Sequence record: SRR22947727_1212
Strand: one strand, 5' to 3'
DNA: 56,587 nt
The translations under genes were made by a program, and so were the position numbers. Shown here one piece after another: positions 1 to 56,587 of the stretch. A model generated the notes under the pieces. That model saw only the letters and a program-made list of their open reading frames with translations, searched no databases and was not told where the DNA came from. Numbering within the stretch: position 1 is the stretch's first letter; every line of letters starts with the position of its first letter.

Positions 1-1
1 A

Positions 2-409
2 GCTCGCTACCTGAATGCTTGTGATACAAAAAATGTTGAGCTTATGAGAGATTGCTTCACTTCTGATGCCGAAATTCAATTTCCTCCACTTGGTAATTTT
101 GATTTAGAGGGCCTAATTAAAATCTTCCAAGAAGTAGCGGCTACTACACCAATATCCGACATTCACCATGGACATAATGGCGAAATTGAGATTCAAGGTT
201 CCACTGCAAATGGTAGATGGAATCTTGGCTTTGCCACCTATGACCCGCGAACTAAAAATTTTCGTATGATGAGTAGCATATATGAAGATCGTTACAGAAA
301 AACTGATAATGGGTGGCGAATTTGCTTCACTAAATCAACACCAAGAACAATAATTGATGGCATTCTTAAAGATGAGGGCTTAACAATTAATTGGAATGAA
401 AATATATAA
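2..409 (+). CDS. SnoaL/NTF2-like protein (5'-truncated by window edge)
   Basis: Frame is open from base 2 (ARYLNACDTKNVELMRDCFT..). Typical SnoaL_4 pattern: RY..ACD.K....MRDCFT.DA, HHGHN.EI, YEDRY.K...GWRI. Confidence 0.8.
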   Translation, partial: ARYLNACDTKNVELMRDCFTSDAEIQFPPLGNFDLEGLIKIFQEVAATTPISDIHHGHNGEIEIQGSTANGRWNLGFATYDPRTKNFRMMSSIYEDRYRKTDNGWRICFTKSTPRTIIDGILKDEGLTINWNENI

Positions 410-418
410 GGAAGAGAA

Positions 419-907
419 ATGGATAAGAATTTAACCTACATAGACCCAGAAGCTGTAGTTGTTTCCAAAACTGTACAAATTAATGCCCCCTCTAGTTTAG
501 TTTGGGAAATTTTACTTGATATGAAAAACTATAATAAATGGAATCCATTTTGCGTTGAGTGTGAATCAACATTAGAAATTGGTGCGGCTGTAAATATGAA
601 GTTAAAGTCATACGTCAATTGCGAACCATCATATTTCAATAATACTGAATTTGTATGCGAACTAATTTCTGAAAAAAAAATATCATGGGAACTGCCACAT
701 TATGATGCATGGCCCTATCCAGCACGAAGAGATCAATTCATTAAAAAACTAAGCGAAAATAGTAGTGCTTACTATTCAACAGATCAATTTCTAGGCCCCA
801 ATGGAATACATGTGATGAGATTTGCAGGACCATGGGTTAAACAAGCATTCGATGATACAGCGGATGCATTAAAAATTTATGCTGAAGAAAAATTTATATC
901 TAACTAG
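419..907 (+). CDS. SRPBCC/START (polyketide cyclase-like) ligand-binding protein
   Basis: V.INAP...VWEILLDM.NY.KWNPF N-terminal signature and a C-terminal helix (..ALKIYAE). Confidence 0.75.
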   Translation: MDKNLTYIDPEAVVVSKTVQINAPSSLVWEILLDMKNYNKWNPFCVECESTLEIGAAVNMKLKSYVNCEPSYFNNTEFVCELISEKKISWELPHYDAWPYPARRDQFIKKLSENSSAYYSTDQFLGPNGIHVMRFAGPWVKQAFDDTADALKIYAEEKFISN

Positions 908-1349
908 AAATAGGTACAAAGTCCTCAGGAACATTATGAAAATAACTTAGGGACTCATATCGTGCGGCAATTTTCCAACTACCAGAAATTTTAACTAATT
1001 TATCAAAATACCAAAGCCCCACAAAAAAAGTATGCGGAGACTTATTTCGTTCAATCACCATAGGGTTGAAAAGCATAGTTTTTGATTGTGCAGTTAATCC
1101 ATCCACTTCAATCTTTGGCAATCCCATCATATGTTGCATTGACAAAAAGGGCTTGAGAGCTTTTTCGAGATACAGTTTAATCTCTTTTAAATTGCCTTTT
1201 ATTCCTCCTGCCTCTGTAAAGTCAATAATAGCATTATCAGTGAAAATCTCATTTAACAACTTCCATTCACGAGTATCAATAGCTTCACAATAAGACATCA
1301 GTAAATCTTGAATCTCTAAACGATCAGAAATTTCTTGAAGCTTATACAT
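900..1349 (-). CDS. NTF2/SnoaL-like protein
   Basis: SDRLEIQDLL..Y..AID.REW..L..IFT.NA..DF; QH; GLWY.D.LV.....WKI..R. Confidence 0.8.
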   Translation of the reverse strand: MYKLQEISDRLEIQDLLMSYCEAIDTREWKLLNEIFTDNAIIDFTEAGGIKGNLKEIKLYLEKALKPFLSMQHMMGLPKIEVDGLTAQSKTMLFNPMVIERNKSPHTFFVGLWYFDKLVKISGSWKIAARYESLSYFHNVPEDFVPISS

Positions 1350-1360
1350 AATTCATAAAT

Positions 1361-1843
1361 CTAAAAGTTATCCAGAAGGGGTGTGACAATTTTTGCTACT
1401 CTGTTATCATATTTTACAACATCCACAACAACAGACGTCTCAACCAATCGAACTCCCTCAAGGTCTAATATTTTATTGCTTGCAACCTGATGGACTTCAG
1501 AAAGACCCTCAAACAAACCTATTGCCAATATATCAAAACGGCCTAAAAGAATTATAACACCATTGATTTCTGGCAAGTTAGCTATTCTTTTTGCTACTTC
1601 TTTTATTGAATTCTGCTCAGCATGAATTCCAATATATGCTAGCTGAGGGGTGTCAAGATTAGACATATTGGTAACTGCTGTAAAACGGATATAATTTTCG
1701 TCTTCCAACCTTTTTACCCGGGAGCGAATAGTACCTTCCGTAAAACCAAGTTGTGTCGCTATTTTGCGATTTGATAGACGTGCGTCTGTAGATAATAACT
1801 GTATTATTTTCTGGTCAAGGTCATCAATCTTATAACTAGTCAC
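1361..1843 (-). CDS. Lrp/AsnC family transcriptional regulator
   Basis: IDDLDQKIIQLLSTDARLSNRKIA..LG.TEGTIRSRVKRLE HTH plus RAM domain (LLGRFDIL). GTG start with GGAG 6 nt upstream. Confidence 0.9.
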   Translation of the reverse strand: MTSYKIDDLDQKIIQLLSTDARLSNRKIATQLGFTEGTIRSRVKRLEDENYIRFTAVTNMSNLDTPQLAYIGIHAEQNSIKEVAKRIANLPEINGVIILLGRFDILAIGLFEGLSEVHQVASNKILDLEGVRLVETSVVVDVVKYDNRVAKIVTPLLDNF

Positions 1844-1852
1844 TTATAACTC

Positions 1853-2317
1853 CTAGATGGGTGCCACATCAAAATCATACTTAATTATATCAACAGCAAA
1901 GCTAGGGTCTAGACTTCTCACACCCTTTATTTGAGACAATTTATTTAGTAAAAAATCTGACATTTTATTCATACTTGATAGTGTAACTAAAATTTCAATG
2001 TCATGTTTTCCAGCTACTAATTGAACCGAAGCAACCTCTGATAATAATGCAATGTCTGCAGCCACATCATTTGCACGCCTTCCCTTAACATCAACACCAA
2101 TTGGTAACAAAACATTATAATCAAAAGCTGAAAAATCCGAAACAGCAACAACCTTCATTGCTTTTGATTGCTCCATTCGTCGTATTCGTGTTGTAACCAT
2201 TGAAGTTGTTACACCCAATTGATCAGCAATTTTTTGGTTACTGGTACGTCCATCTTTCTTCAAGATTTTTATAATAGCATTATCTAAGTCACTAAATTGA
2301 AAATTGTTATCCGACAT
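1853..2317 (-). CDS. Lrp/AsnC family transcriptional regulator (second paralog)
   Basis: DLDNAIIKILKKDGRTSNQKIADQLGVT...V.TRIRRME HTH; VAGKHDI in the RAM domain. Confidence 0.9.
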   Translation of the reverse strand: MSDNNFQFSDLDNAIIKILKKDGRTSNQKIADQLGVTTSMVTTRIRRMEQSKAMKVVAVSDFSAFDYNVLLPIGVDVKGRRANDVAADIALLSEVASVQLVAGKHDIEILVTLSSMNKMSDFLLNKLSQIKGVRSLDPSFAVDIIKYDFDVAPI

Positions 2318-2402
2318 TATAATCCTTATCTTATATGTTTAGACGTTTTAATAAATGATTGCTATAATTAGCTTATAGATAATAAGTTTCAAAATGCAAT
2401 AT

Positions 2403-2432
2403 TGCGTATATTTTACTATCTTTTCCTCTGCA
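2403..2432. promoter_or_regulatory. Degenerate TGCGTA-N18-TACGCA operator (TGCGTA-N18-TCTGCA)
   Basis: Lies between the divergent lrp pair and the GMC gene. Further half-sites: AACGTA at 2433 and TGCGTA at 2466 (63 bp from 2403). Confidence 0.6.
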
Positions 2433-2476
2433 AACGTATAAATTTAAGCTATGTTTTTCTTTAAATGCGTAATTTA

Positions 2477-4090
2477 ATGACTAAAGAATTTGATTATATT
2501 ATTATAGGTGCGGGTTCAGCTGGATGCGTTTTAGCTAATAGACTAAGTAAAAAACCTAATGTAAAAGTTGCTTTGATAGAAGCAGGCGGGAATGATACTG
2601 ATCCAGCAATTCACATGCCCATTGGATATGGAAAAAGCCTTTATAACCCAAAAATATCATGGAGCCTTAGAACTCAACCTGAACCTTTAATGAATAAGCG
2701 AATTTTACCGTTACCCCGCGGGAAGGTATTAGGTGGCTCAAGTTCAATAAATGGAATGATATATATTCGTGGGCATAAGGAAGATTATAATACGTGGTCC
2801 AACCTTGGCTGCAAAGGCTGGGGGTTTCAAGATATTTTACCTTATTTTAAAAAATCAGAAAATTATAAATCGGGTAAAAATAGATTACATGGTGGAAACG
2901 GTCCCTTAACTGTTTCAGAAATTATTGATAAAAATCCGACTAACGACTCAATTATTAGAGCATTTACTGAATACGGTATTCCTAAGAATTATGACTTCAA
3001 CGGTGATTACCAAGAAGGCGTAGGCTACTATGATGTAAATATAAAAGATGGTAAAAGATGCTCAACTTCCACTGCTTTTTTGGAACCGGTTAAAAAAAGA
3101 AAAAATCTTTTTATTCTTAGGCATACGTATGTTAAAAAAATAAATTTCGAAAATAAATGTGCAAAAAGTGTAGTTGTTGATAATAGAAAAAAAACAGAAA
3201 CACTCAGGGTGAACAAAGAAATTATTCTTTCTGCTGGTACTTATAAAAGCCCTCAACTTTTGCAGTTATCAGGTATCGGCTCAGCTCAATTTCTTAAGTC
3301 TATAGGCATTAAAGTTTTATTTAATAGCCCTGAAGTAGGAGAAAACCTTCAAGATCACTACATGGCGCCAATGGCCTGGTCACTTAAACCAAGAGCATTT
3401 AGTTATAACAATGAATTACGAAACTTAAATTTAATTAAAAATATAATAAAATATTATCTTTTTCGAAAAGGTCCAATGACCATCCCTGCAGCATCAGTTG
3501 GAGCCTTTATAAAAAGTAATGAAAGCTTAGACCGTCCTGATTTGCAGTTCCACTGCTTGGCGGTAACCGGTGATCTTTCGGCCGCAAGCAGGGGAGAAAA
3601 TGCAAAATTAACTAAGTACCCAGGACTTACAATTGGGGGAGCCCAGTTGCGACCGCAATCGCGTGGATTTGTAAAATGTGCATCAAATGATCCATTTGAT
3701 GATCCAGTAATATCTCATAATTATCTGTCGGCCGAAATGGATAGACATTTAATAATAAAAGCAATGGATATATCTAGAGAACTAGCAAAAATGCCATCAT
3801 TATCAAATATCATTGATCAAGAAAAACTTCCTGGGCATAATATTATAACCAATGATGAAAAAATAGAATGGCAGCTAAAACTTGGCACTACAATGTACCA
3901 CCCTGTTGGTACTTGTAGGATGGGAAATGAAAGACATTCAGTAGTAGACTCTAATTTACAAGTAAATGGTGTTCAAGGGTTGCGCGTTATTGATGCCTCA
4001 ATAATGCCACGAATTGTTTCAGGTAATACAAATGCTGCTACTATAGCAATCGCAGAAAAAGGCGCAGAATTGATAATTAATAAAATGTAA
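2477..4090 (+). CDS. GMC family oxidoreductase (choline/alcohol dehydrogenase-like)
   Basis: FDYIIIGAGSAG FAD motif, RGKVLGGSSSINGM, YHPVGTC, GNTNA. Start taken at MTKEF (ORF track gives 2465). Confidence 0.9.
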   Translation: MTKEFDYIIIGAGSAGCVLANRLSKKPNVKVALIEAGGNDTDPAIHMPIGYGKSLYNPKISWSLRTQPEPLMNKRILPLPRGKVLGGSSSINGMIYIRGHKEDYNTWSNLGCKGWGFQDILPYFKKSENYKSGKNRLHGGNGPLTVSEIIDKNPTNDSIIRAFTEYGIPKNYDFNGDYQEGVGYYDVNIKDGKRCSTSTAFLEPVKKRKNLFILRHTYVKKINFENKCAKSVVVDNRKKTETLRVNKEIILSAGTYKSPQLLQLSGIGSAQFLKSIGIKVLFNSPEVGENLQDHYMAPMAWSLKPRAFSYNNELRNLNLIKNIIKYYLFRKGPMTIPAASVGAFIKSNESLDRPDLQFHCLAVTGDLSAASRGENAKLTKYPGLTIGGAQLRPQSRGFVKCASNDPFDDPVISHNYLSAEMDRHLIIKAMDISRELAKMPSLSNIIDQEKLPGHNIITNDEKIEWQLKLGTTMYHPVGTCRMGNERHSVVDSNLQVNGVQGLRVIDASIMPRIVSGNTNAATIAIAEKGAELIINKM

Positions 4091-6001
4091 TTATTTTATC
4101 CAAATAGCTGAACTCCATGCACGATCCTGAATAGTAGCCTGCATATTTGGATTCGGAGGTGTTCCATTGCGAACCGCATCCCAAGTACTCCAACGACACT
4201 TTGGGTTTTCCAATACACGAATATAGTAAGCAGATTTTTGCCCAGGAATATAGTTAGGGTCAGACCAAAGCGCTTTGAGTTCGCTACTACCCGTCTCATC
4301 ATTCGTTTGACAGTTAGATAAATCAACTGATGCGCCATTTTCAGGACATCTATTTGTGTCAGGGGATGGCTGAAGATCTCCTGCACAAGAAATATCATAA
4401 ATCTGCTCAAAGTTATCAGTTTCATCCGACCAAACCTTTATAATTTGTATTCGCTGTAAAGGGTATCCATCAGGATCCTTTATGGCCCATGCAATAAAAT
4501 CTGGTGAATTAGTTCCACTACTTTTAGTACCACCCATTGGTACTCCATTTTTATATGCCTCTTCTAGCATATTTGTTGATGATAAAATCGTATCATTGTA
4601 GTTTCCTGCAAAAAAACGTGTTTTGATACGTGGCCCCGATGTTGCAAAGGTTTCTTTACGTTTCATAGCATCAAATATATCTTCGCGTGTGTTGGACTCA
4701 GCCCAAACACCAGCTAAACCAGACGCTCCGTATGAGGCAGAAGATATAAAAGCTAACTCCGTCTCTTCACTTACAACATTTTCCCAAGACATTTTACCAT
4801 CTGGGGGCACTGATCCTCGATTAGCAAGATCAGTATCATGCGGGAACTTACCAAAATGCTGCTCCTCAGATAGCGATGGAGCACTAACATGAGTATCAGA
4901 TGATCCAATAAATCCGAATTCATATGGATTTTTACCAATATTCTGCTCGATACCAATTCCTCTGGAAAGGGCCTGGCGAACAAAACTACCAGGGACTTTT
5001 TGACTCTCTGTCGCCATGCCAACCAAAATTTCATAAAGTTCATGATTTGCGAATTCATCTTCAGGGGATAGTAAAGGGTGTGTTTCAGAGGTGCCCTTAA
5101 CTTGAGTCATTTCTACTATAGGTTCATTTTTAATCCGGTTTGCTGCATAGGTTTTAGTAATGGGGGAACCATCAGACATTGTCATAGAAAACATCTGGCC
5201 GTTAGATGCGTTAGAGTTGTGAGGTATTGATAATACATCAAAGCCTTCATCCCGTTTATCATTCATCCAGTTCCAAAGGTCTTCAGGGTTTGTTGAATCA
5301 AGTGTTGAAAACAAACGTTCAGGGGCTCTATCACGAAAAATCACATTACGGTGCAAGTTAATTGCTCCCAAATTATCTGCTATTTCACCAATAATATCCA
5401 TATTAGTATATTCATAAGCAGCAAAAGTTGTAAATCTACCAGGATCATAATGCTTTTCTGCTGCAAGAACATTCTCTGCCCACGCACTATCTATGAAGTC
5501 CCTATCATAAATATCTTCTATTGGGTCTCCTGTTACTATTGTTGTTCCAACCTTTGTAAAGGCTTCAATTCGAGCCTCTCTTGACCCACCAAATATTCCA
5601 AATATTGATTTTGCTGTATCTGTTTTGGAAATAGGGTTATTTCTATCACGCATTGCAGCTAGAACACCCATATATTCCCCATGATCGGTTACTCCGTAAA
5701 AATCTAAAGGGGGACCAGAAATCGTAATATCCTTACCTGCCCCATTATCAATGGTATCACCCTTTGCAAAACGGTAAGCATCATCTGCGGTTGTTCTCGT
5801 TCCTGTTATAAAAGCATCAAAAGAGTTTTTTGTATGCACATGCAAGTCACCAAAATATGCATTTCTTGTACCAACTTTTTCAATTAAAATCGGAGTTGTT
5901 TTTGATTCAACCACAGAAATTTCTTTTTCTGATTTTTCCATGCAGCCTGTAGTTAACAATAGACAACATGCAGCGCTTCCTAGGTAAATATTTTTAAACA
6001 T
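4091..6001 (-). CDS. DUF3604 family lipoprotein (PHP-like putative metallohydrolase)
   Basis: YFGDLHVHT..SFDA, GVTDH, LHRNVIF, IPHNSN, GSSDTH, YY.RVLENP.CRWS, QDRAWSSAIW; lipobox LLTTGC. Confidence 0.8.
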   Translation of the reverse strand: MFKNIYLGSAACCLLLTTGCMEKSEKEISVVESKTTPILIEKVGTRNAYFGDLHVHTKNSFDAFITGTRTTADDAYRFAKGDTIDNGAGKDITISGPPLDFYGVTDHGEYMGVLAAMRDRNNPISKTDTAKSIFGIFGGSREARIEAFTKVGTTIVTGDPIEDIYDRDFIDSAWAENVLAAEKHYDPGRFTTFAAYEYTNMDIIGEIADNLGAINLHRNVIFRDRAPERLFSTLDSTNPEDLWNWMNDKRDEGFDVLSIPHNSNASNGQMFSMTMSDGSPITKTYAANRIKNEPIVEMTQVKGTSETHPLLSPEDEFANHELYEILVGMATESQKVPGSFVRQALSRGIGIEQNIGKNPYEFGFIGSSDTHVSAPSLSEEQHFGKFPHDTDLANRGSVPPDGKMSWENVVSEETELAFISSASYGASGLAGVWAESNTREDIFDAMKRKETFATSGPRIKTRFFAGNYNDTILSSTNMLEEAYKNGVPMGGTKSSGTNSPDFIAWAIKDPDGYPLQRIQIIKVWSDETDNFEQIYDISCAGDLQPSPDTNRCPENGASVDLSNCQTNDETGSSELKALWSDPNYIPGQKSAYYIRVLENPKCRWSTWDAVRNGTPPNPNMQATIQDRAWSSAIWIK

Positions 6002-6009
6002 AATTTCTC

Positions 6010-6777
6010 TTAACTTCCTGTCCAGTTTGGCTTTCTTTTTTCTGAAAAAGCTTTAATGCCTTCAATGGCATCATTACTATTTCTCCAATTTATAAATTCA
6101 TGATAACTTTCCTGTTTGGCAATTGCATTTTCTAAACTTTCCTCGGATAGCCCTTTACTAACAGTCATTTTGGAGGCTTGGATGGCCATGGGTGCTCCCT
6201 TGAGAATATCGTAGCAATATTTTTTTACTACACCCGACAATTCATCATGAGGAACAACTTCATTCACAAACCCCATGCGCAAACCTTCTTCTGCTGAGTA
6301 TTTTCTTGATGTAAGTATCATGGCCATGGCATTTTTTAAGCCTATTTGACGAGGCAGCCTATGCAAACCACCACCTAATGCTATAGCACCGACTAAAGGC
6401 TCTGGCACGCCGAATGTACTTCTTTTACTGGCTACGATTAAATCACAAGCTAATGCAAGTTCAAATCCACCCCCTAAAGCATATCCATCAACTGCAGCAA
6501 TGACCGGTTTTGCTAAGTCGAAACGATTTATTAATCCAGCATATCCGCCTCTTGGATATTCACCATCTATACCATCATTTAAGTCACTACCAGCGCAAAA
6601 AGCTTTATCACCCTCCCCAGAAATTACTGCAACTAATTGATTTTTATTTGATGAAAAATCATCAAAAGCGGCATTCAAATTATGATGCATTTCATCAGTA
6701 ATTGAATTCATTGCCTCCGGGCGATTTAGTTTTATGAAAGTGACCGGACCATCATGGGATATGTTAACGTTCTGCAA
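6010..6777 (-). CDS. Enoyl-CoA hydratase/isomerase (CaiD-like crotonase)
   Basis: LNRPEAMN, AFCAGSDL, GYALGGGFEL, FGVPE, EG..AF.EKRKP.W. Confidence 0.9.
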   Translation of the reverse strand: MQNVNISHDGPVTFIKLNRPEAMNSITDEMHHNLNAAFDDFSSNKNQLVAVISGEGDKAFCAGSDLNDGIDGEYPRGGYAGLINRFDLAKPVIAAVDGYALGGGFELALACDLIVASKRSTFGVPEPLVGAIALGGGLHRLPRQIGLKNAMAMILTSRKYSAEEGLRMGFVNEVVPHDELSGVVKKYCYDILKGAPMAIQASKMTVSKGLSEESLENAIAKQESYHEFINWRNSNDAIEGIKAFSEKRKPNWTGS

Positions 6778-7890
6778 TTATTCTACCCTATTATCCATTT
6801 TGAGCTTAGTTACTTTTTTTTTATCATTACCCCACTCTGCATAAAATTGTGAAAAATATTTTCTAAATGGAAGTATTGGGCCATCGCCATCACATATACT
6901 GGGTTTCGGCATATATTTTTGACGATCCCACACTACCTTATCTTGATCCAATTGCTTACAAATTTCACGCCTCATAGCTTTTGCCAAGTTAGCCATGGGC
7001 CCTTCAGCTTCTTTTATTGGCTGAGTAAATGCAAACCTAATATGAGTTCTTTCTTGGTCTATAGGTGTTATTCCAGCTACCATCAAAGTTTCAGAAATTC
7101 CCGAAAATTTAGTCCAACTTTGTCCAGCTCCAATAGTTCCATAAGCTATAGTACCATCAACAACACCTTTTGGGGTTGGCATTTTAGCATCAACACTTGC
7201 CGTTCGTTTATGCCCATCAAATTCAAAATTGTAATTAGGAAAATCATTTGTACCATGAATATATTTAAAATGAGCAGCATCAACTCCATTTTCCGCCATA
7301 TTTTGCACAGGCCCATGGACAATCCATTCATATTTTTTATAATCAGTCCAGTCCTTATCATGAACTTGTTCGAAAGTCTCTGGCTGCCACTTTGGGGGCT
7401 CATTAAATGGATGGTACCAAACTAATATTTGTTTGTTGCTCTCTTCAACAATCCACTCTTTTTCGCAAGGTCTGGCAGCGGAAGGTGGTATTTTTTTTGC
7501 ATAAGGTACAGCTATCACACTTCCTTTGCTATTATATTCCCATGCATGAAATGGACACTCCAATGAGTTTCCTTTGACTCTACCGCCATAACCCATGTGT
7601 GCACCTAAGTGCTTACAGTATGCATCAATAATTCTAGCCCGTCCGTCTTCACCTCGCCAAAGAACTAAATCTTTACCAAAGTAAAAAAGAGGTTTGACTT
7701 CACCTACTAAGAGTTCATCCGAATATGCAACCATAAACCATCCAAATGGCAGAGGTAATGTGTCAAGATTGCGGTCTTTAATTGAAGCTCTGTTATCAAC
7801 TGAATTCATTCTCCAAGCAGTTAAGCCCTCCCCCTTCAGGCCTTCTAATTGAGCCCATACAGCGACGTGAGATGTAGTATTCGAACTCAT
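6778..7890 (-). CDS. Rieske oxygenase, KshA/Neverland family
   Basis: Rieske CKH...CPFH; mononuclear Fe site ENGVDAAHFKYIH; C-terminal QD..VW....Y...P..CDGDGPI..FR.YF.QFY. Confidence 0.85.
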   Translation of the reverse strand: MSSNTTSHVAVWAQLEGLKGEGLTAWRMNSVDNRASIKDRNLDTLPLPFGWFMVAYSDELLVGEVKPLFYFGKDLVLWRGEDGRARIIDAYCKHLGAHMGYGGRVKGNSLECPFHAWEYNSKGSVIAVPYAKKIPPSAARPCEKEWIVEESNKQILVWYHPFNEPPKWQPETFEQVHDKDWTDYKKYEWIVHGPVQNMAENGVDAAHFKYIHGTNDFPNYNFEFDGHKRTASVDAKMPTPKGVVDGTIAYGTIGAGQSWTKFSGISETLMVAGITPIDQERTHIRFAFTQPIKEAEGPMANLAKAMRREICKQLDQDKVVWDRQKYMPKPSICDGDGPILPFRKYFSQFYAEWGNDKKKVTKLKMDNRVE

Positions 7891-8768
7891 TACTTATCCT
7901 CTAACTTAAAAACTTTTATTGCATTTTCTCGCAAAAATTTTGGCCATACATGTTTTTTCAAGGGTACATTTTCCATATCAGTAAAAATACGGTCTAAACT
8001 TAAACCCATTGGAAAATATCCTGCATAAATGATTTTATCTGCACCTCTAGTATTCGCATATTCAATTATAGCTTTTGGATAATGCTTGGGGGCAAAGGCT
8101 GAAGTGGAATAATATAAATTGGGGTACTTTATCATTAGTTTTACAGCCAAATCTTCCCAAGGCTGAGCTCCATGTCTCATCACAATTTTTAGTTCAGGAA
8201 AAAACCAGCAAACTTCGTCCAGATGTTCAACTTTTTGAGTGTGCATGGGTATTCTGGGGCCAGGCACGCCAACATTGAGCACCATAGGTATATCTAGCTC
8301 TACACAGGCAGCATAAAGCGGATACATCCGTGCATCATTTATAGCAACTTGTGGGCAAGTTCCTGCAGGAAAAACAGAGGCTGATTTTATACCATATTTT
8401 TGATAAAGAAATTTTAACCTTTTTACTTCTTTCATACCGCCATTCGGATTACACGGCACATCAAAAAAGAAACGTTTAGGGTAATTTTTTGCTGCTTGTT
8501 CGGAGGTTTTATCATTATTAAAACCAACCATGGCCATTTCAATGTTATAGGCATTCATTTGCGTAACTGTCCAACTTACGAAGTTAACCTCATCTGCAGA
8601 TGGCTCTGGTATATCTTTAAACATATATTGCGCAGGCATTTTAAACATATCACGACTCTGTTGGTCATTTAGCAAAGGACGAAAGCTACTGTACCAATCG
8701 GATCTATCTGCATGCGTGGGTATACCTAACATTGTATCAATTATTTTTATGTCTTTAGGATACGTCAT
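7890..8768 (-). CDS. Amidohydrolase_2 family protein (atypical metal motifs)
   Basis: YPLYAACVELDIP, FPELKIVMRHG, YPNLYYSTSA..PK, FLRENAIKVF. Confidence 0.8.
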   Translation of the reverse strand: MTYPKDIKIIDTMLGIPTHADRSDWYSSFRPLLNDQQSRDMFKMPAQYMFKDIPEPSADEVNFVSWTVTQMNAYNIEMAMVGFNNDKTSEQAAKNYPKRFFFDVPCNPNGGMKEVKRLKFLYQKYGIKSASVFPAGTCPQVAINDARMYPLYAACVELDIPMVLNVGVPGPRIPMHTQKVEHLDEVCWFFPELKIVMRHGAQPWEDLAVKLMIKYPNLYYSTSAFAPKHYPKAIIEYANTRGADKIIYAGYFPMGLSLDRIFTDMENVPLKKHVWPKFLRENAIKVFKLEDK

Positions 8769-10416
8769 TTTGCTTCTGCTTTTTTTTTAATTGCATTATA
8801 TGAATTTCTCTTACTTTATTTTTTTCAATTTTACCCATAGCATTTAATTCAAAAGGTTTATTTTGTATAATGATTTGCTCTGGTATTTTATACTTAGCTA
8901 AATTTTTTTTTGCAAAATTTAAGATGTCTTTCTCTAACAAACCATTTTTAACATAAAGTCTTACAACTAGTGCCTCGCCCAATCTTTCATGAGGGATACC
9001 ATATGCACAAATTGCGAGGACATTTTTTTGACGTCCCAATACTTGCTCAATCTCTGCACAATAAATATTTTCACCGCCTGATATGACCATATCAGTTCTC
9101 CTATCAACAATGTAGAGATATCCTTGATTATCTATTTTTCCTACATCTCCTGTCTTAAACCAATCACCTGACATACTGGCCAAAGTTTCTTTTGGTCTAT
9201 TAAAGTAACCTTGCATAAGTGTGGCTCCTTTGACCCAAATTTCTCCAACTTCACCAATGGGTAGTTTATTGCCGTTCTCACTCGTGATTTGCACATCAAA
9301 CATTGGAAGTATTTGACCAGCTGCAGAGGGATTAGCAAGGTAAACATCACCAACTGCTTGAGATATTGCTCCACATGTTTCAGTCATACCATAACCTGCA
9401 CCTATGAAAGCTTTAGGAAAGGATTTATGTATTTCATTAAGCAAGTTAATCGGTAAAGCTTGCCCTCCACAAGAAACTGAAACTAATGAAGAAAGATCAA
9501 ATTTTTTAAAAACAGGGGAACGTAGCAAGTCCCAATACATTGTTGGTACGCCTCCAAAATTTGATATTTTTTCCTTTTCTATCAATGACAGAGCTTTATC
9601 AGGATTCCACTTATCCATTATTACCAATTTACCACCATTGATTAAAGCAGTCATAAACACAGCACTACAACCACTTGTATGAAATAACGGAAATATTAAA
9701 AGTGATCCGCTTTGTGGCATCTGAGACTTTAAGCTTTCAACATCAATACCATAACTCAATGCCATTTTTTTAAGAACAACAGCCATAGCCATCTGGGTAT
9801 TCATGACCCCTGATATAAATGCACCGTGAGTAATTACAGCAGCTTTAGCAACTCCAGTTGTACCTGAAGTAAAAAACATACATGCAATATCATCGCTTTC
9901 AGTCTGAGCTGCTTTGAATTGATTTGATTTCTCTGGGAAATTATCTGCAGACAAATATTTACCTTTATAACCCTCTTTAAAAAGAGCATCTAGTCGAGCT
10001 TTATCTCCAATTACATAAACACAATTAGTATCGTTAACAGCTCGAAGCATAGTTTCACCCTTTCCTCGACTATTTATCAAAACTGCAATTCCTCCAGCAT
10101 TAATTATAGCGATAAAAGCAATCATCCACTCGGGTTGGTTCTTCATGCAAATAGCTATCGTTTTACCTTTAATGTTAGTAATCTCTTTTGTTAGCCATAA
10201 GCTGAGCCCGTCTGCATAGCCAAATATATCATCAAAGCTAAGACGAATATCACCCGAAACTAAAAATTCAGTTTCACCAAATTTTCTTGCTTGGTCAAAT
10301 ATTGAGCCCATGCTTTTAGGAGAGTTTTTAAAAACACGAATTGACCCTTTAGATACAACCTCGAATACTCCGCCAGGAGCCATTAACTCTTCAACTATTG
10401 GATCAGCGCTTATCAT
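8755..10416 (-). CDS. Acyl-CoA synthetase (class I adenylate-forming)
   Basis: FTSGTTGVAK, GYGMTE, GWFKTGDVG, SGGENIY, KYKIP, GKIEK. Confidence 0.9.
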   Translation of the reverse strand: MISADPIVEELMAPGGVFEVVSKGSIRVFKNSPKSMGSIFDQARKFGETEFLVSGDIRLSFDDIFGYADGLSLWLTKEITNIKGKTIAICMKNQPEWMIAFIAIINAGGIAVLINSRGKGETMLRAVNDTNCVYVIGDKARLDALFKEGYKGKYLSADNFPEKSNQFKAAQTESDDIACMFFTSGTTGVAKAAVITHGAFISGVMNTQMAMAVVLKKMALSYGIDVESLKSQMPQSGSLLIFPLFHTSGCSAVFMTALINGGKLVIMDKWNPDKALSLIEKEKISNFGGVPTMYWDLLRSPVFKKFDLSSLVSVSCGGQALPINLLNEIHKSFPKAFIGAGYGMTETCGAISQAVGDVYLANPSAAGQILPMFDVQITSENGNKLPIGEVGEIWVKGATLMQGYFNRPKETLASMSGDWFKTGDVGKIDNQGYLYIVDRRTDMVISGGENIYCAEIEQVLGRQKNVLAICAYGIPHERLGEALVVRLYVKNGLLEKDILNFAKKNLAKYKIPEQIIIQNKPFELNAMGKIEKNKVREIHIMQLKKKQKQNDVS

Positions 10417-10433
10417 TTGAGATAAAAAGTACC

Positions 10434-10463
10434 TTCGTTTTTTTATCTAGCATATATTACGCA
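10434..10463. promoter_or_regulatory. Secondary operator TTCGTT-N18-TACGCA
   Basis: Exactly 63 bp from the perfect site at 10497. Confidence 0.55.
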
Positions 10464-10496
10464 TTATGGATAATCAACATAGCTTTTTAATTACAA

Positions 10497-10526
10497 TGCG
10501 TATTTTTTATGTTTATTTTCTACGCA
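10497..10526. promoter_or_regulatory. Operator TGCGTA-N18-TACGCA (perfect)
   Basis: aaTGCGTAttttttatgtttattttcTACGCAtt in the divergent acyl-CoA ligase / SDR intergenic region. Confidence 0.8.
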
Positions 10527-10563
10527 TTTTAAATTATAAGTTACCATATAAAAGGGGAATCTC

Positions 10564-11328
10564 ATGAGTGATTTAAAAGATAAAATTGCTATTGTTAGTG
10601 GCGGCAGTGATGGAATTGGACTTGCCATAGCAAAAAAATTAGCATCGAAAGGCGCTCATGTAATAATATGCGCCCGAAATCAAAAAAAACTATTAGAGGT
10701 AACAGAAGAAATACGAAAATCAGGTGGGAAATGCGATGGGAATGTTCTGGATATAAGCATGGCTGAAGAATATTCACGAATGATAACAGACGTTGCTGAA
10801 AAATATGGCTTAGATATCCTAGTAAATAATGCAGCACATGTTGGCATGGGTCTAATTGAAGATGTCAACCTCGATGAATTTCAGAAAAATTTTCGAACTA
10901 ATGTGGACGCACCATACATAGCCACTAAAGCTGCAATGAAGGCTATGTCAGGAAAAGGTGGAAGTATCATAAACATAAGTTCAATAAACGGTGAGAGAGC
11001 AATGATAGGCATGTCAGGATATGGCGCATCAAAAGCTGCACTTTTACATTTCACACGAAACGCCGCAATGGAAGGAGCTCGTTTTGGAATTAGAATAAAT
11101 TCAATAACTCCTGGACCAATAATGACTCCCGCCACAAAGGCTTGGTTTGATAGTGATCCAAATGCGGGAACTGCCATAGCTAATGCAAATCCGATGGGCA
11201 GAATAGGAACTCCTGAAGAAGTTGCGAATGTAGTATACTTTTTAGCATCTGATGAATCATCTTACATCACAGGTGCAAGCATACCTGTCGATGGCGGGAA
11301 ATCTAATGAACTATACGTACCAACTTAG
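10564..11328 (+). CDS. Short-chain dehydrogenase/reductase
   Basis: SGGSDGIG, LVNNAA, YGASK, ITGASIPVDGG. Confidence 0.9.
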   Translation: MSDLKDKIAIVSGGSDGIGLAIAKKLASKGAHVIICARNQKKLLEVTEEIRKSGGKCDGNVLDISMAEEYSRMITDVAEKYGLDILVNNAAHVGMGLIEDVNLDEFQKNFRTNVDAPYIATKAAMKAMSGKGGSIINISSINGERAMIGMSGYGASKAALLHFTRNAAMEGARFGIRINSITPGPIMTPATKAWFDSDPNAGTAIANANPMGRIGTPEEVANVVYFLASDESSYITGASIPVDGGKSNELYVPT

Positions 11329-11337
11329 GACAAAACT

Positions 11338-12159
11338 ATGAATTTAATCAACAAAACAGCTGTAGTTACTGGCGCAGGTCAAGGAATCGGAGCTGCAATA
11401 GTGAAAAAATTATCAGAAAACGGTATACGTGTAGCTGCAATTGACCTCAACGTAGATAATGTAAAGTCAGTAATTCAATCATTAGAAGGAAATCATTTGG
11501 CTTTGGAGTGCAATGTAGGACAAAGCAAGGATGTCATCAAAACAGTTCGTAAAGCTAGAAAAATATTTGGTAGGCTAGATTATTTAGTGAATTGCGCTGG
11601 TATAGGACAAGCAAAAGGTGATGGCTCAGAAAAATTTTATGCGTCAATGAATAAAAGAAATGATGAAATTGCAAAAAATGGTAAATCAGAAACTTTTATC
11701 GACCATCTGATACATATGGAAGACGAAGGATGGGAAAGTGTTTTAGCAGTTAATTTAAATGGAGCATTTTACGCTTGCAGAGAAGCTGTAAGAATTATGG
11801 CTGAAGATAATATTCAAGGATCAATTGTAAATATTAGCTCAACATCAGCTCAATCTGGTGAAGGGTCACCACACTATGTTACCAGTAAATCAGCACTAAT
11901 AGGGCTAACAAGACAACTTGCTAGGGAGCTTGCTCCCAGGGGGATAAGAGTCAATGCAGTTGCACCGGGGCCAACTAACACTCCGATAATGAGCGGCTTA
12001 CCAAAAGAGTGGATAACCTCAATGGAACAATCTGTTCCACTAGGGCGAATGGCAAATCCCAGTGAAGTTGCTGGAGCAGTATATTACTTATTATCTGATG
12101 ATGCGTCTTTTGTAACAGGATCAGTTTTAGTTGCTAATGGCGGAAGTTATTACTTCTAA
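11338..12159 (+). CDS. Short-chain dehydrogenase/reductase with an insertion after beta-4
   Basis: TGAGQGIG, VNCAGI, YVTSK, VTGSVLVANGG. Confidence 0.9.
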   Translation: MNLINKTAVVTGAGQGIGAAIVKKLSENGIRVAAIDLNVDNVKSVIQSLEGNHLALECNVGQSKDVIKTVRKARKIFGRLDYLVNCAGIGQAKGDGSEKFYASMNKRNDEIAKNGKSETFIDHLIHMEDEGWESVLAVNLNGAFYACREAVRIMAEDNIQGSIVNISSTSAQSGEGSPHYVTSKSALIGLTRQLARELAPRGIRVNAVAPGPTNTPIMSGLPKEWITSMEQSVPLGRMANPSEVAGAVYYLLSDDASFVTGSVLVANGGSYYF

Positions 12160-12199
12160 AAAATAAGGTTTTATAAGCTTTGAGTCATACTAATTAATC

Positions 12200-13489
12200 T
12201 CAATACTCAATTGCCAAAAGTGCTTTATCAAAATCAGCTGTTTTACCAGCCCGGTAAATACAAAGGGATGCAGGAATTCCAGCTAACAAAGTCAAAGCCA
12301 TCGAATAACGAATGGCTTCACCTCCATACTGCAAAGCTAAAGCATCATTGATCCAACCTACAACCAGAACGCCCAAAACCAGGCCAGCGAATGTAAGAGC
12401 AAAAGCCCAAATAGAAGTCCCAGTTGCCCTCAGTTTAGCAGGTAATAAATCTTGCAGGGCAGCCTGCAAAGCAACAACCCATCCCGCACCAACAATACTG
12501 GCTGGATATACAAGCGCTGTAGCTATATTTACATTTGGTGAAAAGCACATTCCTATTGCGAGTAATGTAAATAAAAATAATCCCCCAGCAGACAATGAAT
12601 ATGGAGCCCTAGGGTATTTCGTTGTAAACTTGTCGCACAAGACACCCATTAAAAGTACTCCTACCATACCCGCTAACAAGGCTCCAGATCCATATCTAGC
12701 TCCAGCCGATTGGTTTGAAATTTCAAAAATTCGTTCAAACATAGCAATAGCCCAGCTACCAAAAGCAATAGTTGCAAACCCTCCAAAAAGGGCAGCTATT
12801 GTTATTAACCTAAAAGATGGAGTCGTTATAAGCGACGAGTAGACTTTAGAAAAACTATCTTGGACGGTCTTAGTTCTTATCACACCGTCCAATCGCCCTC
12901 GTTCTGGTTCTTTAACAAGTATTACAGTCAAACCAGCCAATAGTACTCCTGGTCCACCTAGCCAAAGAAAAGTAGTTTGCCAATCATAATTTGCTGCTAA
13001 GGCTGTGCCGCCAATATTTCCAAATGCACCTCCGAAATAAACACCCAAATTCATTATTGCAAAAGCGAAAGCCCGCTTCTTAGGAGGAAAATAATCTGAC
13101 AATAAAGAATATGCAGGAGCCAAAAATGCAGCCTCACCAATTCCTACACCAAATCTTGACAAAGCAAACATCTCTGGAGTTTTAGAAAGACCAGACAGCA
13201 TTGTAAAAATGCTCCATATTACAGCACCCATAGCTATAATGCGTACTCGATTATGTCGATCCGCAAGCCTTGCGATAGGTATGGCCGCTACACAATAAAC
13301 TAAGGCAAAAGCAGGCCCAATAACAAAGCCCATATAGGTGTCACTAACCTGGTAAGTTTGCTTAATTTTTTCCAGTAAAGCATTGGCTAGGGTGCGATCT
13401 GCGTAGTTTATAAAATACAGTAAAACCATCATAAACAATACAAACCATGCGTATTTTCTACTTTGTACAGAGGTATCTAAAAGTTTCAT
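12200..13489 (-). CDS. MFS transporter, spinster-like
   Basis: About 12 hydrophobic segments; NYADR, ARLADRHNR, R.GVGIGEA, SDYFP..KR, KEPERG. Confidence 0.9.
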   Translation of the reverse strand: MKLLDTSVQSRKYAWFVLFMMVLLYFINYADRTLANALLEKIKQTYQVSDTYMGFVIGPAFALVYCVAAIPIARLADRHNRVRIIAMGAVIWSIFTMLSGLSKTPEMFALSRFGVGIGEAAFLAPAYSLLSDYFPPKKRAFAFAIMNLGVYFGGAFGNIGGTALAANYDWQTTFLWLGGPGVLLAGLTVILVKEPERGRLDGVIRTKTVQDSFSKVYSSLITTPSFRLITIAALFGGFATIAFGSWAIAMFERIFEISNQSAGARYGSGALLAGMVGVLLMGVLCDKFTTKYPRAPYSLSAGGLFLFTLLAIGMCFSPNVNIATALVYPASIVGAGWVVALQAALQDLLPAKLRATGTSIWAFALTFAGLVLGVLVVGWINDALALQYGGEAIRYSMALTLLAGIPASLCIYRAGKTADFDKALLAIEY

Positions 13490-15084
13490 TTTTTATTTCC
13501 CTCGCCTAATACAGATCTGACCCATTTGTAGTCTTGTTTGCCTGCTGGTGACCTTTTAAGAACACTCACAACTCTTAACTTTCTAGGGCACTTATAACCA
13601 GCCAATTTTATTGCACAAAAAGTTTTTACTTCCGATAGACTCGGACTTTCAAAACCTTCGGTTAAAGAAATTACTGCGCAAACTAATTCACCCCATTTTG
13701 CATCAGACACACCAACCACCGCCGCATCAGAGATGGATGGGTGAGAGCGTAAAATTTCTTCAACTTCCTCTGGGTAAACCTTTTCACCTCCAGTGTTTAT
13801 GCAAGTTGAACCTCTTCCGTATAGCACCAATGTATTTTTAGAATTGCGTTTAGCGCTATCACCGGTAAGTACCCAAGTTTTCCCATCAATATACTTAAAG
13901 AGCTCTTTTGATTTTAGTTCGTCTCCGTAATAACCTATTGGGGTATAACCAGATTTTGCGAGATAACCTATTTCGTTAATGCCGGCTATTCTGTCATCAA
14001 TTATAACTTGCTGATTCTCGGTCAAAGGCAACTGCATAATGCCTTCCTGCAAGGACATTGAGCCCATACCCGATATTCCCGTTTCTGAAGTTCCCATTCC
14101 ATCTGCAATTGTACATTTGGGCAATATTTTTTTAAACTCTGCTTTTATATGCCGAGAAAATACAGCTCCTCCTGATCCAAGATGAACTAAATTTGATAAA
14201 TCCCATTTTTTAGTTTTAGATTTTAATGAATTTAGCAACGGAATAGCCATAGCGTCCCCCACAATCTGCATTATGTTAACACCTTCATGCTCAACCTTGT
14301 CCCAAGTTTTATTAGCGTTAAAGCCATTCTTCATTGGATCAAGCACTATAGTCATACCACCTAATATACCTGACAAAGCAGTCCACATAGCGGCACCATG
14401 CATTAAAGGCGCACACGGCAGAATTTTCATTGGACTGGCATCGGAAGCGATTTTCCCCTGCTCATCAGGCATTGATATTGAGGGCAACCCTGCATAGATA
14501 CCTCCTCCGCCTAAACATGCAAAAAAAAAGTTTTTATGAGGCCACATTACCCCCTTGGGTAATCCGGTAGTACCGCCAGTATATTGCAATATATAATCAT
14601 TTTCAGATCTAGAGTAATCTTCAAAGTCATTATCGTACTTTAAAAGGTCATGGTATCTGAATTCTTTATATGACAATCCCATTTTATTACCTACACTAAT
14701 GCAAACTTCAAGTGTCGGTATTTTATCAATAAGATTATTTATATATTCAGAAAATTGGACATCATAAATAACTCCTTTGGCCGATGCATTATCAAACAAA
14801 TATAACAGTTCTTCATAGCCATATCGATAATTGATATTAAAAGGCACTGCCCCTATTTTAATTATGGCAAAGTAACTTTCCAAAAATTCAGGTCCATTCA
14901 TCAAGTAAATGCCTATATGGTCACCTTGCCTTATACCCTGCGCATATAGGCCTGCAGCAAGTTTTGAAGAACGTAGGTCTAGCTCCTTAAAACTTACAGG
15001 CCCATCGGCGCTTAACAATGCAATGCGTTCAGGCACTCGATTTACCACGCACTTGAATAAGTCAGCTAAATGAAATTGGGACAG
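13486..15084 (-). CDS. Acyl-CoA synthetase, FadD19-like; probable CTG start
   Basis: YTGGTTGLPKGVMW, PLMHGAA, IVGDAMA, INTGGEKVYPEEVE, RSPAGKQDY. Frame extends 12 codons above the ORF-track GTG (15048) to a CTG with AGGAG 7 nt upstream, restoring F.LADLF. Confidence 0.85.
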   Translation of the reverse strand: MSQFHLADLFKCVVNRVPERIALLSADGPVSFKELDLRSSKLAAGLYAQGIRQGDHIGIYLMNGPEFLESYFAIIKIGAVPFNINYRYGYEELLYLFDNASAKGVIYDVQFSEYINNLIDKIPTLEVCISVGNKMGLSYKEFRYHDLLKYDNDFEDYSRSENDYILQYTGGTTGLPKGVMWPHKNFFFACLGGGGIYAGLPSISMPDEQGKIASDASPMKILPCAPLMHGAAMWTALSGILGGMTIVLDPMKNGFNANKTWDKVEHEGVNIMQIVGDAMAIPLLNSLKSKTKKWDLSNLVHLGSGGAVFSRHIKAEFKKILPKCTIADGMGTSETGISGMGSMSLQEGIMQLPLTENQQVIIDDRIAGINEIGYLAKSGYTPIGYYGDELKSKELFKYIDGKTWVLTGDSAKRNSKNTLVLYGRGSTCINTGGEKVYPEEVEEILRSHPSISDAAVVGVSDAKWGELVCAVISLTEGFESPSLSEVKTFCAIKLAGYKCPRKLRVVSVLKRSPAGKQDYKWVRSVLGEGNKK

Positions 15085-15098
15085 TGTTGTACTCCTAA

Positions 15099-15128
15099 TG
15101 CGTAGTTAATGCGCAACAATACTACGCA
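15099..15128. promoter_or_regulatory. Operator TGCGTA-N18-TACGCA (perfect, 10-bp arms)
   Basis: AATGCGTAGT...ACTACGCATT. A degenerate second copy TTCGAC-N18-TTCGCA lies at 15161-15190 (62 bp away). Confidence 0.8.
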
Positions 15129-15211
15129 TTTGAAGAAAAAAGAAAGAAAAAATAGTAGTTTTCGACATTTTTAGCGTGATTTATTTCGCATTTAGATTAT
15201 ATACTATATTT

Positions 15212-16450
15212 ATGAATACCAACTCATTAAGCTTTACACCAATAAAAATTGGACCTCTGACATTAAAGAACCGATTTATCAAAGCAGCTACGAATGAGGG
15301 AATGTGTAAAGACGGTATAATTTCTAAAGGTCTTTCTAAGTTTCATGAAGAAGTAGCTAAGGGTGGAGCAGCAATGACTACTGTAGCCTATTGTGCAACT
15401 TCTAAAGATGGCCAAACTTTTGTTGATCAAGCGCATCTTTCCAAAAACACTATTGAAGACTTTAAGTTCCTTACAAACGCAGTACACAAACATGGAGCAG
15501 CAGCTCAAGCACAGATTACACATGCAGGTGCGTTTACATTTCTTCCAAAACAATTCTCTTCCCTCAAACCCATATCAGCTAATGGCGGGTTTAATAAATT
15601 TGGCGTTATGACGGGACGTTATCTAAAACATAAAATGACTCGGGATGATATGGATAAAATTTCTAGTGAATTTGTACAAGCAGCTATTCATGCAAAGGAG
15701 TCCGGTTTTGACTCTATAGAAATTCACATGGGTCATGGATATCTCTTAGCTCAATTTATCACACCTTTTTATAACACAAGGAAAGACATATACGGGGGTG
15801 ATATAAGTAATCGAATGCGTTTCCCATCAGAAGTGCTTTCAAAAGTTCTGGATGCAGTAGGAAAAGATTTAGCAGTCACTGTTAAATTTAGCCAAACTGA
15901 CGGCAAAGAAGGTGGAAATACCATAAAGGAAGGCATTGAAATTGCTAAAATACTTGAGAAATCTGGAGCTCATATGGCGCAGTTATCTAATGGTCTTAAT
16001 GTTGAGTCCATTGATACAATGTTTGGTAACCCCTTACCAAAGTCTTCGGTAAAACCCAAAAATTTAATCATAAGACTTGGAATGTTAATGCAGCCAAAAA
16101 GTAATGAACCTGACAAAGAATTCAAACAACTATACTCACTCGAAACTGCAAAAAAAATCCGAAATGAAGTTAATATGCCACTTTGTTATCTAGGCGGCGC
16201 TCAAAGTATTTCCAACATCAACAAGGTAATGTCGGAAGGGTTTAACACAATTGGTTTGGGTAGGGCACTTATTTATGACCCTAATTTAGTAAACTCCCTA
16301 CAAAATGGGAGTATCCGTAATTCTGGCTGTACCGCTTGTAACCAATGCGTAACCTTGATGTATACACCAGGAGGTACCTCTTGTGTTGAAGATGGAGGTT
16401 ATAAAGGTCATGAACCAAAATTAAATACTATACCTGCTTCAAATTTTTGA
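15212..16450 (+). CDS. NADH:flavin oxidoreductase (Old Yellow Enzyme family)
   Basis: LKNRFIKAAT, QITHAG, EIHMGHGYLLAQF, NRMRF, C-terminal CTACNQC-x11-C. Start taken at MNTNS (ORF track gives 15176). Confidence 0.9.
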   Translation: MNTNSLSFTPIKIGPLTLKNRFIKAATNEGMCKDGIISKGLSKFHEEVAKGGAAMTTVAYCATSKDGQTFVDQAHLSKNTIEDFKFLTNAVHKHGAAAQAQITHAGAFTFLPKQFSSLKPISANGGFNKFGVMTGRYLKHKMTRDDMDKISSEFVQAAIHAKESGFDSIEIHMGHGYLLAQFITPFYNTRKDIYGGDISNRMRFPSEVLSKVLDAVGKDLAVTVKFSQTDGKEGGNTIKEGIEIAKILEKSGAHMAQLSNGLNVESIDTMFGNPLPKSSVKPKNLIIRLGMLMQPKSNEPDKEFKQLYSLETAKKIRNEVNMPLCYLGGAQSISNINKVMSEGFNTIGLGRALIYDPNLVNSLQNGSIRNSGCTACNQCVTLMYTPGGTSCVEDGGYKGHEPKLNTIPASNF

Positions 16451-16473
16451 TATGAAGCTAATTGGAGATAATA

Positions 16474-17547
16474 ATGGCAAAAACAAATGAATATGGAATA
16501 GGTCAATTCACATTCCCGCGTGGATGGTTTATGGTCGGAGAAGCGGCAGAAGCAACCAACAAGCCATCGTCACTTCGTTATTTTGGTCGCGATCTAATAA
16601 TGTATCGAGGAGCTTCAGGGCGTGTAGTCATTATGGATGCTTATTGTCCGCATATGAAAACCCACCTAGCTAAAAATGAAACTTCATATGTTGTATTAGA
16701 TGGTAAACAGGTTGAAGGTGATGATATTCGCTGCCCATATCATGCATGGAAATTTGGACCCGACGGAATGTGTAATGAAATTCCTTATTCACCCGCTCCT
16801 ATACCCAAAGCTGCAAAAATTAGAAGTTACCCTGTTAAAGAGTGGGGAGGACTAATACTTATGTGGCATGATGAAGAGGAAAAAGATCCAAATTTTGATC
16901 CCCATCCTTTACCTGAATGGGATGATCCTAAATGGGTTAATTGGAAAGTTGACCACTTAGGAGTGCTTAATTGCCACCCACAAGAAATAATAGACAATAT
17001 GACCGATAAGGCTCATCTAGGCCCAATTCATGGCTCGACCGATATGCAGTACTTCGAAAGCGAATGCAAAGACCATGTAATTCGTCAAGTTCTGGCCGCT
17101 GGGCACCGCACATTAGCAGATGATATAATGACAAATGATACATGGTACACAGGGCCAGGAATACTTCTATCAAGAATGAATGGTTATTATAACTCTCTGA
17201 TGATGATATGCCATACTCCAATTGAGGATGGAAGTTTAAGGGCGTGGCATGGATTAACGGTACAACCACCTAATTTCCCTATGACTAAAGAAGATGAGGC
17301 AGCAGTACCAGCTTTTCAAGAAGGTTCAAAACTTGCTTTACTTCAGGATTTTGAAGTATGGGCTAATAAAGCACCATGCATATCTATAATGCAAGTAGTA
17401 GGTGACGGCCCCTTTGGAAAGGCTCGTGCTTGGTATAAACAATTTTACAACCCAAGATCAGAAACTAAATCACTACAAAGCAAAGCAAATGGCCATTGGG
17501 TAACAAAGGGTACAGAACGTGATCCATGGCCAACTGCAGCTGAATGA
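16474..17547 (+). CDS. Rieske oxygenase, KshA-like
   Basis: FPRGWF, CPH...CPYH, DNMTDKAHLGPIH, QDFEVWANK...GDGPF...R.WYKQFY. ATG 16474 has GGAG upstream. Confidence 0.85.
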   Translation: MAKTNEYGIGQFTFPRGWFMVGEAAEATNKPSSLRYFGRDLIMYRGASGRVVIMDAYCPHMKTHLAKNETSYVVLDGKQVEGDDIRCPYHAWKFGPDGMCNEIPYSPAPIPKAAKIRSYPVKEWGGLILMWHDEEEKDPNFDPHPLPEWDDPKWVNWKVDHLGVLNCHPQEIIDNMTDKAHLGPIHGSTDMQYFESECKDHVIRQVLAAGHRTLADDIMTNDTWYTGPGILLSRMNGYYNSLMMICHTPIEDGSLRAWHGLTVQPPNFPMTKEDEAAVPAFQEGSKLALLQDFEVWANKAPCISIMQVVGDGPFGKARAWYKQFYNPRSETKSLQSKANGHWVTKGTERDPWPTAAE

Positions 17548-17556
17548 TTTAAGTCT

Positions 17557-19140
17557 TTAGTACTCTTTAATATTTAGCACACCTTTGCGAGTGCCAATCC
17601 ACGTATTGCCGTTGGGGGCTATTGCTATACTAGCCCAGTTGTTATTAAAGGCCTCTCCTGTACCTGTAGGAATACGAATAATTTCTTTACCTGTTTCAAA
17701 ATCAAGACCAACCAAGGACCAAAGACGGTCACCATTTTTAAGCAACTCAAAAGTATAGAAGTATGCAATACCGTTTCCCAAAGATAGCTTCGGAACAACA
17801 GAGGGAACTTTTAAATCATTAGTCCAAATCTTATCACAACCACTTTCGTCTTTCCTTACATCAACTCTTACAACACCTCCTACTACATCTTCATAATTTG
17901 TTTGTATCATCGAATTAGTATACCCTGAGTTATTTTCTAAAATTATTGAACGATTATACGCAATCATAGAATTATCAGTGACACTAAAGCCTGTTTTAAA
18001 AACAGGTATTTTACAGATTATACGTTCTTCATCTCCATTTAATGAATTTCGACGAGCTACATAAATATTCATATTGCTATCTGCATTATCGGTGAAAGTA
18101 AGATAATTATCGCCAAAAAGACTGGGTGAAGTTCCACTACCTTGATTTATTGATCCAACTTTTCTTCCGGATCCGCGATCGTACTCAAACCGCCATTGCT
18201 GAATGGGCTGGCCATCCAGAAGCTTCATATGATACATAGCGTAATCAGATACGATATAAGCACCCTCCTTATCTACTGCAAAAGAATTTTGAATTTCTTC
18301 GCCGTTCAGCATTGTGAACAATACTTTACCTGTTTCGGTATTTAGGGACCCTACTCTTCCATTACGCGTAACCCACCACAGTAAGCCATTATAATCAGGC
18401 ATTACTGTTGTTATTCCGTCGCATTCTCCTTTGGGGAAAAGGTTATTCCAATGATAGCAGTCGTTTGGAACATATTTATTCATATCCCAACTATCTATTT
18501 CAACAAATTTCCATGTACCTTTATTGTTTTGCGTTGGCTTTATTCTACGAATTTTCTGCTTGGCATCAGCTAGTACAGCGCGTCCTTCATTATCTAGATA
18601 CATATATGCTCCACCTGAAGTATCAGTAAAGATAATATCGGTATCCCTTTTAACTATTGACTCAAATGTCGAGGGGCGCATTGGAAGGTCATATTTTGCT
18701 AAAAGCTCCAACGTATCTTTATCAAGAAGCTGCAATCGAAAACTAGTTAATCCTCCACAAAGAATCAAAGGGTGACCTTGTTCTATAAATGTGAAAGTTG
18801 CACATTGACGGGCGGCACTACCTCCTGCTCGTCTAGAGATTATTTTTATATTTTTAGATGAAACTGCACTCGCTGGGTGAACATCGCTTTCCCAACTTCC
18901 GGCATGCATAGCACTTCTATCAGTTTTAGCCATAAACGGGTGCTGGGGCTCATTATTTTCCGGTAGATTTTTAAAAATATGGTTTTTATCAACTACTGGA
19001 TTAAGATTAACTTCTATAGTACTCATAGATAGTGGAGTAACAGAAGCAATTTCATGATCCATTATCCATTTTATAGAAATAAATGCCAAGAATAATAATA
19101 AAAATAATGTTAAAAATATTCTAGAAATTAATTTCAGCAT
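17557..19140 (-). CDS. Membrane-anchored exported protein of unknown function (probable beta-propeller)
   Basis: 527-aa ORF with an N-terminal TM/signal and a beta-rich, Trp/Gly-patterned body; last gene of the P450 operon. Confidence 0.7.
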   Translation of the reverse strand: MLKLISRIFLTLFLLLFLAFISIKWIMDHEIASVTPLSMSTIEVNLNPVVDKNHIFKNLPENNEPQHPFMAKTDRSAMHAGSWESDVHPASAVSSKNIKIISRRAGGSAARQCATFTFIEQGHPLILCGGLTSFRLQLLDKDTLELLAKYDLPMRPSTFESIVKRDTDIIFTDTSGGAYMYLDNEGRAVLADAKQKIRRIKPTQNNKGTWKFVEIDSWDMNKYVPNDCYHWNNLFPKGECDGITTVMPDYNGLLWWVTRNGRVGSLNTETGKVLFTMLNGEEIQNSFAVDKEGAYIVSDYAMYHMKLLDGQPIQQWRFEYDRGSGRKVGSINQGSGTSPSLFGDNYLTFTDNADSNMNIYVARRNSLNGDEERIICKIPVFKTGFSVTDNSMIAYNRSIILENNSGYTNSMIQTNYEDVVGGVVRVDVRKDESGCDKIWTNDLKVPSVVPKLSLGNGIAYFYTFELLKNGDRLWSLVGLDFETGKEIIRIPTGTGEAFNNNWASIAIAPNGNTWIGTRKGVLNIKEY

Positions 19141-19153
19141 TTTTCACTATTTA

Positions 19154-19945
19154 TTATGGAGTTAATCCATCTGGTGCTCCAGGAAGAACAGGCTGGTAAT
19201 ACCCTGCACCCCAACCACCATCTACAGCTAGTTCAGCTCCTGTAATGTAACTCGCCTCATCACTTGCCAAGAAAAGTGATGCATTAGCAATTTCAACCGG
19301 CTCTCCAATTCGCTGAAGAGGAACACGACAAAAGGCATGAGCCAACTGATCAGCTGGTAAGCCACGTGCATTTCCCATTGGTGTATTAACTCCACCAGGG
19401 TGTAAAGAATTCACACGAATTCCTGATGTACCCAATTCATAAGCTAAAGACTTAGTGAGACCGCGCAAAGCCCACTTGCTAGCTGTGTATAGAGTTAAAC
19501 CATTACACCCTCGCAAACCATCAACCGAGCTAATATTCACAATTGAGCCTTTTTGAGCAGCTTTCATAAATGGAGTAACATGTTTTGCACCAAGCATGGG
19601 ACCAACAGTGTTTACACCTAATATTTTTTCAGCATCATCGGAATTGAAGTGTTCAATTGGAGTAAAGTGTACCAGTCCGGCGTTATTAATTAATACATCA
19701 ATAGTACCAAATTTAGATATTACTCCTAACACAAAGTCTTTCCAATTTTTATCATCAGAAACATCAAGTTTTTGAAAAAAGGCATTATTTCCAATATCTT
19801 TAGCGACCGCAGTGCCTTCAGACACCATTACATCACCTAAAGCAACTATTGCGCCCTCTGAAGCAAACAACCTAGCGGTAGCCTCGCCCATTCCGCGAGA
19901 AGCTCCAGTTATAATACAAACTTTTCCCTCTAATCTACCGACCAT
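19154..19945 (-). CDS. SDR, 3alpha(20beta)-hydroxysteroid dehydrogenase-like
   Basis: LEGKV.IITGASRGMG, INNAG, YTASKWALRGLTKS, ITGAELAVDGG. Confidence 0.8.
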   Translation of the reverse strand: MVGRLEGKVCIITGASRGMGEATARLFASEGAIVALGDVMVSEGTAVAKDIGNNAFFQKLDVSDDKNWKDFVLGVISKFGTIDVLINNAGLVHFTPIEHFNSDDAEKILGVNTVGPMLGAKHVTPFMKAAQKGSIVNISSVDGLRGCNGLTLYTASKWALRGLTKSLAYELGTSGIRVNSLHPGGVNTPMGNARGLPADQLAHAFCRVPLQRIGEPVEIANASLFLASDEASYITGAELAVDGGWGAGYYQPVLPGAPDGLTP

Positions 19946-20967
19946 TACATTGCCACCGCAGGATCATTTTCATCCAAACCTACATAAAACTGTCGGAAAT
20001 ATTTACGCCATGCCAATATAGGACCATCACCGTCACATAATAATGGTTTAGGTCTATATTTCTTATTATCCCATACTATTAAGTCAACCGATTCAAATCC
20101 AGCAGAATCTTCGCCCTCAGCTTCACCAATTGAATGCTTATACAAGTGATGAGCAATTTCTGCTTCTTTTGAACCTTCAGGATATTTTTTCCAGGTAAAC
20201 ATCATTCTAACTCTAGACATTTCTGCATCAGTTGGTGTTGGAGTCGCAAACATCAACATTGATATACCATCCTTATTATGCCTATTAATAGGTATTCCCG
20301 GTCCATGGCTCTCACCCACAATATATCCATCCATTATATCATAGTGCCAAATATGCCCCTCAGCCTTTGCTTCTACAGATGGTATAATTGGAGCTCCATG
20401 AAGAAATTTTAGATGAGGCGTATCAACGGAATTTTCACCCATCTCTTGGATACAAGTACCAATGTCCCAATAATGATATTTGACCTCGACATGTCCATCT
20501 GGATCTTCCATTTCTGGAACAACAGGTATTTCCCACATTGGGTCTAAACCTTCAGGATGATACCAAGCCCATATTGCACCATATTTTTCAATAACAGGAA
20601 GAGCTTTTAAAATAGGTTTTTTTCGAGCTATACCTGGCATAACCTTGCCATATGGTATTTTTTTACACCAACCATCATTATTAAATTCCCAATGATGAAA
20701 TGGACAACGAATATTATTTCCCTGTACAGTTCCACCTTTTCCAAGGTGCGCACCCAAATGAGGGCAGAAAGGATCAGTCATACCTACAGAACCATCCTCA
20801 CCGCGAAAAAGCACCCACTCTTTTCCAAAAACTTTTTCAGTTTTTATTTCTCCCACTTTTAACTCATGTGAAAAGTGCACATTATACCAACCGTAAGGAA
20901 TGGGAAACGGGCAACGTTCCAATTCTTCACCTGTCTGGATATGATCTGAGCTTATAATAGTGTTCAT
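19945..20967 (-). CDS. Rieske oxygenase, KshA/Neverland family
   Basis: PYGWY, CPHLGAHL...CPFH, ENSVDTPHLKFLH, D..VWDNKKY..KPLLCDGDGPI..WRKYF.QFY. Confidence 0.85.
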   Translation of the reverse strand: MNTIISSDHIQTGEELERCPFPIPYGWYNVHFSHELKVGEIKTEKVFGKEWVLFRGEDGSVGMTDPFCPHLGAHLGKGGTVQGNNIRCPFHHWEFNNDGWCKKIPYGKVMPGIARKKPILKALPVIEKYGAIWAWYHPEGLDPMWEIPVVPEMEDPDGHVEVKYHYWDIGTCIQEMGENSVDTPHLKFLHGAPIIPSVEAKAEGHIWHYDIMDGYIVGESHGPGIPINRHNKDGISMLMFATPTPTDAEMSRVRMMFTWKKYPEGSKEAEIAHHLYKHSIGEAEGEDSAGFESVDLIVWDNKKYRPKPLLCDGDGPILAWRKYFRQFYVGLDENDPAVAM

Positions 20968-20976
20968 GGTTGTCTC

Positions 20977-22377
20977 CTATTCTTCTAATATTTCAGGAAT
21001 TAATTTTTTAGCTGGGTTTCGTTCGGAATTTACAGAAATTGCAAAACTCATCGCTGGACCTGGCGTTGGCGCAGATTTAGTTTTCAAAACATAATTTGGC
21101 GGATCTAGAGACAAATCAAGCCTATGGAATACTCTTGCGATGATAACACCCATCAGAACTTCAGCCAAATTTTGGCCTAAACAACTATGAGGGCCCCGCC
21201 CGAATGGTGCATAAACCCCAGGTTTCATATGCTCTTTGCGCTCTTCATTAAATCTTTCAGGGTCAAAATCTAAAGGGTTAGGAAAATATTCATCCATAAA
21301 GTGAGGTACTGAAGTTCCAATAAAAATCAATTCATCTTTTGGAATAAGATATCCTTCAAACTCCATATCGTGATTAGTAGTTCTCATTTGAGCTACAGCG
21401 ATTGGCCATAAACGCATTGCTTCTTTCAAGCAGCCTTGAATATAACTAAGATTTCTTATATCCATCTCTGTTATAGTATCTTTTGAATATAGGTCATCTG
21501 CTTCTTTCTGCACTTTTTTCAAAACACCAGGTGTTTTTAGTATCCCATATGTTGCAGCAGCAACAGTATTAGCAACAGTGTCTAACCCAGCAACATAGGG
21601 ACCAGTTAATAAAACACTCAGATCTCGAGATTGAACAAATTCAGGGTCATCAATATGTGCCTGATAAACATCACCAAGAAGATTATCAGGGAGCTCACCA
21701 CTATCAGCATAAGCCTTAAATTGAGCAATCAACTTCTCACCCAATTCATCAACCCTTTTACTAGCTTTTTTAAATTTTGGGGATTTCAGAAAAAATTTTG
21801 GTCGAACCCGTGCTACCAAAGTGTTCAAAAGAAAAAGTATATTCGTTCTTATATCTTTGACATATTCTAATGGAGCATCACCACTCATCATCTCGCCAAT
21901 CATTTGAACAATCATGTATTGAAAAGCCTCTACCACAGGAATACTTTCTCCCTGTTTCCAATCGCGGGTGATAGACTTATCACCGATATCAGTAAGCATA
22001 TGATATTTTCCAGCAGCAGCCTCTCTCGAAAATCCCTTTCTCATTATTGTTCTCATTTTACGATGCTCTTCTCCGTCAATTTGAGTGAGTGTTTTAGAGG
22101 CTCCAAAATGATCAACAAAGTCTTGCCAAAATTCCTTTGACCGAAGTCCATCTCTACCTTTTTTAGTTGACATTAATTTCGCTGATTCAACTCCAGCAAT
22201 GACATATTGTTTTCTACCAAAAACATTAACCTGATAAACTGGACCATAATCGCGATAGGCTCTGACAAAAAATGCGGCAGGGTCTTTGGCCATTTCGAAT
22301 GTACTTCCGATAAAAGGGATACCTTTGACTAAAGGAATTTTTTTATTTGTAGTTTTTGTATTAGATTTTTCTAACAT
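20977..22377 (-). CDS. Cytochrome P450
   Basis: I-helix AGLDT, K-helix EAMR, FDPERF, heme motif PFGRGPHSCLG. Confidence 0.95.
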   Translation of the reverse strand: MLEKSNTKTTNKKIPLVKGIPFIGSTFEMAKDPAAFFVRAYRDYGPVYQVNVFGRKQYVIAGVESAKLMSTKKGRDGLRSKEFWQDFVDHFGASKTLTQIDGEEHRKMRTIMRKGFSREAAAGKYHMLTDIGDKSITRDWKQGESIPVVEAFQYMIVQMIGEMMSGDAPLEYVKDIRTNILFLLNTLVARVRPKFFLKSPKFKKASKRVDELGEKLIAQFKAYADSGELPDNLLGDVYQAHIDDPEFVQSRDLSVLLTGPYVAGLDTVANTVAAATYGILKTPGVLKKVQKEADDLYSKDTITEMDIRNLSYIQGCLKEAMRLWPIAVAQMRTTNHDMEFEGYLIPKDELIFIGTSVPHFMDEYFPNPLDFDPERFNEERKEHMKPGVYAPFGRGPHSCLGQNLAEVLMGVIIARVFHRLDLSLDPPNYVLKTKSAPTPGPAMSFAISVNSERNPAKKLIPEILEE

Positions 22378-23069
22378 ACACTTATATCGCTTTCATCTTC
22401 CCCGCGTTCCCGAGCAATTGATTTAAATGTTGAAGTTAATAATACTTCCAACTTACTTGTTGGGCTTTGTGTAAATACATTTAAAGCTTCAGCCATATAT
22501 GGAAATTCTTTTTTATTTAATCTTATGAATTGACGTTTTGCTACATCTTCCATAGTTTCATCATTGTATTCGAATTCTCTTTGCCTGGTGACTTCTATTG
22601 CCCCAGCAAATGCTACCATTCCTATTATATTAAATAACTCCATTCCTTTTTTGGGTGTAAATTGTCTTTTAGACATTGAAGCTAAAAATTTTTCAATTAA
22701 TTGAAATTGAACTTCAAATCCGTAATCCGTGTACTGATAGCTATGAATAAAACTTGGGTTTTCAGCTAATAAATTCTGTATTACATACACATAATCTCTT
22801 GATAACCTTGACCAATGCTGACCATCATCAATTGGTAGAGGAACATCTGATAGAGAATAGACTGCAGCAGCTCGCATTAAACTTTTGCGACTATCGAAAT
22901 ATTGGTATAATGTTGCAGTTCCAACATTTAAATGACTGGCAAGACGCTTCATGGTTAGACCCTCAAGACCAAGATCTACAGCACTTTCTAAAATTCCTTC
23001 ATGGGAAAGTAAGCGAGGGCGACCATAAGTTGTTTCTTTTGTTTCTTTTCTAGTTATAAATGACTTCAT
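22371..23069 (-). CDS. TetR/AcrR family regulator
   Basis: GRPRLLS...ILESA..LGLEGLTMKRLA..LNVGTATLY.YF. Start taken at MKSF 23069 because the longer ORF-track start runs through the operator. Confidence 0.9.
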   Translation of the reverse strand: MKSFITRKETKETTYGRPRLLSHEGILESAVDLGLEGLTMKRLASHLNVGTATLYQYFDSRKSLMRAAAVYSLSDVPLPIDDGQHWSRLSRDYVYVIQNLLAENPSFIHSYQYTDYGFEVQFQLIEKFLASMSKRQFTPKKGMELFNIIGMVAFAGAIEVTRQREFEYNDETMEDVAKRQFIRLNKKEFPYMAEALNVFTQSPTSKLEVLLTSTFKSIARERGEDESDISVC

Positions 23070-23076
23070 ATATGAC

Positions 23077-23097
23077 TTTCCGAACGCTGTTCGGATA
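23077..23097. promoter_or_regulatory. TetR-type operator TTTCCGAAC-GCT-GTTCGGATA
   Basis: Perfect TCCGAAC/GTTCGGA palindrome just upstream of the tetR start; TTGACT on the minus strand starting at 23123. Confidence 0.8.
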
Positions 23098-23122
23098 TTC
23101 ACTTATGTAAACGGATGAGTCA

Positions 23123-24091
23123 ATGAAAAAGCCACTAAGTTTTATAGAGTTCTCAAATTTAATTGCTAATAAACCCCATTTAGATAATTTTGGACCAAAT
23201 TCAAACAATCCTTATTTGGCATTTAACCTAAGTGGTTCCGATGATAGCCTAACTGATTGGATACGAAATTCACCATGTCCTATAATTGGTATAGGTGAAG
23301 GAAAATTAAAATCTGAATGTGATTTAGCAATCAACAATATGAAAGATTTAACTCAGATATCAAAGAATATTATTGAGCACCCCGTGACATCAATGGTATT
23401 GATTCAGCTTTTACGAGCAACAGAAAAATTATCTATGCAAAACTCTCTTATCGTTGAAAGTTTTGCATTTAGTACCGTTCAAAAAGGAATGGAATTTAAA
23501 AACTGGCTCTTAAAAAAAAATGAGGTAGATTTACCAGTATCCAAATCACCAGACTTATTAATAAATTTAGAAAATAATATTCTCTCAATAATACTTAATC
23601 GTGCAGACACTAAGAATGCGATAACCTGTAAAATGAGAGACGAACTTAATGAAATTCTTGAAATGGCGATTATCGATACTAATATCTCAAGAATTTCATT
23701 AAGCGCAAATGGAAGAATATTCTCAACAGGAGGGGCCGTGCAAGAATTTGGTTTAGTCACAGATCCAGCTTCTGCACATTGGATAAGAAGTATTAGTCTA
23801 CCAGCAAAAAAGTTAATACAGCTTCAAGATAAATTATGCGTAAATATAAATGGTGGGGCTGTAGGGGCAGCAATTGAGATGGCAGCTTTTAGTAAAAAAA
23901 TAGTTGCTTCACAAAATTCTTGGTTTCAACTACCTGAATTAAAATATGGGTTAATTCCTGGTGCAGGCGGAACTGTTAGCATCCCCAGAAGAATTGGGCG
24001 TCAAAAAACAGCTTACATGGCTATTACAGCAAAAAAGGTAAGTGCTAAAAAAGCTTTGGAATGGGGCTTAATTGATGCGATTGAACACTAA
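23123..24091 (+). CDS. Enoyl-CoA hydratase-like protein with N-terminal extension and no C-terminal helices
   Basis: LNR...KNAI, FSTGG, GGAVGAAIE, FQLPE.KYGLIPGAGGT; ends right after WGLID. Confidence 0.8.
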   Translation: MKKPLSFIEFSNLIANKPHLDNFGPNSNNPYLAFNLSGSDDSLTDWIRNSPCPIIGIGEGKLKSECDLAINNMKDLTQISKNIIEHPVTSMVLIQLLRATEKLSMQNSLIVESFAFSTVQKGMEFKNWLLKKNEVDLPVSKSPDLLINLENNILSIILNRADTKNAITCKMRDELNEILEMAIIDTNISRISLSANGRIFSTGGAVQEFGLVTDPASAHWIRSISLPAKKLIQLQDKLCVNINGGAVGAAIEMAAFSKKIVASQNSWFQLPELKYGLIPGAGGTVSIPRRIGRQKTAYMAITAKKVSAKKALEWGLIDAIEH

Positions 24092-25366
24092 TCTACCATC
24101 TATCCAAGTGCCTCGTGGTCTTATATCATTGAGTTTCAATCGTGCATCAGACCAAGGCATATTAAGAAGACATAGATCAGCAATCTCTCCCTCTTTAACC
24201 TCTCTTGCAACACCTCCAGCATTGTAAGACGGTTTTAGATAAAGAGACAAAGCCTCCTCAGGGGATAAAGATTCATCCTCAAAACCTGCTGGACGATTTA
24301 CAGCACTTTCCATAGCAAACCAAGGATTCGAGTTACCAAAGGGGGCGTCACTACCTGCTGCAAGCCTCACGCCAGAATTAATGAATGATTTTAAACGCCA
24401 TAAGTTTTTTTGTTCAAACTCTTCAACATCTTTTATGTAAGAGCCTACCCTTTCAGCCATAAAATTTGGTTGAGTAACAACAATAAGATTCAATCGTTTT
24501 ATCCAATTTATTAAAAAACTATCAGTTATAGCTGCATGCTCAATTCTATCTCCATTTACTGCACCGGCTTCATCTAATGCTGCTAAAATCAGCATTAATT
24601 CTGATCTGGTAACACAATGGGCAGCAATATTTCTTCCGTTTTTATGTGCTAACTTAATCTCATTAGTTATTATTTCCAAACTAGGAAGATCAGGTTCATG
24701 GTAGTGAATCTTTAAATATTGGGACTTAGTAGAATTTAAATCAGACTTTCCCATTATATCTATTTTTAATGGTTTGACCTTATCAATGTAATTTTGATAT
24801 TCTTCAACTCCATTACTTGGAGTTACCTCAGTGACACCCGTAACTCCATAAGAAAAAAGTAGTTTCATGAGAGGTTTTAAATTTGGAAATTCTGATCCAA
24901 ATCGAATTGAATTATCATCATCAAACAAGCGACCATTAGAATCTATATTATTACCAACTATATTTAAGGCGAGACTATTCAAAATCCATAGCCTGCCGCT
25001 TCTATGTTGAATTCTCACTGGACGTCTTGGGCCATTTTTATCCAGCCACCGTCTGTCTATTTCGCCCGCTACACTATGATGGTAACCTATCCCACGAATC
25101 CACCCTTTACCGGGCTGATTTATTCTTTTTATTAATTCATTTTCATTTGAAACATCAGGTGGACCGCAGATAACGGAATTAATGGCCGCCGCAGTTGAAT
25201 TTAAATGGATATGATGATCATGTAATCCAGGTATTAAAGCGTTACCCTTTGCATCATAATAATTATCTCCAAAGATGTTTTTATCAATTTTAGCAATACG
25301 GCCTTTATCTAAAAATATATCTTTGATTTTTCCATTTATTTCAGCATTCTTAATTATCATAACCAA
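24068..25366 (-). CDS. Amidohydrolase_3 (YtcJ-like) metal-dependent hydrolase
   Basis: PGLHDHHIH, AAHCV, RIEHAA, AAGSDAP, G.IADL. Confidence 0.85.
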   Translation of the reverse strand: MVMIIKNAEINGKIKDIFLDKGRIAKIDKNIFGDNYYDAKGNALIPGLHDHHIHLNSTAAAINSVICGPPDVSNENELIKRINQPGKGWIRGIGYHHSVAGEIDRRWLDKNGPRRPVRIQHRSGRLWILNSLALNIVGNNIDSNGRLFDDDNSIRFGSEFPNLKPLMKLLFSYGVTGVTEVTPSNGVEEYQNYIDKVKPLKIDIMGKSDLNSTKSQYLKIHYHEPDLPSLEIITNEIKLAHKNGRNIAAHCVTRSELMLILAALDEAGAVNGDRIEHAAITDSFLINWIKRLNLIVVTQPNFMAERVGSYIKDVEEFEQKNLWRLKSFINSGVRLAAGSDAPFGNSNPWFAMESAVNRPAGFEDESLSPEEALSLYLKPSYNAGGVAREVKEGEIADLCLLNMPWSDARLKLNDIRPRGTWIDGRLVFNRIN

Positions 25367-26616
25367 ACCGAATTATCGGCCCCCAAACCTCGCGCATGAC
25401 CTGATATATCTCTCATTTCATAAAGAGGAATACTATCATCACCTGAAATACTACTCCATTCTTGTAATATCTCATCTTTAATTAAATCAAGTTCGCCCAT
25501 AGCGTGACGCAGAACATCACACATATTTATGTCAATTATTCCTCCTTTACCTTTATATAAACTTGCTTGTATTAACAAAGCTAAATGTATTCCATTCACC
25601 GGGTCAGCTATAGCATCGCCTACAAAGCTAGGGTGGCCATAAAGATTTTCCATAATTCCTGACAAGCCCGCAGAAACACCAATATCATCACCATAACCGA
25701 TACGGTTCTGGTCTCTCGAATAGGCAGTCAATCGAAGCCAAATCTTACCTGGCTTTTTTGTTACAAATTCTACTGCCGATATTTCAAGCTGCTTAAAAGC
25801 CCTAGGGCGAGAGGCTTCAATTATTACATCTGCTTGATGCATTAAGAACTTTAATTTTTCTAATCCTTCCTTGGTATGAAAATCCAGAGCAACACAATCT
25901 TTATTTTCATTTAATAAACTATAAAATTTTCTATTTCCAAACCGTAAACCATCTGGTCTATCAGGACTTTCTACTTTAATTACTCGCGCACCTGTCAATC
26001 CTAATAAACTGGAGCCCAAAGGACCTGCCCATAAAGATGAAAGATCAAGTATAAGAGGTTTTTTTATATTTGCCTTACTGTACTCTTTAAAGGAAAACCA
26101 TCTCTTTGGCTTATTGGGTATACTAACTTTACCTACAGCTAAACCCATATCTATTGCTCGGGATAATAAATGATTAGTACTCAGTTTTTTAGCAATACTC
26201 TTTAAATCAGCCCAGTTCGAAACATCAGCCTCAAGCCATGCTGGTATTAGATCCCAATCACTATCACGAACAAGGTTTAACGCTATACAGCCATCATCGG
26301 TATCTATTAATCGCCCTTTGCCTCCAGCAGTTTTTCTTTTTTTAGACTTTAATCCCATTATTCTGGCTCGCTCCCCTAGAAGCTGGCTTCCACATATCGG
26401 TAACTTACTAATATTTTGCGAAATTGCTTTCAAAGCTAATAAGGCGCCATCCGCATGACTAGCTAGCGGGACTGGTATCATTTGACTACTTATATCTAAA
26501 AGTCCTGAGCGTCGATAAGCTAAAGCCGGGTGATCACTTTGCTTCAATATAACTTTCTTAATGCCTAAATCGGATAGTAATTGATTTGCATAATTTTGTG
26601 CATGATTAGTTAGCAA
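25357..26616 (-). CDS. Type III (CaiB/BaiF) CoA transferase, divergent/truncated
   Basis: LDLSSLWAGP, ARVIKVESP.RPD, ADVIIEASRP, GDAIADP. Confidence 0.8.
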   Translation of the reverse strand: MLTNHAQNYANQLLSDLGIKKVILKQSDHPALAYRRSGLLDISSQMIPVPLASHADGALLALKAISQNISKLPICGSQLLGERARIMGLKSKKRKTAGGKGRLIDTDDGCIALNLVRDSDWDLIPAWLEADVSNWADLKSIAKKLSTNHLLSRAIDMGLAVGKVSIPNKPKRWFSFKEYSKANIKKPLILDLSSLWAGPLGSSLLGLTGARVIKVESPDRPDGLRFGNRKFYSLLNENKDCVALDFHTKEGLEKLKFLMHQADVIIEASRPRAFKQLEISAVEFVTKKPGKIWLRLTAYSRDQNRIGYGDDIGVSAGLSGIMENLYGHPSFVGDAIADPVNGIHLALLIQASLYKGKGGIIDINMCDVLRHAMGELDLIKDEILQEWSSISGDDSIPLYEMRDISGHARGLGADNSVWL

Positions 26617-28057
26617 AATTATCTCTTATTACCCGCCTCAATAATTTACCCGTCTCATTATAGGGTAACTCATCCATATACTTGATAATTGATGGAACAC
26701 GTGATGACCTTAATTTCCGTTTTATCAATTCAATTATCTCACGATCATTTATATGACATTTAGCTACGATTACTAAACCTACCGCCTCTCCCCATTCTGT
26801 ATCCTTTACTGCAACTGCTGCAACATCTTCGACCATCGGATGAGCTCTTACAACATCTTCAATTTCTCCCGGTGATATATTTTCTCCACCTCTAACAATA
26901 ATGTCATCAGCACGCCCATCGATAAAGAGATACCCGTCGTTATCAAGGAAACCGCGATCTTTGGTAGGAAACCACCCCTCACTGTCCAACTTTGAACCGA
27001 TACCCTTATATTCACCACTTACTTGCTCTCCTCTAACCCAAACATTTCCTAATTCTTCAGATAAACAAATTTTCCCTTCATCGTCTTTAATAATGAGTTC
27101 AATCGAAGGAATAGGCCTTCCAACTGAAGACAGCCTACGTTTTATTAAAATATCACTACTGTTGAATGCAGACCTATGGTCCTCAGGGCCTAGCATGCAA
27201 ATTGTAGCACTCGTTTCAGTTAAACCGTAAGCATTGGTAAAGTTTACATTAGGCAATAACTTCATAGCACGCTCTATAACTGATCTAGGCATCTTACCCC
27301 CACCATAAGCTACATTTTTTAAAGATGGTAAACTTAGATCCTCACTGTATTGTTCAACGATTCTTTTGAGCATTGTTGGCACCAAAAAAGCATTAGTTAT
27401 TTTTTCTTTTATTACTAATTCTGTCCAAGCTTGGGCCGAAAAATTTGGAAGTTGAACTATTTTTCTACCCGAATAACTTGATGATAGAACAGCGGCTATA
27501 CCGGCTATATGATATGGCGGGACAGATAATAATACAGATTCTTCTTCTTCTGCACTCATAAATTCAACTGTACCCAAAATATAAGCCATAAGATTTTTAT
27601 GCTTCAAAACTGCAGATTTGGGTTCGCCAGTGGTGCCACTAGTGAATAGTTCTACAGCTACTGCTTCATCATCACTATCATAACCAATTTCTATTATATC
27701 ATCGAATGTTAACGTATTAGTACCGATAGTTCTAATGCCTTCAACCATGATGTCTTCGTCAGTAAAAAGAATTGCTGGTGATATCCTCTTCAACTGCATA
27801 TTTAACTGCTCTTTAGACAAGCGGTAATTTAATGGTACAAACTCAACACCAGCTATGGCAGCACCAAATAAGGCGGCTGGCATTAAAAGATTGTTTTCTG
27901 ATAGAAAACCTATTTTTTCTTTATTTTTAACAAGTGAAGCTACAGATTTACTCATATTATTCAACTCTGAGAATGTAATTGAATAATCATTTAATTTTAC
28001 AGCTTCTCGTTCCCCCATAGCTTCTACAGCCATCTGTAATATCAAGTATATATTCAT
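26606..28057 (-). CDS. Acyl-CoA synthetase
   Basis: FTSGTTGEPK, PPYHIAG, AYGLTE, RGGENI.P.EIE, TGKLLRR. Confidence 0.9.
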   Translation of the reverse strand: MNIYLILQMAVEAMGEREAVKLNDYSITFSELNNMSKSVASLVKNKEKIGFLSENNLLMPAALFGAAIAGVEFVPLNYRLSKEQLNMQLKRISPAILFTDEDIMVEGIRTIGTNTLTFDDIIEIGYDSDDEAVAVELFTSGTTGEPKSAVLKHKNLMAYILGTVEFMSAEEEESVLLSVPPYHIAGIAAVLSSSYSGRKIVQLPNFSAQAWTELVIKEKITNAFLVPTMLKRIVEQYSEDLSLPSLKNVAYGGGKMPRSVIERAMKLLPNVNFTNAYGLTETSATICMLGPEDHRSAFNSSDILIKRRLSSVGRPIPSIELIIKDDEGKICLSEELGNVWVRGEQVSGEYKGIGSKLDSEGWFPTKDRGFLDNDGYLFIDGRADDIIVRGGENISPGEIEDVVRAHPMVEDVAAVAVKDTEWGEAVGLVIVAKCHINDREIIELIKRKLRSSRVPSIIKYMDELPYNETGKLLRRVIRDNFAN

Positions 28058-28363
28058 TTAATCAGAACTTGGTAATTTTTTAGCTGCTTTAATACCTATT
28101 TTATAACCACTAATAGATATGGAGCCTTCACCTCCGCGAGTACAAAGAAATTCCATTGTTTCGGACTCATCAGTATACCTTTTACCCACCAAAGTTCCAT
28201 TATTTTCTCCTTGAAGTTCTTTCAAAGCAACAGGGTCACCAACCTCCATAGGAGACCCACCGCAAAATATTTCGAGTTCTACAGCCGGAATCCTTAAGAC
28301 CATTATTTGTGTCTTACACACTCTACTTGATAGTTTAACACCTGGTTTATAAATTTGCGCCAT
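28058..28363 (-). CDS. Small conserved-looking hypothetical protein (Cys-containing, internal repeat)
   Basis: Fills the gap between flanking operon genes; ATG 28363 with GGAG upstream; VC...CGGSPM and GKRY...LCTRGGEG. Confidence 0.7.
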   Translation of the reverse strand: MAQIYKPGVKLSSRVCKTQIMVLRIPAVELEIFCGGSPMEVGDPVALKELQGENNGTLVGKRYTDESETMEFLCTRGGEGSISISGYKIGIKAAKKLPSSD

Positions 28364-28364
28364 G

Positions 28365-29522
28365 TTAAACTCCAATTATAGCACCTGCAACGCCAGAAGC
28401 GAGCATAGCTGTTTTTGCATTTTTTATCTGATTAGCAGCGGATCCACGCATTTGCCGAACACCTTCAGTAATATTATTCATTCCATGAATATAACCTTCT
28501 CCCATAAGACCTCCATTTGGTGATAAAGGAGTTTTACCATCAAGCTCTAAATTTCCGTCTTTTATATAATCATTGGCCTCTCCAATTCCACAATATTTGA
28601 AACCCTCAAGTTGACGCAAAACTTGTGGGGTGAAATTATCATAAATCATTGCAACGTCTGTATCCTTCGGAGCGATTCCAGCAGAAGCAGTTAAACGATC
28701 AGCTACAATTTCACTATTTTCTGTACGAATGAGATCTCCTTGGTAGAAGTCAGAGATTATTTCATGATTAAATAACATGGAATACTCTGCACCCAAAATT
28801 TGAACTGGTGTCTGCTTACAATCTTTGGCTTTATCTGCACGTGTGATAATAATAGCAACTCCGCCATCGCTCTCTTGACAACAATCTAAAAGTCTTAATG
28901 TTGGCTCAACTATCCAGCGAGAACTTTGATGATCTTCTAATGTTATTGGTTTTTTATAAAACCATGCATTTGGATTTGTTGAGGCAGCCTTTCTAAAAGT
29001 TACAGCTATCCTTCCTAAATCTTCCGAAGTAATGCCATATTTATGTAGATAAGGACCACAAGATAAAGCCTCCCATGATGCAGGTGTTTGTGCTCCAAAT
29101 GGAAAACACCATTCCATAAAAGTAGAACTATGCGCATCAGGACTCATACTATGATGCGGCTGGCCAAATCTATATTGACTACGTTCGTTCATTGCGCGAA
29201 AAATTAAAAATGTATCGCATATACCACTTTCTACAGCATTTTTAGCATGAACGATTGTTGAAACTGAAGCAGCCCCACCCTGAGGTAAACGTGTCGTATA
29301 TTTAATTTCTTCACAGCCCAGAGATCTCATCACGTCCACTTCATCAGAATGGTCTAAACTAAAGGTTGTCATTCCATCAATGGACGCCGGATCAATACCT
29401 GCATCAAAACAAGCTGCTAATATAGCTTCAGCAGCAAGCTGTTGCTCACTACGTCCCGAAGCCTTAGAAAACTCAGTTTGCCCAATACCGACGATACAGG
29501 CTTTTTGAAAACTAGAAACCAT
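28365..29522 (-). CDS. Ltp2-like thiolase-superfamily aldolase (lipid-transfer protein family)
   Basis: IVGIGQTEFSK.SGRSE, RAMNERS..RFGQ, LRLLDCCQESDG, IYDNF, EGYIHGMN; both Ltp2-type Tyr present. Confidence 0.85.
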   Translation of the reverse strand: MVSSFQKACIVGIGQTEFSKASGRSEQQLAAEAILAACFDAGIDPASIDGMTTFSLDHSDEVDVMRSLGCEEIKYTTRLPQGGAASVSTIVHAKNAVESGICDTFLIFRAMNERSQYRFGQPHHSMSPDAHSSTFMEWCFPFGAQTPASWEALSCGPYLHKYGITSEDLGRIAVTFRKAASTNPNAWFYKKPITLEDHQSSRWIVEPTLRLLDCCQESDGGVAIIITRADKAKDCKQTPVQILGAEYSMLFNHEIISDFYQGDLIRTENSEIVADRLTASAGIAPKDTDVAMIYDNFTPQVLRQLEGFKYCGIGEANDYIKDGNLELDGKTPLSPNGGLMGEGYIHGMNNITEGVRQMRGSAANQIKNAKTAMLASGVAGAIIGV

Positions 29523-29911
29523 TACACTACAACTCTCTTGAAAATAGGTACAGATTTTCCACCTATTGTTTTTTCAAAATCAACCTCGACGATATCACCT
29601 ATCACAGGAACAGAAACTGAAATTAAATTTGAAACAATTCTTAAACCCTCATCAAGCTCAACCAGTATAACAAAAGGACTACTCTCAAATCCATAACTCG
29701 CTGGTCTTACTTGCTTAACCCAAGATATTACGACACCCCTTCCTGTTAGTCTTTGATGGGTTTTTTCAATGGAATGACATTTTGGACACATAGGGCGCGG
29801 TGGGTGCCAAAGAGTATTACAGGGTTCACATTTTTGAACTACAAATTTTCTTTGTTCGCAAGCCTCCCAAAAAAATGCAGTATCAATTCGTTTTATTGGA
29901 TCAGGCCGCAT
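29522..29911 (-). CDS. DUF35 Zn-ribbon/OB-fold protein (ChsH2 C-terminal-like)
   Basis: FFWEA, CEPC...HPPRPMCPKC, LVELDEG.RIVSN. Confidence 0.9.
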   Translation of the reverse strand: MRPDPIKRIDTAFFWEACEQRKFVVQKCEPCNTLWHPPRPMCPKCHSIEKTHQRLTGRGVVISWVKQVRPASYGFESSPFVILVELDEGLRIVSNLISVSVPVIGDIVEVDFEKTIGGKSVPIFKRVVV

Positions 29912-32329
29912 TTATAATCCCCATGGGTTTTTCATTTCTTTTTGTCCTGGAACAGGTGGGTCACATAGTATTGCAGTCTCATTAGCCATGCTTAATATAT
30001 CAGCTTCTGTATAACCAAGTTCTTCTAGTATTTCCTTTGTGCAGTCACCAACTATGAGGGGAGGACGGCTGATTACACCTGGAGTATCAGAAAGGTTATA
30101 TGTTAGTCCTATTTGCTCCAGCTTACCTACATGGCGATCATGGTACTCAACAGTCCATTTTTTAGTTTTATATTCCTTATTATCAAATAATCTTTTCGAA
30201 GCATTTTCATCTGATATTGCTGCTGGTATTCCAGCAGACTTCAAATCTATCATTAATTCTTTAGAACCTCGAGCAAGAAATGAACTAGATTTATTATCAC
30301 CCGCAAGAATATCGAAGGCTGACTTATGCTCTGGCCTTATAGCCGCAACTTGAATCCATTTATTATCTTCAGTTTGATAGAGCCTGTAATAATCACCATA
30401 ACCTGTTTGATCAAAATTAAGACGTGGCCTCTCCACTGGCGTACCATCAGGTTTAGAAACTGCATAACTCGTGTTTAATAAACAGGCATTAACAATCGAA
30501 GTGTCAACAAACTGACCTTTCCCAGTTCTTTCTCTCTCCATTAAAGCATTGCAAATACCTACAGCAGTTAGAAAACCATTCCCAGTGTCCCCAAGTGAAG
30601 TTAAAGACCAAATAGGAAATGTATCCTCACGACCAGTATACAAGGCGCCATCCTCATGCTGAATTCCTGATAAACAAGCTCCAGTTTGATCATTTCCAGG
30701 AAGGTTTTTTCTGGGACCTTCCTCAAAACCTCTTGAATGACAATAAATTAAACTTGGAAATTCATTTTTTAAAGTTTCATAATCAAGGCCTAGTCGTTGT
30801 GTGGCAGGGTAACGCATATTATGTTGAATAACATCACAAGTAGCAATTAATTTCTTAAGAGCTTCCATGCCTTTCGGATGCTTAAGCATGACAGCAAAAC
30901 TGCGTTTATTACGATTGGCCATCGCAGCTATATGACACTTATGCCAATAGCTATCCCACAAAGTATTCATTTTTATAACCTCGGCTCCCATGTCGCCTAA
31001 TAGCTGGCAGCCAAATGGACCGGCAATAGCAAGTCCTAAGTCTAAGACGCGAATACCTTCTAAAGGCCCCTTGCCTGTTGGTTCAGCAGGGAGTTTATGC
31101 ATACTTGGTTTTGGCAATGATTCTGCATATTTTTTTACAACATTTGTATCAGTACCTGATTTACGTGTTGGCCCCTTAACTTCACCCTGACTGTTAGATA
31201 AACGATAAGTTATACCTACCTGGTTGATTACACCTAGTTCGGGATCATCTATGGTCGTAACGCATTTGTCGGATATTAAGTATGGATCAGTCAAACTTTC
31301 CTCTATTGAACGACAGGGCTGCATTGTCATATTTCCATTAGCGGCAGCCTCTACCCATTCATCACAATTAAACTTTTTTACAGCATCAGCCAGGATAGGT
31401 TGATAATGCGCCATAACTAAAATTTCTTCTGGGCCTATACCAAATCTATCTGGATCATTTTGTACTGATAAATCTGGTGAAGCTTCCAAACTTTCTCCTT
31501 TTGATGCTTCCAAAATAAATCTTGGGTTAGGCACCCAGTTATGAAGCCATTTACCGTCAGCACATTTAAAGTGGCCTTTTGGAGATGAAGATCCCATAAT
31601 CCAAGTGTTGAACCCTTGTGCATCTATATCTTCAGCTCTTTGCCAAACCCCAGACCCACACGCCATTGCACCTTGAAGCAAACTTGTACTTACTCTTTGC
31701 CCTTTACCAGTTCTTTCACGAACAAATAAAGCTGCTGAAATACCTGTAAGTGCTGAGAAAAAGGCACCCATACTAGGCCATTTAGACGCCGTATGTAATG
31801 GCCCCTCTCTGTTAGCACCCTGCAATAGGTTAGGGTCAATATCAATTGCACCTGAAAATGGATCTTCACGTCCTGACATGTGATTTAAAGCACCTTCTGG
31901 CCACCCACGTTGCTCCCATTGAAGACCTGATTCAGCAGCTACTTCAGCATCGTAAGCAGACCTTGGGTCATCATCACCAAAAGCAGAAATAGAGCAATAT
32001 ATTAATCGTGGGTTTAGTACAGATAACTCATCATAGCTTAAACCTAGGTTTTTCATTTTTCCAGGAGTCATGCTTTCAATAAGCACATCTGCATCCGCGA
32101 CTAGCTTCTTAAATAACGCAAGATCTTCTTTGTTTTTAAAATCAAATATAGCATTTTTCTTACCTCTGTGCCAAACTTTATACCCTAGCATTTCTTGAAA
32201 GGGATCACCCTGAGGACGCTCTATACGAGTGACATCAGCTCCATGATCACCTAAAAGCATGCCAACCATGGGACCCGATATACCCCAAGATAGATCGAGA
32301 ACTTTAATACCGTTCAATACACCCGCCAT
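29912..32329 (-). CDS. Two-domain (fused) type III CoA transferase
   Basis: Two CaiB repeats: L.GIKVLDLSWGISGP and LEGIRVLDLGLAIAGP; two RTGKGQ motifs. Confidence 0.9.
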   Translation of the reverse strand: MAGVLNGIKVLDLSWGISGPMVGMLLGDHGADVTRIERPQGDPFQEMLGYKVWHRGKKNAIFDFKNKEDLALFKKLVADADVLIESMTPGKMKNLGLSYDELSVLNPRLIYCSISAFGDDDPRSAYDAEVAAESGLQWEQRGWPEGALNHMSGREDPFSGAIDIDPNLLQGANREGPLHTASKWPSMGAFFSALTGISAALFVRERTGKGQRVSTSLLQGAMACGSGVWQRAEDIDAQGFNTWIMGSSSPKGHFKCADGKWLHNWVPNPRFILEASKGESLEASPDLSVQNDPDRFGIGPEEILVMAHYQPILADAVKKFNCDEWVEAAANGNMTMQPCRSIEESLTDPYLISDKCVTTIDDPELGVINQVGITYRLSNSQGEVKGPTRKSGTDTNVVKKYAESLPKPSMHKLPAEPTGKGPLEGIRVLDLGLAIAGPFGCQLLGDMGAEVIKMNTLWDSYWHKCHIAAMANRNKRSFAVMLKHPKGMEALKKLIATCDVIQHNMRYPATQRLGLDYETLKNEFPSLIYCHSRGFEEGPRKNLPGNDQTGACLSGIQHEDGALYTGREDTFPIWSLTSLGDTGNGFLTAVGICNALMERERTGKGQFVDTSIVNACLLNTSYAVSKPDGTPVERPRLNFDQTGYGDYYRLYQTEDNKWIQVAAIRPEHKSAFDILAGDNKSSSFLARGSKELMIDLKSAGIPAAISDENASKRLFDNKEYKTKKWTVEYHDRHVGKLEQIGLTYNLSDTPGVISRPPLIVGDCTKEILEELGYTEADILSMANETAILCDPPVPGQKEMKNPWGL

Positions 32330-32366
32330 AGTACCCTTGCCTTATTGTAATTGTCACGCTAGGGAG

Positions 32367-32387
32367 TTTCCGAACGCTGTTCGAAAA
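32367..32387. promoter_or_regulatory. TetR-type operator TTTCCGAAC-GCT-GTTCGAAAA
   Basis: Second copy, between the divergent CoA transferase and ferredoxin; overlaps a minus-strand TTGACT-N16-TATTTT promoter candidate (TTGACT begins 32411). Confidence 0.8.
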
Positions 32388-32429
32388 TAGCTTTTGTAAT
32401 GCTACAGTCAAGATATAAAGAGAAGAAAG

Positions 32430-32744
32430 ATGCCAAAATTATATATTACCACCCCTACTGGGGAAAAACACATAATAGAAGCTGAAATAGGATGCTCAAT
32501 GATGGAAGCTTTAAATTCGGAAAGCTTAGTAGAAGGAACGTGTGGAGGTGCAGCAAGTTGTGGCACATGCCATGTTTACTTTAAAGACCCTGCAGTCGCA
32601 GGTGACCAGACTGAGGATGAAGGCTACATGCTTGAGGGATTGAGTGATTTTGTAGAAGTTAAAGAAAGTTCAAGGTTATCATGTCAAATAACACTATTAG
32701 ATATACATGATGGAGCAGAAATTGTGATTGCGCCAGAAGCTTAA
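32430..32744 (+). CDS. 2Fe-2S ferredoxin (putidaredoxin/adrenodoxin type)
   Basis: CGGAASCGTCH ... SRLSCQ. Confidence 0.95.
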   Translation: MPKLYITTPTGEKHIIEAEIGCSMMEALNSESLVEGTCGGAASCGTCHVYFKDPAVAGDQTEDEGYMLEGLSDFVEVKESSRLSCQITLLDIHDGAEIVIAPEA

Positions 32745-33610
32745 TGTTTGAGCAGCTTTCAACAACCATAAAAGGTGTTAATTTATCTGCTAAGTTTTAC
32801 GCTGCCTTAGGCGATAAAAAACCTTTCACTTTATTCTGTTTGCCTGGGGGCGGATCATCAGCTGAGTTCTTTGATTTGCATCCAGATTACAGCTTTGTAA
32901 AAAGAATGAATTCAGTAGGATATAACGTAATTACGATGGATCACCCCGGAACAGCGTCAAATCAACTTCCACTTAATCAGCCATTTTTAAAACCACGAAT
33001 TTCGGCGGAGTATATATCGTTAGCTTTAAATGAGTGGAATATAGGAAAACTTATAGGCGTTGGCCACTCCATGGGAGGGATGACAGTAACATTAATTCAA
33101 GCAAGATATAAGACTTTTGAAGCAATCGCACTATTGGGTTCTAATGCAGGAGGCCTAGACTGGGGGTTAAATGATCATGAAAAAACATATATTAATAAAC
33201 CTGAAAGATTTTCCAAAGATATAAAAAAGTTAGTTTATGCAAAATTTGGCTGCGAGTTTACAAAAATACCTTCGGGGCCCAGTGGTAACTCAATAACATT
33301 CGGCGGACAAACAGAAACATTAACTGCTCGGTTAAGAGAAATTTCATGCGAGCTTTATTCAGCAGGAGGGCTAATGAGCATGATAAAAGGTAGTTTTTCC
33401 AATGAAGTCAAAGCAATTGATACATCTATATTTTTTGCATGCGGCGACCATGACATCGGAATTCCTTCAGAAGAGATCGAAAAATATTATACAAATGCAT
33501 CGAATACGAAATTAATTATCCTTAAAGATACAGGTCACAATCACTTTGCTTTTGATTCAATTGGTTTTCTCTGTGAAAGTTTTGATTATTGGGCTTCTAG
33601 TCTAGCCTGA
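32744..33610 (+). CDS. Alpha/beta hydrolase
   Basis: PGGG oxyanion region, DHPG, GHSMGG nucleophile elbow, GDHD, GHNH. Confidence 0.85.
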   Translation: MFEQLSTTIKGVNLSAKFYAALGDKKPFTLFCLPGGGSSAEFFDLHPDYSFVKRMNSVGYNVITMDHPGTASNQLPLNQPFLKPRISAEYISLALNEWNIGKLIGVGHSMGGMTVTLIQARYKTFEAIALLGSNAGGLDWGLNDHEKTYINKPERFSKDIKKLVYAKFGCEFTKIPSGPSGNSITFGGQTETLTARLREISCELYSAGGLMSMIKGSFSNEVKAIDTSIFFACGDHDIGIPSEEIEKYYTNASNTKLIILKDTGHNHFAFDSIGFLCESFDYWASSLA

Positions 33611-34989
33611 TTATTAGTCAGCTTGTGATTTAACCAATATATTTCATAACTATTTTTAGTTGTATTATTAGCCTGCTTTAATAATTCTTTTAAAACAACA
33701 TTCTCAAAATCTAATACAGGGCCCTGATAATCATTATCAGCGAGCACAATTTCTATTAAGTGTAATGCTTTTAAAAATTCACTCCTATCAATGTATATTT
33801 GAATCAATTTTTGCATTTCTACAGTATCTATAATACCCAAAAGATCAGTATAAACATCACTTTGCGGAACAGCATATAACTCAGTAGTTTTATCAAAATG
33901 AAACCAAGTAGAATAATATTCCCAAATGGACTTTACAGCCCATGAAACTTTTCCATGCTCTTGAGAAATACTAAGTTCAGTGGGTAATTTTACTGTCCTC
34001 ATTAACTCTTCTACTGTTTGTCCATTATTCATTCCTTTTATGGTTTCGTTATGAACGTGTTGAGTGGCCCCAAGAATTTTTCTAAGCCCCTCGTCTATAA
34101 AAAATTTATTATCTATAGGCTCTTTGTGACTAGGGATGATCATTATCGGATCCAGATCAATTATTTTTTGAAGTGATTTTATGTACTCAAATGGTTTTCT
34201 TATTTTTTCACCTCGCATTGTGAAAATATTCGGGAACTGGGGAAAAAGAGGGCCGAAGAAATCACCAGAGAATAAAATTCTTCTCTGTGGAAGCCAAAGA
34301 ACAAGATTATCTGAACCCTCTGCACCAGATAAGGCATATATTTCAAAATCCATACCTCCTTTTGTAAACTTATAAGGTGAGTTATTATCTACTAAAAGTG
34401 TTGGCTTTACCCCGCCAGTTAATAGGAGATCTAATTTAGGAGGAGTTTCAGGCATCCAAGGAAATAATGTTCTATTTCTATTCCACAAATAAGTTTCTAA
34501 CTCTTTTAAATATCTTTGTTCTTCCTCAAATTCAACATGAGTGATAATTTGCATTCCATCTTTAAACCAAAACTTAAAACCACCCGTGTGGTCAGCATGT
34601 GAATGCGATAAAATTACATGAGATACATTTACCTCGGGATACACCTTACTTAATGCCGATATTTGCTTAGCCGCCTGTATAGAAAGACCTGTATCAAACA
34701 TGACATCTCCCTCAGAAGTTTTTATCACATGCGTGTTTCCAACACCTGTTATTTGCATAATATCTGGAGCAATTTTTCTGACTTCAATAGGAATATTTAT
34801 GAATTCAGCCGCAACTGAACCTTTAGCATTCGGATTACTAGAAATTCTATTCGATGCAATATCATCAATCTGGTTTACTAGTTTTAATTGAACAGTTTTT
34901 TTAAAGTTAGGCGAAAAATTAAATATTAGAAAAAAACCCATTAAAAAAATTAATATTAAAAAAAAAGTATATTTGAACGCTTTAATCAT
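33586..34989 (-). CDS. MBL-fold alkyl/aryl sulfatase (SdsA1/Pisa1-like), membrane-anchored
   Basis: SHSHADHTGG, PNIFTMRG, PSH, dimerisation-like HGKVSWAVKSIWEYY..WF; N-terminal TM. Confidence 0.75.
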   Translation of the reverse strand: MIKAFKYTFFLILIFLMGFFLIFNFSPNFKKTVQLKLVNQIDDIASNRISSNPNAKGSVAAEFINIPIEVRKIAPDIMQITGVGNTHVIKTSEGDVMFDTGLSIQAAKQISALSKVYPEVNVSHVILSHSHADHTGGFKFWFKDGMQIITHVEFEEEQRYLKELETYLWNRNRTLFPWMPETPPKLDLLLTGGVKPTLLVDNNSPYKFTKGGMDFEIYALSGAEGSDNLVLWLPQRRILFSGDFFGPLFPQFPNIFTMRGEKIRKPFEYIKSLQKIIDLDPIMIIPSHKEPIDNKFFIDEGLRKILGATQHVHNETIKGMNNGQTVEELMRTVKLPTELSISQEHGKVSWAVKSIWEYYSTWFHFDKTTELYAVPQSDVYTDLLGIIDTVEMQKLIQIYIDRSEFLKALHLIEIVLADNDYQGPVLDFENVVLKELLKQANNTTKNSYEIYWLNHKLTNNQARLEAQ

Positions 34990-36553
34990 ATTCGATTAGC
35001 CCTTTATCAGTATGACGGTTTTGTAAAATTTTCGCACGCATCCCAGAAACATATGTATTATAACCCTCGCTCTGAAGATTTGCCGTTGGCGTCACATTTT
35101 CAGCATAGTCCTTAGGTGCTCTCCATCCTGGGTGCGGTGACAAAGCCACACGTACTCCATTTATTGGATGATTACTTCTCCATTTACGAATTTTTTCACT
35201 CATATTTTTTACTCGCGATGGATAATCTTTCACTAAGTTTTTTTCTTCCTCAGGATCAGAAATAATATCAAAAAGAAAGTTTTCAATCTCAGTTGATTGA
35301 GACTTATGGTCGATAATTTGAACGAGTTTCCATTTTTCTTCTAAAACCGCCAAGTGATACTTATTAAAAATTGGAGAATTTGATGCAAAGTAAAGATCCC
35401 CATTCCTTAAGTCCTGACCTGAATTGATAATGGCGCCTAATCGGCTCTGTCCGTCCAAAGGTTTTTTATTCAGCATAGGAATATTAACTAAATCAGATAA
35501 AGTTGGATAAACATCTAAAACAGAAACAACGTTGTTTGTACGCGATCCACCTGTAATACGGCCCGGCCATTTCATCAATGCATTAACACGAATACCGCCT
35601 TCAAAGGTTTCTAATTTCCCCCCCTTGAAAGGACTATTATCGGCACCAAATGCCTTTAAACCGCCATTATCACTGAAGAAAAAAACTAGAGTATTATTTT
35701 CTAAACCTTCCTCTTCTAAAGATTGCAATATATCCCCAATAGCTTGGTCAAGGCTATCGACCATTGCAGCATAGGTGCGTTTAGGGAACGGTCGATTAGA
35801 CCTAGATTTATACTTATTTTCTAACTCTATTGGGGCTTGCATTGGAGCGTGTGGTGAAAGGAAGGGAACATACATAAAGAAAGGTCTTTCAGTATCACGG
35901 ATTTCTTTAATAAATTTAACTGCTTCTTCTGCATGGAGGTCAGTCGCGTATTGATTGGAGCCCTTAAATGATAAACCATTTACTTGTAAGTCATACCCCC
36001 CCGCTACTGTATAGTCATAATAGTCTATTTGGGTATTTAAGTGACCAAAAAAATAATCAAAGCCTCGTGAATTAGGAAGTAAAGGTTCAGTTGTATGACC
36101 TAAATGCCATTTCCCAATCATAGCGGTTTGATACCCTGCTGCTTGAAAAGTTTCTGGCATAAAATGTTCTTCTGGAGATACACCGCCATTTTGCCAAGGC
36201 TGAAAACCCGCATAAACCGTACCTAATCTCATGGGATCTCTCCCAGTCATTAAAGCGCTTCTTGTTGGAGTACAAATTGGCATCGAATAAAACCGGTTGA
36301 GTGTAAGACCTTCCTTTGCAAGACTATCAATATTGGGTGTCTGAATATCGCTCCCCCGATAACTTAAGTCGGCCCACCCAAGATCGTCGGCCAGTAAAAT
36401 AACAATATTTGGCAATTGTGAGTTTGCAGATAATGTATTTGTAGTTAAAGATTTATCGGTTTTAACTTCAGAAACTTGGTCATTACTTTCTTCAATACTT
36501 AAATTACAAGCTGATATATAGATCATACAAAAAAAGAAGAAAATTAGTCGCAT
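34982..36553 (-). CDS. Formylglycine-dependent (aryl)sulfatase, lipoprotein
   Basis: PNIVILLADDLGW, CTPTRSALMTGR, GKWHLG, FSDNG, KGGK...EGG.RV; lipobox ISAC. Confidence 0.9.
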   Translation of the reverse strand: MRLIFFFFCMIYISACNLSIEESNDQVSEVKTDKSLTTNTLSANSQLPNIVILLADDLGWADLSYRGSDIQTPNIDSLAKEGLTLNRFYSMPICTPTRSALMTGRDPMRLGTVYAGFQPWQNGGVSPEEHFMPETFQAAGYQTAMIGKWHLGHTTEPLLPNSRGFDYFFGHLNTQIDYYDYTVAGGYDLQVNGLSFKGSNQYATDLHAEEAVKFIKEIRDTERPFFMYVPFLSPHAPMQAPIELENKYKSRSNRPFPKRTYAAMVDSLDQAIGDILQSLEEEGLENNTLVFFFSDNGGLKAFGADNSPFKGGKLETFEGGIRVNALMKWPGRITGGSRTNNVVSVLDVYPTLSDLVNIPMLNKKPLDGQSRLGAIINSGQDLRNGDLYFASNSPIFNKYHLAVLEEKWKLVQIIDHKSQSTEIENFLFDIISDPEEEKNLVKDYPSRVKNMSEKIRKWRSNHPINGVRVALSPHPGWRAPKDYAENVTPTANLQSEGYNTYVSGMRAKILQNRHTDKGLIEYD

Positions 36554-36607
36554 TATATTAATTCTTTCAAGTTTTTAAATAAAATAAAACCTAAGCGTAA
36601 AAGTTAT

Positions 36608-36637
36608 AAAAAAAAGGCTGCCAAATAGACAGCCTTT
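36608..36637 (-). terminator. Rho-independent terminator after the TonB receptor gene
   Basis: Minus strand AGGCTGTC-tattt-GGCAGCCT followed by a T-run, about 25 nt after the stop codon. Confidence 0.75.
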
Positions 36638-36661
36638 AGTAGTTTAGATATTGCAGCTATC

Positions 36662-39259
36662 TTAGAATGTTAATCCAGCTGTGATACCATATGATCTAGG
36701 CTGACCGTATACATTAGTTCGATAAGCAAACGTCTCAAATGGTAGTGAGTCTACTAGATACTCTTCATCAAGGAGGTTTGTACCCCAAAGAGCTATTGTA
36801 GCTTTAGCACCATTACTAGTGTCAAAACTCATACCAATTCTACCGCTCACAAGGTCGATGGCAGGGAGACGAAGTGCACTTTCCGGAATAGCAAGAATAT
36901 CATCTTTATGGCTAAATGTTAGGTTACCAAAGAGATCTTTGTTACCTAACTTTCCATTGTAATCAATTGCCATCATGTAGGAATTTTTAGGCGTTCCCTG
37001 TAACTCGGGATAGCTTCTTACATCAGCTGGATTGAGTGGGTTAACTGTATCACCGGCAGTACCATCTATGTAGGCATAGCTACCGCGGGCTGTGAAGTTA
37101 TCATTTAAAACAAATGTTCCATCTACTTCGAAACCATAAACCTCATCATCTGTGTTCACTATAGCGCGCTCAGTAGCGATCAGTGGATTAGTAGCGAATG
37201 TTACCTGCTTATTAGCAAAATCATAATAATAAGCAGCTGCATTAATACGAACATTATCCCCAAAGTCTCCTTTAAATCCACCCTCGTAAGCAGTTATGTC
37301 TTCACGTTGGAATGTAAAGTCAGCACTGTAGGTTTGGCCTGGTATACGAAAACCAGCTGAAGATGCATTAAAACCACCTGAACGGAAGCTCTCTTTATAA
37401 CTGGCATATATCATTACATCATCATTTGCGTCCCATTCCAATGTTACAGATGGATCTAGAACATCATCATCAAAGCTCGCTTCATTAGGAGCAATAACAT
37501 TTCCTGTAAGGGTTACATTATCATTAAAGAATGCAGACTGCATTTGACCTACACCATCCTTACTTTCATCTGAGTAACGCAAACCAGCAGTTATACGAAA
37601 GTCATCCGAAACATGATATGTTCCCTGAGCATAAAGCGCTAAGGCAGTGGTATCAATTTGAAGAGAATTTGTCGTAGTCTGCATAGTGCTATTGAGAGCT
37701 ACTGATAATGTCGGCAAACAAAAGTTGTTTGCAGCTGATGGAGCACTCGTACAAGTGGTGCCATTACCAACTAACTGTGTTAAGAGCGGAAAAGCTTGAG
37801 CCGCTAGTGGACCTTGAAGGAATGATAGAAGCACTCCAGCTGCTGGGATCGGACCCATAGCAGCTGCAGGAACACCTAGACCACCTAGAAATCCAGTAAT
37901 GTTAGGAGCTGTAACGCGCGGATCAAACTGTCCAAGAACAAATAGATAGTCGTTTGCATTAGCTAAGTTTTGAGTTACTGGAGAACCAGTTTCTTCATCA
38001 AAGAAAAATGCTCCTGCTGTGTATTCTAATTTACCGTCATTAGTTTCGCCGGTGTAAGTCGCCTCTAAGCTAAACTGATTGTGGTCTGGTAAATTTGCAC
38101 TTCCGCCAGGAGGTGACAAGAATAGTCCACGATCTGGAACAGATCCGTCAAACTGAGAACCAAAGTCCGGGCGAAGTGGTTGTTGAGTAGCCCCAAAAGC
38201 AAATGGTAAGGCTCCTAAAGCCTGATTAAATCCGCCTGTTATAGCATTAATAACAGCAGGGTTTGCAGTTGGAATTAAGGCAACAAATCTTGAGCTTTCA
38301 ACTTCTCTATAAGCCGCTGTAAGCTTCACAACATGGTTTTCAGCTGGACTCCATGTTCCAATTGCTGAAACGCCTTGCGTGACAAGGTCACCCGCCTCGT
38401 TTGTAAATGATGTTGTTACGTCTTCTTGTCTACCATCATCGAAAGTAGAAATAGCAGGAGCAAACAAACCAGCCCCAAGATCAGTTACTGATTGATAGAA
38501 AATTGGTTCTGCTTCAGTTTTATTATAATCAGCAGCTAGGTCCAAACGGAAAGCGTCAGAAAACTCAACACCAAATGCACCGCGCATACCGTATTTTTTC
38601 TCACCGCCAAAATCTGCGCCTGGGCCACTATTTTTTACCCAACCGCTTCTATCCATATAAGAACCAGAGAGCCTTACAGCAGCCTTGTCACCCATTGGTA
38701 GATTTACTGCGCCTGAAACTTTTTTATGGTCGTAATTACCATATTCGGCGTTAATTTTTCCAGAAAGCTCGCCTGGATTTGGGGTCGCTGATACAAGGTT
38801 AATGGCGCCAGCAACTGTGTTACGTCCATATAAGGTACCTTGAGGGCCTTTTAAGATTTCAATTCTAGCAAGGTCTGGCATATCAATACCCAAACCTTGA
38901 GTTTTGCCCAGATATACACCATCCTGATAAATGGCGACACGACTGTCCTGACCTACTTGAGGGTCATAGGTACCTATACCTCTAATACTTACCCTAACAC
39001 CGTTCGGGTCAGCGGGGTTATTTGTTACATAAAGGCCCGGCGTAAAAGTGCCAATATCTTGTAACCCTTCTATCCGATTAGTTTCTAAATCCTCTAAGTC
39101 AAATGCTGTGATTGCTACAGGTACATCTTGTAAATTTTCTGACTTCTTCTGCGCTGTCACAATAATTTCATCCAACTGCGCAAAAGCAGGAGCGCTTATT
39201 GCTAGCAGTGAGGTTGATAAGGCTAAAGCCGTTAAACCCTTAATAGTTCGTGATGACAT
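36662..39259 (-). CDS. TonB-dependent receptor
   Basis: Signal peptide ending AFA, TonB box LDEIIVTAQK, plug RIEILKGPQGTLYGRN, C-terminal PRSYGITAGLTF. Start taken at MSSRT 39259 (GGGG SD). Confidence 0.95.
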   Translation of the reverse strand: MSSRTIKGLTALALSTSLLAISAPAFAQLDEIIVTAQKKSENLQDVPVAITAFDLEDLETNRIEGLQDIGTFTPGLYVTNNPADPNGVRVSIRGIGTYDPQVGQDSRVAIYQDGVYLGKTQGLGIDMPDLARIEILKGPQGTLYGRNTVAGAINLVSATPNPGELSGKINAEYGNYDHKKVSGAVNLPMGDKAAVRLSGSYMDRSGWVKNSGPGADFGGEKKYGMRGAFGVEFSDAFRLDLAADYNKTEAEPIFYQSVTDLGAGLFAPAISTFDDGRQEDVTTSFTNEAGDLVTQGVSAIGTWSPAENHVVKLTAAYREVESSRFVALIPTANPAVINAITGGFNQALGALPFAFGATQQPLRPDFGSQFDGSVPDRGLFLSPPGGSANLPDHNQFSLEATYTGETNDGKLEYTAGAFFFDEETGSPVTQNLANANDYLFVLGQFDPRVTAPNITGFLGGLGVPAAAMGPIPAAGVLLSFLQGPLAAQAFPLLTQLVGNGTTCTSAPSAANNFCLPTLSVALNSTMQTTTNSLQIDTTALALYAQGTYHVSDDFRITAGLRYSDESKDGVGQMQSAFFNDNVTLTGNVIAPNEASFDDDVLDPSVTLEWDANDDVMIYASYKESFRSGGFNASSAGFRIPGQTYSADFTFQREDITAYEGGFKGDFGDNVRINAAAYYYDFANKQVTFATNPLIATERAIVNTDDEVYGFEVDGTFVLNDNFTARGSYAYIDGTAGDTVNPLNPADVRSYPELQGTPKNSYMMAIDYNGKLGNKDLFGNLTFSHKDDILAIPESALRLPAIDLVSGRIGMSFDTSNGAKATIALWGTNLLDEEYLVDSLPFETFAYRTNVYGQPRSYGITAGLTF

Positions 39260-39407
39260 ATGTGTTTCCCCTTGTGTAGTACCAGGCATTCTTGCCCATA
39301 TCATTATTTACACTACTTCATTTTAAAAAAGTGCGCAATGGAATACTCGCAAGAAAAATGTAAAAAAATGCGCGTTTTACAATAAAAAGGGTCTTAAAAT
39401 GTTATTT

Positions 39408-39437
39408 TGCGTAGTATTGTTGCATATTTGTTACGCA
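39408..39437. promoter_or_regulatory. Operator TGCGTA-N18-TACGCA (perfect)
   Basis: ttTGCGTAgtattgttgcatatttgtTACGCAaa upstream of the TBDR; first 16 nt identical to the reverse complement of the 15099 site. Confidence 0.8.
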
Positions 39438-39470
39438 AACAGTTGCAACGAGTTATCTATTTTATTCGAC

Positions 39471-40235
39471 TCATAGACCATAACCTCCGGCTACAGATAT
39501 TTGCTGTCCAGTTATGTAACCTGCCCTCTTAGAGGCAAGAAAGACAACTGCATAACCAACTTCTTCAGGCTGACCCCATCGTTTTAGGGCAAGATTTTTC
39601 TGAACTTCCTCAGTCCACTCCTGATCAAAAACCCCTTGTCTTTTTAATTCAAGGAACATTCCAGCCTCAATAACACCAATCAAAACTGAATTTGCTCTGA
39701 TACCATTTTTACCTTCTTCACGGGCTATTGCTTTTATTAAACTCTCATTAGCAGCCTTTGGGGCGACAGAGAGAACGTCTTTCTCGGGCCAACTTAACTC
39801 CCCTGCAGAACCTAGATGTATTATTGATCCGCCCTTATTCTTCATATGAACAATAGCAGCCTTTGAGGCATTAAAAAATCCATTCACCTCAACATTCAAA
39901 GCGTTTTGCCATTGCTCATAACCAACATCACTAAAATAGACTTGCTCTACTATCGGTCCAGCGCCCCAAACAAGTGTATGAATTCTTTTGTGCTGTAGAG
40001 TGGCAGATTGAAAAACTTTATCCACAGAACCCGAGATTAAAACATCACATTGGTGAGCGGTTGCTTTGCGACCCATTTTTTGAATCGCACTAACTAGCTC
40101 AAGAGCTAATATTTCATTCGAGCGCCAAACAATTGCTACATCAGATCCGTTTTTAGCCAATTCAAGGCACACATGTCGACCAATGCCGCCTGTCGCCCCA
40201 AAAACCACAGCAGCTCCATTATCAAATTTATTCAT
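39471..40235 (-). CDS. Atypical SDR (catalytic Tyr absent)
   Basis: FGATGGIG, ITGQQISVAGG; the YxxxK position reads SVAPK. Confidence 0.8.
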   Translation of the reverse strand: MNKFDNGAAVVFGATGGIGRHVCLELAKNGSDVAIVWRSNEILALELVSAIQKMGRKATAHQCDVLISGSVDKVFQSATLQHKRIHTLVWGAGPIVEQVYFSDVGYEQWQNALNVEVNGFFNASKAAIVHMKNKGGSIIHLGSAGELSWPEKDVLSVAPKAANESLIKAIAREEGKNGIRANSVLIGVIEAGMFLELKRQGVFDQEWTEEVQKNLALKRWGQPEEVGYAVVFLASKRAGYITGQQISVAGGYGL

Positions 40236-40310
40236 AAAATTATCCTACAACGTAAAATTTAATACTTATGACTATGAATTTTTAACTTTAAAAGGTTTTT
40301 CATCTCGATT

Positions 40311-40340
40311 TGCGTAAAAATATATACTAGTAATTACGAA
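40311..40340. promoter_or_regulatory. Operator TGCGTA-N18-TACGAA (1 mismatch)
   Basis: Divergent SDR/3alpha-HSD intergenic region; a degenerate AACGTA-N18-TATGAA lies at 40249-40278 (62 bp away). Confidence 0.7.
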
Positions 40341-40358
40341 ATACTAACAGGGGGTATT

Positions 40359-41120
40359 ATGAAAATAGCAGTTGTAACTGGTTCCGCATCAGGTATTGGG
40401 GCATGCATAAAGACTCGATTGGAAGCTCAAGGGTATTCAGTAATAGGCATCGATTTGCAAGGACAAGAAATTGATGCTGACCTATCAACTCCTGAGGGCC
40501 GGCAATATGCTATAAATACAACATTGAAATTATCGAATAATCGTATCGATAAATTAGTCTTAGCTGCAGGAGTAGGAGGACACATAGAAAATGGTCAGCT
40601 AGTAGCTAAAGTAAACTATTTTGGATGTATTGAGTTATTGGATGGATTCAAATCAGTACTTGAAAAAAGCAATGGGCGGGTTGTTGTTATTTCCTCTAAT
40701 TCAGCGCAAATGAGAACTGATCCAGAAAACATTATAATTAAGCATCTCTTAGAAGAAAATGAGGCTAAAGCAATGGTAGAAATAGGTGATGCGCATGGCG
40801 CCCAAATTTATGCATTATCAAAACATGCTGTTGCACGGGCCATAAGACGAAGATCTTCAGATTGGGGCAAATTAGGAATTACATTAAATGCCATAGCGCC
40901 TGGACAAACAGAAACGCCTATGTTTCGCGGAGCTGCTGATCACCCAGAAATCGGAAAAAGTGTTGGGATGATACCAATCCCTAAGAAAAGAGTAGCTAGG
41001 GCTGATGAGATAGCAGGTGTTATAGAATTTATGCTCTCTGACAGTGCAGATTATATGCAAGGAAGTATTATATATGTGGACGGCGGAACTGATGCACAAT
41101 TAAGACCTGATGAATTTTAA
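40359..41120 (+). CDS. 3alpha-hydroxysteroid dehydrogenase/carbonyl reductase-like SDR
   Basis: TGSASGIG, VIGID....IDADLSTPEGR, LVLAAG, VNYFG..EL.D, YALSK, LNAIAPG.TETP, VDGG.DA..RP.EF; closely recalls the Comamonas 3alpha-HSD pattern. Confidence 0.75.
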   Translation: MKIAVVTGSASGIGACIKTRLEAQGYSVIGIDLQGQEIDADLSTPEGRQYAINTTLKLSNNRIDKLVLAAGVGGHIENGQLVAKVNYFGCIELLDGFKSVLEKSNGRVVVISSNSAQMRTDPENIIIKHLLEENEAKAMVEIGDAHGAQIYALSKHAVARAIRRRSSDWGKLGITLNAIAPGQTETPMFRGAADHPEIGKSVGMIPIPKKRVARADEIAGVIEFMLSDSADYMQGSIIYVDGGTDAQLRPDEF

Positions 41121-41123
41121 AAG

Positions 41124-42983
41124 TTGGTACATAAGGATAAAATAACTCGAAGAGATTTTCTAAGTGGATCGCAAATAGCAATAGGGGCTGCACTTTATCC
41201 TTCTATTATTTCTTCTTGCTCCAAAACTAACTCGAAACTGAAATATTCTAACGTTTTTCAACTGCCTGACACATATTACCCCCCACAAAAAATTGGTTTA
41301 AGAGGAAGTCACGACGGATCTTGGGAAACAATGCACTCCCGGGTATCAGGTAGAGATTTTCCGCATCAACAAATATCAGAGGAGTATGATCTTGTAATTG
41401 TCGGTGGGGGAATTAGCGGACTTTCAGCAGCCTATTTTTTTCAAAAAGAGCAACCAAATAGTAAAATTCTGATTATGGACAACCATGATGATTTTGGGGG
41501 ACATGCTAAGCGAAATGAATTTAACATAGATGGAGATCTTCGTATTGGCTACGGAGGAACTGAAGCTATAGATACGCCGTCCGCCTACAATACAGAGTCT
41601 ATTAAACTTTTAAGTGAAATAGGCATTAAAATTGAGAAATTTTATAATTACTTTGATCAAGATTTTTGGACGCGTAATAAATTATCAAAATCTATAGTGT
41701 TCGATGAAGAAACCTTTGGGGAAGATAAAATTGTTTTCGGATATGGGTCTCGCAGTTGGAAAGATTTTGCAGCAGATATGCCTGTTAGTGACAAAGCAAA
41801 ATCTGACTTTGTAAGAGTACATACATCCAAAGAAGACTATTTACCAAACTTAAATTTGACAGAAAAATATGAACTTTTGAAGAAGACAAGCTATGAGGAC
41901 TATTTACGTAATTACTGCAAAATCGATGAACAAATAATCAATATTTACAAAAGATGGGGAATGAGTTTTTGGTGCGTAGGGATAGATGAAATTCCAACCA
42001 CATCAATACAGGACTATGATGGTGGCATGCCAGGTGTAACTCACACATTACCAAGAACAGGGCACCGAAATGATGAGCCGTATATATTTCATTTCCCTGA
42101 CGGGAATGCATCAATAGCAAGATTGCTAGTCAGAAAGCTAATACCTTTAGCTATGCCTGGTTCTACTATGGAGGACGTGGTATTAACTAGAGCAAATTAT
42201 TCAGAATTGGATAGAACTGGTAATAATATTAAAATTAGACTAAACAGCACTGCTGTAAAAATTTCAAACATTGAAAGTGAAAGAGCAGTTTTAACAACCT
42301 ATGTGAGAAATAATAAAGCCTATACAGTTAAATCTAAAAAATGTATTTTAGCATGTTATAATTCAGCTATTCCCTACATTTGCCCTGAAATTCCAGATAT
42401 TCAAAAAGAAGCTTTATCATATAATGTAAAAGCCCCCTTAGTTTATACTAAAGTAGCAGTACCCAACTGGAAGCATTTTGAGCAATTAAAAACAGATTTT
42501 GTATATTATACGTCGGGTTTTTACAAACAGGTTGAGTTTGCTTATCCAGTTGAAATGGGGGGCTATAAAGCTGTTGGAAAATCTGACTCTCCCATGATTC
42601 TGCATATGTGCCATGTTCCTTGGGTCCCTGATATTAAAGGGGCTGATCAATGGCGCGCTGGTAGATATAGTGTGCTAACAACAACTTTTCAGCAGTATGA
42701 GAACCATGTAAAACAACAACTACTTCAAGCACTTGGTAGCACTGGGTTTAATCCAGATAAAGACATAAGCGCAATAACTGTAAACCGATGGCCACACGGA
42801 TATGCTTATAGTCCAGATTTAATCTGGGAGCCTCACTATAATAATGAGAGCGAAAAACCTTGGGTCATAGGCAGAAGACCATTTGGCAGTATACACATAG
42901 CAAACTCAGATGCTGGTGCTAGTGCAGATACAAACACTGCTATATCTCAAGCCTTCAGGGCAGTGCAAGAAATTCTAAATTAA
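41124..42983 (+). CDS. Spermidine dehydrogenase-like (SpdH) Tat-exported flavoprotein
   Basis: ITRRDFL Tat motif, YYPP...GLRGSH, YDLVIVGGGISGL, DNHDDFGGHAKRNEF, FHFPDGNASIARLLVR, ITVNRWPHGY, IANSDA. Confidence 0.8.
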   Translation: MVHKDKITRRDFLSGSQIAIGAALYPSIISSCSKTNSKLKYSNVFQLPDTYYPPQKIGLRGSHDGSWETMHSRVSGRDFPHQQISEEYDLVIVGGGISGLSAAYFFQKEQPNSKILIMDNHDDFGGHAKRNEFNIDGDLRIGYGGTEAIDTPSAYNTESIKLLSEIGIKIEKFYNYFDQDFWTRNKLSKSIVFDEETFGEDKIVFGYGSRSWKDFAADMPVSDKAKSDFVRVHTSKEDYLPNLNLTEKYELLKKTSYEDYLRNYCKIDEQIINIYKRWGMSFWCVGIDEIPTTSIQDYDGGMPGVTHTLPRTGHRNDEPYIFHFPDGNASIARLLVRKLIPLAMPGSTMEDVVLTRANYSELDRTGNNIKIRLNSTAVKISNIESERAVLTTYVRNNKAYTVKSKKCILACYNSAIPYICPEIPDIQKEALSYNVKAPLVYTKVAVPNWKHFEQLKTDFVYYTSGFYKQVEFAYPVEMGGYKAVGKSDSPMILHMCHVPWVPDIKGADQWRAGRYSVLTTTFQQYENHVKQQLLQALGSTGFNPDKDISAITVNRWPHGYAYSPDLIWEPHYNNESEKPWVIGRRPFGSIHIANSDAGASADTNTAISQAFRAVQEILN

Positions 42984-43025
42984 TTTATGCTGTATGCCTG
43001 CTTGACTCAGAGACACACATAGTCT

Positions 43026-43046
43026 TTTCTGAACGCTGTTCGGAAA
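43026..43046. promoter_or_regulatory. TetR-type operator TTTCTGAAC-GCT-GTTCGGAAA
   Basis: Third copy, 26 bp before the SDR start; TTGACT at 43002. Confidence 0.8.
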
Positions 43047-43072
43047 GTCAATTATTTGAAATAGGAAAAACA

Positions 43073-43948
43073 ATGACAGATAATAAAACAGCATTTATTA
43101 CAGGCGCAGCAATGGGTATGGGGGCTATGAAAGCTCGTAAATTAGCAAACAGAGGCTGGCTTGTTTTTGCCGGAGTTTTACCTGGGGCTAATACAAGTGA
43201 ATTAGGAACCGATTCTAATATTGTAATAGTCGAGCAAGACGTTACATCCGAAAAATCTGTTTTAAAAAGTGCAGAAATAGTTGCAAAACATTTACAAGAC
43301 CGCCCTTTGAATTTGCTAATAAACAACGCAGGCATAGCAAATAAAGGAACCGGGCCAATTGAAGGCATCAATATGAAAGAGGCTAAATTTCTTTTTGAAG
43401 TCAACACTTTTGGTTTAATGAGAGTAACGCAAGCATTTTTACCAATGATACGTAAAGGCGCCCCTCACTCACGTATCATAAATTTTGCATCAGGAGCAGT
43501 GAGAGCGAACCCCGTATGCTCTGGAAGCTATAATATGTCAAAATGGGCGGTAGAAGGTTTAACCTGCACACTTAGAAATGAACTCGCGCCCATGGGTATA
43601 CAAGTAACTTCAATCGAGCCGGGAGCTGTAAAAACTCATATGACAGCAAACGCAAAAGAAACAACAAAAGACATATGGACCAACATTTCAGATACAGTAA
43701 AATCTGTCTATCAACCCTTTTTGTTAGAAACTACAACCACAAAAATGGTTGAACAAATTTCAAGAGGTAATGATCCAGATTATGTCACCGAGGAAGTATT
43801 GGCTTTACTCAATAAGAAAAAATGGAAGCCACGATATTTAGTTGGAAAAGATGTCAAACCTATGAAAATAATGCTAGGATTGATGTCTGAAAGTTTATTT
43901 GAAAAAACAATTCAAAAAGCCGTCGGTATTCCACAATATAAAGGTTAG
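43073..43948 (+). CDS. SDR (retinol/17beta-HSD-like subgroup)
   Basis: TGAAMGMG, INNAGI, EVNTFG..RVTQAFLP, YNMSKWAVEG, IEPG.VKT, PRYLVG. Confidence 0.85.
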   Translation: MTDNKTAFITGAAMGMGAMKARKLANRGWLVFAGVLPGANTSELGTDSNIVIVEQDVTSEKSVLKSAEIVAKHLQDRPLNLLINNAGIANKGTGPIEGINMKEAKFLFEVNTFGLMRVTQAFLPMIRKGAPHSRIINFASGAVRANPVCSGSYNMSKWAVEGLTCTLRNELAPMGIQVTSIEPGAVKTHMTANAKETTKDIWTNISDTVKSVYQPFLLETTTTKMVEQISRGNDPDYVTEEVLALLNKKKWKPRYLVGKDVKPMKIMLGLMSESLFEKTIQKAVGIPQYKG

Positions 43949-43950
43949 AA

Positions 43951-45354
43951 ATGTCAGTTATTAAAAAAAGATTTGAATTGCTCAAAAATACAGCTTTGTA
44001 CCTAAGAAGCACTACGGCAAAAGAGCGTATTGAAAAACTAAATCGTATTTGGAATGGAATTGTTGAGCGAAAAGACGATCTGTATAATGCAGGGATGATT
44101 GAAAGGGGTGTACAACCTGTTGATATAGCAGGTGAACTAATCATGGTGAAAGCTGAGATAGACTTTACATCCAAGCATTTAGAGAAATGGGTCAAGCCCA
44201 AACGCGTAAAAAATACAATGTTCACTTTGGGAAAGCGGTGTGAAATAAGACATCAATCTAAAGGGGTTGTTTTAAATATGCCCGCATACAATGCTCCAAC
44301 TGCAGAAACATTTGTCCCTATGATATCAGCTATGGCCGCAGGTAATGCTGTTGTTATAAAACCTTCAGAACATGCTCCTGAATCTGCTAAAATATTAGAA
44401 GAAATAATTCATAAAGCATTACCTGAAAATGAAGCCTATGTTATCCAAGGTGGTGTTAAGGTTGCACAAGAATTACTATCCTTACCTTTTAATCATATTT
44501 ACTACACGGGCGGGAACGCAGTAGGAAAAATAGTTATGAAATCCGCAGCAGATAATTTTTCATCTGTAACGCTAGAGATGGGTGGAAAATCACCAGTAAT
44601 AGTTGACGAAACTGCTAATCTAGAAAATGCGGCTAAAAAAGTTGCATGGGGCCGTGTAATGAACGCAGGTCAAGTCTGCGTAGCGCCGGAGTACGTTATT
44701 GCACACGAGTCTATTTCTGAAAAATTCTCTTTGTTAGTTAAAGAACAAATGGAAACTTTATATAATTCTGAAAATACAGGCTTTAATAAGTCTAAATACG
44801 TTCCGCGTATTATAAATAATCGACACACAAAACGAATAAAATCACTTATCGATGATGCCATTAGAAAAGGCGCACAAACAGTACTTGGAGGGAGTGTGGA
44901 TGTAGAAGACAGATTTATCGAACCCACTATTTTAAAAAATATGAGTGAAGAAATGGATATAATGAATGAAGAAGTTTTTGGACCCGTAGTTTCATTACTT
45001 ACTTACAAAAACAGATTGGAGGTTTTAGAAATTATTGAAAAACGTGCTAATCCATTAGCATTATATATCTATTCAAATAACAAGGATAACATTGATTTCT
45101 TTTTAGATAATACATCTTCGGGGTCAGCAGTAATAAATAACAATTGCATTCAGGCTGGAGGAAACCCTAACCTTCCATTTGGCGGTGTTGGTGGTTCTGG
45201 CATGGGAAGATCAGGAGGTCACCGTGGGTTTGTTGAAATGTCAAATGAACGCTCTGTAGTGCACCAACCCTTAGATAAGTTCAGAGATTTCATGATCCAG
45301 TTACCTCCATATTCTGATAAATACATAGGAATGGTAATGAAAGGTATTAAATAA
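43951..45354 (+). CDS. Aldehyde dehydrogenase (family 3-like)
   Basis: KPSE, YTGG..VG, LEMGGKSP, AGQVCVAP, EEVFGP, PFGGVG.SGMG. Confidence 0.9.
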   Translation: MSVIKKRFELLKNTALYLRSTTAKERIEKLNRIWNGIVERKDDLYNAGMIERGVQPVDIAGELIMVKAEIDFTSKHLEKWVKPKRVKNTMFTLGKRCEIRHQSKGVVLNMPAYNAPTAETFVPMISAMAAGNAVVIKPSEHAPESAKILEEIIHKALPENEAYVIQGGVKVAQELLSLPFNHIYYTGGNAVGKIVMKSAADNFSSVTLEMGGKSPVIVDETANLENAAKKVAWGRVMNAGQVCVAPEYVIAHESISEKFSLLVKEQMETLYNSENTGFNKSKYVPRIINNRHTKRIKSLIDDAIRKGAQTVLGGSVDVEDRFIEPTILKNMSEEMDIMNEEVFGPVVSLLTYKNRLEVLEIIEKRANPLALYIYSNNKDNIDFFLDNTSSGSAVINNNCIQAGGNPNLPFGGVGGSGMGRSGGHRGFVEMSNERSVVHQPLDKFRDFMIQLPPYSDKYIGMVMKGIK

Positions 45355-45388
45355 TTAGTCATTCCAGTTAAACGGCTAATCTTAAATC

Positions 45389-46984
45389 TTAGTCGTATTT
45401 AATCCGCCCTATTTCTTTATGTGTTTGTTGCAACACAGTTGTAGCTATAGGACTAAACCCTTCCCACATTTCCTCTTTTACTTGCTCTGCAGGTATAACA
45501 ACATCAGCATAATCATTTGGGGCCCTCCAGCCCGGGTGTGGCTGTATTTTAACATATTGACCTCCAACTGGATGCTTGGCTAACCTTTTATCTAATACTT
45601 TAATTAACCGCATAACTAAATCAGGGTGTTTTTGAGATATATCATTTACCTCATTAGGATCGGACCATACATCAAATAATTCAGTGATAACTTCAGTGGT
45701 TCTCCGCTTATGGTTTACACTTTGAACTAACTTCCATCTTTCGTCCAATACACCATACTTAAATTGATTATAAATTGGAACATTTGATGTGAAAATCAGC
45801 GGTTCGCCTCTTTCCCTTTTATCGTTACCTATAATAGCATTCCATCTATCCAAGCCATCAATTTTCTTTTTGTAACTTGCCGATATACCAGCTGCTGTCA
45901 TTAAACTTGGGTAAACGTCTAAAACTGAAACAACATTTTCATTTACTGAGTTAGAAGGCAAAACATCCGGCCACCTCAAGACTGCATTTACTCTGACGCC
46001 ACCCTCATAAGTTTCAAGTTTTCCTCCACGCAAAGGCTCATTCACCCCTCCAAAATTATAATAGCCGCCATTGTCGGAGAAAAACAAAACTATTGTGTTA
46101 TCAGTAATTCCTTGGCTATCCAAGCTTTCAAGAATATTACCAATGGCTTGGTCAAGACTATCAACCATGGCTGCATAAGTTTTAGCAGGGTGAAGGGGAG
46201 TATCTAACCTTGAGGGATATTTTGATTTATCTTCTTCTTTTGCCTCCATAGGCGAATGCGGGGCAAGAAAAGGAACATACAAAAAGAAAGGCTTATCTGG
46301 ATTTCGAATATTTTCAATATAGTGTGATGCTTGATTTCCATGTATATCAGTTGCATATTCGCCCGCATGGTCAACTGGTTTTCCATTCACCTGAAAATCA
46401 TGGCCACCTGCAAAAGTATGATCGAAATAAAGTACGTCAGTGTTAAAGTGACCATAGAAATGATCAAATCCACGCGCATTTGGAGTATGCTGTTCGATTG
46501 TATGACCCAAATGCCACTTCCCAACCATGGCGGTTTGGTAGCCAGCTTTTTTAAAATCTTCTGGCATAAATCTTTCAGTAGGAGAAATCCCAGCGTTATC
46601 CCATGCCATGAAAACAGCATGAGCAGCACCCAACTTTATTGGATCACGCGCGGTCATCAGAGCAGCACGAGTCGGCGTACAAAAAGGAGTGGCATAAAAA
46701 CGCTCTAAACGCATTCCTTCTTTTGCTAAGCGATCTATATTCGGAGTGTTTATATCGCTTCCTCTATAACCAACGTCAGCCCAACCCAAATCATCAGCTA
46801 AAAGAATTATAACATTTGGTGGAGGAGCGCTGTCTAAGCGGGTTTTAACTAATTCAGATAAATTTACAGTCTCATTAGAGGTAAAATCAAAATCTGAGGA
46901 TGCATTTTTATTAAATTTAGTTTTCAAGAAAAATGATGATGAAACAACTAAAATAATAATAATAATAAATATTAATTTTTTCAT
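45389..46984 (-). CDS. Formylglycine-dependent (aryl)sulfatase, membrane-anchored
   Basis: PNVIILLADDLGW, CTPTRAALMTAR, GKWHLG, FSDNG, RGGK..YEGG.RV; N-terminal TM. Confidence 0.9.
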   Translation of the reverse strand: MKKLIFIIIIILVVSSSFFLKTKFNKNASSDFDFTSNETVNLSELVKTRLDSAPPPNVIILLADDLGWADVGYRGSDINTPNIDRLAKEGMRLERFYATPFCTPTRAALMTARDPIKLGAAHAVFMAWDNAGISPTERFMPEDFKKAGYQTAMVGKWHLGHTIEQHTPNARGFDHFYGHFNTDVLYFDHTFAGGHDFQVNGKPVDHAGEYATDIHGNQASHYIENIRNPDKPFFLYVPFLAPHSPMEAKEEDKSKYPSRLDTPLHPAKTYAAMVDSLDQAIGNILESLDSQGITDNTIVLFFSDNGGYYNFGGVNEPLRGGKLETYEGGVRVNAVLRWPDVLPSNSVNENVVSVLDVYPSLMTAAGISASYKKKIDGLDRWNAIIGNDKRERGEPLIFTSNVPIYNQFKYGVLDERWKLVQSVNHKRRTTEVITELFDVWSDPNEVNDISQKHPDLVMRLIKVLDKRLAKHPVGGQYVKIQPHPGWRAPNDYADVVIPAEQVKEEMWEGFSPIATTVLQQTHKEIGRIKYD

Positions 46985-47011
46985 TTAATTACCTCAAAAA
47001 TTACTTTAAAT

Positions 47012-48679
47012 CTATGAATTAGAGCCCATAGCATGTTTAGCAGCCACATAGCCAAAAGTCATTGCCGGTCCAATTGTTGAGCCTGCGCCTGGATAAGTAT
47101 ATCCCATAACAGATGATGCAGTATTTCCCGTTGCATATAAGCCGATGATAGGTTTGCCTTTTTTATTTAGCGCTTGTGCATTTACATCAACATCAACTCC
47201 TCCCTTGGTGCCTATATCACCTGGAAACACAGGAAAGGCATAAAATGGGGCCTTCGACAAAGGTGCCAGGCATGGATTAGGAGTAACTGATGGGTCACCA
47301 TAGTATCTATCATATGATGTGCTGCCTGAATTAAAGTCCTGATCAATTCCTGTTTCGGCGTATTGCGCAACCTTTTTTACCGTATCTACTAAACCAGCTT
47401 GATCCACACCCATTAAAGACGCTAACCCCTCTATAGTATCAGATTTTTTAACAATAGCTTTTATAGAGCTATTCCATTTTGAATCTGGATGAACTGCTGT
47501 TGGGTAAAGAGGACCAATTCCGTACTTTTCTCTTGCACGGCGATCGAAAATAACCCAGCTAGTTTTTGGATGTGCTTGAAGCTGGCGCCCAACCTCATCA
47601 TAACTAGCTGCTTCATTTAAATATCTTTTTCCATTTTCATTAACTATATATATTCCAGGTAAAGCTCTCTCTGCGAATAAAATTCTTGAACGATCATCTC
47701 TTGGAAGACGCACAGAAGGCCCCCACCAAGCTGCATCCATCAAAGTAAGATTTGCTCCAACTGCTTCGGCCGCTATATGAGCATCACCAGTATTTTGGCC
47801 TGGAGGAGTAGCACTCCAGTTGGTATCTGTTGGTCCAGGTAAATTAGCACTTCTCATGTGAGAGTTATGTTCAAAACCACCCGCAGCAAGAATAACACCG
47901 CGCTTTGTCTTAATCAAAATATCTTCACCATCTTTAGTAATTATAGCTCCTGTTACTTTACCATTTTTTTCAATGAGCGACTTTAAAGAAGCTGACCTCC
48001 AAATAGGTATATTCCTCTTAAAAACCGAAGTTAAACATCTTCCTACCAAAGCATTTCCCAAACATAAGCGACGATGCCTCTTAGATTTCAATCGCATTGG
48101 TACATCCAAACGATAGGATATCATCAACTTAGCCATTATCCACTTCCAACCCTTGGAACGAGTTATAATTTTTTTTGCTTCATTAACCGTTATTGTAAAA
48201 CCACCAAAAATTGTTTGTGGATGCGGAGGTCGCATATTTAAAAACTCTTTACCTAATTTTGTCGCTGACATTGGAAGAGGGTCAAGAGTTCGCCAACCAT
48301 CTTTACTTCCTGGTTTTTCAGTAAGATAATCAGCATATGGTGTTGAAACAAACTTTACGTCTGATTTTTCTTCCATCTCTTTTAGCATTTTCGGAGCATT
48401 CTCAACGTAGGCTTTTAAACGACTTTCAGGAACCTTATCTCCCACGCATGCTTTCAAGTACTCTAAGGCAGCATCTGGAGAGTCAGATTCGCCGTGTTCT
48501 GCCATAAGATGATTACAAGGTATCCATATACCTCCACCCGAAGTGGCTGATGTACCGCCATACATATCAGATTTTTCAATAACTAAAACATTACCACCGT
48601 TATCATGAGCTGTTATAGCGGCAGTTAATGCTCCTGCACCAGACCCAACAACCAGTACATCATATTCTGTAGTATCCAT
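47012..48679 (-). CDS. 3-ketosteroid-delta1-dehydrogenase-like FAD protein (KstD family)
   Basis: DVLVVGSGAG, GGTSATSGGGIWIP, YADY, NEAASY, PGDIGTKGG, GLYATGN, YPGAGSTIG; the three Tyr segments used by KstD appear present. Start taken at MDTTE. Confidence 0.8.
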   Translation of the reverse strand: MDTTEYDVLVVGSGAGALTAAITAHDNGGNVLVIEKSDMYGGTSATSGGGIWIPCNHLMAEHGESDSPDAALEYLKACVGDKVPESRLKAYVENAPKMLKEMEEKSDVKFVSTPYADYLTEKPGSKDGWRTLDPLPMSATKLGKEFLNMRPPHPQTIFGGFTITVNEAKKIITRSKGWKWIMAKLMISYRLDVPMRLKSKRHRRLCLGNALVGRCLTSVFKRNIPIWRSASLKSLIEKNGKVTGAIITKDGEDILIKTKRGVILAAGGFEHNSHMRSANLPGPTDTNWSATPPGQNTGDAHIAAEAVGANLTLMDAAWWGPSVRLPRDDRSRILFAERALPGIYIVNENGKRYLNEAASYDEVGRQLQAHPKTSWVIFDRRAREKYGIGPLYPTAVHPDSKWNSSIKAIVKKSDTIEGLASLMGVDQAGLVDTVKKVAQYAETGIDQDFNSGSTSYDRYYGDPSVTPNPCLAPLSKAPFYAFPVFPGDIGTKGGVDVDVNAQALNKKGKPIIGLYATGNTASSVMGYTYPGAGSTIGPAMTFGYVAAKHAMGSNS

Positions 48680-48787
48680 TTTTTCACCATCAATTAAAAA
48701 TATCTGATATGTACGTGCAATCAAAACATCATTTTTGCAAACACAAAATACGCAAAATGCCCTATAATAATAAAATAAGTTATAAAT

Positions 48788-48817
48788 TGCGTACCATACT
48801 TATATTATATCTACGCA
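48788..48817. promoter_or_regulatory. Operator TGCGTA-N18-TACGCA (perfect)
   Basis: tTGCGTAccatacttatattatatcTACGCAa upstream of the KstD-like gene; another TACGCA at 48749, 63 bp from the one at 48812. Confidence 0.8.
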
Positions 48818-48847
48818 AAATAACTATTTTTTTACTTATTTTAATAA

Positions 48848-48862
48848 GAACAAAGCATAAAC
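48848..48862 (+). promoter_or_regulatory. Candidate alphaproteobacterial LexA box GAAC-N7-AAAC upstream of radA
   Basis: GAACaaagcatAAAC, one mismatch to GAAC-N7-GAAC, just upstream of TTGACT (48868) and a DNA-repair gene. Confidence 0.5.
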
Positions 48863-48917
48863 ATTTATTGACTTTCCATCAATAATAGGGTTGGATAATT
48901 AAAAATGGAAACAAAAA

Positions 48918-50333
48918 ATGCCTAAGCCTAGTTCTTGTTTTATTTGCCAATCATGCGGTTCAGTTCATACCAAATGGGCGGGAAGGTGCGACAGCTGTGG
49001 TGAGTGGAACACCTTGTTTGAAGAAACCTCATCTCAACACACCCGACTATCAAACAAAAACAAAAGAAATATAGATTTTGTAAAGCTTAATGGCGAAAGC
49101 ATTGATGTACCGCGCCTAAAGTCAGGTATTTCAGAACTGGACAGAGTTACTGGAGGCGGTCTTGTTCCAGGTTCGGCTATATTAGTCGGTGGAGATCCAG
49201 GTATAGGTAAATCCACACTTTTACTCCAAGCTGCTGGAAAATTAGCTCACTCTGGTCTTAAAACCGCTTATATATCAGGAGAAGAAAGTGTAGACCAAGT
49301 TAGAAGAAGGGCTAAACGTCTTGGCTTTAAAAATGCATCTGTATCGCTTGCATCAGAGACTTCGCTTGGTCCAATATTAGATGGACTAATGATTGAAAAA
49401 CCAGACGTAATTATAATCGACTCAATTCAAACCCTTTGGAGTGATCAGATTAGCGCTGCTCCAGGAACTGTGACTCAAGTAAGGGCCTGTGCCCAAGAAT
49501 TAACCAGATTTGCCAAGAAACGCGGCGCATGTGTTATATTGGTTGGACATGTAACAAAAGATGGACAAATTGCCGGGCCCAGAGTGGTAGAGCACATGGT
49601 TGATGCTGTGCTTTATTTCGAAGGCGATAGAGCTCATCAATTTAGAATATTAAGAGCACATAAAAACAGATTTGGCCCTACCGACGAAATAGGGGTTTTT
49701 GAAATGCGAGAAAACGGTCTATCAGAAGTAGCTAATCCATCCGCATTATTCTTAGATGGTCGCGGTATAGCATCGACAGGAACTTCTATTTTTGCTGGCT
49801 TAGAAGGTACAAGACCTGTCCTTACAGAAATCCAAGCTCTAGTTGCTCCAGCAGCTTTTGGTACAGCTCGGCGAGCAGTTGTTGGTTGGGATAATGGAAG
49901 GTTAGCAATGGTATTAGCTGTACTTGAGGCACGTTGTGGTTTGAGTTTCACCAATAAAGATGTTTACTTAAATGTTGCTGGGGGATTGAAAATAAATGAG
50001 CCTGCAGCAGATCTTGCTGTTGCTGCAGCTATTGCCTCCTCAGCTTTCGGTATACCTTTACCAAAAGATAGCGTAGTATTTGGAGAAATAAGCCTCTCTG
50101 GGGATGTAAGGCCAGTGGGGCGCACAGAGGCGAGATTGAAAGAAGCATCAAAACTTGGATTTCAAACTGCAATTACATCGGCTATTACCAAGAAATTAGA
50201 AAAAAACCTTACTACAATAATGCCAATCATTACAATCAAAGCTTTGCCTGATTTAATAAGACGTGTAGAGATAAGCGCAGAATGCGGCTTGGAAGACGAT
50301 TCTGCTTGGGGAATGAATATAAAAGTCGCCTAA
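48918..50333 (+). CDS. radA: DNA repair protein RadA/Sms
   Basis: C4 zinc finger CQSCG..KWAGRCDSC, GDPGIGKST, KNRFG motif, Lon-like C-terminus. Confidence 0.97.
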   Translation: MPKPSSCFICQSCGSVHTKWAGRCDSCGEWNTLFEETSSQHTRLSNKNKRNIDFVKLNGESIDVPRLKSGISELDRVTGGGLVPGSAILVGGDPGIGKSTLLLQAAGKLAHSGLKTAYISGEESVDQVRRRAKRLGFKNASVSLASETSLGPILDGLMIEKPDVIIIDSIQTLWSDQISAAPGTVTQVRACAQELTRFAKKRGACVILVGHVTKDGQIAGPRVVEHMVDAVLYFEGDRAHQFRILRAHKNRFGPTDEIGVFEMRENGLSEVANPSALFLDGRGIASTGTSIFAGLEGTRPVLTEIQALVAPAAFGTARRAVVGWDNGRLAMVLAVLEARCGLSFTNKDVYLNVAGGLKINEPAADLAVAAAIASSAFGIPLPKDSVVFGEISLSGDVRPVGRTEARLKEASKLGFQTAITSAITKKLEKNLTTIMPIITIKALPDLIRRVEISAECGLEDDSAWGMNIKVA

Positions 50334-50349
50334 ATGGTGGATATTTGTA

Positions 50350-51021
50350 ATGAATATTGGAATTTGGCATTACAACAGCTTTGATATAGTTGTTTTATTA
50401 ATTTTGTTAATATCAAGTTTAACTGCATTAAAGCGAGGTCTTAAACATGAACTAGCATCTATCTTATCTCTACTAACAGCTGCTTTTATAACTTTTGTAA
50501 TTTACGGAAGTTTTGGTTACACGGTTCAAGAATTTATTTCTCCAACATGGCTAGCAAATACTGTTATTGGTATAGTTACTTTCTCTCTCACATATGCAGT
50601 TTTATTTTTTATTTTGAGAAAAATACTGAACTCTTTGGGAGGAAAAGATGTTGGCATTATTGATAACGTTCTTGGTGCTGTTTTTGGCCTCATAAGAGGT
50701 TTCATCATAGCGTCTCTAGGTGTAATGTTGCTTACGTCTCAATACCGGGCTTCACAAGATGCAAAAAACTTTAGGGACTTTATGAATAACAATCCTGAAA
50801 CCATAACAGAGGAGATAATTAAAAAGATGCCAAGGTTTATGAGAGAACAACTGGATGCAAAAGAAATAAAATTACCAGCTATTTATAAGAATTCAAGTAT
50901 TTACCCTCTACTAAATTTAATGAGTAATAAGATTCAAACCTTGCCTTTTGCAAAAATCCGTTCATATGCTGAGCAATTAAAAGAAAGTAAAGTTGATGAT
51001 TTATTTAAGGAAAATAAATAA
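50350..51021 (+). CDS. cvpA: CvpA family membrane protein
   Basis: Four TM segments, KRG...E, D..LGAVFG..RG; immediately upstream of purF. Confidence 0.85.
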   Translation: MNIGIWHYNSFDIVVLLILLISSLTALKRGLKHELASILSLLTAAFITFVIYGSFGYTVQEFISPTWLANTVIGIVTFSLTYAVLFFILRKILNSLGGKDVGIIDNVLGAVFGLIRGFIIASLGVMLLTSQYRASQDAKNFRDFMNNNPETITEEIIKKMPRFMREQLDAKEIKLPAIYKNSSIYPLLNLMSNKIQTLPFAKIRSYAEQLKESKVDDLFKENK

Positions 51022-52505
51022 TGGTTAATTTTAGCGAATACTCTCACTGCACTTTTGACCCTAATGAAGACAAGATAAAGGAAGAATGTGGTGTATTTGG
51101 GATCTTTGGAATAGATAATGCCGCCTCCATGACTGCGCTAGGGCTTCATGCCCTTCAGCACCGAGGTCAAGAGGCTTGCGGCATTGCTACAAGTGATGGA
51201 GACACTTTTCACACAGAAAGACATTTTGGTCTAGTTGGTGACAATTTCACAGGCGATGACCCTTCAAGCCGTTTACCAGGGTTTATTTCCATTGGTCATA
51301 ATCGCTATTCTACAGCCGGTGGTCAACGGACATTAAGAAACGTTCAACCCCTCTATGCAGAATTTCATTCTGGAGGATTTGCATTGGCTCATAATGGGCA
51401 TATCACAAATGCTTACACTATAAGAGACCAACTCAACGAAGCTGGCGCATTATTTCAAAGCACCTCCGATACAGAGGTTGTACTCCACCTGATTGCACGA
51501 GGTAAAAGTGGTGAATTCATTGACCGCTTTATTTCTGCAATCCGACAGGTAGAAGGCGGCTACGCTTTTGTAGGCATGACCAAAAACACTCTTGTTGGCG
51601 CAAGAGACAGACTTGGAATACGTCCACTGTTAATAGGAAGGCTTGGTGATAGTTATGTACTGGCTTCTGAGACTGTTGCTCTAGATATGATATCAGCTGA
51701 ATTTGTCAGAGAAGTTGAACCTGGTGAAGTTGTAGCAATAAACTCTGACGGAATCCGTTCTTTTAGGGCATTTCCAAAGAGCGAACCAAGGCCTTGTATA
51801 TTTGAATTTGTTTATTTCGCTCGTCCAGATAGTGTGGTGAACGGAAAAAGTGTTTATGAAGTTAGAAAGCGAATGGGTAAAAAGTTAGCAATGGAGGTTC
51901 CTGCAGATGTTGATGTAATAATCCCAGTACCTGATAGTGGCGTACCTGCTGCACTTGGCTTTTCTCAAGAAACAGGAATTCCATTCGAATTAGGCATAAT
52001 TCGCAATCATTATGTTGGACGTACTTTCATACAACCTACTCAACAAATAAGAGATATGGGAGTACGTTTAAAACATTCAGCAAATAGAGCTATGATAGAA
52101 GGTAAACGCGTTTTACTTGTTGATGACTCAATCGTTAGAGGCACAACATCAACTAAAATTGTTAGGATGATCAAGGCAGCCGGAGCCAAAGAAGTACATT
52201 TTAGATCGGCCTCTCCACCAATTAAACATCCAGATCATTACGGTATTGATATGCCAACAAAAGAAAAACTTATAGCAGCGAACTACTCGCTTGAGGCGAT
52301 GACAGAAATGCTAGAAGTTGATAGTCTTGGTTTTCTTTCAGTTGAAGGCCTTTATTGGGCTATGGGAGAGAAATTTAGAGAACTTAATGCTCCTCAATAT
52401 ACAGACCATTGCTTTACAGGTGATTACCCAACACCCCTAATTGATCGCGACCGGAAGCTATTAGATAAATCCAATCAACTTTCGTTTTTAGTTGAGGTTG
52501 CCTGA
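51021..52505 (+). CDS. purF: Amidophosphoribosyltransferase
   Basis: EECGVFG (propeptide then catalytic Cys), LQHRGQE, GHNRYST, VDDSIVRGTT. Confidence 0.98.
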   Translation: MVNFSEYSHCTFDPNEDKIKEECGVFGIFGIDNAASMTALGLHALQHRGQEACGIATSDGDTFHTERHFGLVGDNFTGDDPSSRLPGFISIGHNRYSTAGGQRTLRNVQPLYAEFHSGGFALAHNGHITNAYTIRDQLNEAGALFQSTSDTEVVLHLIARGKSGEFIDRFISAIRQVEGGYAFVGMTKNTLVGARDRLGIRPLLIGRLGDSYVLASETVALDMISAEFVREVEPGEVVAINSDGIRSFRAFPKSEPRPCIFEFVYFARPDSVVNGKSVYEVRKRMGKKLAMEVPADVDVIIPVPDSGVPAALGFSQETGIPFELGIIRNHYVGRTFIQPTQQIRDMGVRLKHSANRAMIEGKRVLLVDDSIVRGTTSTKIVRMIKAAGAKEVHFRSASPPIKHPDHYGIDMPTKEKLIAANYSLEAMTEMLEVDSLGFLSVEGLYWAMGEKFRELNAPQYTDHCFTGDYPTPLIDRDRKLLDKSNQLSFLVEVA

Positions 52506-52509
52506 AAAA

Positions 52510-53241
52510 ATGAATAATCAGATGATGAAAGGTCGCGTTACGCTTGTAACAGGAGCATCTCGTGGCATTGGTTATCAATCAGCAATAGCTCTCGCAAAAG
52601 CTGGGTCACATGTCATAGCAACCGCTCGAACGCAAGGTGGTTTAGAAGATCTTGATGATGCCATTAAATCTTTTGGAGGGGAATGCACACTTGTTCCCAT
52701 GGATTTAAAAAACCTTGATGGTATAGACCAACTTGGAAAAGTTATAAATGACCGGTGGGGTAAACTTGATGGTTTATTAGCTAATGCTGGGACTTTAGGC
52801 GAAATAACTTTAGCATCGCATACAGTGCCTAAAAAGTGGAATGAGGTTATAGCCGTAAATTTAACAGCAAATTATAGACTAATTCGTTCACTGGACACAT
52901 TATTAAAAGCATCGAAAGCAGGAAGAGCTCTATTTCTAACATCAAGTGTTGCAAACAGTCATACAGCTTATTGGGGCGCATACGCCGCGTCAAAAGCAGC
53001 ATTAGAAGCCTTTGTTTCATGCTACGCAAAAGAAATTGAAATAACTAACTTGAAAGTTAACTTATTAAACCCAGGCGCAATGAGAACAGCTATGCGTGCA
53101 AAAGCTATGCCTGGAGAAAATCCAGAGGAGGTTCCAAACCCTTTATCGATAACGCCGTTAATATTAGAGATGCTTTCGGCATCCTACAGCGGAAATGATA
53201 CATTAATTAACTTCAGAGAAACCAGCTATTATAAACATTAA
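52510..53241 (+). CDS. SDR (conserved purF-adjacent oxidoreductase)
   Basis: TGASRGIG, LANAG, YAASK, PGAMRTAMRAKAMPGE. Confidence 0.85.
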   Translation: MNNQMMKGRVTLVTGASRGIGYQSAIALAKAGSHVIATARTQGGLEDLDDAIKSFGGECTLVPMDLKNLDGIDQLGKVINDRWGKLDGLLANAGTLGEITLASHTVPKKWNEVIAVNLTANYRLIRSLDTLLKASKAGRALFLTSSVANSHTAYWGAYAASKAALEAFVSCYAKEIEITNLKVNLLNPGAMRTAMRAKAMPGENPEEVPNPLSITPLILEMLSASYSGNDTLINFRETSYYKH

Positions 53242-53256
53242 ATATTAATTATATTT

Positions 53257-53835
53257 CTACCAAGCAGATGTCTTTTTAACAGTTTTTAAAGAACTTATGT
53301 CATCAATATCAATTAGTTGCCTTAAATGAAAAACAGAACCTCCTATATTCGATAAAATATCATTAAGTGTGAATTTATTGGACCATCTCACATTATTAAA
53401 AATATCTTTTTTTACAGGCGCATTCATACCAATTAACCAGAAACCTCCGTCCTCAGCCGGACCAAAAACAGCATCATAAGATTTCAAAGCCTTAAATGCT
53501 GATGCTATATCTTTTTGGTTTAATTGCGGACAATCAGTTCCAATTACTACTATTGGGCCTTGTTTTAAAAAGATCTCATAAAGCTTATTGGATAAAGTAC
53601 CTCTGGCTTGTAAAACTTGTTTCATGCCTCGCCATTCAATTACTTTGCCTAGACTTTTTAAAGGTGTTCCAGAAATAATAACTTCCCATCTAGGATCCTG
53701 TGTTCTTCTAATTACTTTTTTAATCATACTCTTATAGAGTCTATGCGTATGTACTTTACCAATATCAACTGCCAATCTAGTTTTAGCTAATCCAAAAATT
53801 GGAGCACGGGACAAGATATAAACGCGTGGTTTCAT
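53257..53835 (-). CDS. DUF2064 / TIGR04282-type glycosyltransferase-like protein
   Basis: RAP..G.AKTRLA, IGTDCP, VFGPAEDGGFWLIG, V.WS, L.DID. Confidence 0.85.
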   Translation of the reverse strand: MKPRVYILSRAPIFGLAKTRLAVDIGKVHTHRLYKSMIKKVIRRTQDPRWEVIISGTPLKSLGKVIEWRGMKQVLQARGTLSNKLYEIFLKQGPIVVIGTDCPQLNQKDIASAFKALKSYDAVFGPAEDGGFWLIGMNAPVKKDIFNNVRWSNKFTLNDILSNIGGSVFHLRQLIDIDDISSLKTVKKTSAW

Positions 53836-54509
53836 TAATAAGTACGATATATTTCGTATAGTTTTTTTACTGAAATACCCCTTTTATAAGCCAAAAGAAG
53901 TTTCAAGTTTTTAAAACCTCTCTTAAAAATACCTTCCCTTTCATGCTTTGTAATATCAACAAGTATATGCCCATGCATAGATCTCAGAGCCTTCCTACCA
54001 AATCGCCTCTTTATAGCTTCAATTAATGCAACATCTTCAAATAACATCTGAGGGAGGTACCCACCACAATCATTGTACATAGTTTTTGATATTAGCAACC
54101 CTTGATCACCATAAGGCAAACCCAATAGCAAACATCTGGTGGCTACTAGTATATCCATAAATCTAGCTGAAAAACGTTTCGATTTGGCTTTAAACTTTAA
54201 ATAGCCGGCAGATTTTGGGTGTCTTGTTATGTGTTGAATAATAATATTTTTTATATCGTCAGGGAGTTGATTATCTGCATGTGTAAAAAAATACCACTTT
54301 GCATTACAACAATATTTTGCTCCCAATGCCAACTGGTTCCCCCTACCCTTTGCCCCTATGGCAACAATTGCATTTTTAGCGGCATACTCCATTGTTCCGT
54401 CTGTTGAGCCTCCATCAGCTATTACAACACGGCTAAAAGATTTTAACTGCGGCAACAAAGATGATAATTGTTCAATACAATTTAAAGTTGGTATAACTAC
54501 GCAAATCAT
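53835..54509 (-). CDS. GT2 / TIGR04283-type glycosyltransferase
   Basis: VVIPTLN, DGGSTDGT, GRG.QL..GA, F.HAD, LPYGDQGL, FEDV. Confidence 0.85.
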   Translation of the reverse strand: MICVVIPTLNCIEQLSSLLPQLKSFSRVVIADGGSTDGTMEYAAKNAIVAIGAKGRGNQLALGAKYCCNAKWYFFTHADNQLPDDIKNIIIQHITRHPKSAGYLKFKAKSKRFSARFMDILVATRCLLLGLPYGDQGLLISKTMYNDCGGYLPQMLFEDVALIEAIKRRFGRKALRSMHGHILVDITKHEREGIFKRGFKNLKLLLAYKRGISVKKLYEIYRTY

Positions 54510-54581
54510 ATTTACTTATTTGCCTCTTATGACTTTAGTGGCAATAGATAAAAAAATAATTCAAACTAATTGAACTTAACT

Positions 54582-55196
54582 ATGCATAAATTAAAAAAAC
54601 AAGTTCCAGATTTTTTATTTGAATCCGCATATAAAGGGCTTGTCTGTGGAGTGGATGAGGCTGGCCGTGGTCCGCTTGCTGGACCAGTGGTTGCTGCAGC
54701 CGTTATATTAAATCCATTTAATTACCCCGATGGGTTAAATGATAGTAAAGTTTTAAATACGAGTAAACGAGAAAGTTTATTTATAGATATTCAACAAACT
54801 GCTAAAATTGGAATTGGTATTTCAGAACCTGAAGAGATAGATAGAGTAAATATTCTTAATGCTAGTTTATCAGCCATGTATAAAGCTGTATCATCTCTTG
54901 CAGTTTTACCTGATGTAGCGCTTATAGATGGTAACAGATCACCGAATTTTCCATTTAAAACTGAGTGCATAATAAAAGGTGATAGTTTGAGTTTATCAAT
55001 TGCTGCCGCATCAATTATAGCTAAAGTAACAAGAGATAAATTAATGCTAGAAGCAGAAAATAGATTTCCTGGCTATAGCTTTGGCACACACAAAGGTTAT
55101 CCGACAAAAGTACATTTACAAAAACTTGAGCTACTAGGCTCATCACCCATTCACAGGAAAAGCTTCAAACCTGTTAGGTTAAATCCATTGCAATAA
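54582..55196 (+). CDS. rnhB: Ribonuclease HII
   Basis: GVDEAGRGPLAGPV, LNDSK, IDGN, KGD, AASIIAKVTRD, HKGYPT, HRKSF. Confidence 0.97.
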   Translation: MHKLKKQVPDFLFESAYKGLVCGVDEAGRGPLAGPVVAAAVILNPFNYPDGLNDSKVLNTSKRESLFIDIQQTAKIGIGISEPEEIDRVNILNASLSAMYKAVSSLAVLPDVALIDGNRSPNFPFKTECIIKGDSLSLSIAAASIIAKVTRDKLMLEAENRFPGYSFGTHKGYPTKVHLQKLELLGSSPIHRKSFKPVRLNPLQ

Positions 55197-55231
55197 CTTG
55201 CATTAGGAATTTTTAGGACTATTTTAGTTAA

Positions 55232-56587
55232 ATGTCAGAATCCTTATTAAGTCAGAAAATCAACGGATCAAATGAGTGGCAACCTCACCGACCAGAAAGA
55301 CCTGTAAAATCGGAAGGTGGTAAGAAGTTCAGATTAGTAAGTGATTTCAAACCAGCAGGAGACCAACCTGCGGCAATTGAAGAACTCTGTCAGGGACTTA
55401 ATCAATTAAATAGGGATCAGGTATTACTTGGCGTAACAGGATCAGGAAAAACATTTACAATGGCCAAGATAATAGAGAAACAACAACGACCAGCTTTAAT
55501 TATGGCGCCTAATAAAACTCTTGCAGCTCAACTCTATTCTGAATTTAAAAGCTTTTTTCCAGATAACGCTGTCGAATACTTTGTATCTTATTATGATTAC
55601 TATCAACCCGAAGCTTATGTACCAAGAACGGATACATTCATTGAGAAAGATAGTTCGCTCAATGAGCAAATTGATAGAATGAGGCACGCGGCTACAAGGG
55701 CCATACTTGAAAGGGATGACTGTATAATTATCGCATCTGTATCCTGCATTTATGGTATCGGTTCTGTTGAAACATATACAGAAATGACCATCGACATTGC
55801 AAATGGTCAGGAAATTAACCCCAGAGACTTCATCATGCAGCTAGTTCAATTGCAATATGAAAGGAATGATTTGGCGTTTCAAAGAGGTTCCTTTCGTGTC
55901 CGAGGTGATACAATTGAATTATTTCCTGCTCATTATGACGATACTGCTTGGAGGTTTGATTTTTTTGGTGATGAAATCGATTCTATTACTGTCTTTGATC
56001 CATTAACGGGTAGAAGCAGTAAAAAAATAGAAAATGTTAGAATTTATGCAAACTCTCATTACGTGACCCCAAGGCCTACAGTACAGTCAGCAATGAAGGG
56101 AATTAAAAATGAATTAAAAAATCGCTTGGAATATTACAACACTAACAAAAAATTACTTGAAGCACAAAGAATAGCACAAAGAACTGAATTTGATTTGGAA
56201 ATGATAGCAGCACAAGGGTTTTGTACGGGTATCGAAAATTATTCTAGATACCTAACTGGACGAAACCCTGGCGAACCACCTCCTACTTTATTTGAATACT
56301 TACCAGAAAACGCTATTCTTTTTACAGATGAAAGTCATGTAACTGTTCCGCAAATAGGGGCAATGAGCAAAGGTGATTTTAGTCGAAAATCGACACTCTC
56401 TGAACATGGCTTTCGATTGCCAAGCTGTGTGGATAATAGACCTCTAAAATTTGAAGAATGGGAGGCTATGCGCCCTCAAACCGTGCACGTATCTGCAACA
56501 CCAGGAAAATGGGAAATGCTACAAACTCAAGGAATATTTACTGAACAGGTAATACGTCCTACAGGATTAATTGATCCTCCAGTTGAA
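55232..56587 (+). CDS. uvrB: Excinuclease ABC subunit B (3'-truncated by window edge; not in ORF track)
   Basis: Read manually: MSESLL...[70 protein letters not shown]. Confidence 0.97.

Follow-up and report, generated by a model that had tools for sequence, protein, structure and literature searches.

Probable outer half of an island for aerobic 9,10-seco steroid degradation, with predicted desulfation genes, in a Hellea-like marine alphaproteobacterium

The window (the whole stretch of DNA analysed, 56,587 nucleotides) belongs to an abundant small-genome marine bacterium, a Hellea-like alphaproteobacterium whose genome measures ∼1.8 Mb. The island genes in the window fall under uptake, desulfation, ring A/B redox and side-chain processing (Table 1). 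Computation (Pfam, NCBIfam) established which gene families are present in and upstream of the window; together with structure matches these bear out the gene content listed by a first-pass annotation made from the sequence. Contigs from RNA libraries cannot be read as showing transcription.

Table 1. Genes and regulatory sites in the window, in order of position
Feature	Position	Strand	Basis and remarks
SnoaL_4 protein, 5' end upstream of window	2..409	+	Pfam PF13577, E 4.8e-21
SRPBCC / Polyketide_cyc2-like protein	419..907	+	Pfam PF10604, E 2.6e-8; N-terminal part only
SnoaL_4 protein	900..1349	-	Pfam E 3.3e-27
Lrp/AsnC regulator 1 (Lrp1)	1361..1843	-	HTH_AsnC + AsnC_trans_reg; under every NCBIfam equivalog cut-off
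Lrp/AsnC regulator 2	1853..2317	-	34% identical to regulator 1
Operator A, degenerate (2 mismatches)	2403..2432	.	Lrp/GMC divergent gap; weak alone
GMC oxidoreductase, choline-dehydrogenase-like	2465..4090	+	Pfam; NCBIfam PRK02106 558.9, cut-off 605 not reached
DUF3604 protein	4091..6001	-	Pfam E 1e-202; N-terminal signal or lipobox-like sequence
Enoyl-CoA hydratase	6010..6777	-	Pfam ECH_1, E 3.4e-61; best NCBIfam DpgD, EchA19, both under cut-off
KshA-like Rieske oxygenase 1	6778..7890	-	KshA_C + Rieske; 37% identical to Ksh3, 27% to Ksh2
Amidohydro_2 metal hydrolase or decarboxylase	7890..8768	-	Pfam
Acyl-CoA ligase 1	8755..10416	-	AMP-binding domain
Operator A, exact	10497..10526	.	2-mismatch copy at 10434-10463
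Two SDR dehydrogenases (10564-11328, 11338-12159)	10564..12159	+	Pfam
MFS transporter	12200..13489	-	Pfam MFS_1, E 5e-48
Acyl-CoA ligase 2	13486..15048	-	NCBIfam PRK07798 546.7 > cut-off 543
Operator A, exact	15099..15128	.	
Old-yellow-enzyme flavoprotein (OYE)	15176..16450	+	Pfam Oxidored_FMN
KshA-like Rieske oxygenase 2	16462..17547	+	KshA_C 180.7 bits; full-length match 2zyl (E 5.8e-43), 4qdc
Conserved unknown protein, N-terminal helix + beta-propeller	17557..19140	-	AF2 pLDDT 86
SDR dehydrogenase	19154..19945	-	Pfam
KshA-like Rieske oxygenase 3	19945..20967	-	In TetR operon
Cytochrome P450	20977..22377	-	Pfam; nearest solved CYP51 (E 1.8e-35), CYP46A1
TetR-family regulator	22371..23069	-	TetR_N; ATG at 23069, longer GTG ORF to 23102
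Operator B, 1 mismatch	23078..23096	.	TetR / ECH divergent promoter
Crotonase-fold protein	23123..24091	+	ECH_1 at residues 150-320, profile positions 3-173 of 251
Amidohydro_3 metal amidohydrolase	24068..25366	-	Pfam
Family III CoA-transferase-like protein, partial domain	25357..26616	-	
Acyl-CoA ligase 3	26606..28057	-	Pfam, NCBIfam
Conserved unknown protein, 105 aa	28058..28375	-	Syntenic in relatives, 57-87% identity
Thiolase-like lipid-transfer protein (Ltp; 28365-29522) + DUF35/ChsH2-type protein (29522-29911)	28365..29911	-	
Fused double family III CoA-transferase, 805 aa	29912..32329	-	Two CoA_transf_3 stretches
Operator B, exact	32368..32386	.	Kept in same gap of 7 relatives' loci
2Fe-2S ferredoxin (32430-32744) + alpha/beta hydrolase (32744-33610)	32430..33610	+	
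MBL-fold alkylsulfatase-like protein	33586..34989	-	Lactamase_B + marginal Alkyl_sulf_dimr; N-terminal hydrophobic anchor
S1 (formylglycine) sulfatase 1 (Sulf1)	34982..36553	-	Pfam; lipobox-like signal; CTPTR motif at residue 94
Terminator hairpin 36637-36613 behind TBDR + sigma70-like Sulf1 promoter 36579-36552	36552..36637	-	
TonB-dependent receptor (TBDR)	36662..39304	-	Plug + barrel domains
Operator A, exact	39408..39437	.	Best-conserved copy in relatives
SDR dehydrogenase	39471..40235	-	Pfam
Operator A, 1 mismatch	40311..40340	.	
3alpha-hydroxysteroid dehydrogenase/carbonyl reductase (3alpha-HSD/CR) homologue	40359..41120	+	Full-length 1fjh E 3.7e-53, 2dkn E 1.8e-46
SpdH-like flavoprotein, twin-arginine motif	41124..42983	+	Full-length match 7d9i, E 9e-138; RRDFL motif
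Operator B, exact	43027..43045	.	
SDR (43073-43948) + aldehyde dehydrogenase (43951-45354)	43073..45354	+	Pfam, NCBIfam
S1 sulfatase 2 (Sulf2)	45389..46984	-	53% identical to sulfatase 1
3-ketosteroid delta1-dehydrogenase (KstD)	47012..48724	-	7p18 E 4.5e-153; 4c3x E 3.5e-86
Operator A, exact	48788..48817	.	kstD / radA gap, right island edge

The three sulfatases of the first-pass annotation are two S1 enzymes and one MBL/alkylsulfatase-like protein. Export of the window's hydrolases, which it had also proposed, is predicted and supported by signal-like N-termini and the CTPTR formylglycine motif. Among solved structures, Sulf1 comes closest to carbohydrate sulfatases, namely S1_19 and carrageenan enzymes (E 1e-70) and GalNAc sulfatases, and its match to human steryl-sulfatase is confined to the N-terminal part. 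The MBL protein is only distantly related to PSdsA, SdsA1 and Pisa1 (E 1e-14 to 1e-10) and lacks the C-terminal domain present in SdsA1 and Pisa1. The promoter-like site of Sulf1 (10/12 match) shares its gap with a terminator. Sulf2 follows kstD after 27 bp and stands behind an exact operator A site. The DUF3604 protein has invariant His/Asp/Glu columns; its AF2 model is poor (pLDDT 56.6), and no solved relative was found.

Among the ring A/B enzymes, KstD has the NCBIfam KstD models as best matches, yet under cut-off, and the structure 7p18 that it matches is a cholestenone delta1-dehydrogenase. All three KshA_C genes of a near-identical genome (G001) lie inside the window; Rieske oxygenase 2 is the best KshA candidate, and SdmA matches only the Rieske part of oxygenase 3 (60 bits; cut-off 600). 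A KshB-type reductase was not found in the island; G001 has a single NAD_binding_1 gene, on contig C5. The 3alpha-HSD/CR homologue is specific in its matches, the next after 1fjh and 2dkn reaching only E 5e-17. Sub-threshold matches include BaiCD for the OYE and, in NCBIfam, 7alpha-HSDH for the SDR pair at 10564-12159. The SnoaL_4 protein at 900-1349 has four solved relatives, with BaiE bile-acid 7alpha-dehydratases in the top three places (E 1e-6 to 1e-5) and an uncharacterised protein in the last. The window protein is a weak candidate for a steroid dehydratase or isomerase.

For the side chain, the GMC oxidoreductase is a candidate for an alcohol oxidation step, and acyl-CoA ligase 1 has the steroid-24-oyl-CoA synthetase CasG as second-best NCBIfam match (313 bits; cut-off 750). 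The Ltp/DUF35 pair, a candidate side-chain aldolase or thiolase pair, exceeds the PRK07855 cut-off (472.9 against 469, NCBIfam) and carries zf-ChsH2 and OB_ChsH2_C domains. The fused CoA-transferase is 75-94% identical in relatives, and the Amidohydro_2 protein is 70-74% identical to proteins of Parasphingorhabdus, Pontixanthobacter and Croceicoccus. By NCBIfam and its nearest solved relatives, the P450 is not of CYP125 or CYP142 type. The N-terminal ∼140 residues of the crotonase-fold protein lie outside its ECH_1 match.

Immediately before the window, on the same contig, comes the canonical 9,10-seco core, as seen on contig C7 of G001, which is 100% identical to window positions 1-20000. There, HsaA-like (best NCBIfam match, 317 bits) and HsaB-like genes are accompanied by an HsaC-type extradiol dioxygenase, HsaD/E/F/G-type genes, a FadD3-family ligase (657.3 bits; NCBIfam cut-off 657) and an IpdA-type CoA transferase, together with a PRK08290 hydratase, an NMO-family protein, a thiolase, four ACADs, a MaoC-domain protein and an FGE, the only one in G001. 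HsaA, HsaB, HsaC and KstD all fall under NCBIfam equivalog cut-offs. The island is bounded by a PGM/PMM (phosphoglucomutase) fragment on the left, where an AtuA gene is present, and by radA on the right. We consider the window to be the peripheral (outer) half of a ∼90-kb, ∼84-ORF island for aerobic 9,10-seco steroid degradation (probability about 0.7), with bile-salt-like and, probably, sulfated steroids as most likely substrates.

The first-pass annotation had instead described an uncharacterised 49-kb system for conjugated steroid-like compounds that did not match canonical clusters. In the window, Pfam indeed finds no extradiol or other ring-cleavage dioxygenase, HsaAB/D, ACAD or MaoC gene; a self-contained, non-canonical system without hsa/tes ring cleavage is nevertheless extremely unlikely, as all these genes are located immediately upstream on the same contig and share operator A, and the unit is bounded only at ∼90 kb. 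The search for hsa/tes genes in the rest of the genome, which the annotation had advised, led to HsaA/B/C/D/EFG-like genes directly upstream in G001, and the supposed mismatch is refuted.

Degradation of another alicyclic or terpenoid compound (di- or triterpenoid, hopanoid) by paralogues of steroid enzymes would accommodate the AtuA gene, the sub-cut-off scores for most equivalog models and the P450 type. It is very improbable in view of the full 9,10-seco marker set found together (KshA-like, KstD, HsaA/B/C/D-like, FadD3-family at cut-off, IpdA-like), the specific 3alpha-HSD/CR homologue and the cholestenone delta1-dehydrogenase match of KstD (E 4.5e-153). The KstD, KshA-like and 3alpha-HSD/CR matches and the upstream core support the steroid-type substrate proposed earlier.

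Two operators recur in the island: operator A (TGCGTA-N18-TACGCA), which is palindromic over 30 bp and has GC at its centre, and operator B (TTCNGAACGCTGTTCGRAA). The window has four exact A sites and one 1-mismatch site, all intergenic, against 0.05 expected, and three B sites (23078, 32368, 43027) against 0.04 expected; the 2-mismatch A sites at 2403 and 10434 are weak alone, mononucleotide shuffles averaging 1.7 matches at that stringency. An operator had been claimed for every promoter-bearing gap, and never both: the second part stands, whereas the first holds for 9 of 10 gaps, the sole exception being that upstream of Sulf1 (36554-36661), and the Lrp/GMC gap has a degenerate A site only. 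In G001, all five exact A sites and two of five 1-mismatch sites lie in the island (the other three on C10, C49 and C81), the reversed-pattern control for A gives one match, and B is restricted to the island. A-type sites also occupy four promoter gaps upstream of the window (C7:21310, 22962, 28898, 35934), and 28 exact A sites are spread over 18 of 47 relatives' loci. Both operators are real, island-specific and kept in orthologous gaps of relatives.

The only DNA-binding proteins that Pfam finds among the ∼84 island ORFs are two of the Lrp/AsnC family and one TetR. Because B sits at TetR's own promoter, A is left for the Lrp pair; we infer that the tandem Lrp/AsnC proteins bind A at nearly all island promoters, core included, and that TetR binds B at three promoters, forming a side-chain sub-regulon. 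KstR and KstR2 are absent among the 26 solved matches of TetR. Lrp-family dimer sites span 13-15 bp, and operator A is longer. This difference, the central GC, the two mismatches in the Lrp/GMC gap and a co-occurrence confounded by island inheritance (Lrp genes and A travel together) would fit binding of A by a non-Lrp regulator, e.g. one whose gene lies outside the island, with the Lrp proteins controlling only their own neighbourhood or responding to amino acids. That assignment seems unlikely, given the inventory of island regulators, the position of B, an Lrp1 orthologue in 13/13 genomes with A and 0/68 without, and exact A sites ∼0.6-4 kb from the Lrp orthologue in relatives (e.g. G055, G027, G062, G002). 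Operator sites and conservation support the two interleaved cis-regulatory programmes, tied to the Lrp pair and TetR, that had been proposed, but not a clean functional split: CoA ligases and a hydratase also stand behind A sites. Of the three KshA_C genes, two follow A sites, as stated earlier, and the third belongs to the TetR operon.

Operator A, the Lrp pair, KstD and the sulfatase clade co-occur across genomes. Exact A sites are found in 13 of 81 family genomes (2-7 each), the same 13 that carry the Lrp1 orthologue, and are absent from the remaining 68; KstD is present in 12 of these 13 and Sulf1/Sulf2-clade sulfatases (E<=1e-170) in 11, the only marker match among the other 68 being one distant, 38%-identical sulfatase. 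In a class-wide control (301 genomes), G001 alone had more than one exact A site. Of these 13 genomes with the island, 7 have operator B at <=1 mismatch, and it was not found in the other six. At least one steroid-type marker (KstD, KshA-like or 3alpha-HSD) accompanies 33 of 47 loci found via Sulf1, which span three orders and include Parvibaculales and Porticoccaceae/SAR92 MAGs. No Sulf1-clade gene is present in the island-bearing, 100% complete G028, which makes the sulfatases an optional module.

That absence, the carrageenan and GalNAc sulfatases nearest to Sulf1, its operator-free promoter gap and two further S1 sulfatases outside the island (on C14 of G001) would agree with an island that degrades steroids or bile acids in unconjugated form. 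The sulfatases, FGE and DUF3604 would then be merely co-located and serve another purpose, e.g. sulfated sugars, sulfolipids or sulfur scavenging. This reading is unlikely, since Pfam finds no glycoside hydrolase or sugar-catabolic family among the ∼84 island ORFs, Sulf2 directly follows kstD behind an exact A site, the clade tracks the island within the family (11/13 against 0/68) and is syntenic with steroid-type genes across orders, and G001 has no FGE other than that of the island. A link of the desulfation genes to sulfated steroids is plausible.

In the proposed pathway, conjugated steroids would be taken up by the TonB receptor and desulfated by the two exported formylglycine sulfatases, matured by the island FGE, and the membrane-anchored MBL-type enzyme, and the steroid would then be moved inward by the MFS carrier. 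Rings A and B would be opened by the 3alpha-HSD-like and other SDRs, KstD, OYE and KshA-like oxygenases. The side chain would be activated and shortened by the P450/ferredoxin, GMC, SDR/ALDH pair, three CoA ligases, hydratases, Ltp/DUF35 pair and family III CoA-transferases, and the nucleus finished by the Hsa, FadD3 and Ipd genes of the upstream core. The closest known systems in print are the bile-salt clusters of Sphingobium Chol11, which shares tandem Lrp/AsnC genes with the island, and Caenibius, which shares a TetR; a cholate-induced arylsulfatase beside an induced TonB receptor has also been described. With such precedents the label 'uncharacterised' falls away: the pathway is of known kind, and the new detail is the sulfatase front end and the regulators.

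The 'aminated' substrates suggested earlier rest on the SpdH-like gene, which is accessory and lies in a strain-variable segment: it occurs in 3/81 family genomes, all of them among the other 12 that bear the island, and is missing from G001 owing to a contig break. Neither the 105-aa protein nor the protein at 17557-19140 has a Pfam family; the latter has 917 homologues at E<=1e-10 among 7,993 candidates scored, and Foldseek returns only generic propellers (e.g. BamB, YxaL, PedH). The SnoaL_4 protein truncated at the left end of the window is a full ORF in a relative's locus (L006, 1785-2255).

The first-pass annotation had read window positions 1-48830 as a non-canonical, self-contained 49-kb system and had proposed a search of the genome for hsa/tes genes. 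This reading is wrong: the search finds Hsa-, FadD3- and Ipd-type genes adjoining the window, and an hsa/tes-type core lies on the same contig directly upstream. The comparison genome G001 (1.8 Mb, 90 contigs, 97% complete) is 100% identical over window positions 1-20000, but owing to a break between contigs it lacks approximately window positions 40206-45141. The window start corresponds to G001:C7:41847, and 41.8 kb of island-side sequence lies upstream of it on contig C7. Going leftward, the genes nearest to the window encode an SDR, a DUF1214 protein, two Sulfotransfer_3 proteins and FGE, followed by a second FAD_binding_2 flavoprotein, SDRs, MFS carriers and a dienelactone-hydrolase-fold protein, then by a HsaB-like flavin reductase, OYE, a LCM-type methyltransferase and SnoaL_4 proteins, and then by a FadD3-family ligase (657.3 bits, with a cut-off of 657). 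Further leftward, a long minus-strand operon opens with a HsaA-like oxygenase (best NCBIfam match, 317 bits) and continues with HsaD-, HsaE-, HsaG- and HsaF-type genes, a HsaC-type extradiol dioxygenase (223 bits) and an IpdA-type CoA transferase. The same operon encodes a PRK08290 hydratase (413 bits, with a cut-off of 280), a NMO-family protein, four ACADs, a thiolase, SDRs, a MaoC protein and a SnoaL_2 protein. Beyond it lie an ECH gene and an AtuA gene, and a phosphoglucomutase fragment at the start of contig C7 marks the left edge of the island.

The HsaA and HsaC matches fall below equivalog cut-offs that were built mainly on actinobacterial sequences, while HsaD, HsaEFG and the other C/D-ring genes are matched at the level of domains. 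The IpdB candidate has no Pfam match, and no KshB-type reductase is encoded in the island, the sole NAD_binding_1 gene of G001 being located on contig C5. Since the core adjoins the window upstream and is bounded by the phosphoglucomutase fragment, the unit comprises ~90 kb and ~84 ORFs, roughly 5% of the 1.8-Mb genome. The two Sulfotransfer_3 proteins (positions 11376-12704 and 18703-19860 of L005, a stretch of C7; G001:C7:31376-32704 and 38703-39860), the LCM-type methyltransferase (L005 6250-7143) and the dienelactone-hydrolase-fold protein share this catabolic island with the sulfatases.

Within the window, six-frame ORFs scanned against Pfam and NCBIfam give 42 genes in 1-48724, and housekeeping genes (radA, cvpA, purF and others) begin at 48918. 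The gene inventory of the first-pass annotation is borne out by Pfam, NCBIfam and relatives in the structure database, and the main features are collected in the table. The window further encodes OYE, a GMC oxidoreductase, a ferredoxin, several SDRs, one ALDH, a P450 (nearest solved relatives CYP51 and CYP46A1), three acyl-CoA ligases, crotonases, family III CoA-transferases, and a Ltp/DUF35 pair for which the PRK07855 score exceeds the NCBIfam cut-off. Its three KshA_C Rieske proteins are all the KshA_C genes of G001, and the best-ranked KshA candidate (16462-17547) aligns full-length to KshA (2zyl, E 5.8e-43). The NCBIfam KstD models are the best matches of the KstD protein, yet the score is 551.7 against a cut-off of 789. 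No ACAD is found among the Pfam matches within the window.

Main features of the window and the matches on which their assignment is based
Feature	Position	Match or remark
Tandem Lrp/AsnC genes	1361-2317	
Ligase / Rieske / amidohydrolase operon	4091-10416	Pfam
DUF3604 protein	4091-6001	
MFS carrier	12200-13489	
TetR	22371-23069	
MBL-fold protein, distant alkyl sulfatase relative	33586-34989	PSdsA, SdsA1, Pisa1 at E 1e-14 to 1e-10
S1 sulfatases	34982-36553 and 45389-46984	53% identical to each other
TonB-dependent receptor	36662-39304	
3alpha-HSD/CR homologue	40359-41120	1fjh E 3.7e-53; next match E 5e-17
SpdH homologue, full-length	41124-42983	E 9e-138 over residues 7-617
KstD	47012-48724	7p18 E 4.5e-153

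Both S1 sulfatases (Sulf1 and Sulf2) contain the sulfatase domain and CTPTR, and resemble formylglycine sulfatases of this class in the S1 domain, the Cys-type motif and the FGE partner. G001 encodes 4 S1 sulfatases, 2 of them in the island, together with ~17 TonB receptors and a single FGE, which is located in the island. Among solved structures, the S1 enzymes are closest to carbohydrate sulfatases and not to steryl-sulfatase, and it is their gene context that suggests a role on steroid sulfates. The MBL protein shares with SdsA1 and Pisa1 a MBL domain and, marginally (27.3 bits, with a cut-off of 26), the alkylsulfatase dimerisation domain, but is ~200 residues shorter (467 aa, against 633-668 aa for the SdsA1/Pisa1 type) and lacks the third, C-terminal SCP2-like domain. 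By eye, hydrophobic or lipobox-like N-termini are present in the sulfatases, the MBL protein, the DUF3604 protein and a 527-aa protein, and a twin-arginine motif is present in the SpdH-like protein. The best solved relatives of the SnoaL_4 proteins are BaiE dehydratases, with weak matches (E 1e-6).

The 527-aa protein (17557-19140) is modelled as an N-terminal helix followed by a beta-propeller (AF2, pLDDT 86), for which a structure search gave only generic beta-propellers and the Atlas gave unnamed clusters. It belongs to a family without a Pfam model that has at least 917 members (E<=1e-10 among 7,993 scored candidates), and is 46-88% identical to 23 aligned homologues, with many invariant Cys, Trp and Asp residues. 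Homologues in Porticoccaceae and LSUCC0057 loci adjoin a KshA-like gene and a sulfatase, and one has a Rieske domain. The DUF3604 protein has invariant residues (H54, H56, H107, E197, H217, H261, D369 and H371) that we take to be reminiscent of a PHP-type metal centre; no solved relative was found by sequence, and the AF2 model is poor (pLDDT 56.6). A paralogue is encoded on G001:C50, and the family is scarcely mentioned in the papers searched. The Amidohydro_2 protein (7890-8768) shows unusual conservation: it is 70-74% identical to proteins of Parasphingorhabdus, Pontixanthobacter and Croceicoccus (Sphingomonadales), and 59% identical to proteins in Pseudomonadales MAG loci, where the gene lies beside a sulfatase and a KstD-like gene. 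A crotonase-fold ORF (23123-24091) has ~140 unexplained N-terminal residues and is C-terminally truncated, because only profile positions 3-173 of 251 are matched; its last 24 bases are shared with the convergent Amidohydro_3 gene.

Two recurring palindromes were spotted by listing the intergenic gaps. Operator A (TGCGTA-N18-TACGCA) occurs in the window five times, four times exactly and once with 1 mismatch, always between genes and with 0.05 expected; further copies with 2 mismatches, at 2403 and 10434, are weak alone, because shuffles average 1.7 matches at that stringency. Its half-sites (TGCGTA/TACGCA) occur 25 times, 12 of them within 1,541 intergenic bases. Operator B (TTCNGAACGCTGTTCGRAA) is present in 3 copies, with 0.04 expected, one of which lies at the 5' end of the TetR gene (probable ATG at 23069). 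The earlier claim that every promoter-bearing gap carries one of the two operators and never both stands in nine of ten cases: among the promoter-requiring gaps, A is found in six, B in three and both in none, and neither is found in gap 36554-36661 upstream of Sulf1, where a strong terminator behind the TonB receptor is accompanied by a 10-of-12 sigma70-like promoter for Sulf1.

The whole genome of G001 contains 5 exact A sites, every one inside the island, and five 1-mismatch sites, two inside and three outside it (on C10, C49 and C81); the reversed pattern, used as a control, gave 1. At <=2 mismatches, operator B is found in G001 only at the two island positions that its assembly covers. 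In the upstream core, A-type sites are located in four gaps, at C7:21310, which precedes the HsaA operon, at 22962, at 28898 (an exact copy) and at 35934, and operator B was not found. Operator A thus marks the whole island including ring cleavage, since its sites also occupy these upstream promoter gaps. The exact site at C7:28898-28927 shares bases with the TTG that nominally starts the HsaB-like ORF (L005 8897-9886 = G001:C7:28897-29886), so that translation probably starts further downstream. The B sub-regulon comprises three promoters, belonging to the TetR-P450-Rieske-SDR-propeller operon with its divergent crotonase, the CoA-transferase/DUF35/Ltp/ligase operon with its divergent ferredoxin-hydrolase pair, and the SDR-ALDH pair.

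Both operators recur in relatives. In 47 loci around Sulf1 homologues of other MAGs, 28 exact A sites are spread over 18 loci. They occupy orthologous gaps, namely those preceding the receptor gene and kstD and the one between SDR4 and the 3alpha-HSD gene. B sites recur between the ferredoxin and CoA-transferase genes and ahead of the SDR-ALDH pair. When 33 distinct A sites are counted in symmetrised form, the flanks prove to be A/T-rich, the outer box is followed by a purine, and the central GC is conserved as well. Across a class-wide sample of 301 alphaproteobacterial genomes, more than one exact A site is found in G001 only, and exactly one, which is background, in 16 of the other 300; this sample is sparse, with one or two genomes per family, and is uninformative on Sphingobium Chol11.

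The two Lrp proteins and TetR are the sole DNA-binding families in the island. Lrp1 and Lrp2 both consist of an AsnC-type HTH and a RAM ligand domain (Pfam), and score far under all equivalog cut-offs, which makes them members of the family and not orthologues of Lrp or AsnC. We assign operator A to the Lrp pair by exclusion, co-occurrence and proximity, and operator B to TetR because B sits at TetR's own promoter. According to this assignment, the Lrp pair would bind TGCGTA-N18-TACGCA and TetR would bind the palindrome GAACGCTGTTCG of operator B. The latter is of the AAC...GTT type and may resemble the KstR motif. A KstR-like identity of TetR was considered and dropped, as it has no KstR-type solved relative: the 26 solved structures that it matches at E<=0.01 belong to TetR(B/D), ActR and proteins of that kind, and neither KstR nor KstR2 is among them.

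Of 81 genomes sampled from the family, 13 have exact A sites (2-7 in each, clustered within tens of kb) and the other 68 have none, and orthologues of Lrp1 (E<=1e-30) are found in the same 13. KstD is encoded in 12 of these 13 island-bearing genomes, the exception being an 89% complete genome (G072), and Sulf1/Sulf2-clade sulfatases in 11, with none in the other 68 except one 38%-identical match. G028, which is complete and carries the island, has no Sulf1/Sulf2-clade gene. Operator B (<=1 mismatch) is present in 7 of the 13, with single 1-mismatch matches in 3 other genomes. The SpdH-like gene is found in 3 of the 81 genomes, all with the island, and once at the same position beside A sites. 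Such co-occurrence indicates linkage, not mechanism, because these genomes are related to one another and the island is passed on as a unit; its distribution is patchy (5 of 26 genera). In the island-bearing genome G027, the Sulf2-type gene (G027:C1:26587-28023) contains one in-frame TAG.

The host is uncultured and known from metagenomes only. The close loci among the 47 come from MAGs titled Hellea, Algimonas, Maricaulaceae, Hyphomonadaceae and Caulobacterales, with Sulf1 60-94% identical, and the more distant ones from Parvibaculales and Porticoccaceae/SAR92. The DUF3604 protein is 74% identical to a protein of Hellea balneolensis. A SAR86 host, guessed from the low GC and the many TonB receptors, was dropped in view of the Hellea, Algimonas and Maricaulaceae relatives. 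The gene order is conserved as kstD, Sulf2, ALDH, SDR, 3alpha-HSD, SDR, TBDR, Sulf1 and MBL, and then hydrolase, ferredoxin, CoA-transferase, DUF35, Ltp, a 105-aa protein and ligase; the synteny table does not extend to TetR. At least one steroid-type marker is present in 33 of the 47 loci, and the 14 loci without one include short contigs and most of the gammaproteobacterial matches.

In the proposed pathway, the receptor would take conjugated steroids across the outer membrane, exported sulfatases would remove the sulfate, and the MFS carrier would provide passage across the inner membrane. Oxidation at C3 by the 3alpha-HSD-like enzyme and other SDRs would be followed by desaturation by KstD, the upstream flavoprotein and OYE, and by 9alpha-hydroxylation by a KshA-like oxygenase. 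The side chain may be oxidized by the P450 with ferredoxin, the GMC oxidoreductase and SDR plus ALDH, and then activated with CoA and shortened by ligases, hydratases, Ltp/DUF35 and CoA-transferases, while the upstream Hsa, FadD3 and Ipd genes would finish the nucleus. The sequences lean towards bile-salt-like substrates over plain 3beta-sterols, because of the 3alpha-HSD homologue, the BaiE-related SnoaL_4 proteins (a weak match), OYE, the ligase/Rieske/amidohydrolase operon and the tandem Lrp genes. Desulfation of bile-alcohol sulfates would yield primary alcohols, which would fit the GMC, SDR/ALDH and ligase genes.

The earlier suggestions of a steroid-type substrate and of two regulatory programmes are judged right; the observation behind them was largely right, and the interpretation right in part. 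The most far-reaching reading is that an abundant small-genome marine alphaproteobacterium devotes ~5% of its genome to one sulfated-steroid regulon, controlled by the Lrp pair through a 30-bp palindrome and enclosing a nested TetR side-chain sub-regulon. We regard this as a tentative proposal, with a probability of roughly one in five. The sulfated steroids might be of algal, invertebrate or fish origin (e.g. sterol 3-sulfates and bile-alcohol sulfates). A bolder detail concerns the conserved trio of S1 sulfatase, MBL-type sulfatase-like enzyme and 3alpha-HSD. Pisa1 cleaves the C-O bond with inversion; if the MBL enzyme does likewise, 3beta-sulfates would be converted to 3alpha-alcohols, which are direct substrates for the 3alpha-HSD. 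Polyamine-conjugated sterols might be added to the range by the accessory SpdH-like gene.

The island resembles cluster 2 of Sphingobium sp. Chol11 and bsd I of Caenibius tardaugens in its alphaproteobacterial host and, compared at the level of families, in the grouping of CoA ligase, KshA-like Rieske protein and amidohydrolase with a MFS carrier and a TBDR. In the Chol11 preprint (10.1101/2021.05.19.444901), the side-chain cluster comprises genes for a CoA ligase, ACAD, amidases and a Rieske monooxygenase without a known role, together with MFS and TonB receptor genes; a clear KshB is missing there, as it is from our island. A study of Caenibius (PMC12882949, 2026) mentions a TetR gene for the homologous Caenibius cluster, a contiguous pair of Lrp/AsnC genes for that of Chol11, and a Caenibius arylsulfatase that is upregulated on cholate and adjoins an induced TonB receptor (the EGO55_09215/09220 pair). 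The island is like Chol11 in its two contiguous Lrp/AsnC genes and like Caenibius in its TetR, but unlike either in uniting both regulator types, each with a defined conserved operator under the proposed assignments. It also differs in its two S1 sulfatases, MBL-type sulfatase-like gene and internal FGE, and in its planktonic marine host with a small genome. A heteromeric ACAD (Scd4AB) belongs to clusters of the Chol11/Caenibius type; in our island the window has no ACAD, and the upstream core operon has four that may be of this or another type. Such clusters also have the 7-hydroxysteroid dehydratase Hsh2, for which the SnoaL_4 proteins, with their weak BaiE similarity, would be weak candidates. 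The island includes the Ltp/DUF35 pair and ALDH, whereas Chol11 is reported to be without aldolytic candidates in the preprint, which describes its 'amidases' without a Pfam family; those of the island are Amidohydro_2 and Amidohydro_3.

Like the tes mega-cluster of Comamonas testosteroni, and the proteobacterial 9,10-seco clusters that served Bergstrand 2016 and Holert 2018 as references, the island is one large unit with KstD, KshA, TesA/HsaA, TesB/HsaC, TesD/HsaD, TesEFG and C/D-ring genes, and includes a 3alpha-HSD/CR homologue. The regulators of tes are TeiR and HsdR according to a 2021 review (PMC8399759), against Lrp and TetR here; the same review lists TeiR, HsdR and KstR/KstR2 as the known regulators, and states that bile-acid-degrading Proteobacteria have no KstR homologues and that knowledge of regulation there is limited. 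The 9,10-seco degraders were predicted in marine Proteobacteria by Bergstrand 2016 (PMC4810484) and Holert 2018 (PMC5790920), and the latter already assigned steroid-degradation HMM matches to Hellea and Hyphomonadaceae; sulfatase and TonB are unmentioned in the text of either. In the TA441 preprint, sulfatase, TonB, Lrp and AsnC are all unmentioned. As in the mycobacterial KstR/KstR2 system, two local, putatively repressor-type regulons with palindromic operators divide one steroid pathway, but the dominant operator is here assigned to Lrp/AsnC proteins and covers the ring-cleavage core too.

Marine steroids make up a large pool of reduced carbon, and many of them carry sulfate. Our literature search found no account of how planktonic bacteria reach marine steroids, and no paper joining a sulfatase with a KshA-containing steroid degradation gene cluster. 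Since the pathway, the lineage and the regulator families all have precedents, the novelty is confined to the defined, conserved operators, the reach of operator A over every part of the island, the module of sulfatases, MBL protein and FGE that is bound to it, and the scale of the island for a marine genome that is small and widespread. The 9,10-seco island of this family has tied to it a specific sulfatase clade and the host's only FGE, and a near-identical stretch of the island recurs in marine metagenomes of at least 9 studies. The two operators are testable handles on regulation and, if true, the Lrp-pair/30-bp palindrome would be the first operator-level model for proteobacterial steroid catabolism. 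DUF3604, the propeller family and the conserved 105-aa protein gain a defined metabolic context.

The stretch 33586-43585 is near-complete (share of sampled words 0.93-0.95) in 13 DNA runs from 9 marine studies, and reaches a share of 0.78 in two metatranscriptome runs of one study. Contigs representing four RNA-library runs, compared with 29000-48950, cover this range and are no proof of transcription; uncovered bins in runs X16 and X17 carry no meaning. A single 7.5-kb contig of run X14 extends across divergent as well as convergent operons and resembles carried-over DNA, because its depth is flat over oppositely oriented operons. In two oligo-dT RNA libraries of one sample, the low-depth receptor contig ends with adapter at 36639; this end lies at the predicted terminator hairpin (36613-36637), just behind the receptor stop, and hints weakly at a transcript 3' end. 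The segment 40206-45141 varies among strains, with G001 contig C7 ending at ~40205 and C8 beginning at ~45142. Contigs from three runs share a loose end at 41646, within the SpdH-like gene, and one low-depth contig joins 40272 to 48826, both ends lying beside operator A sites.
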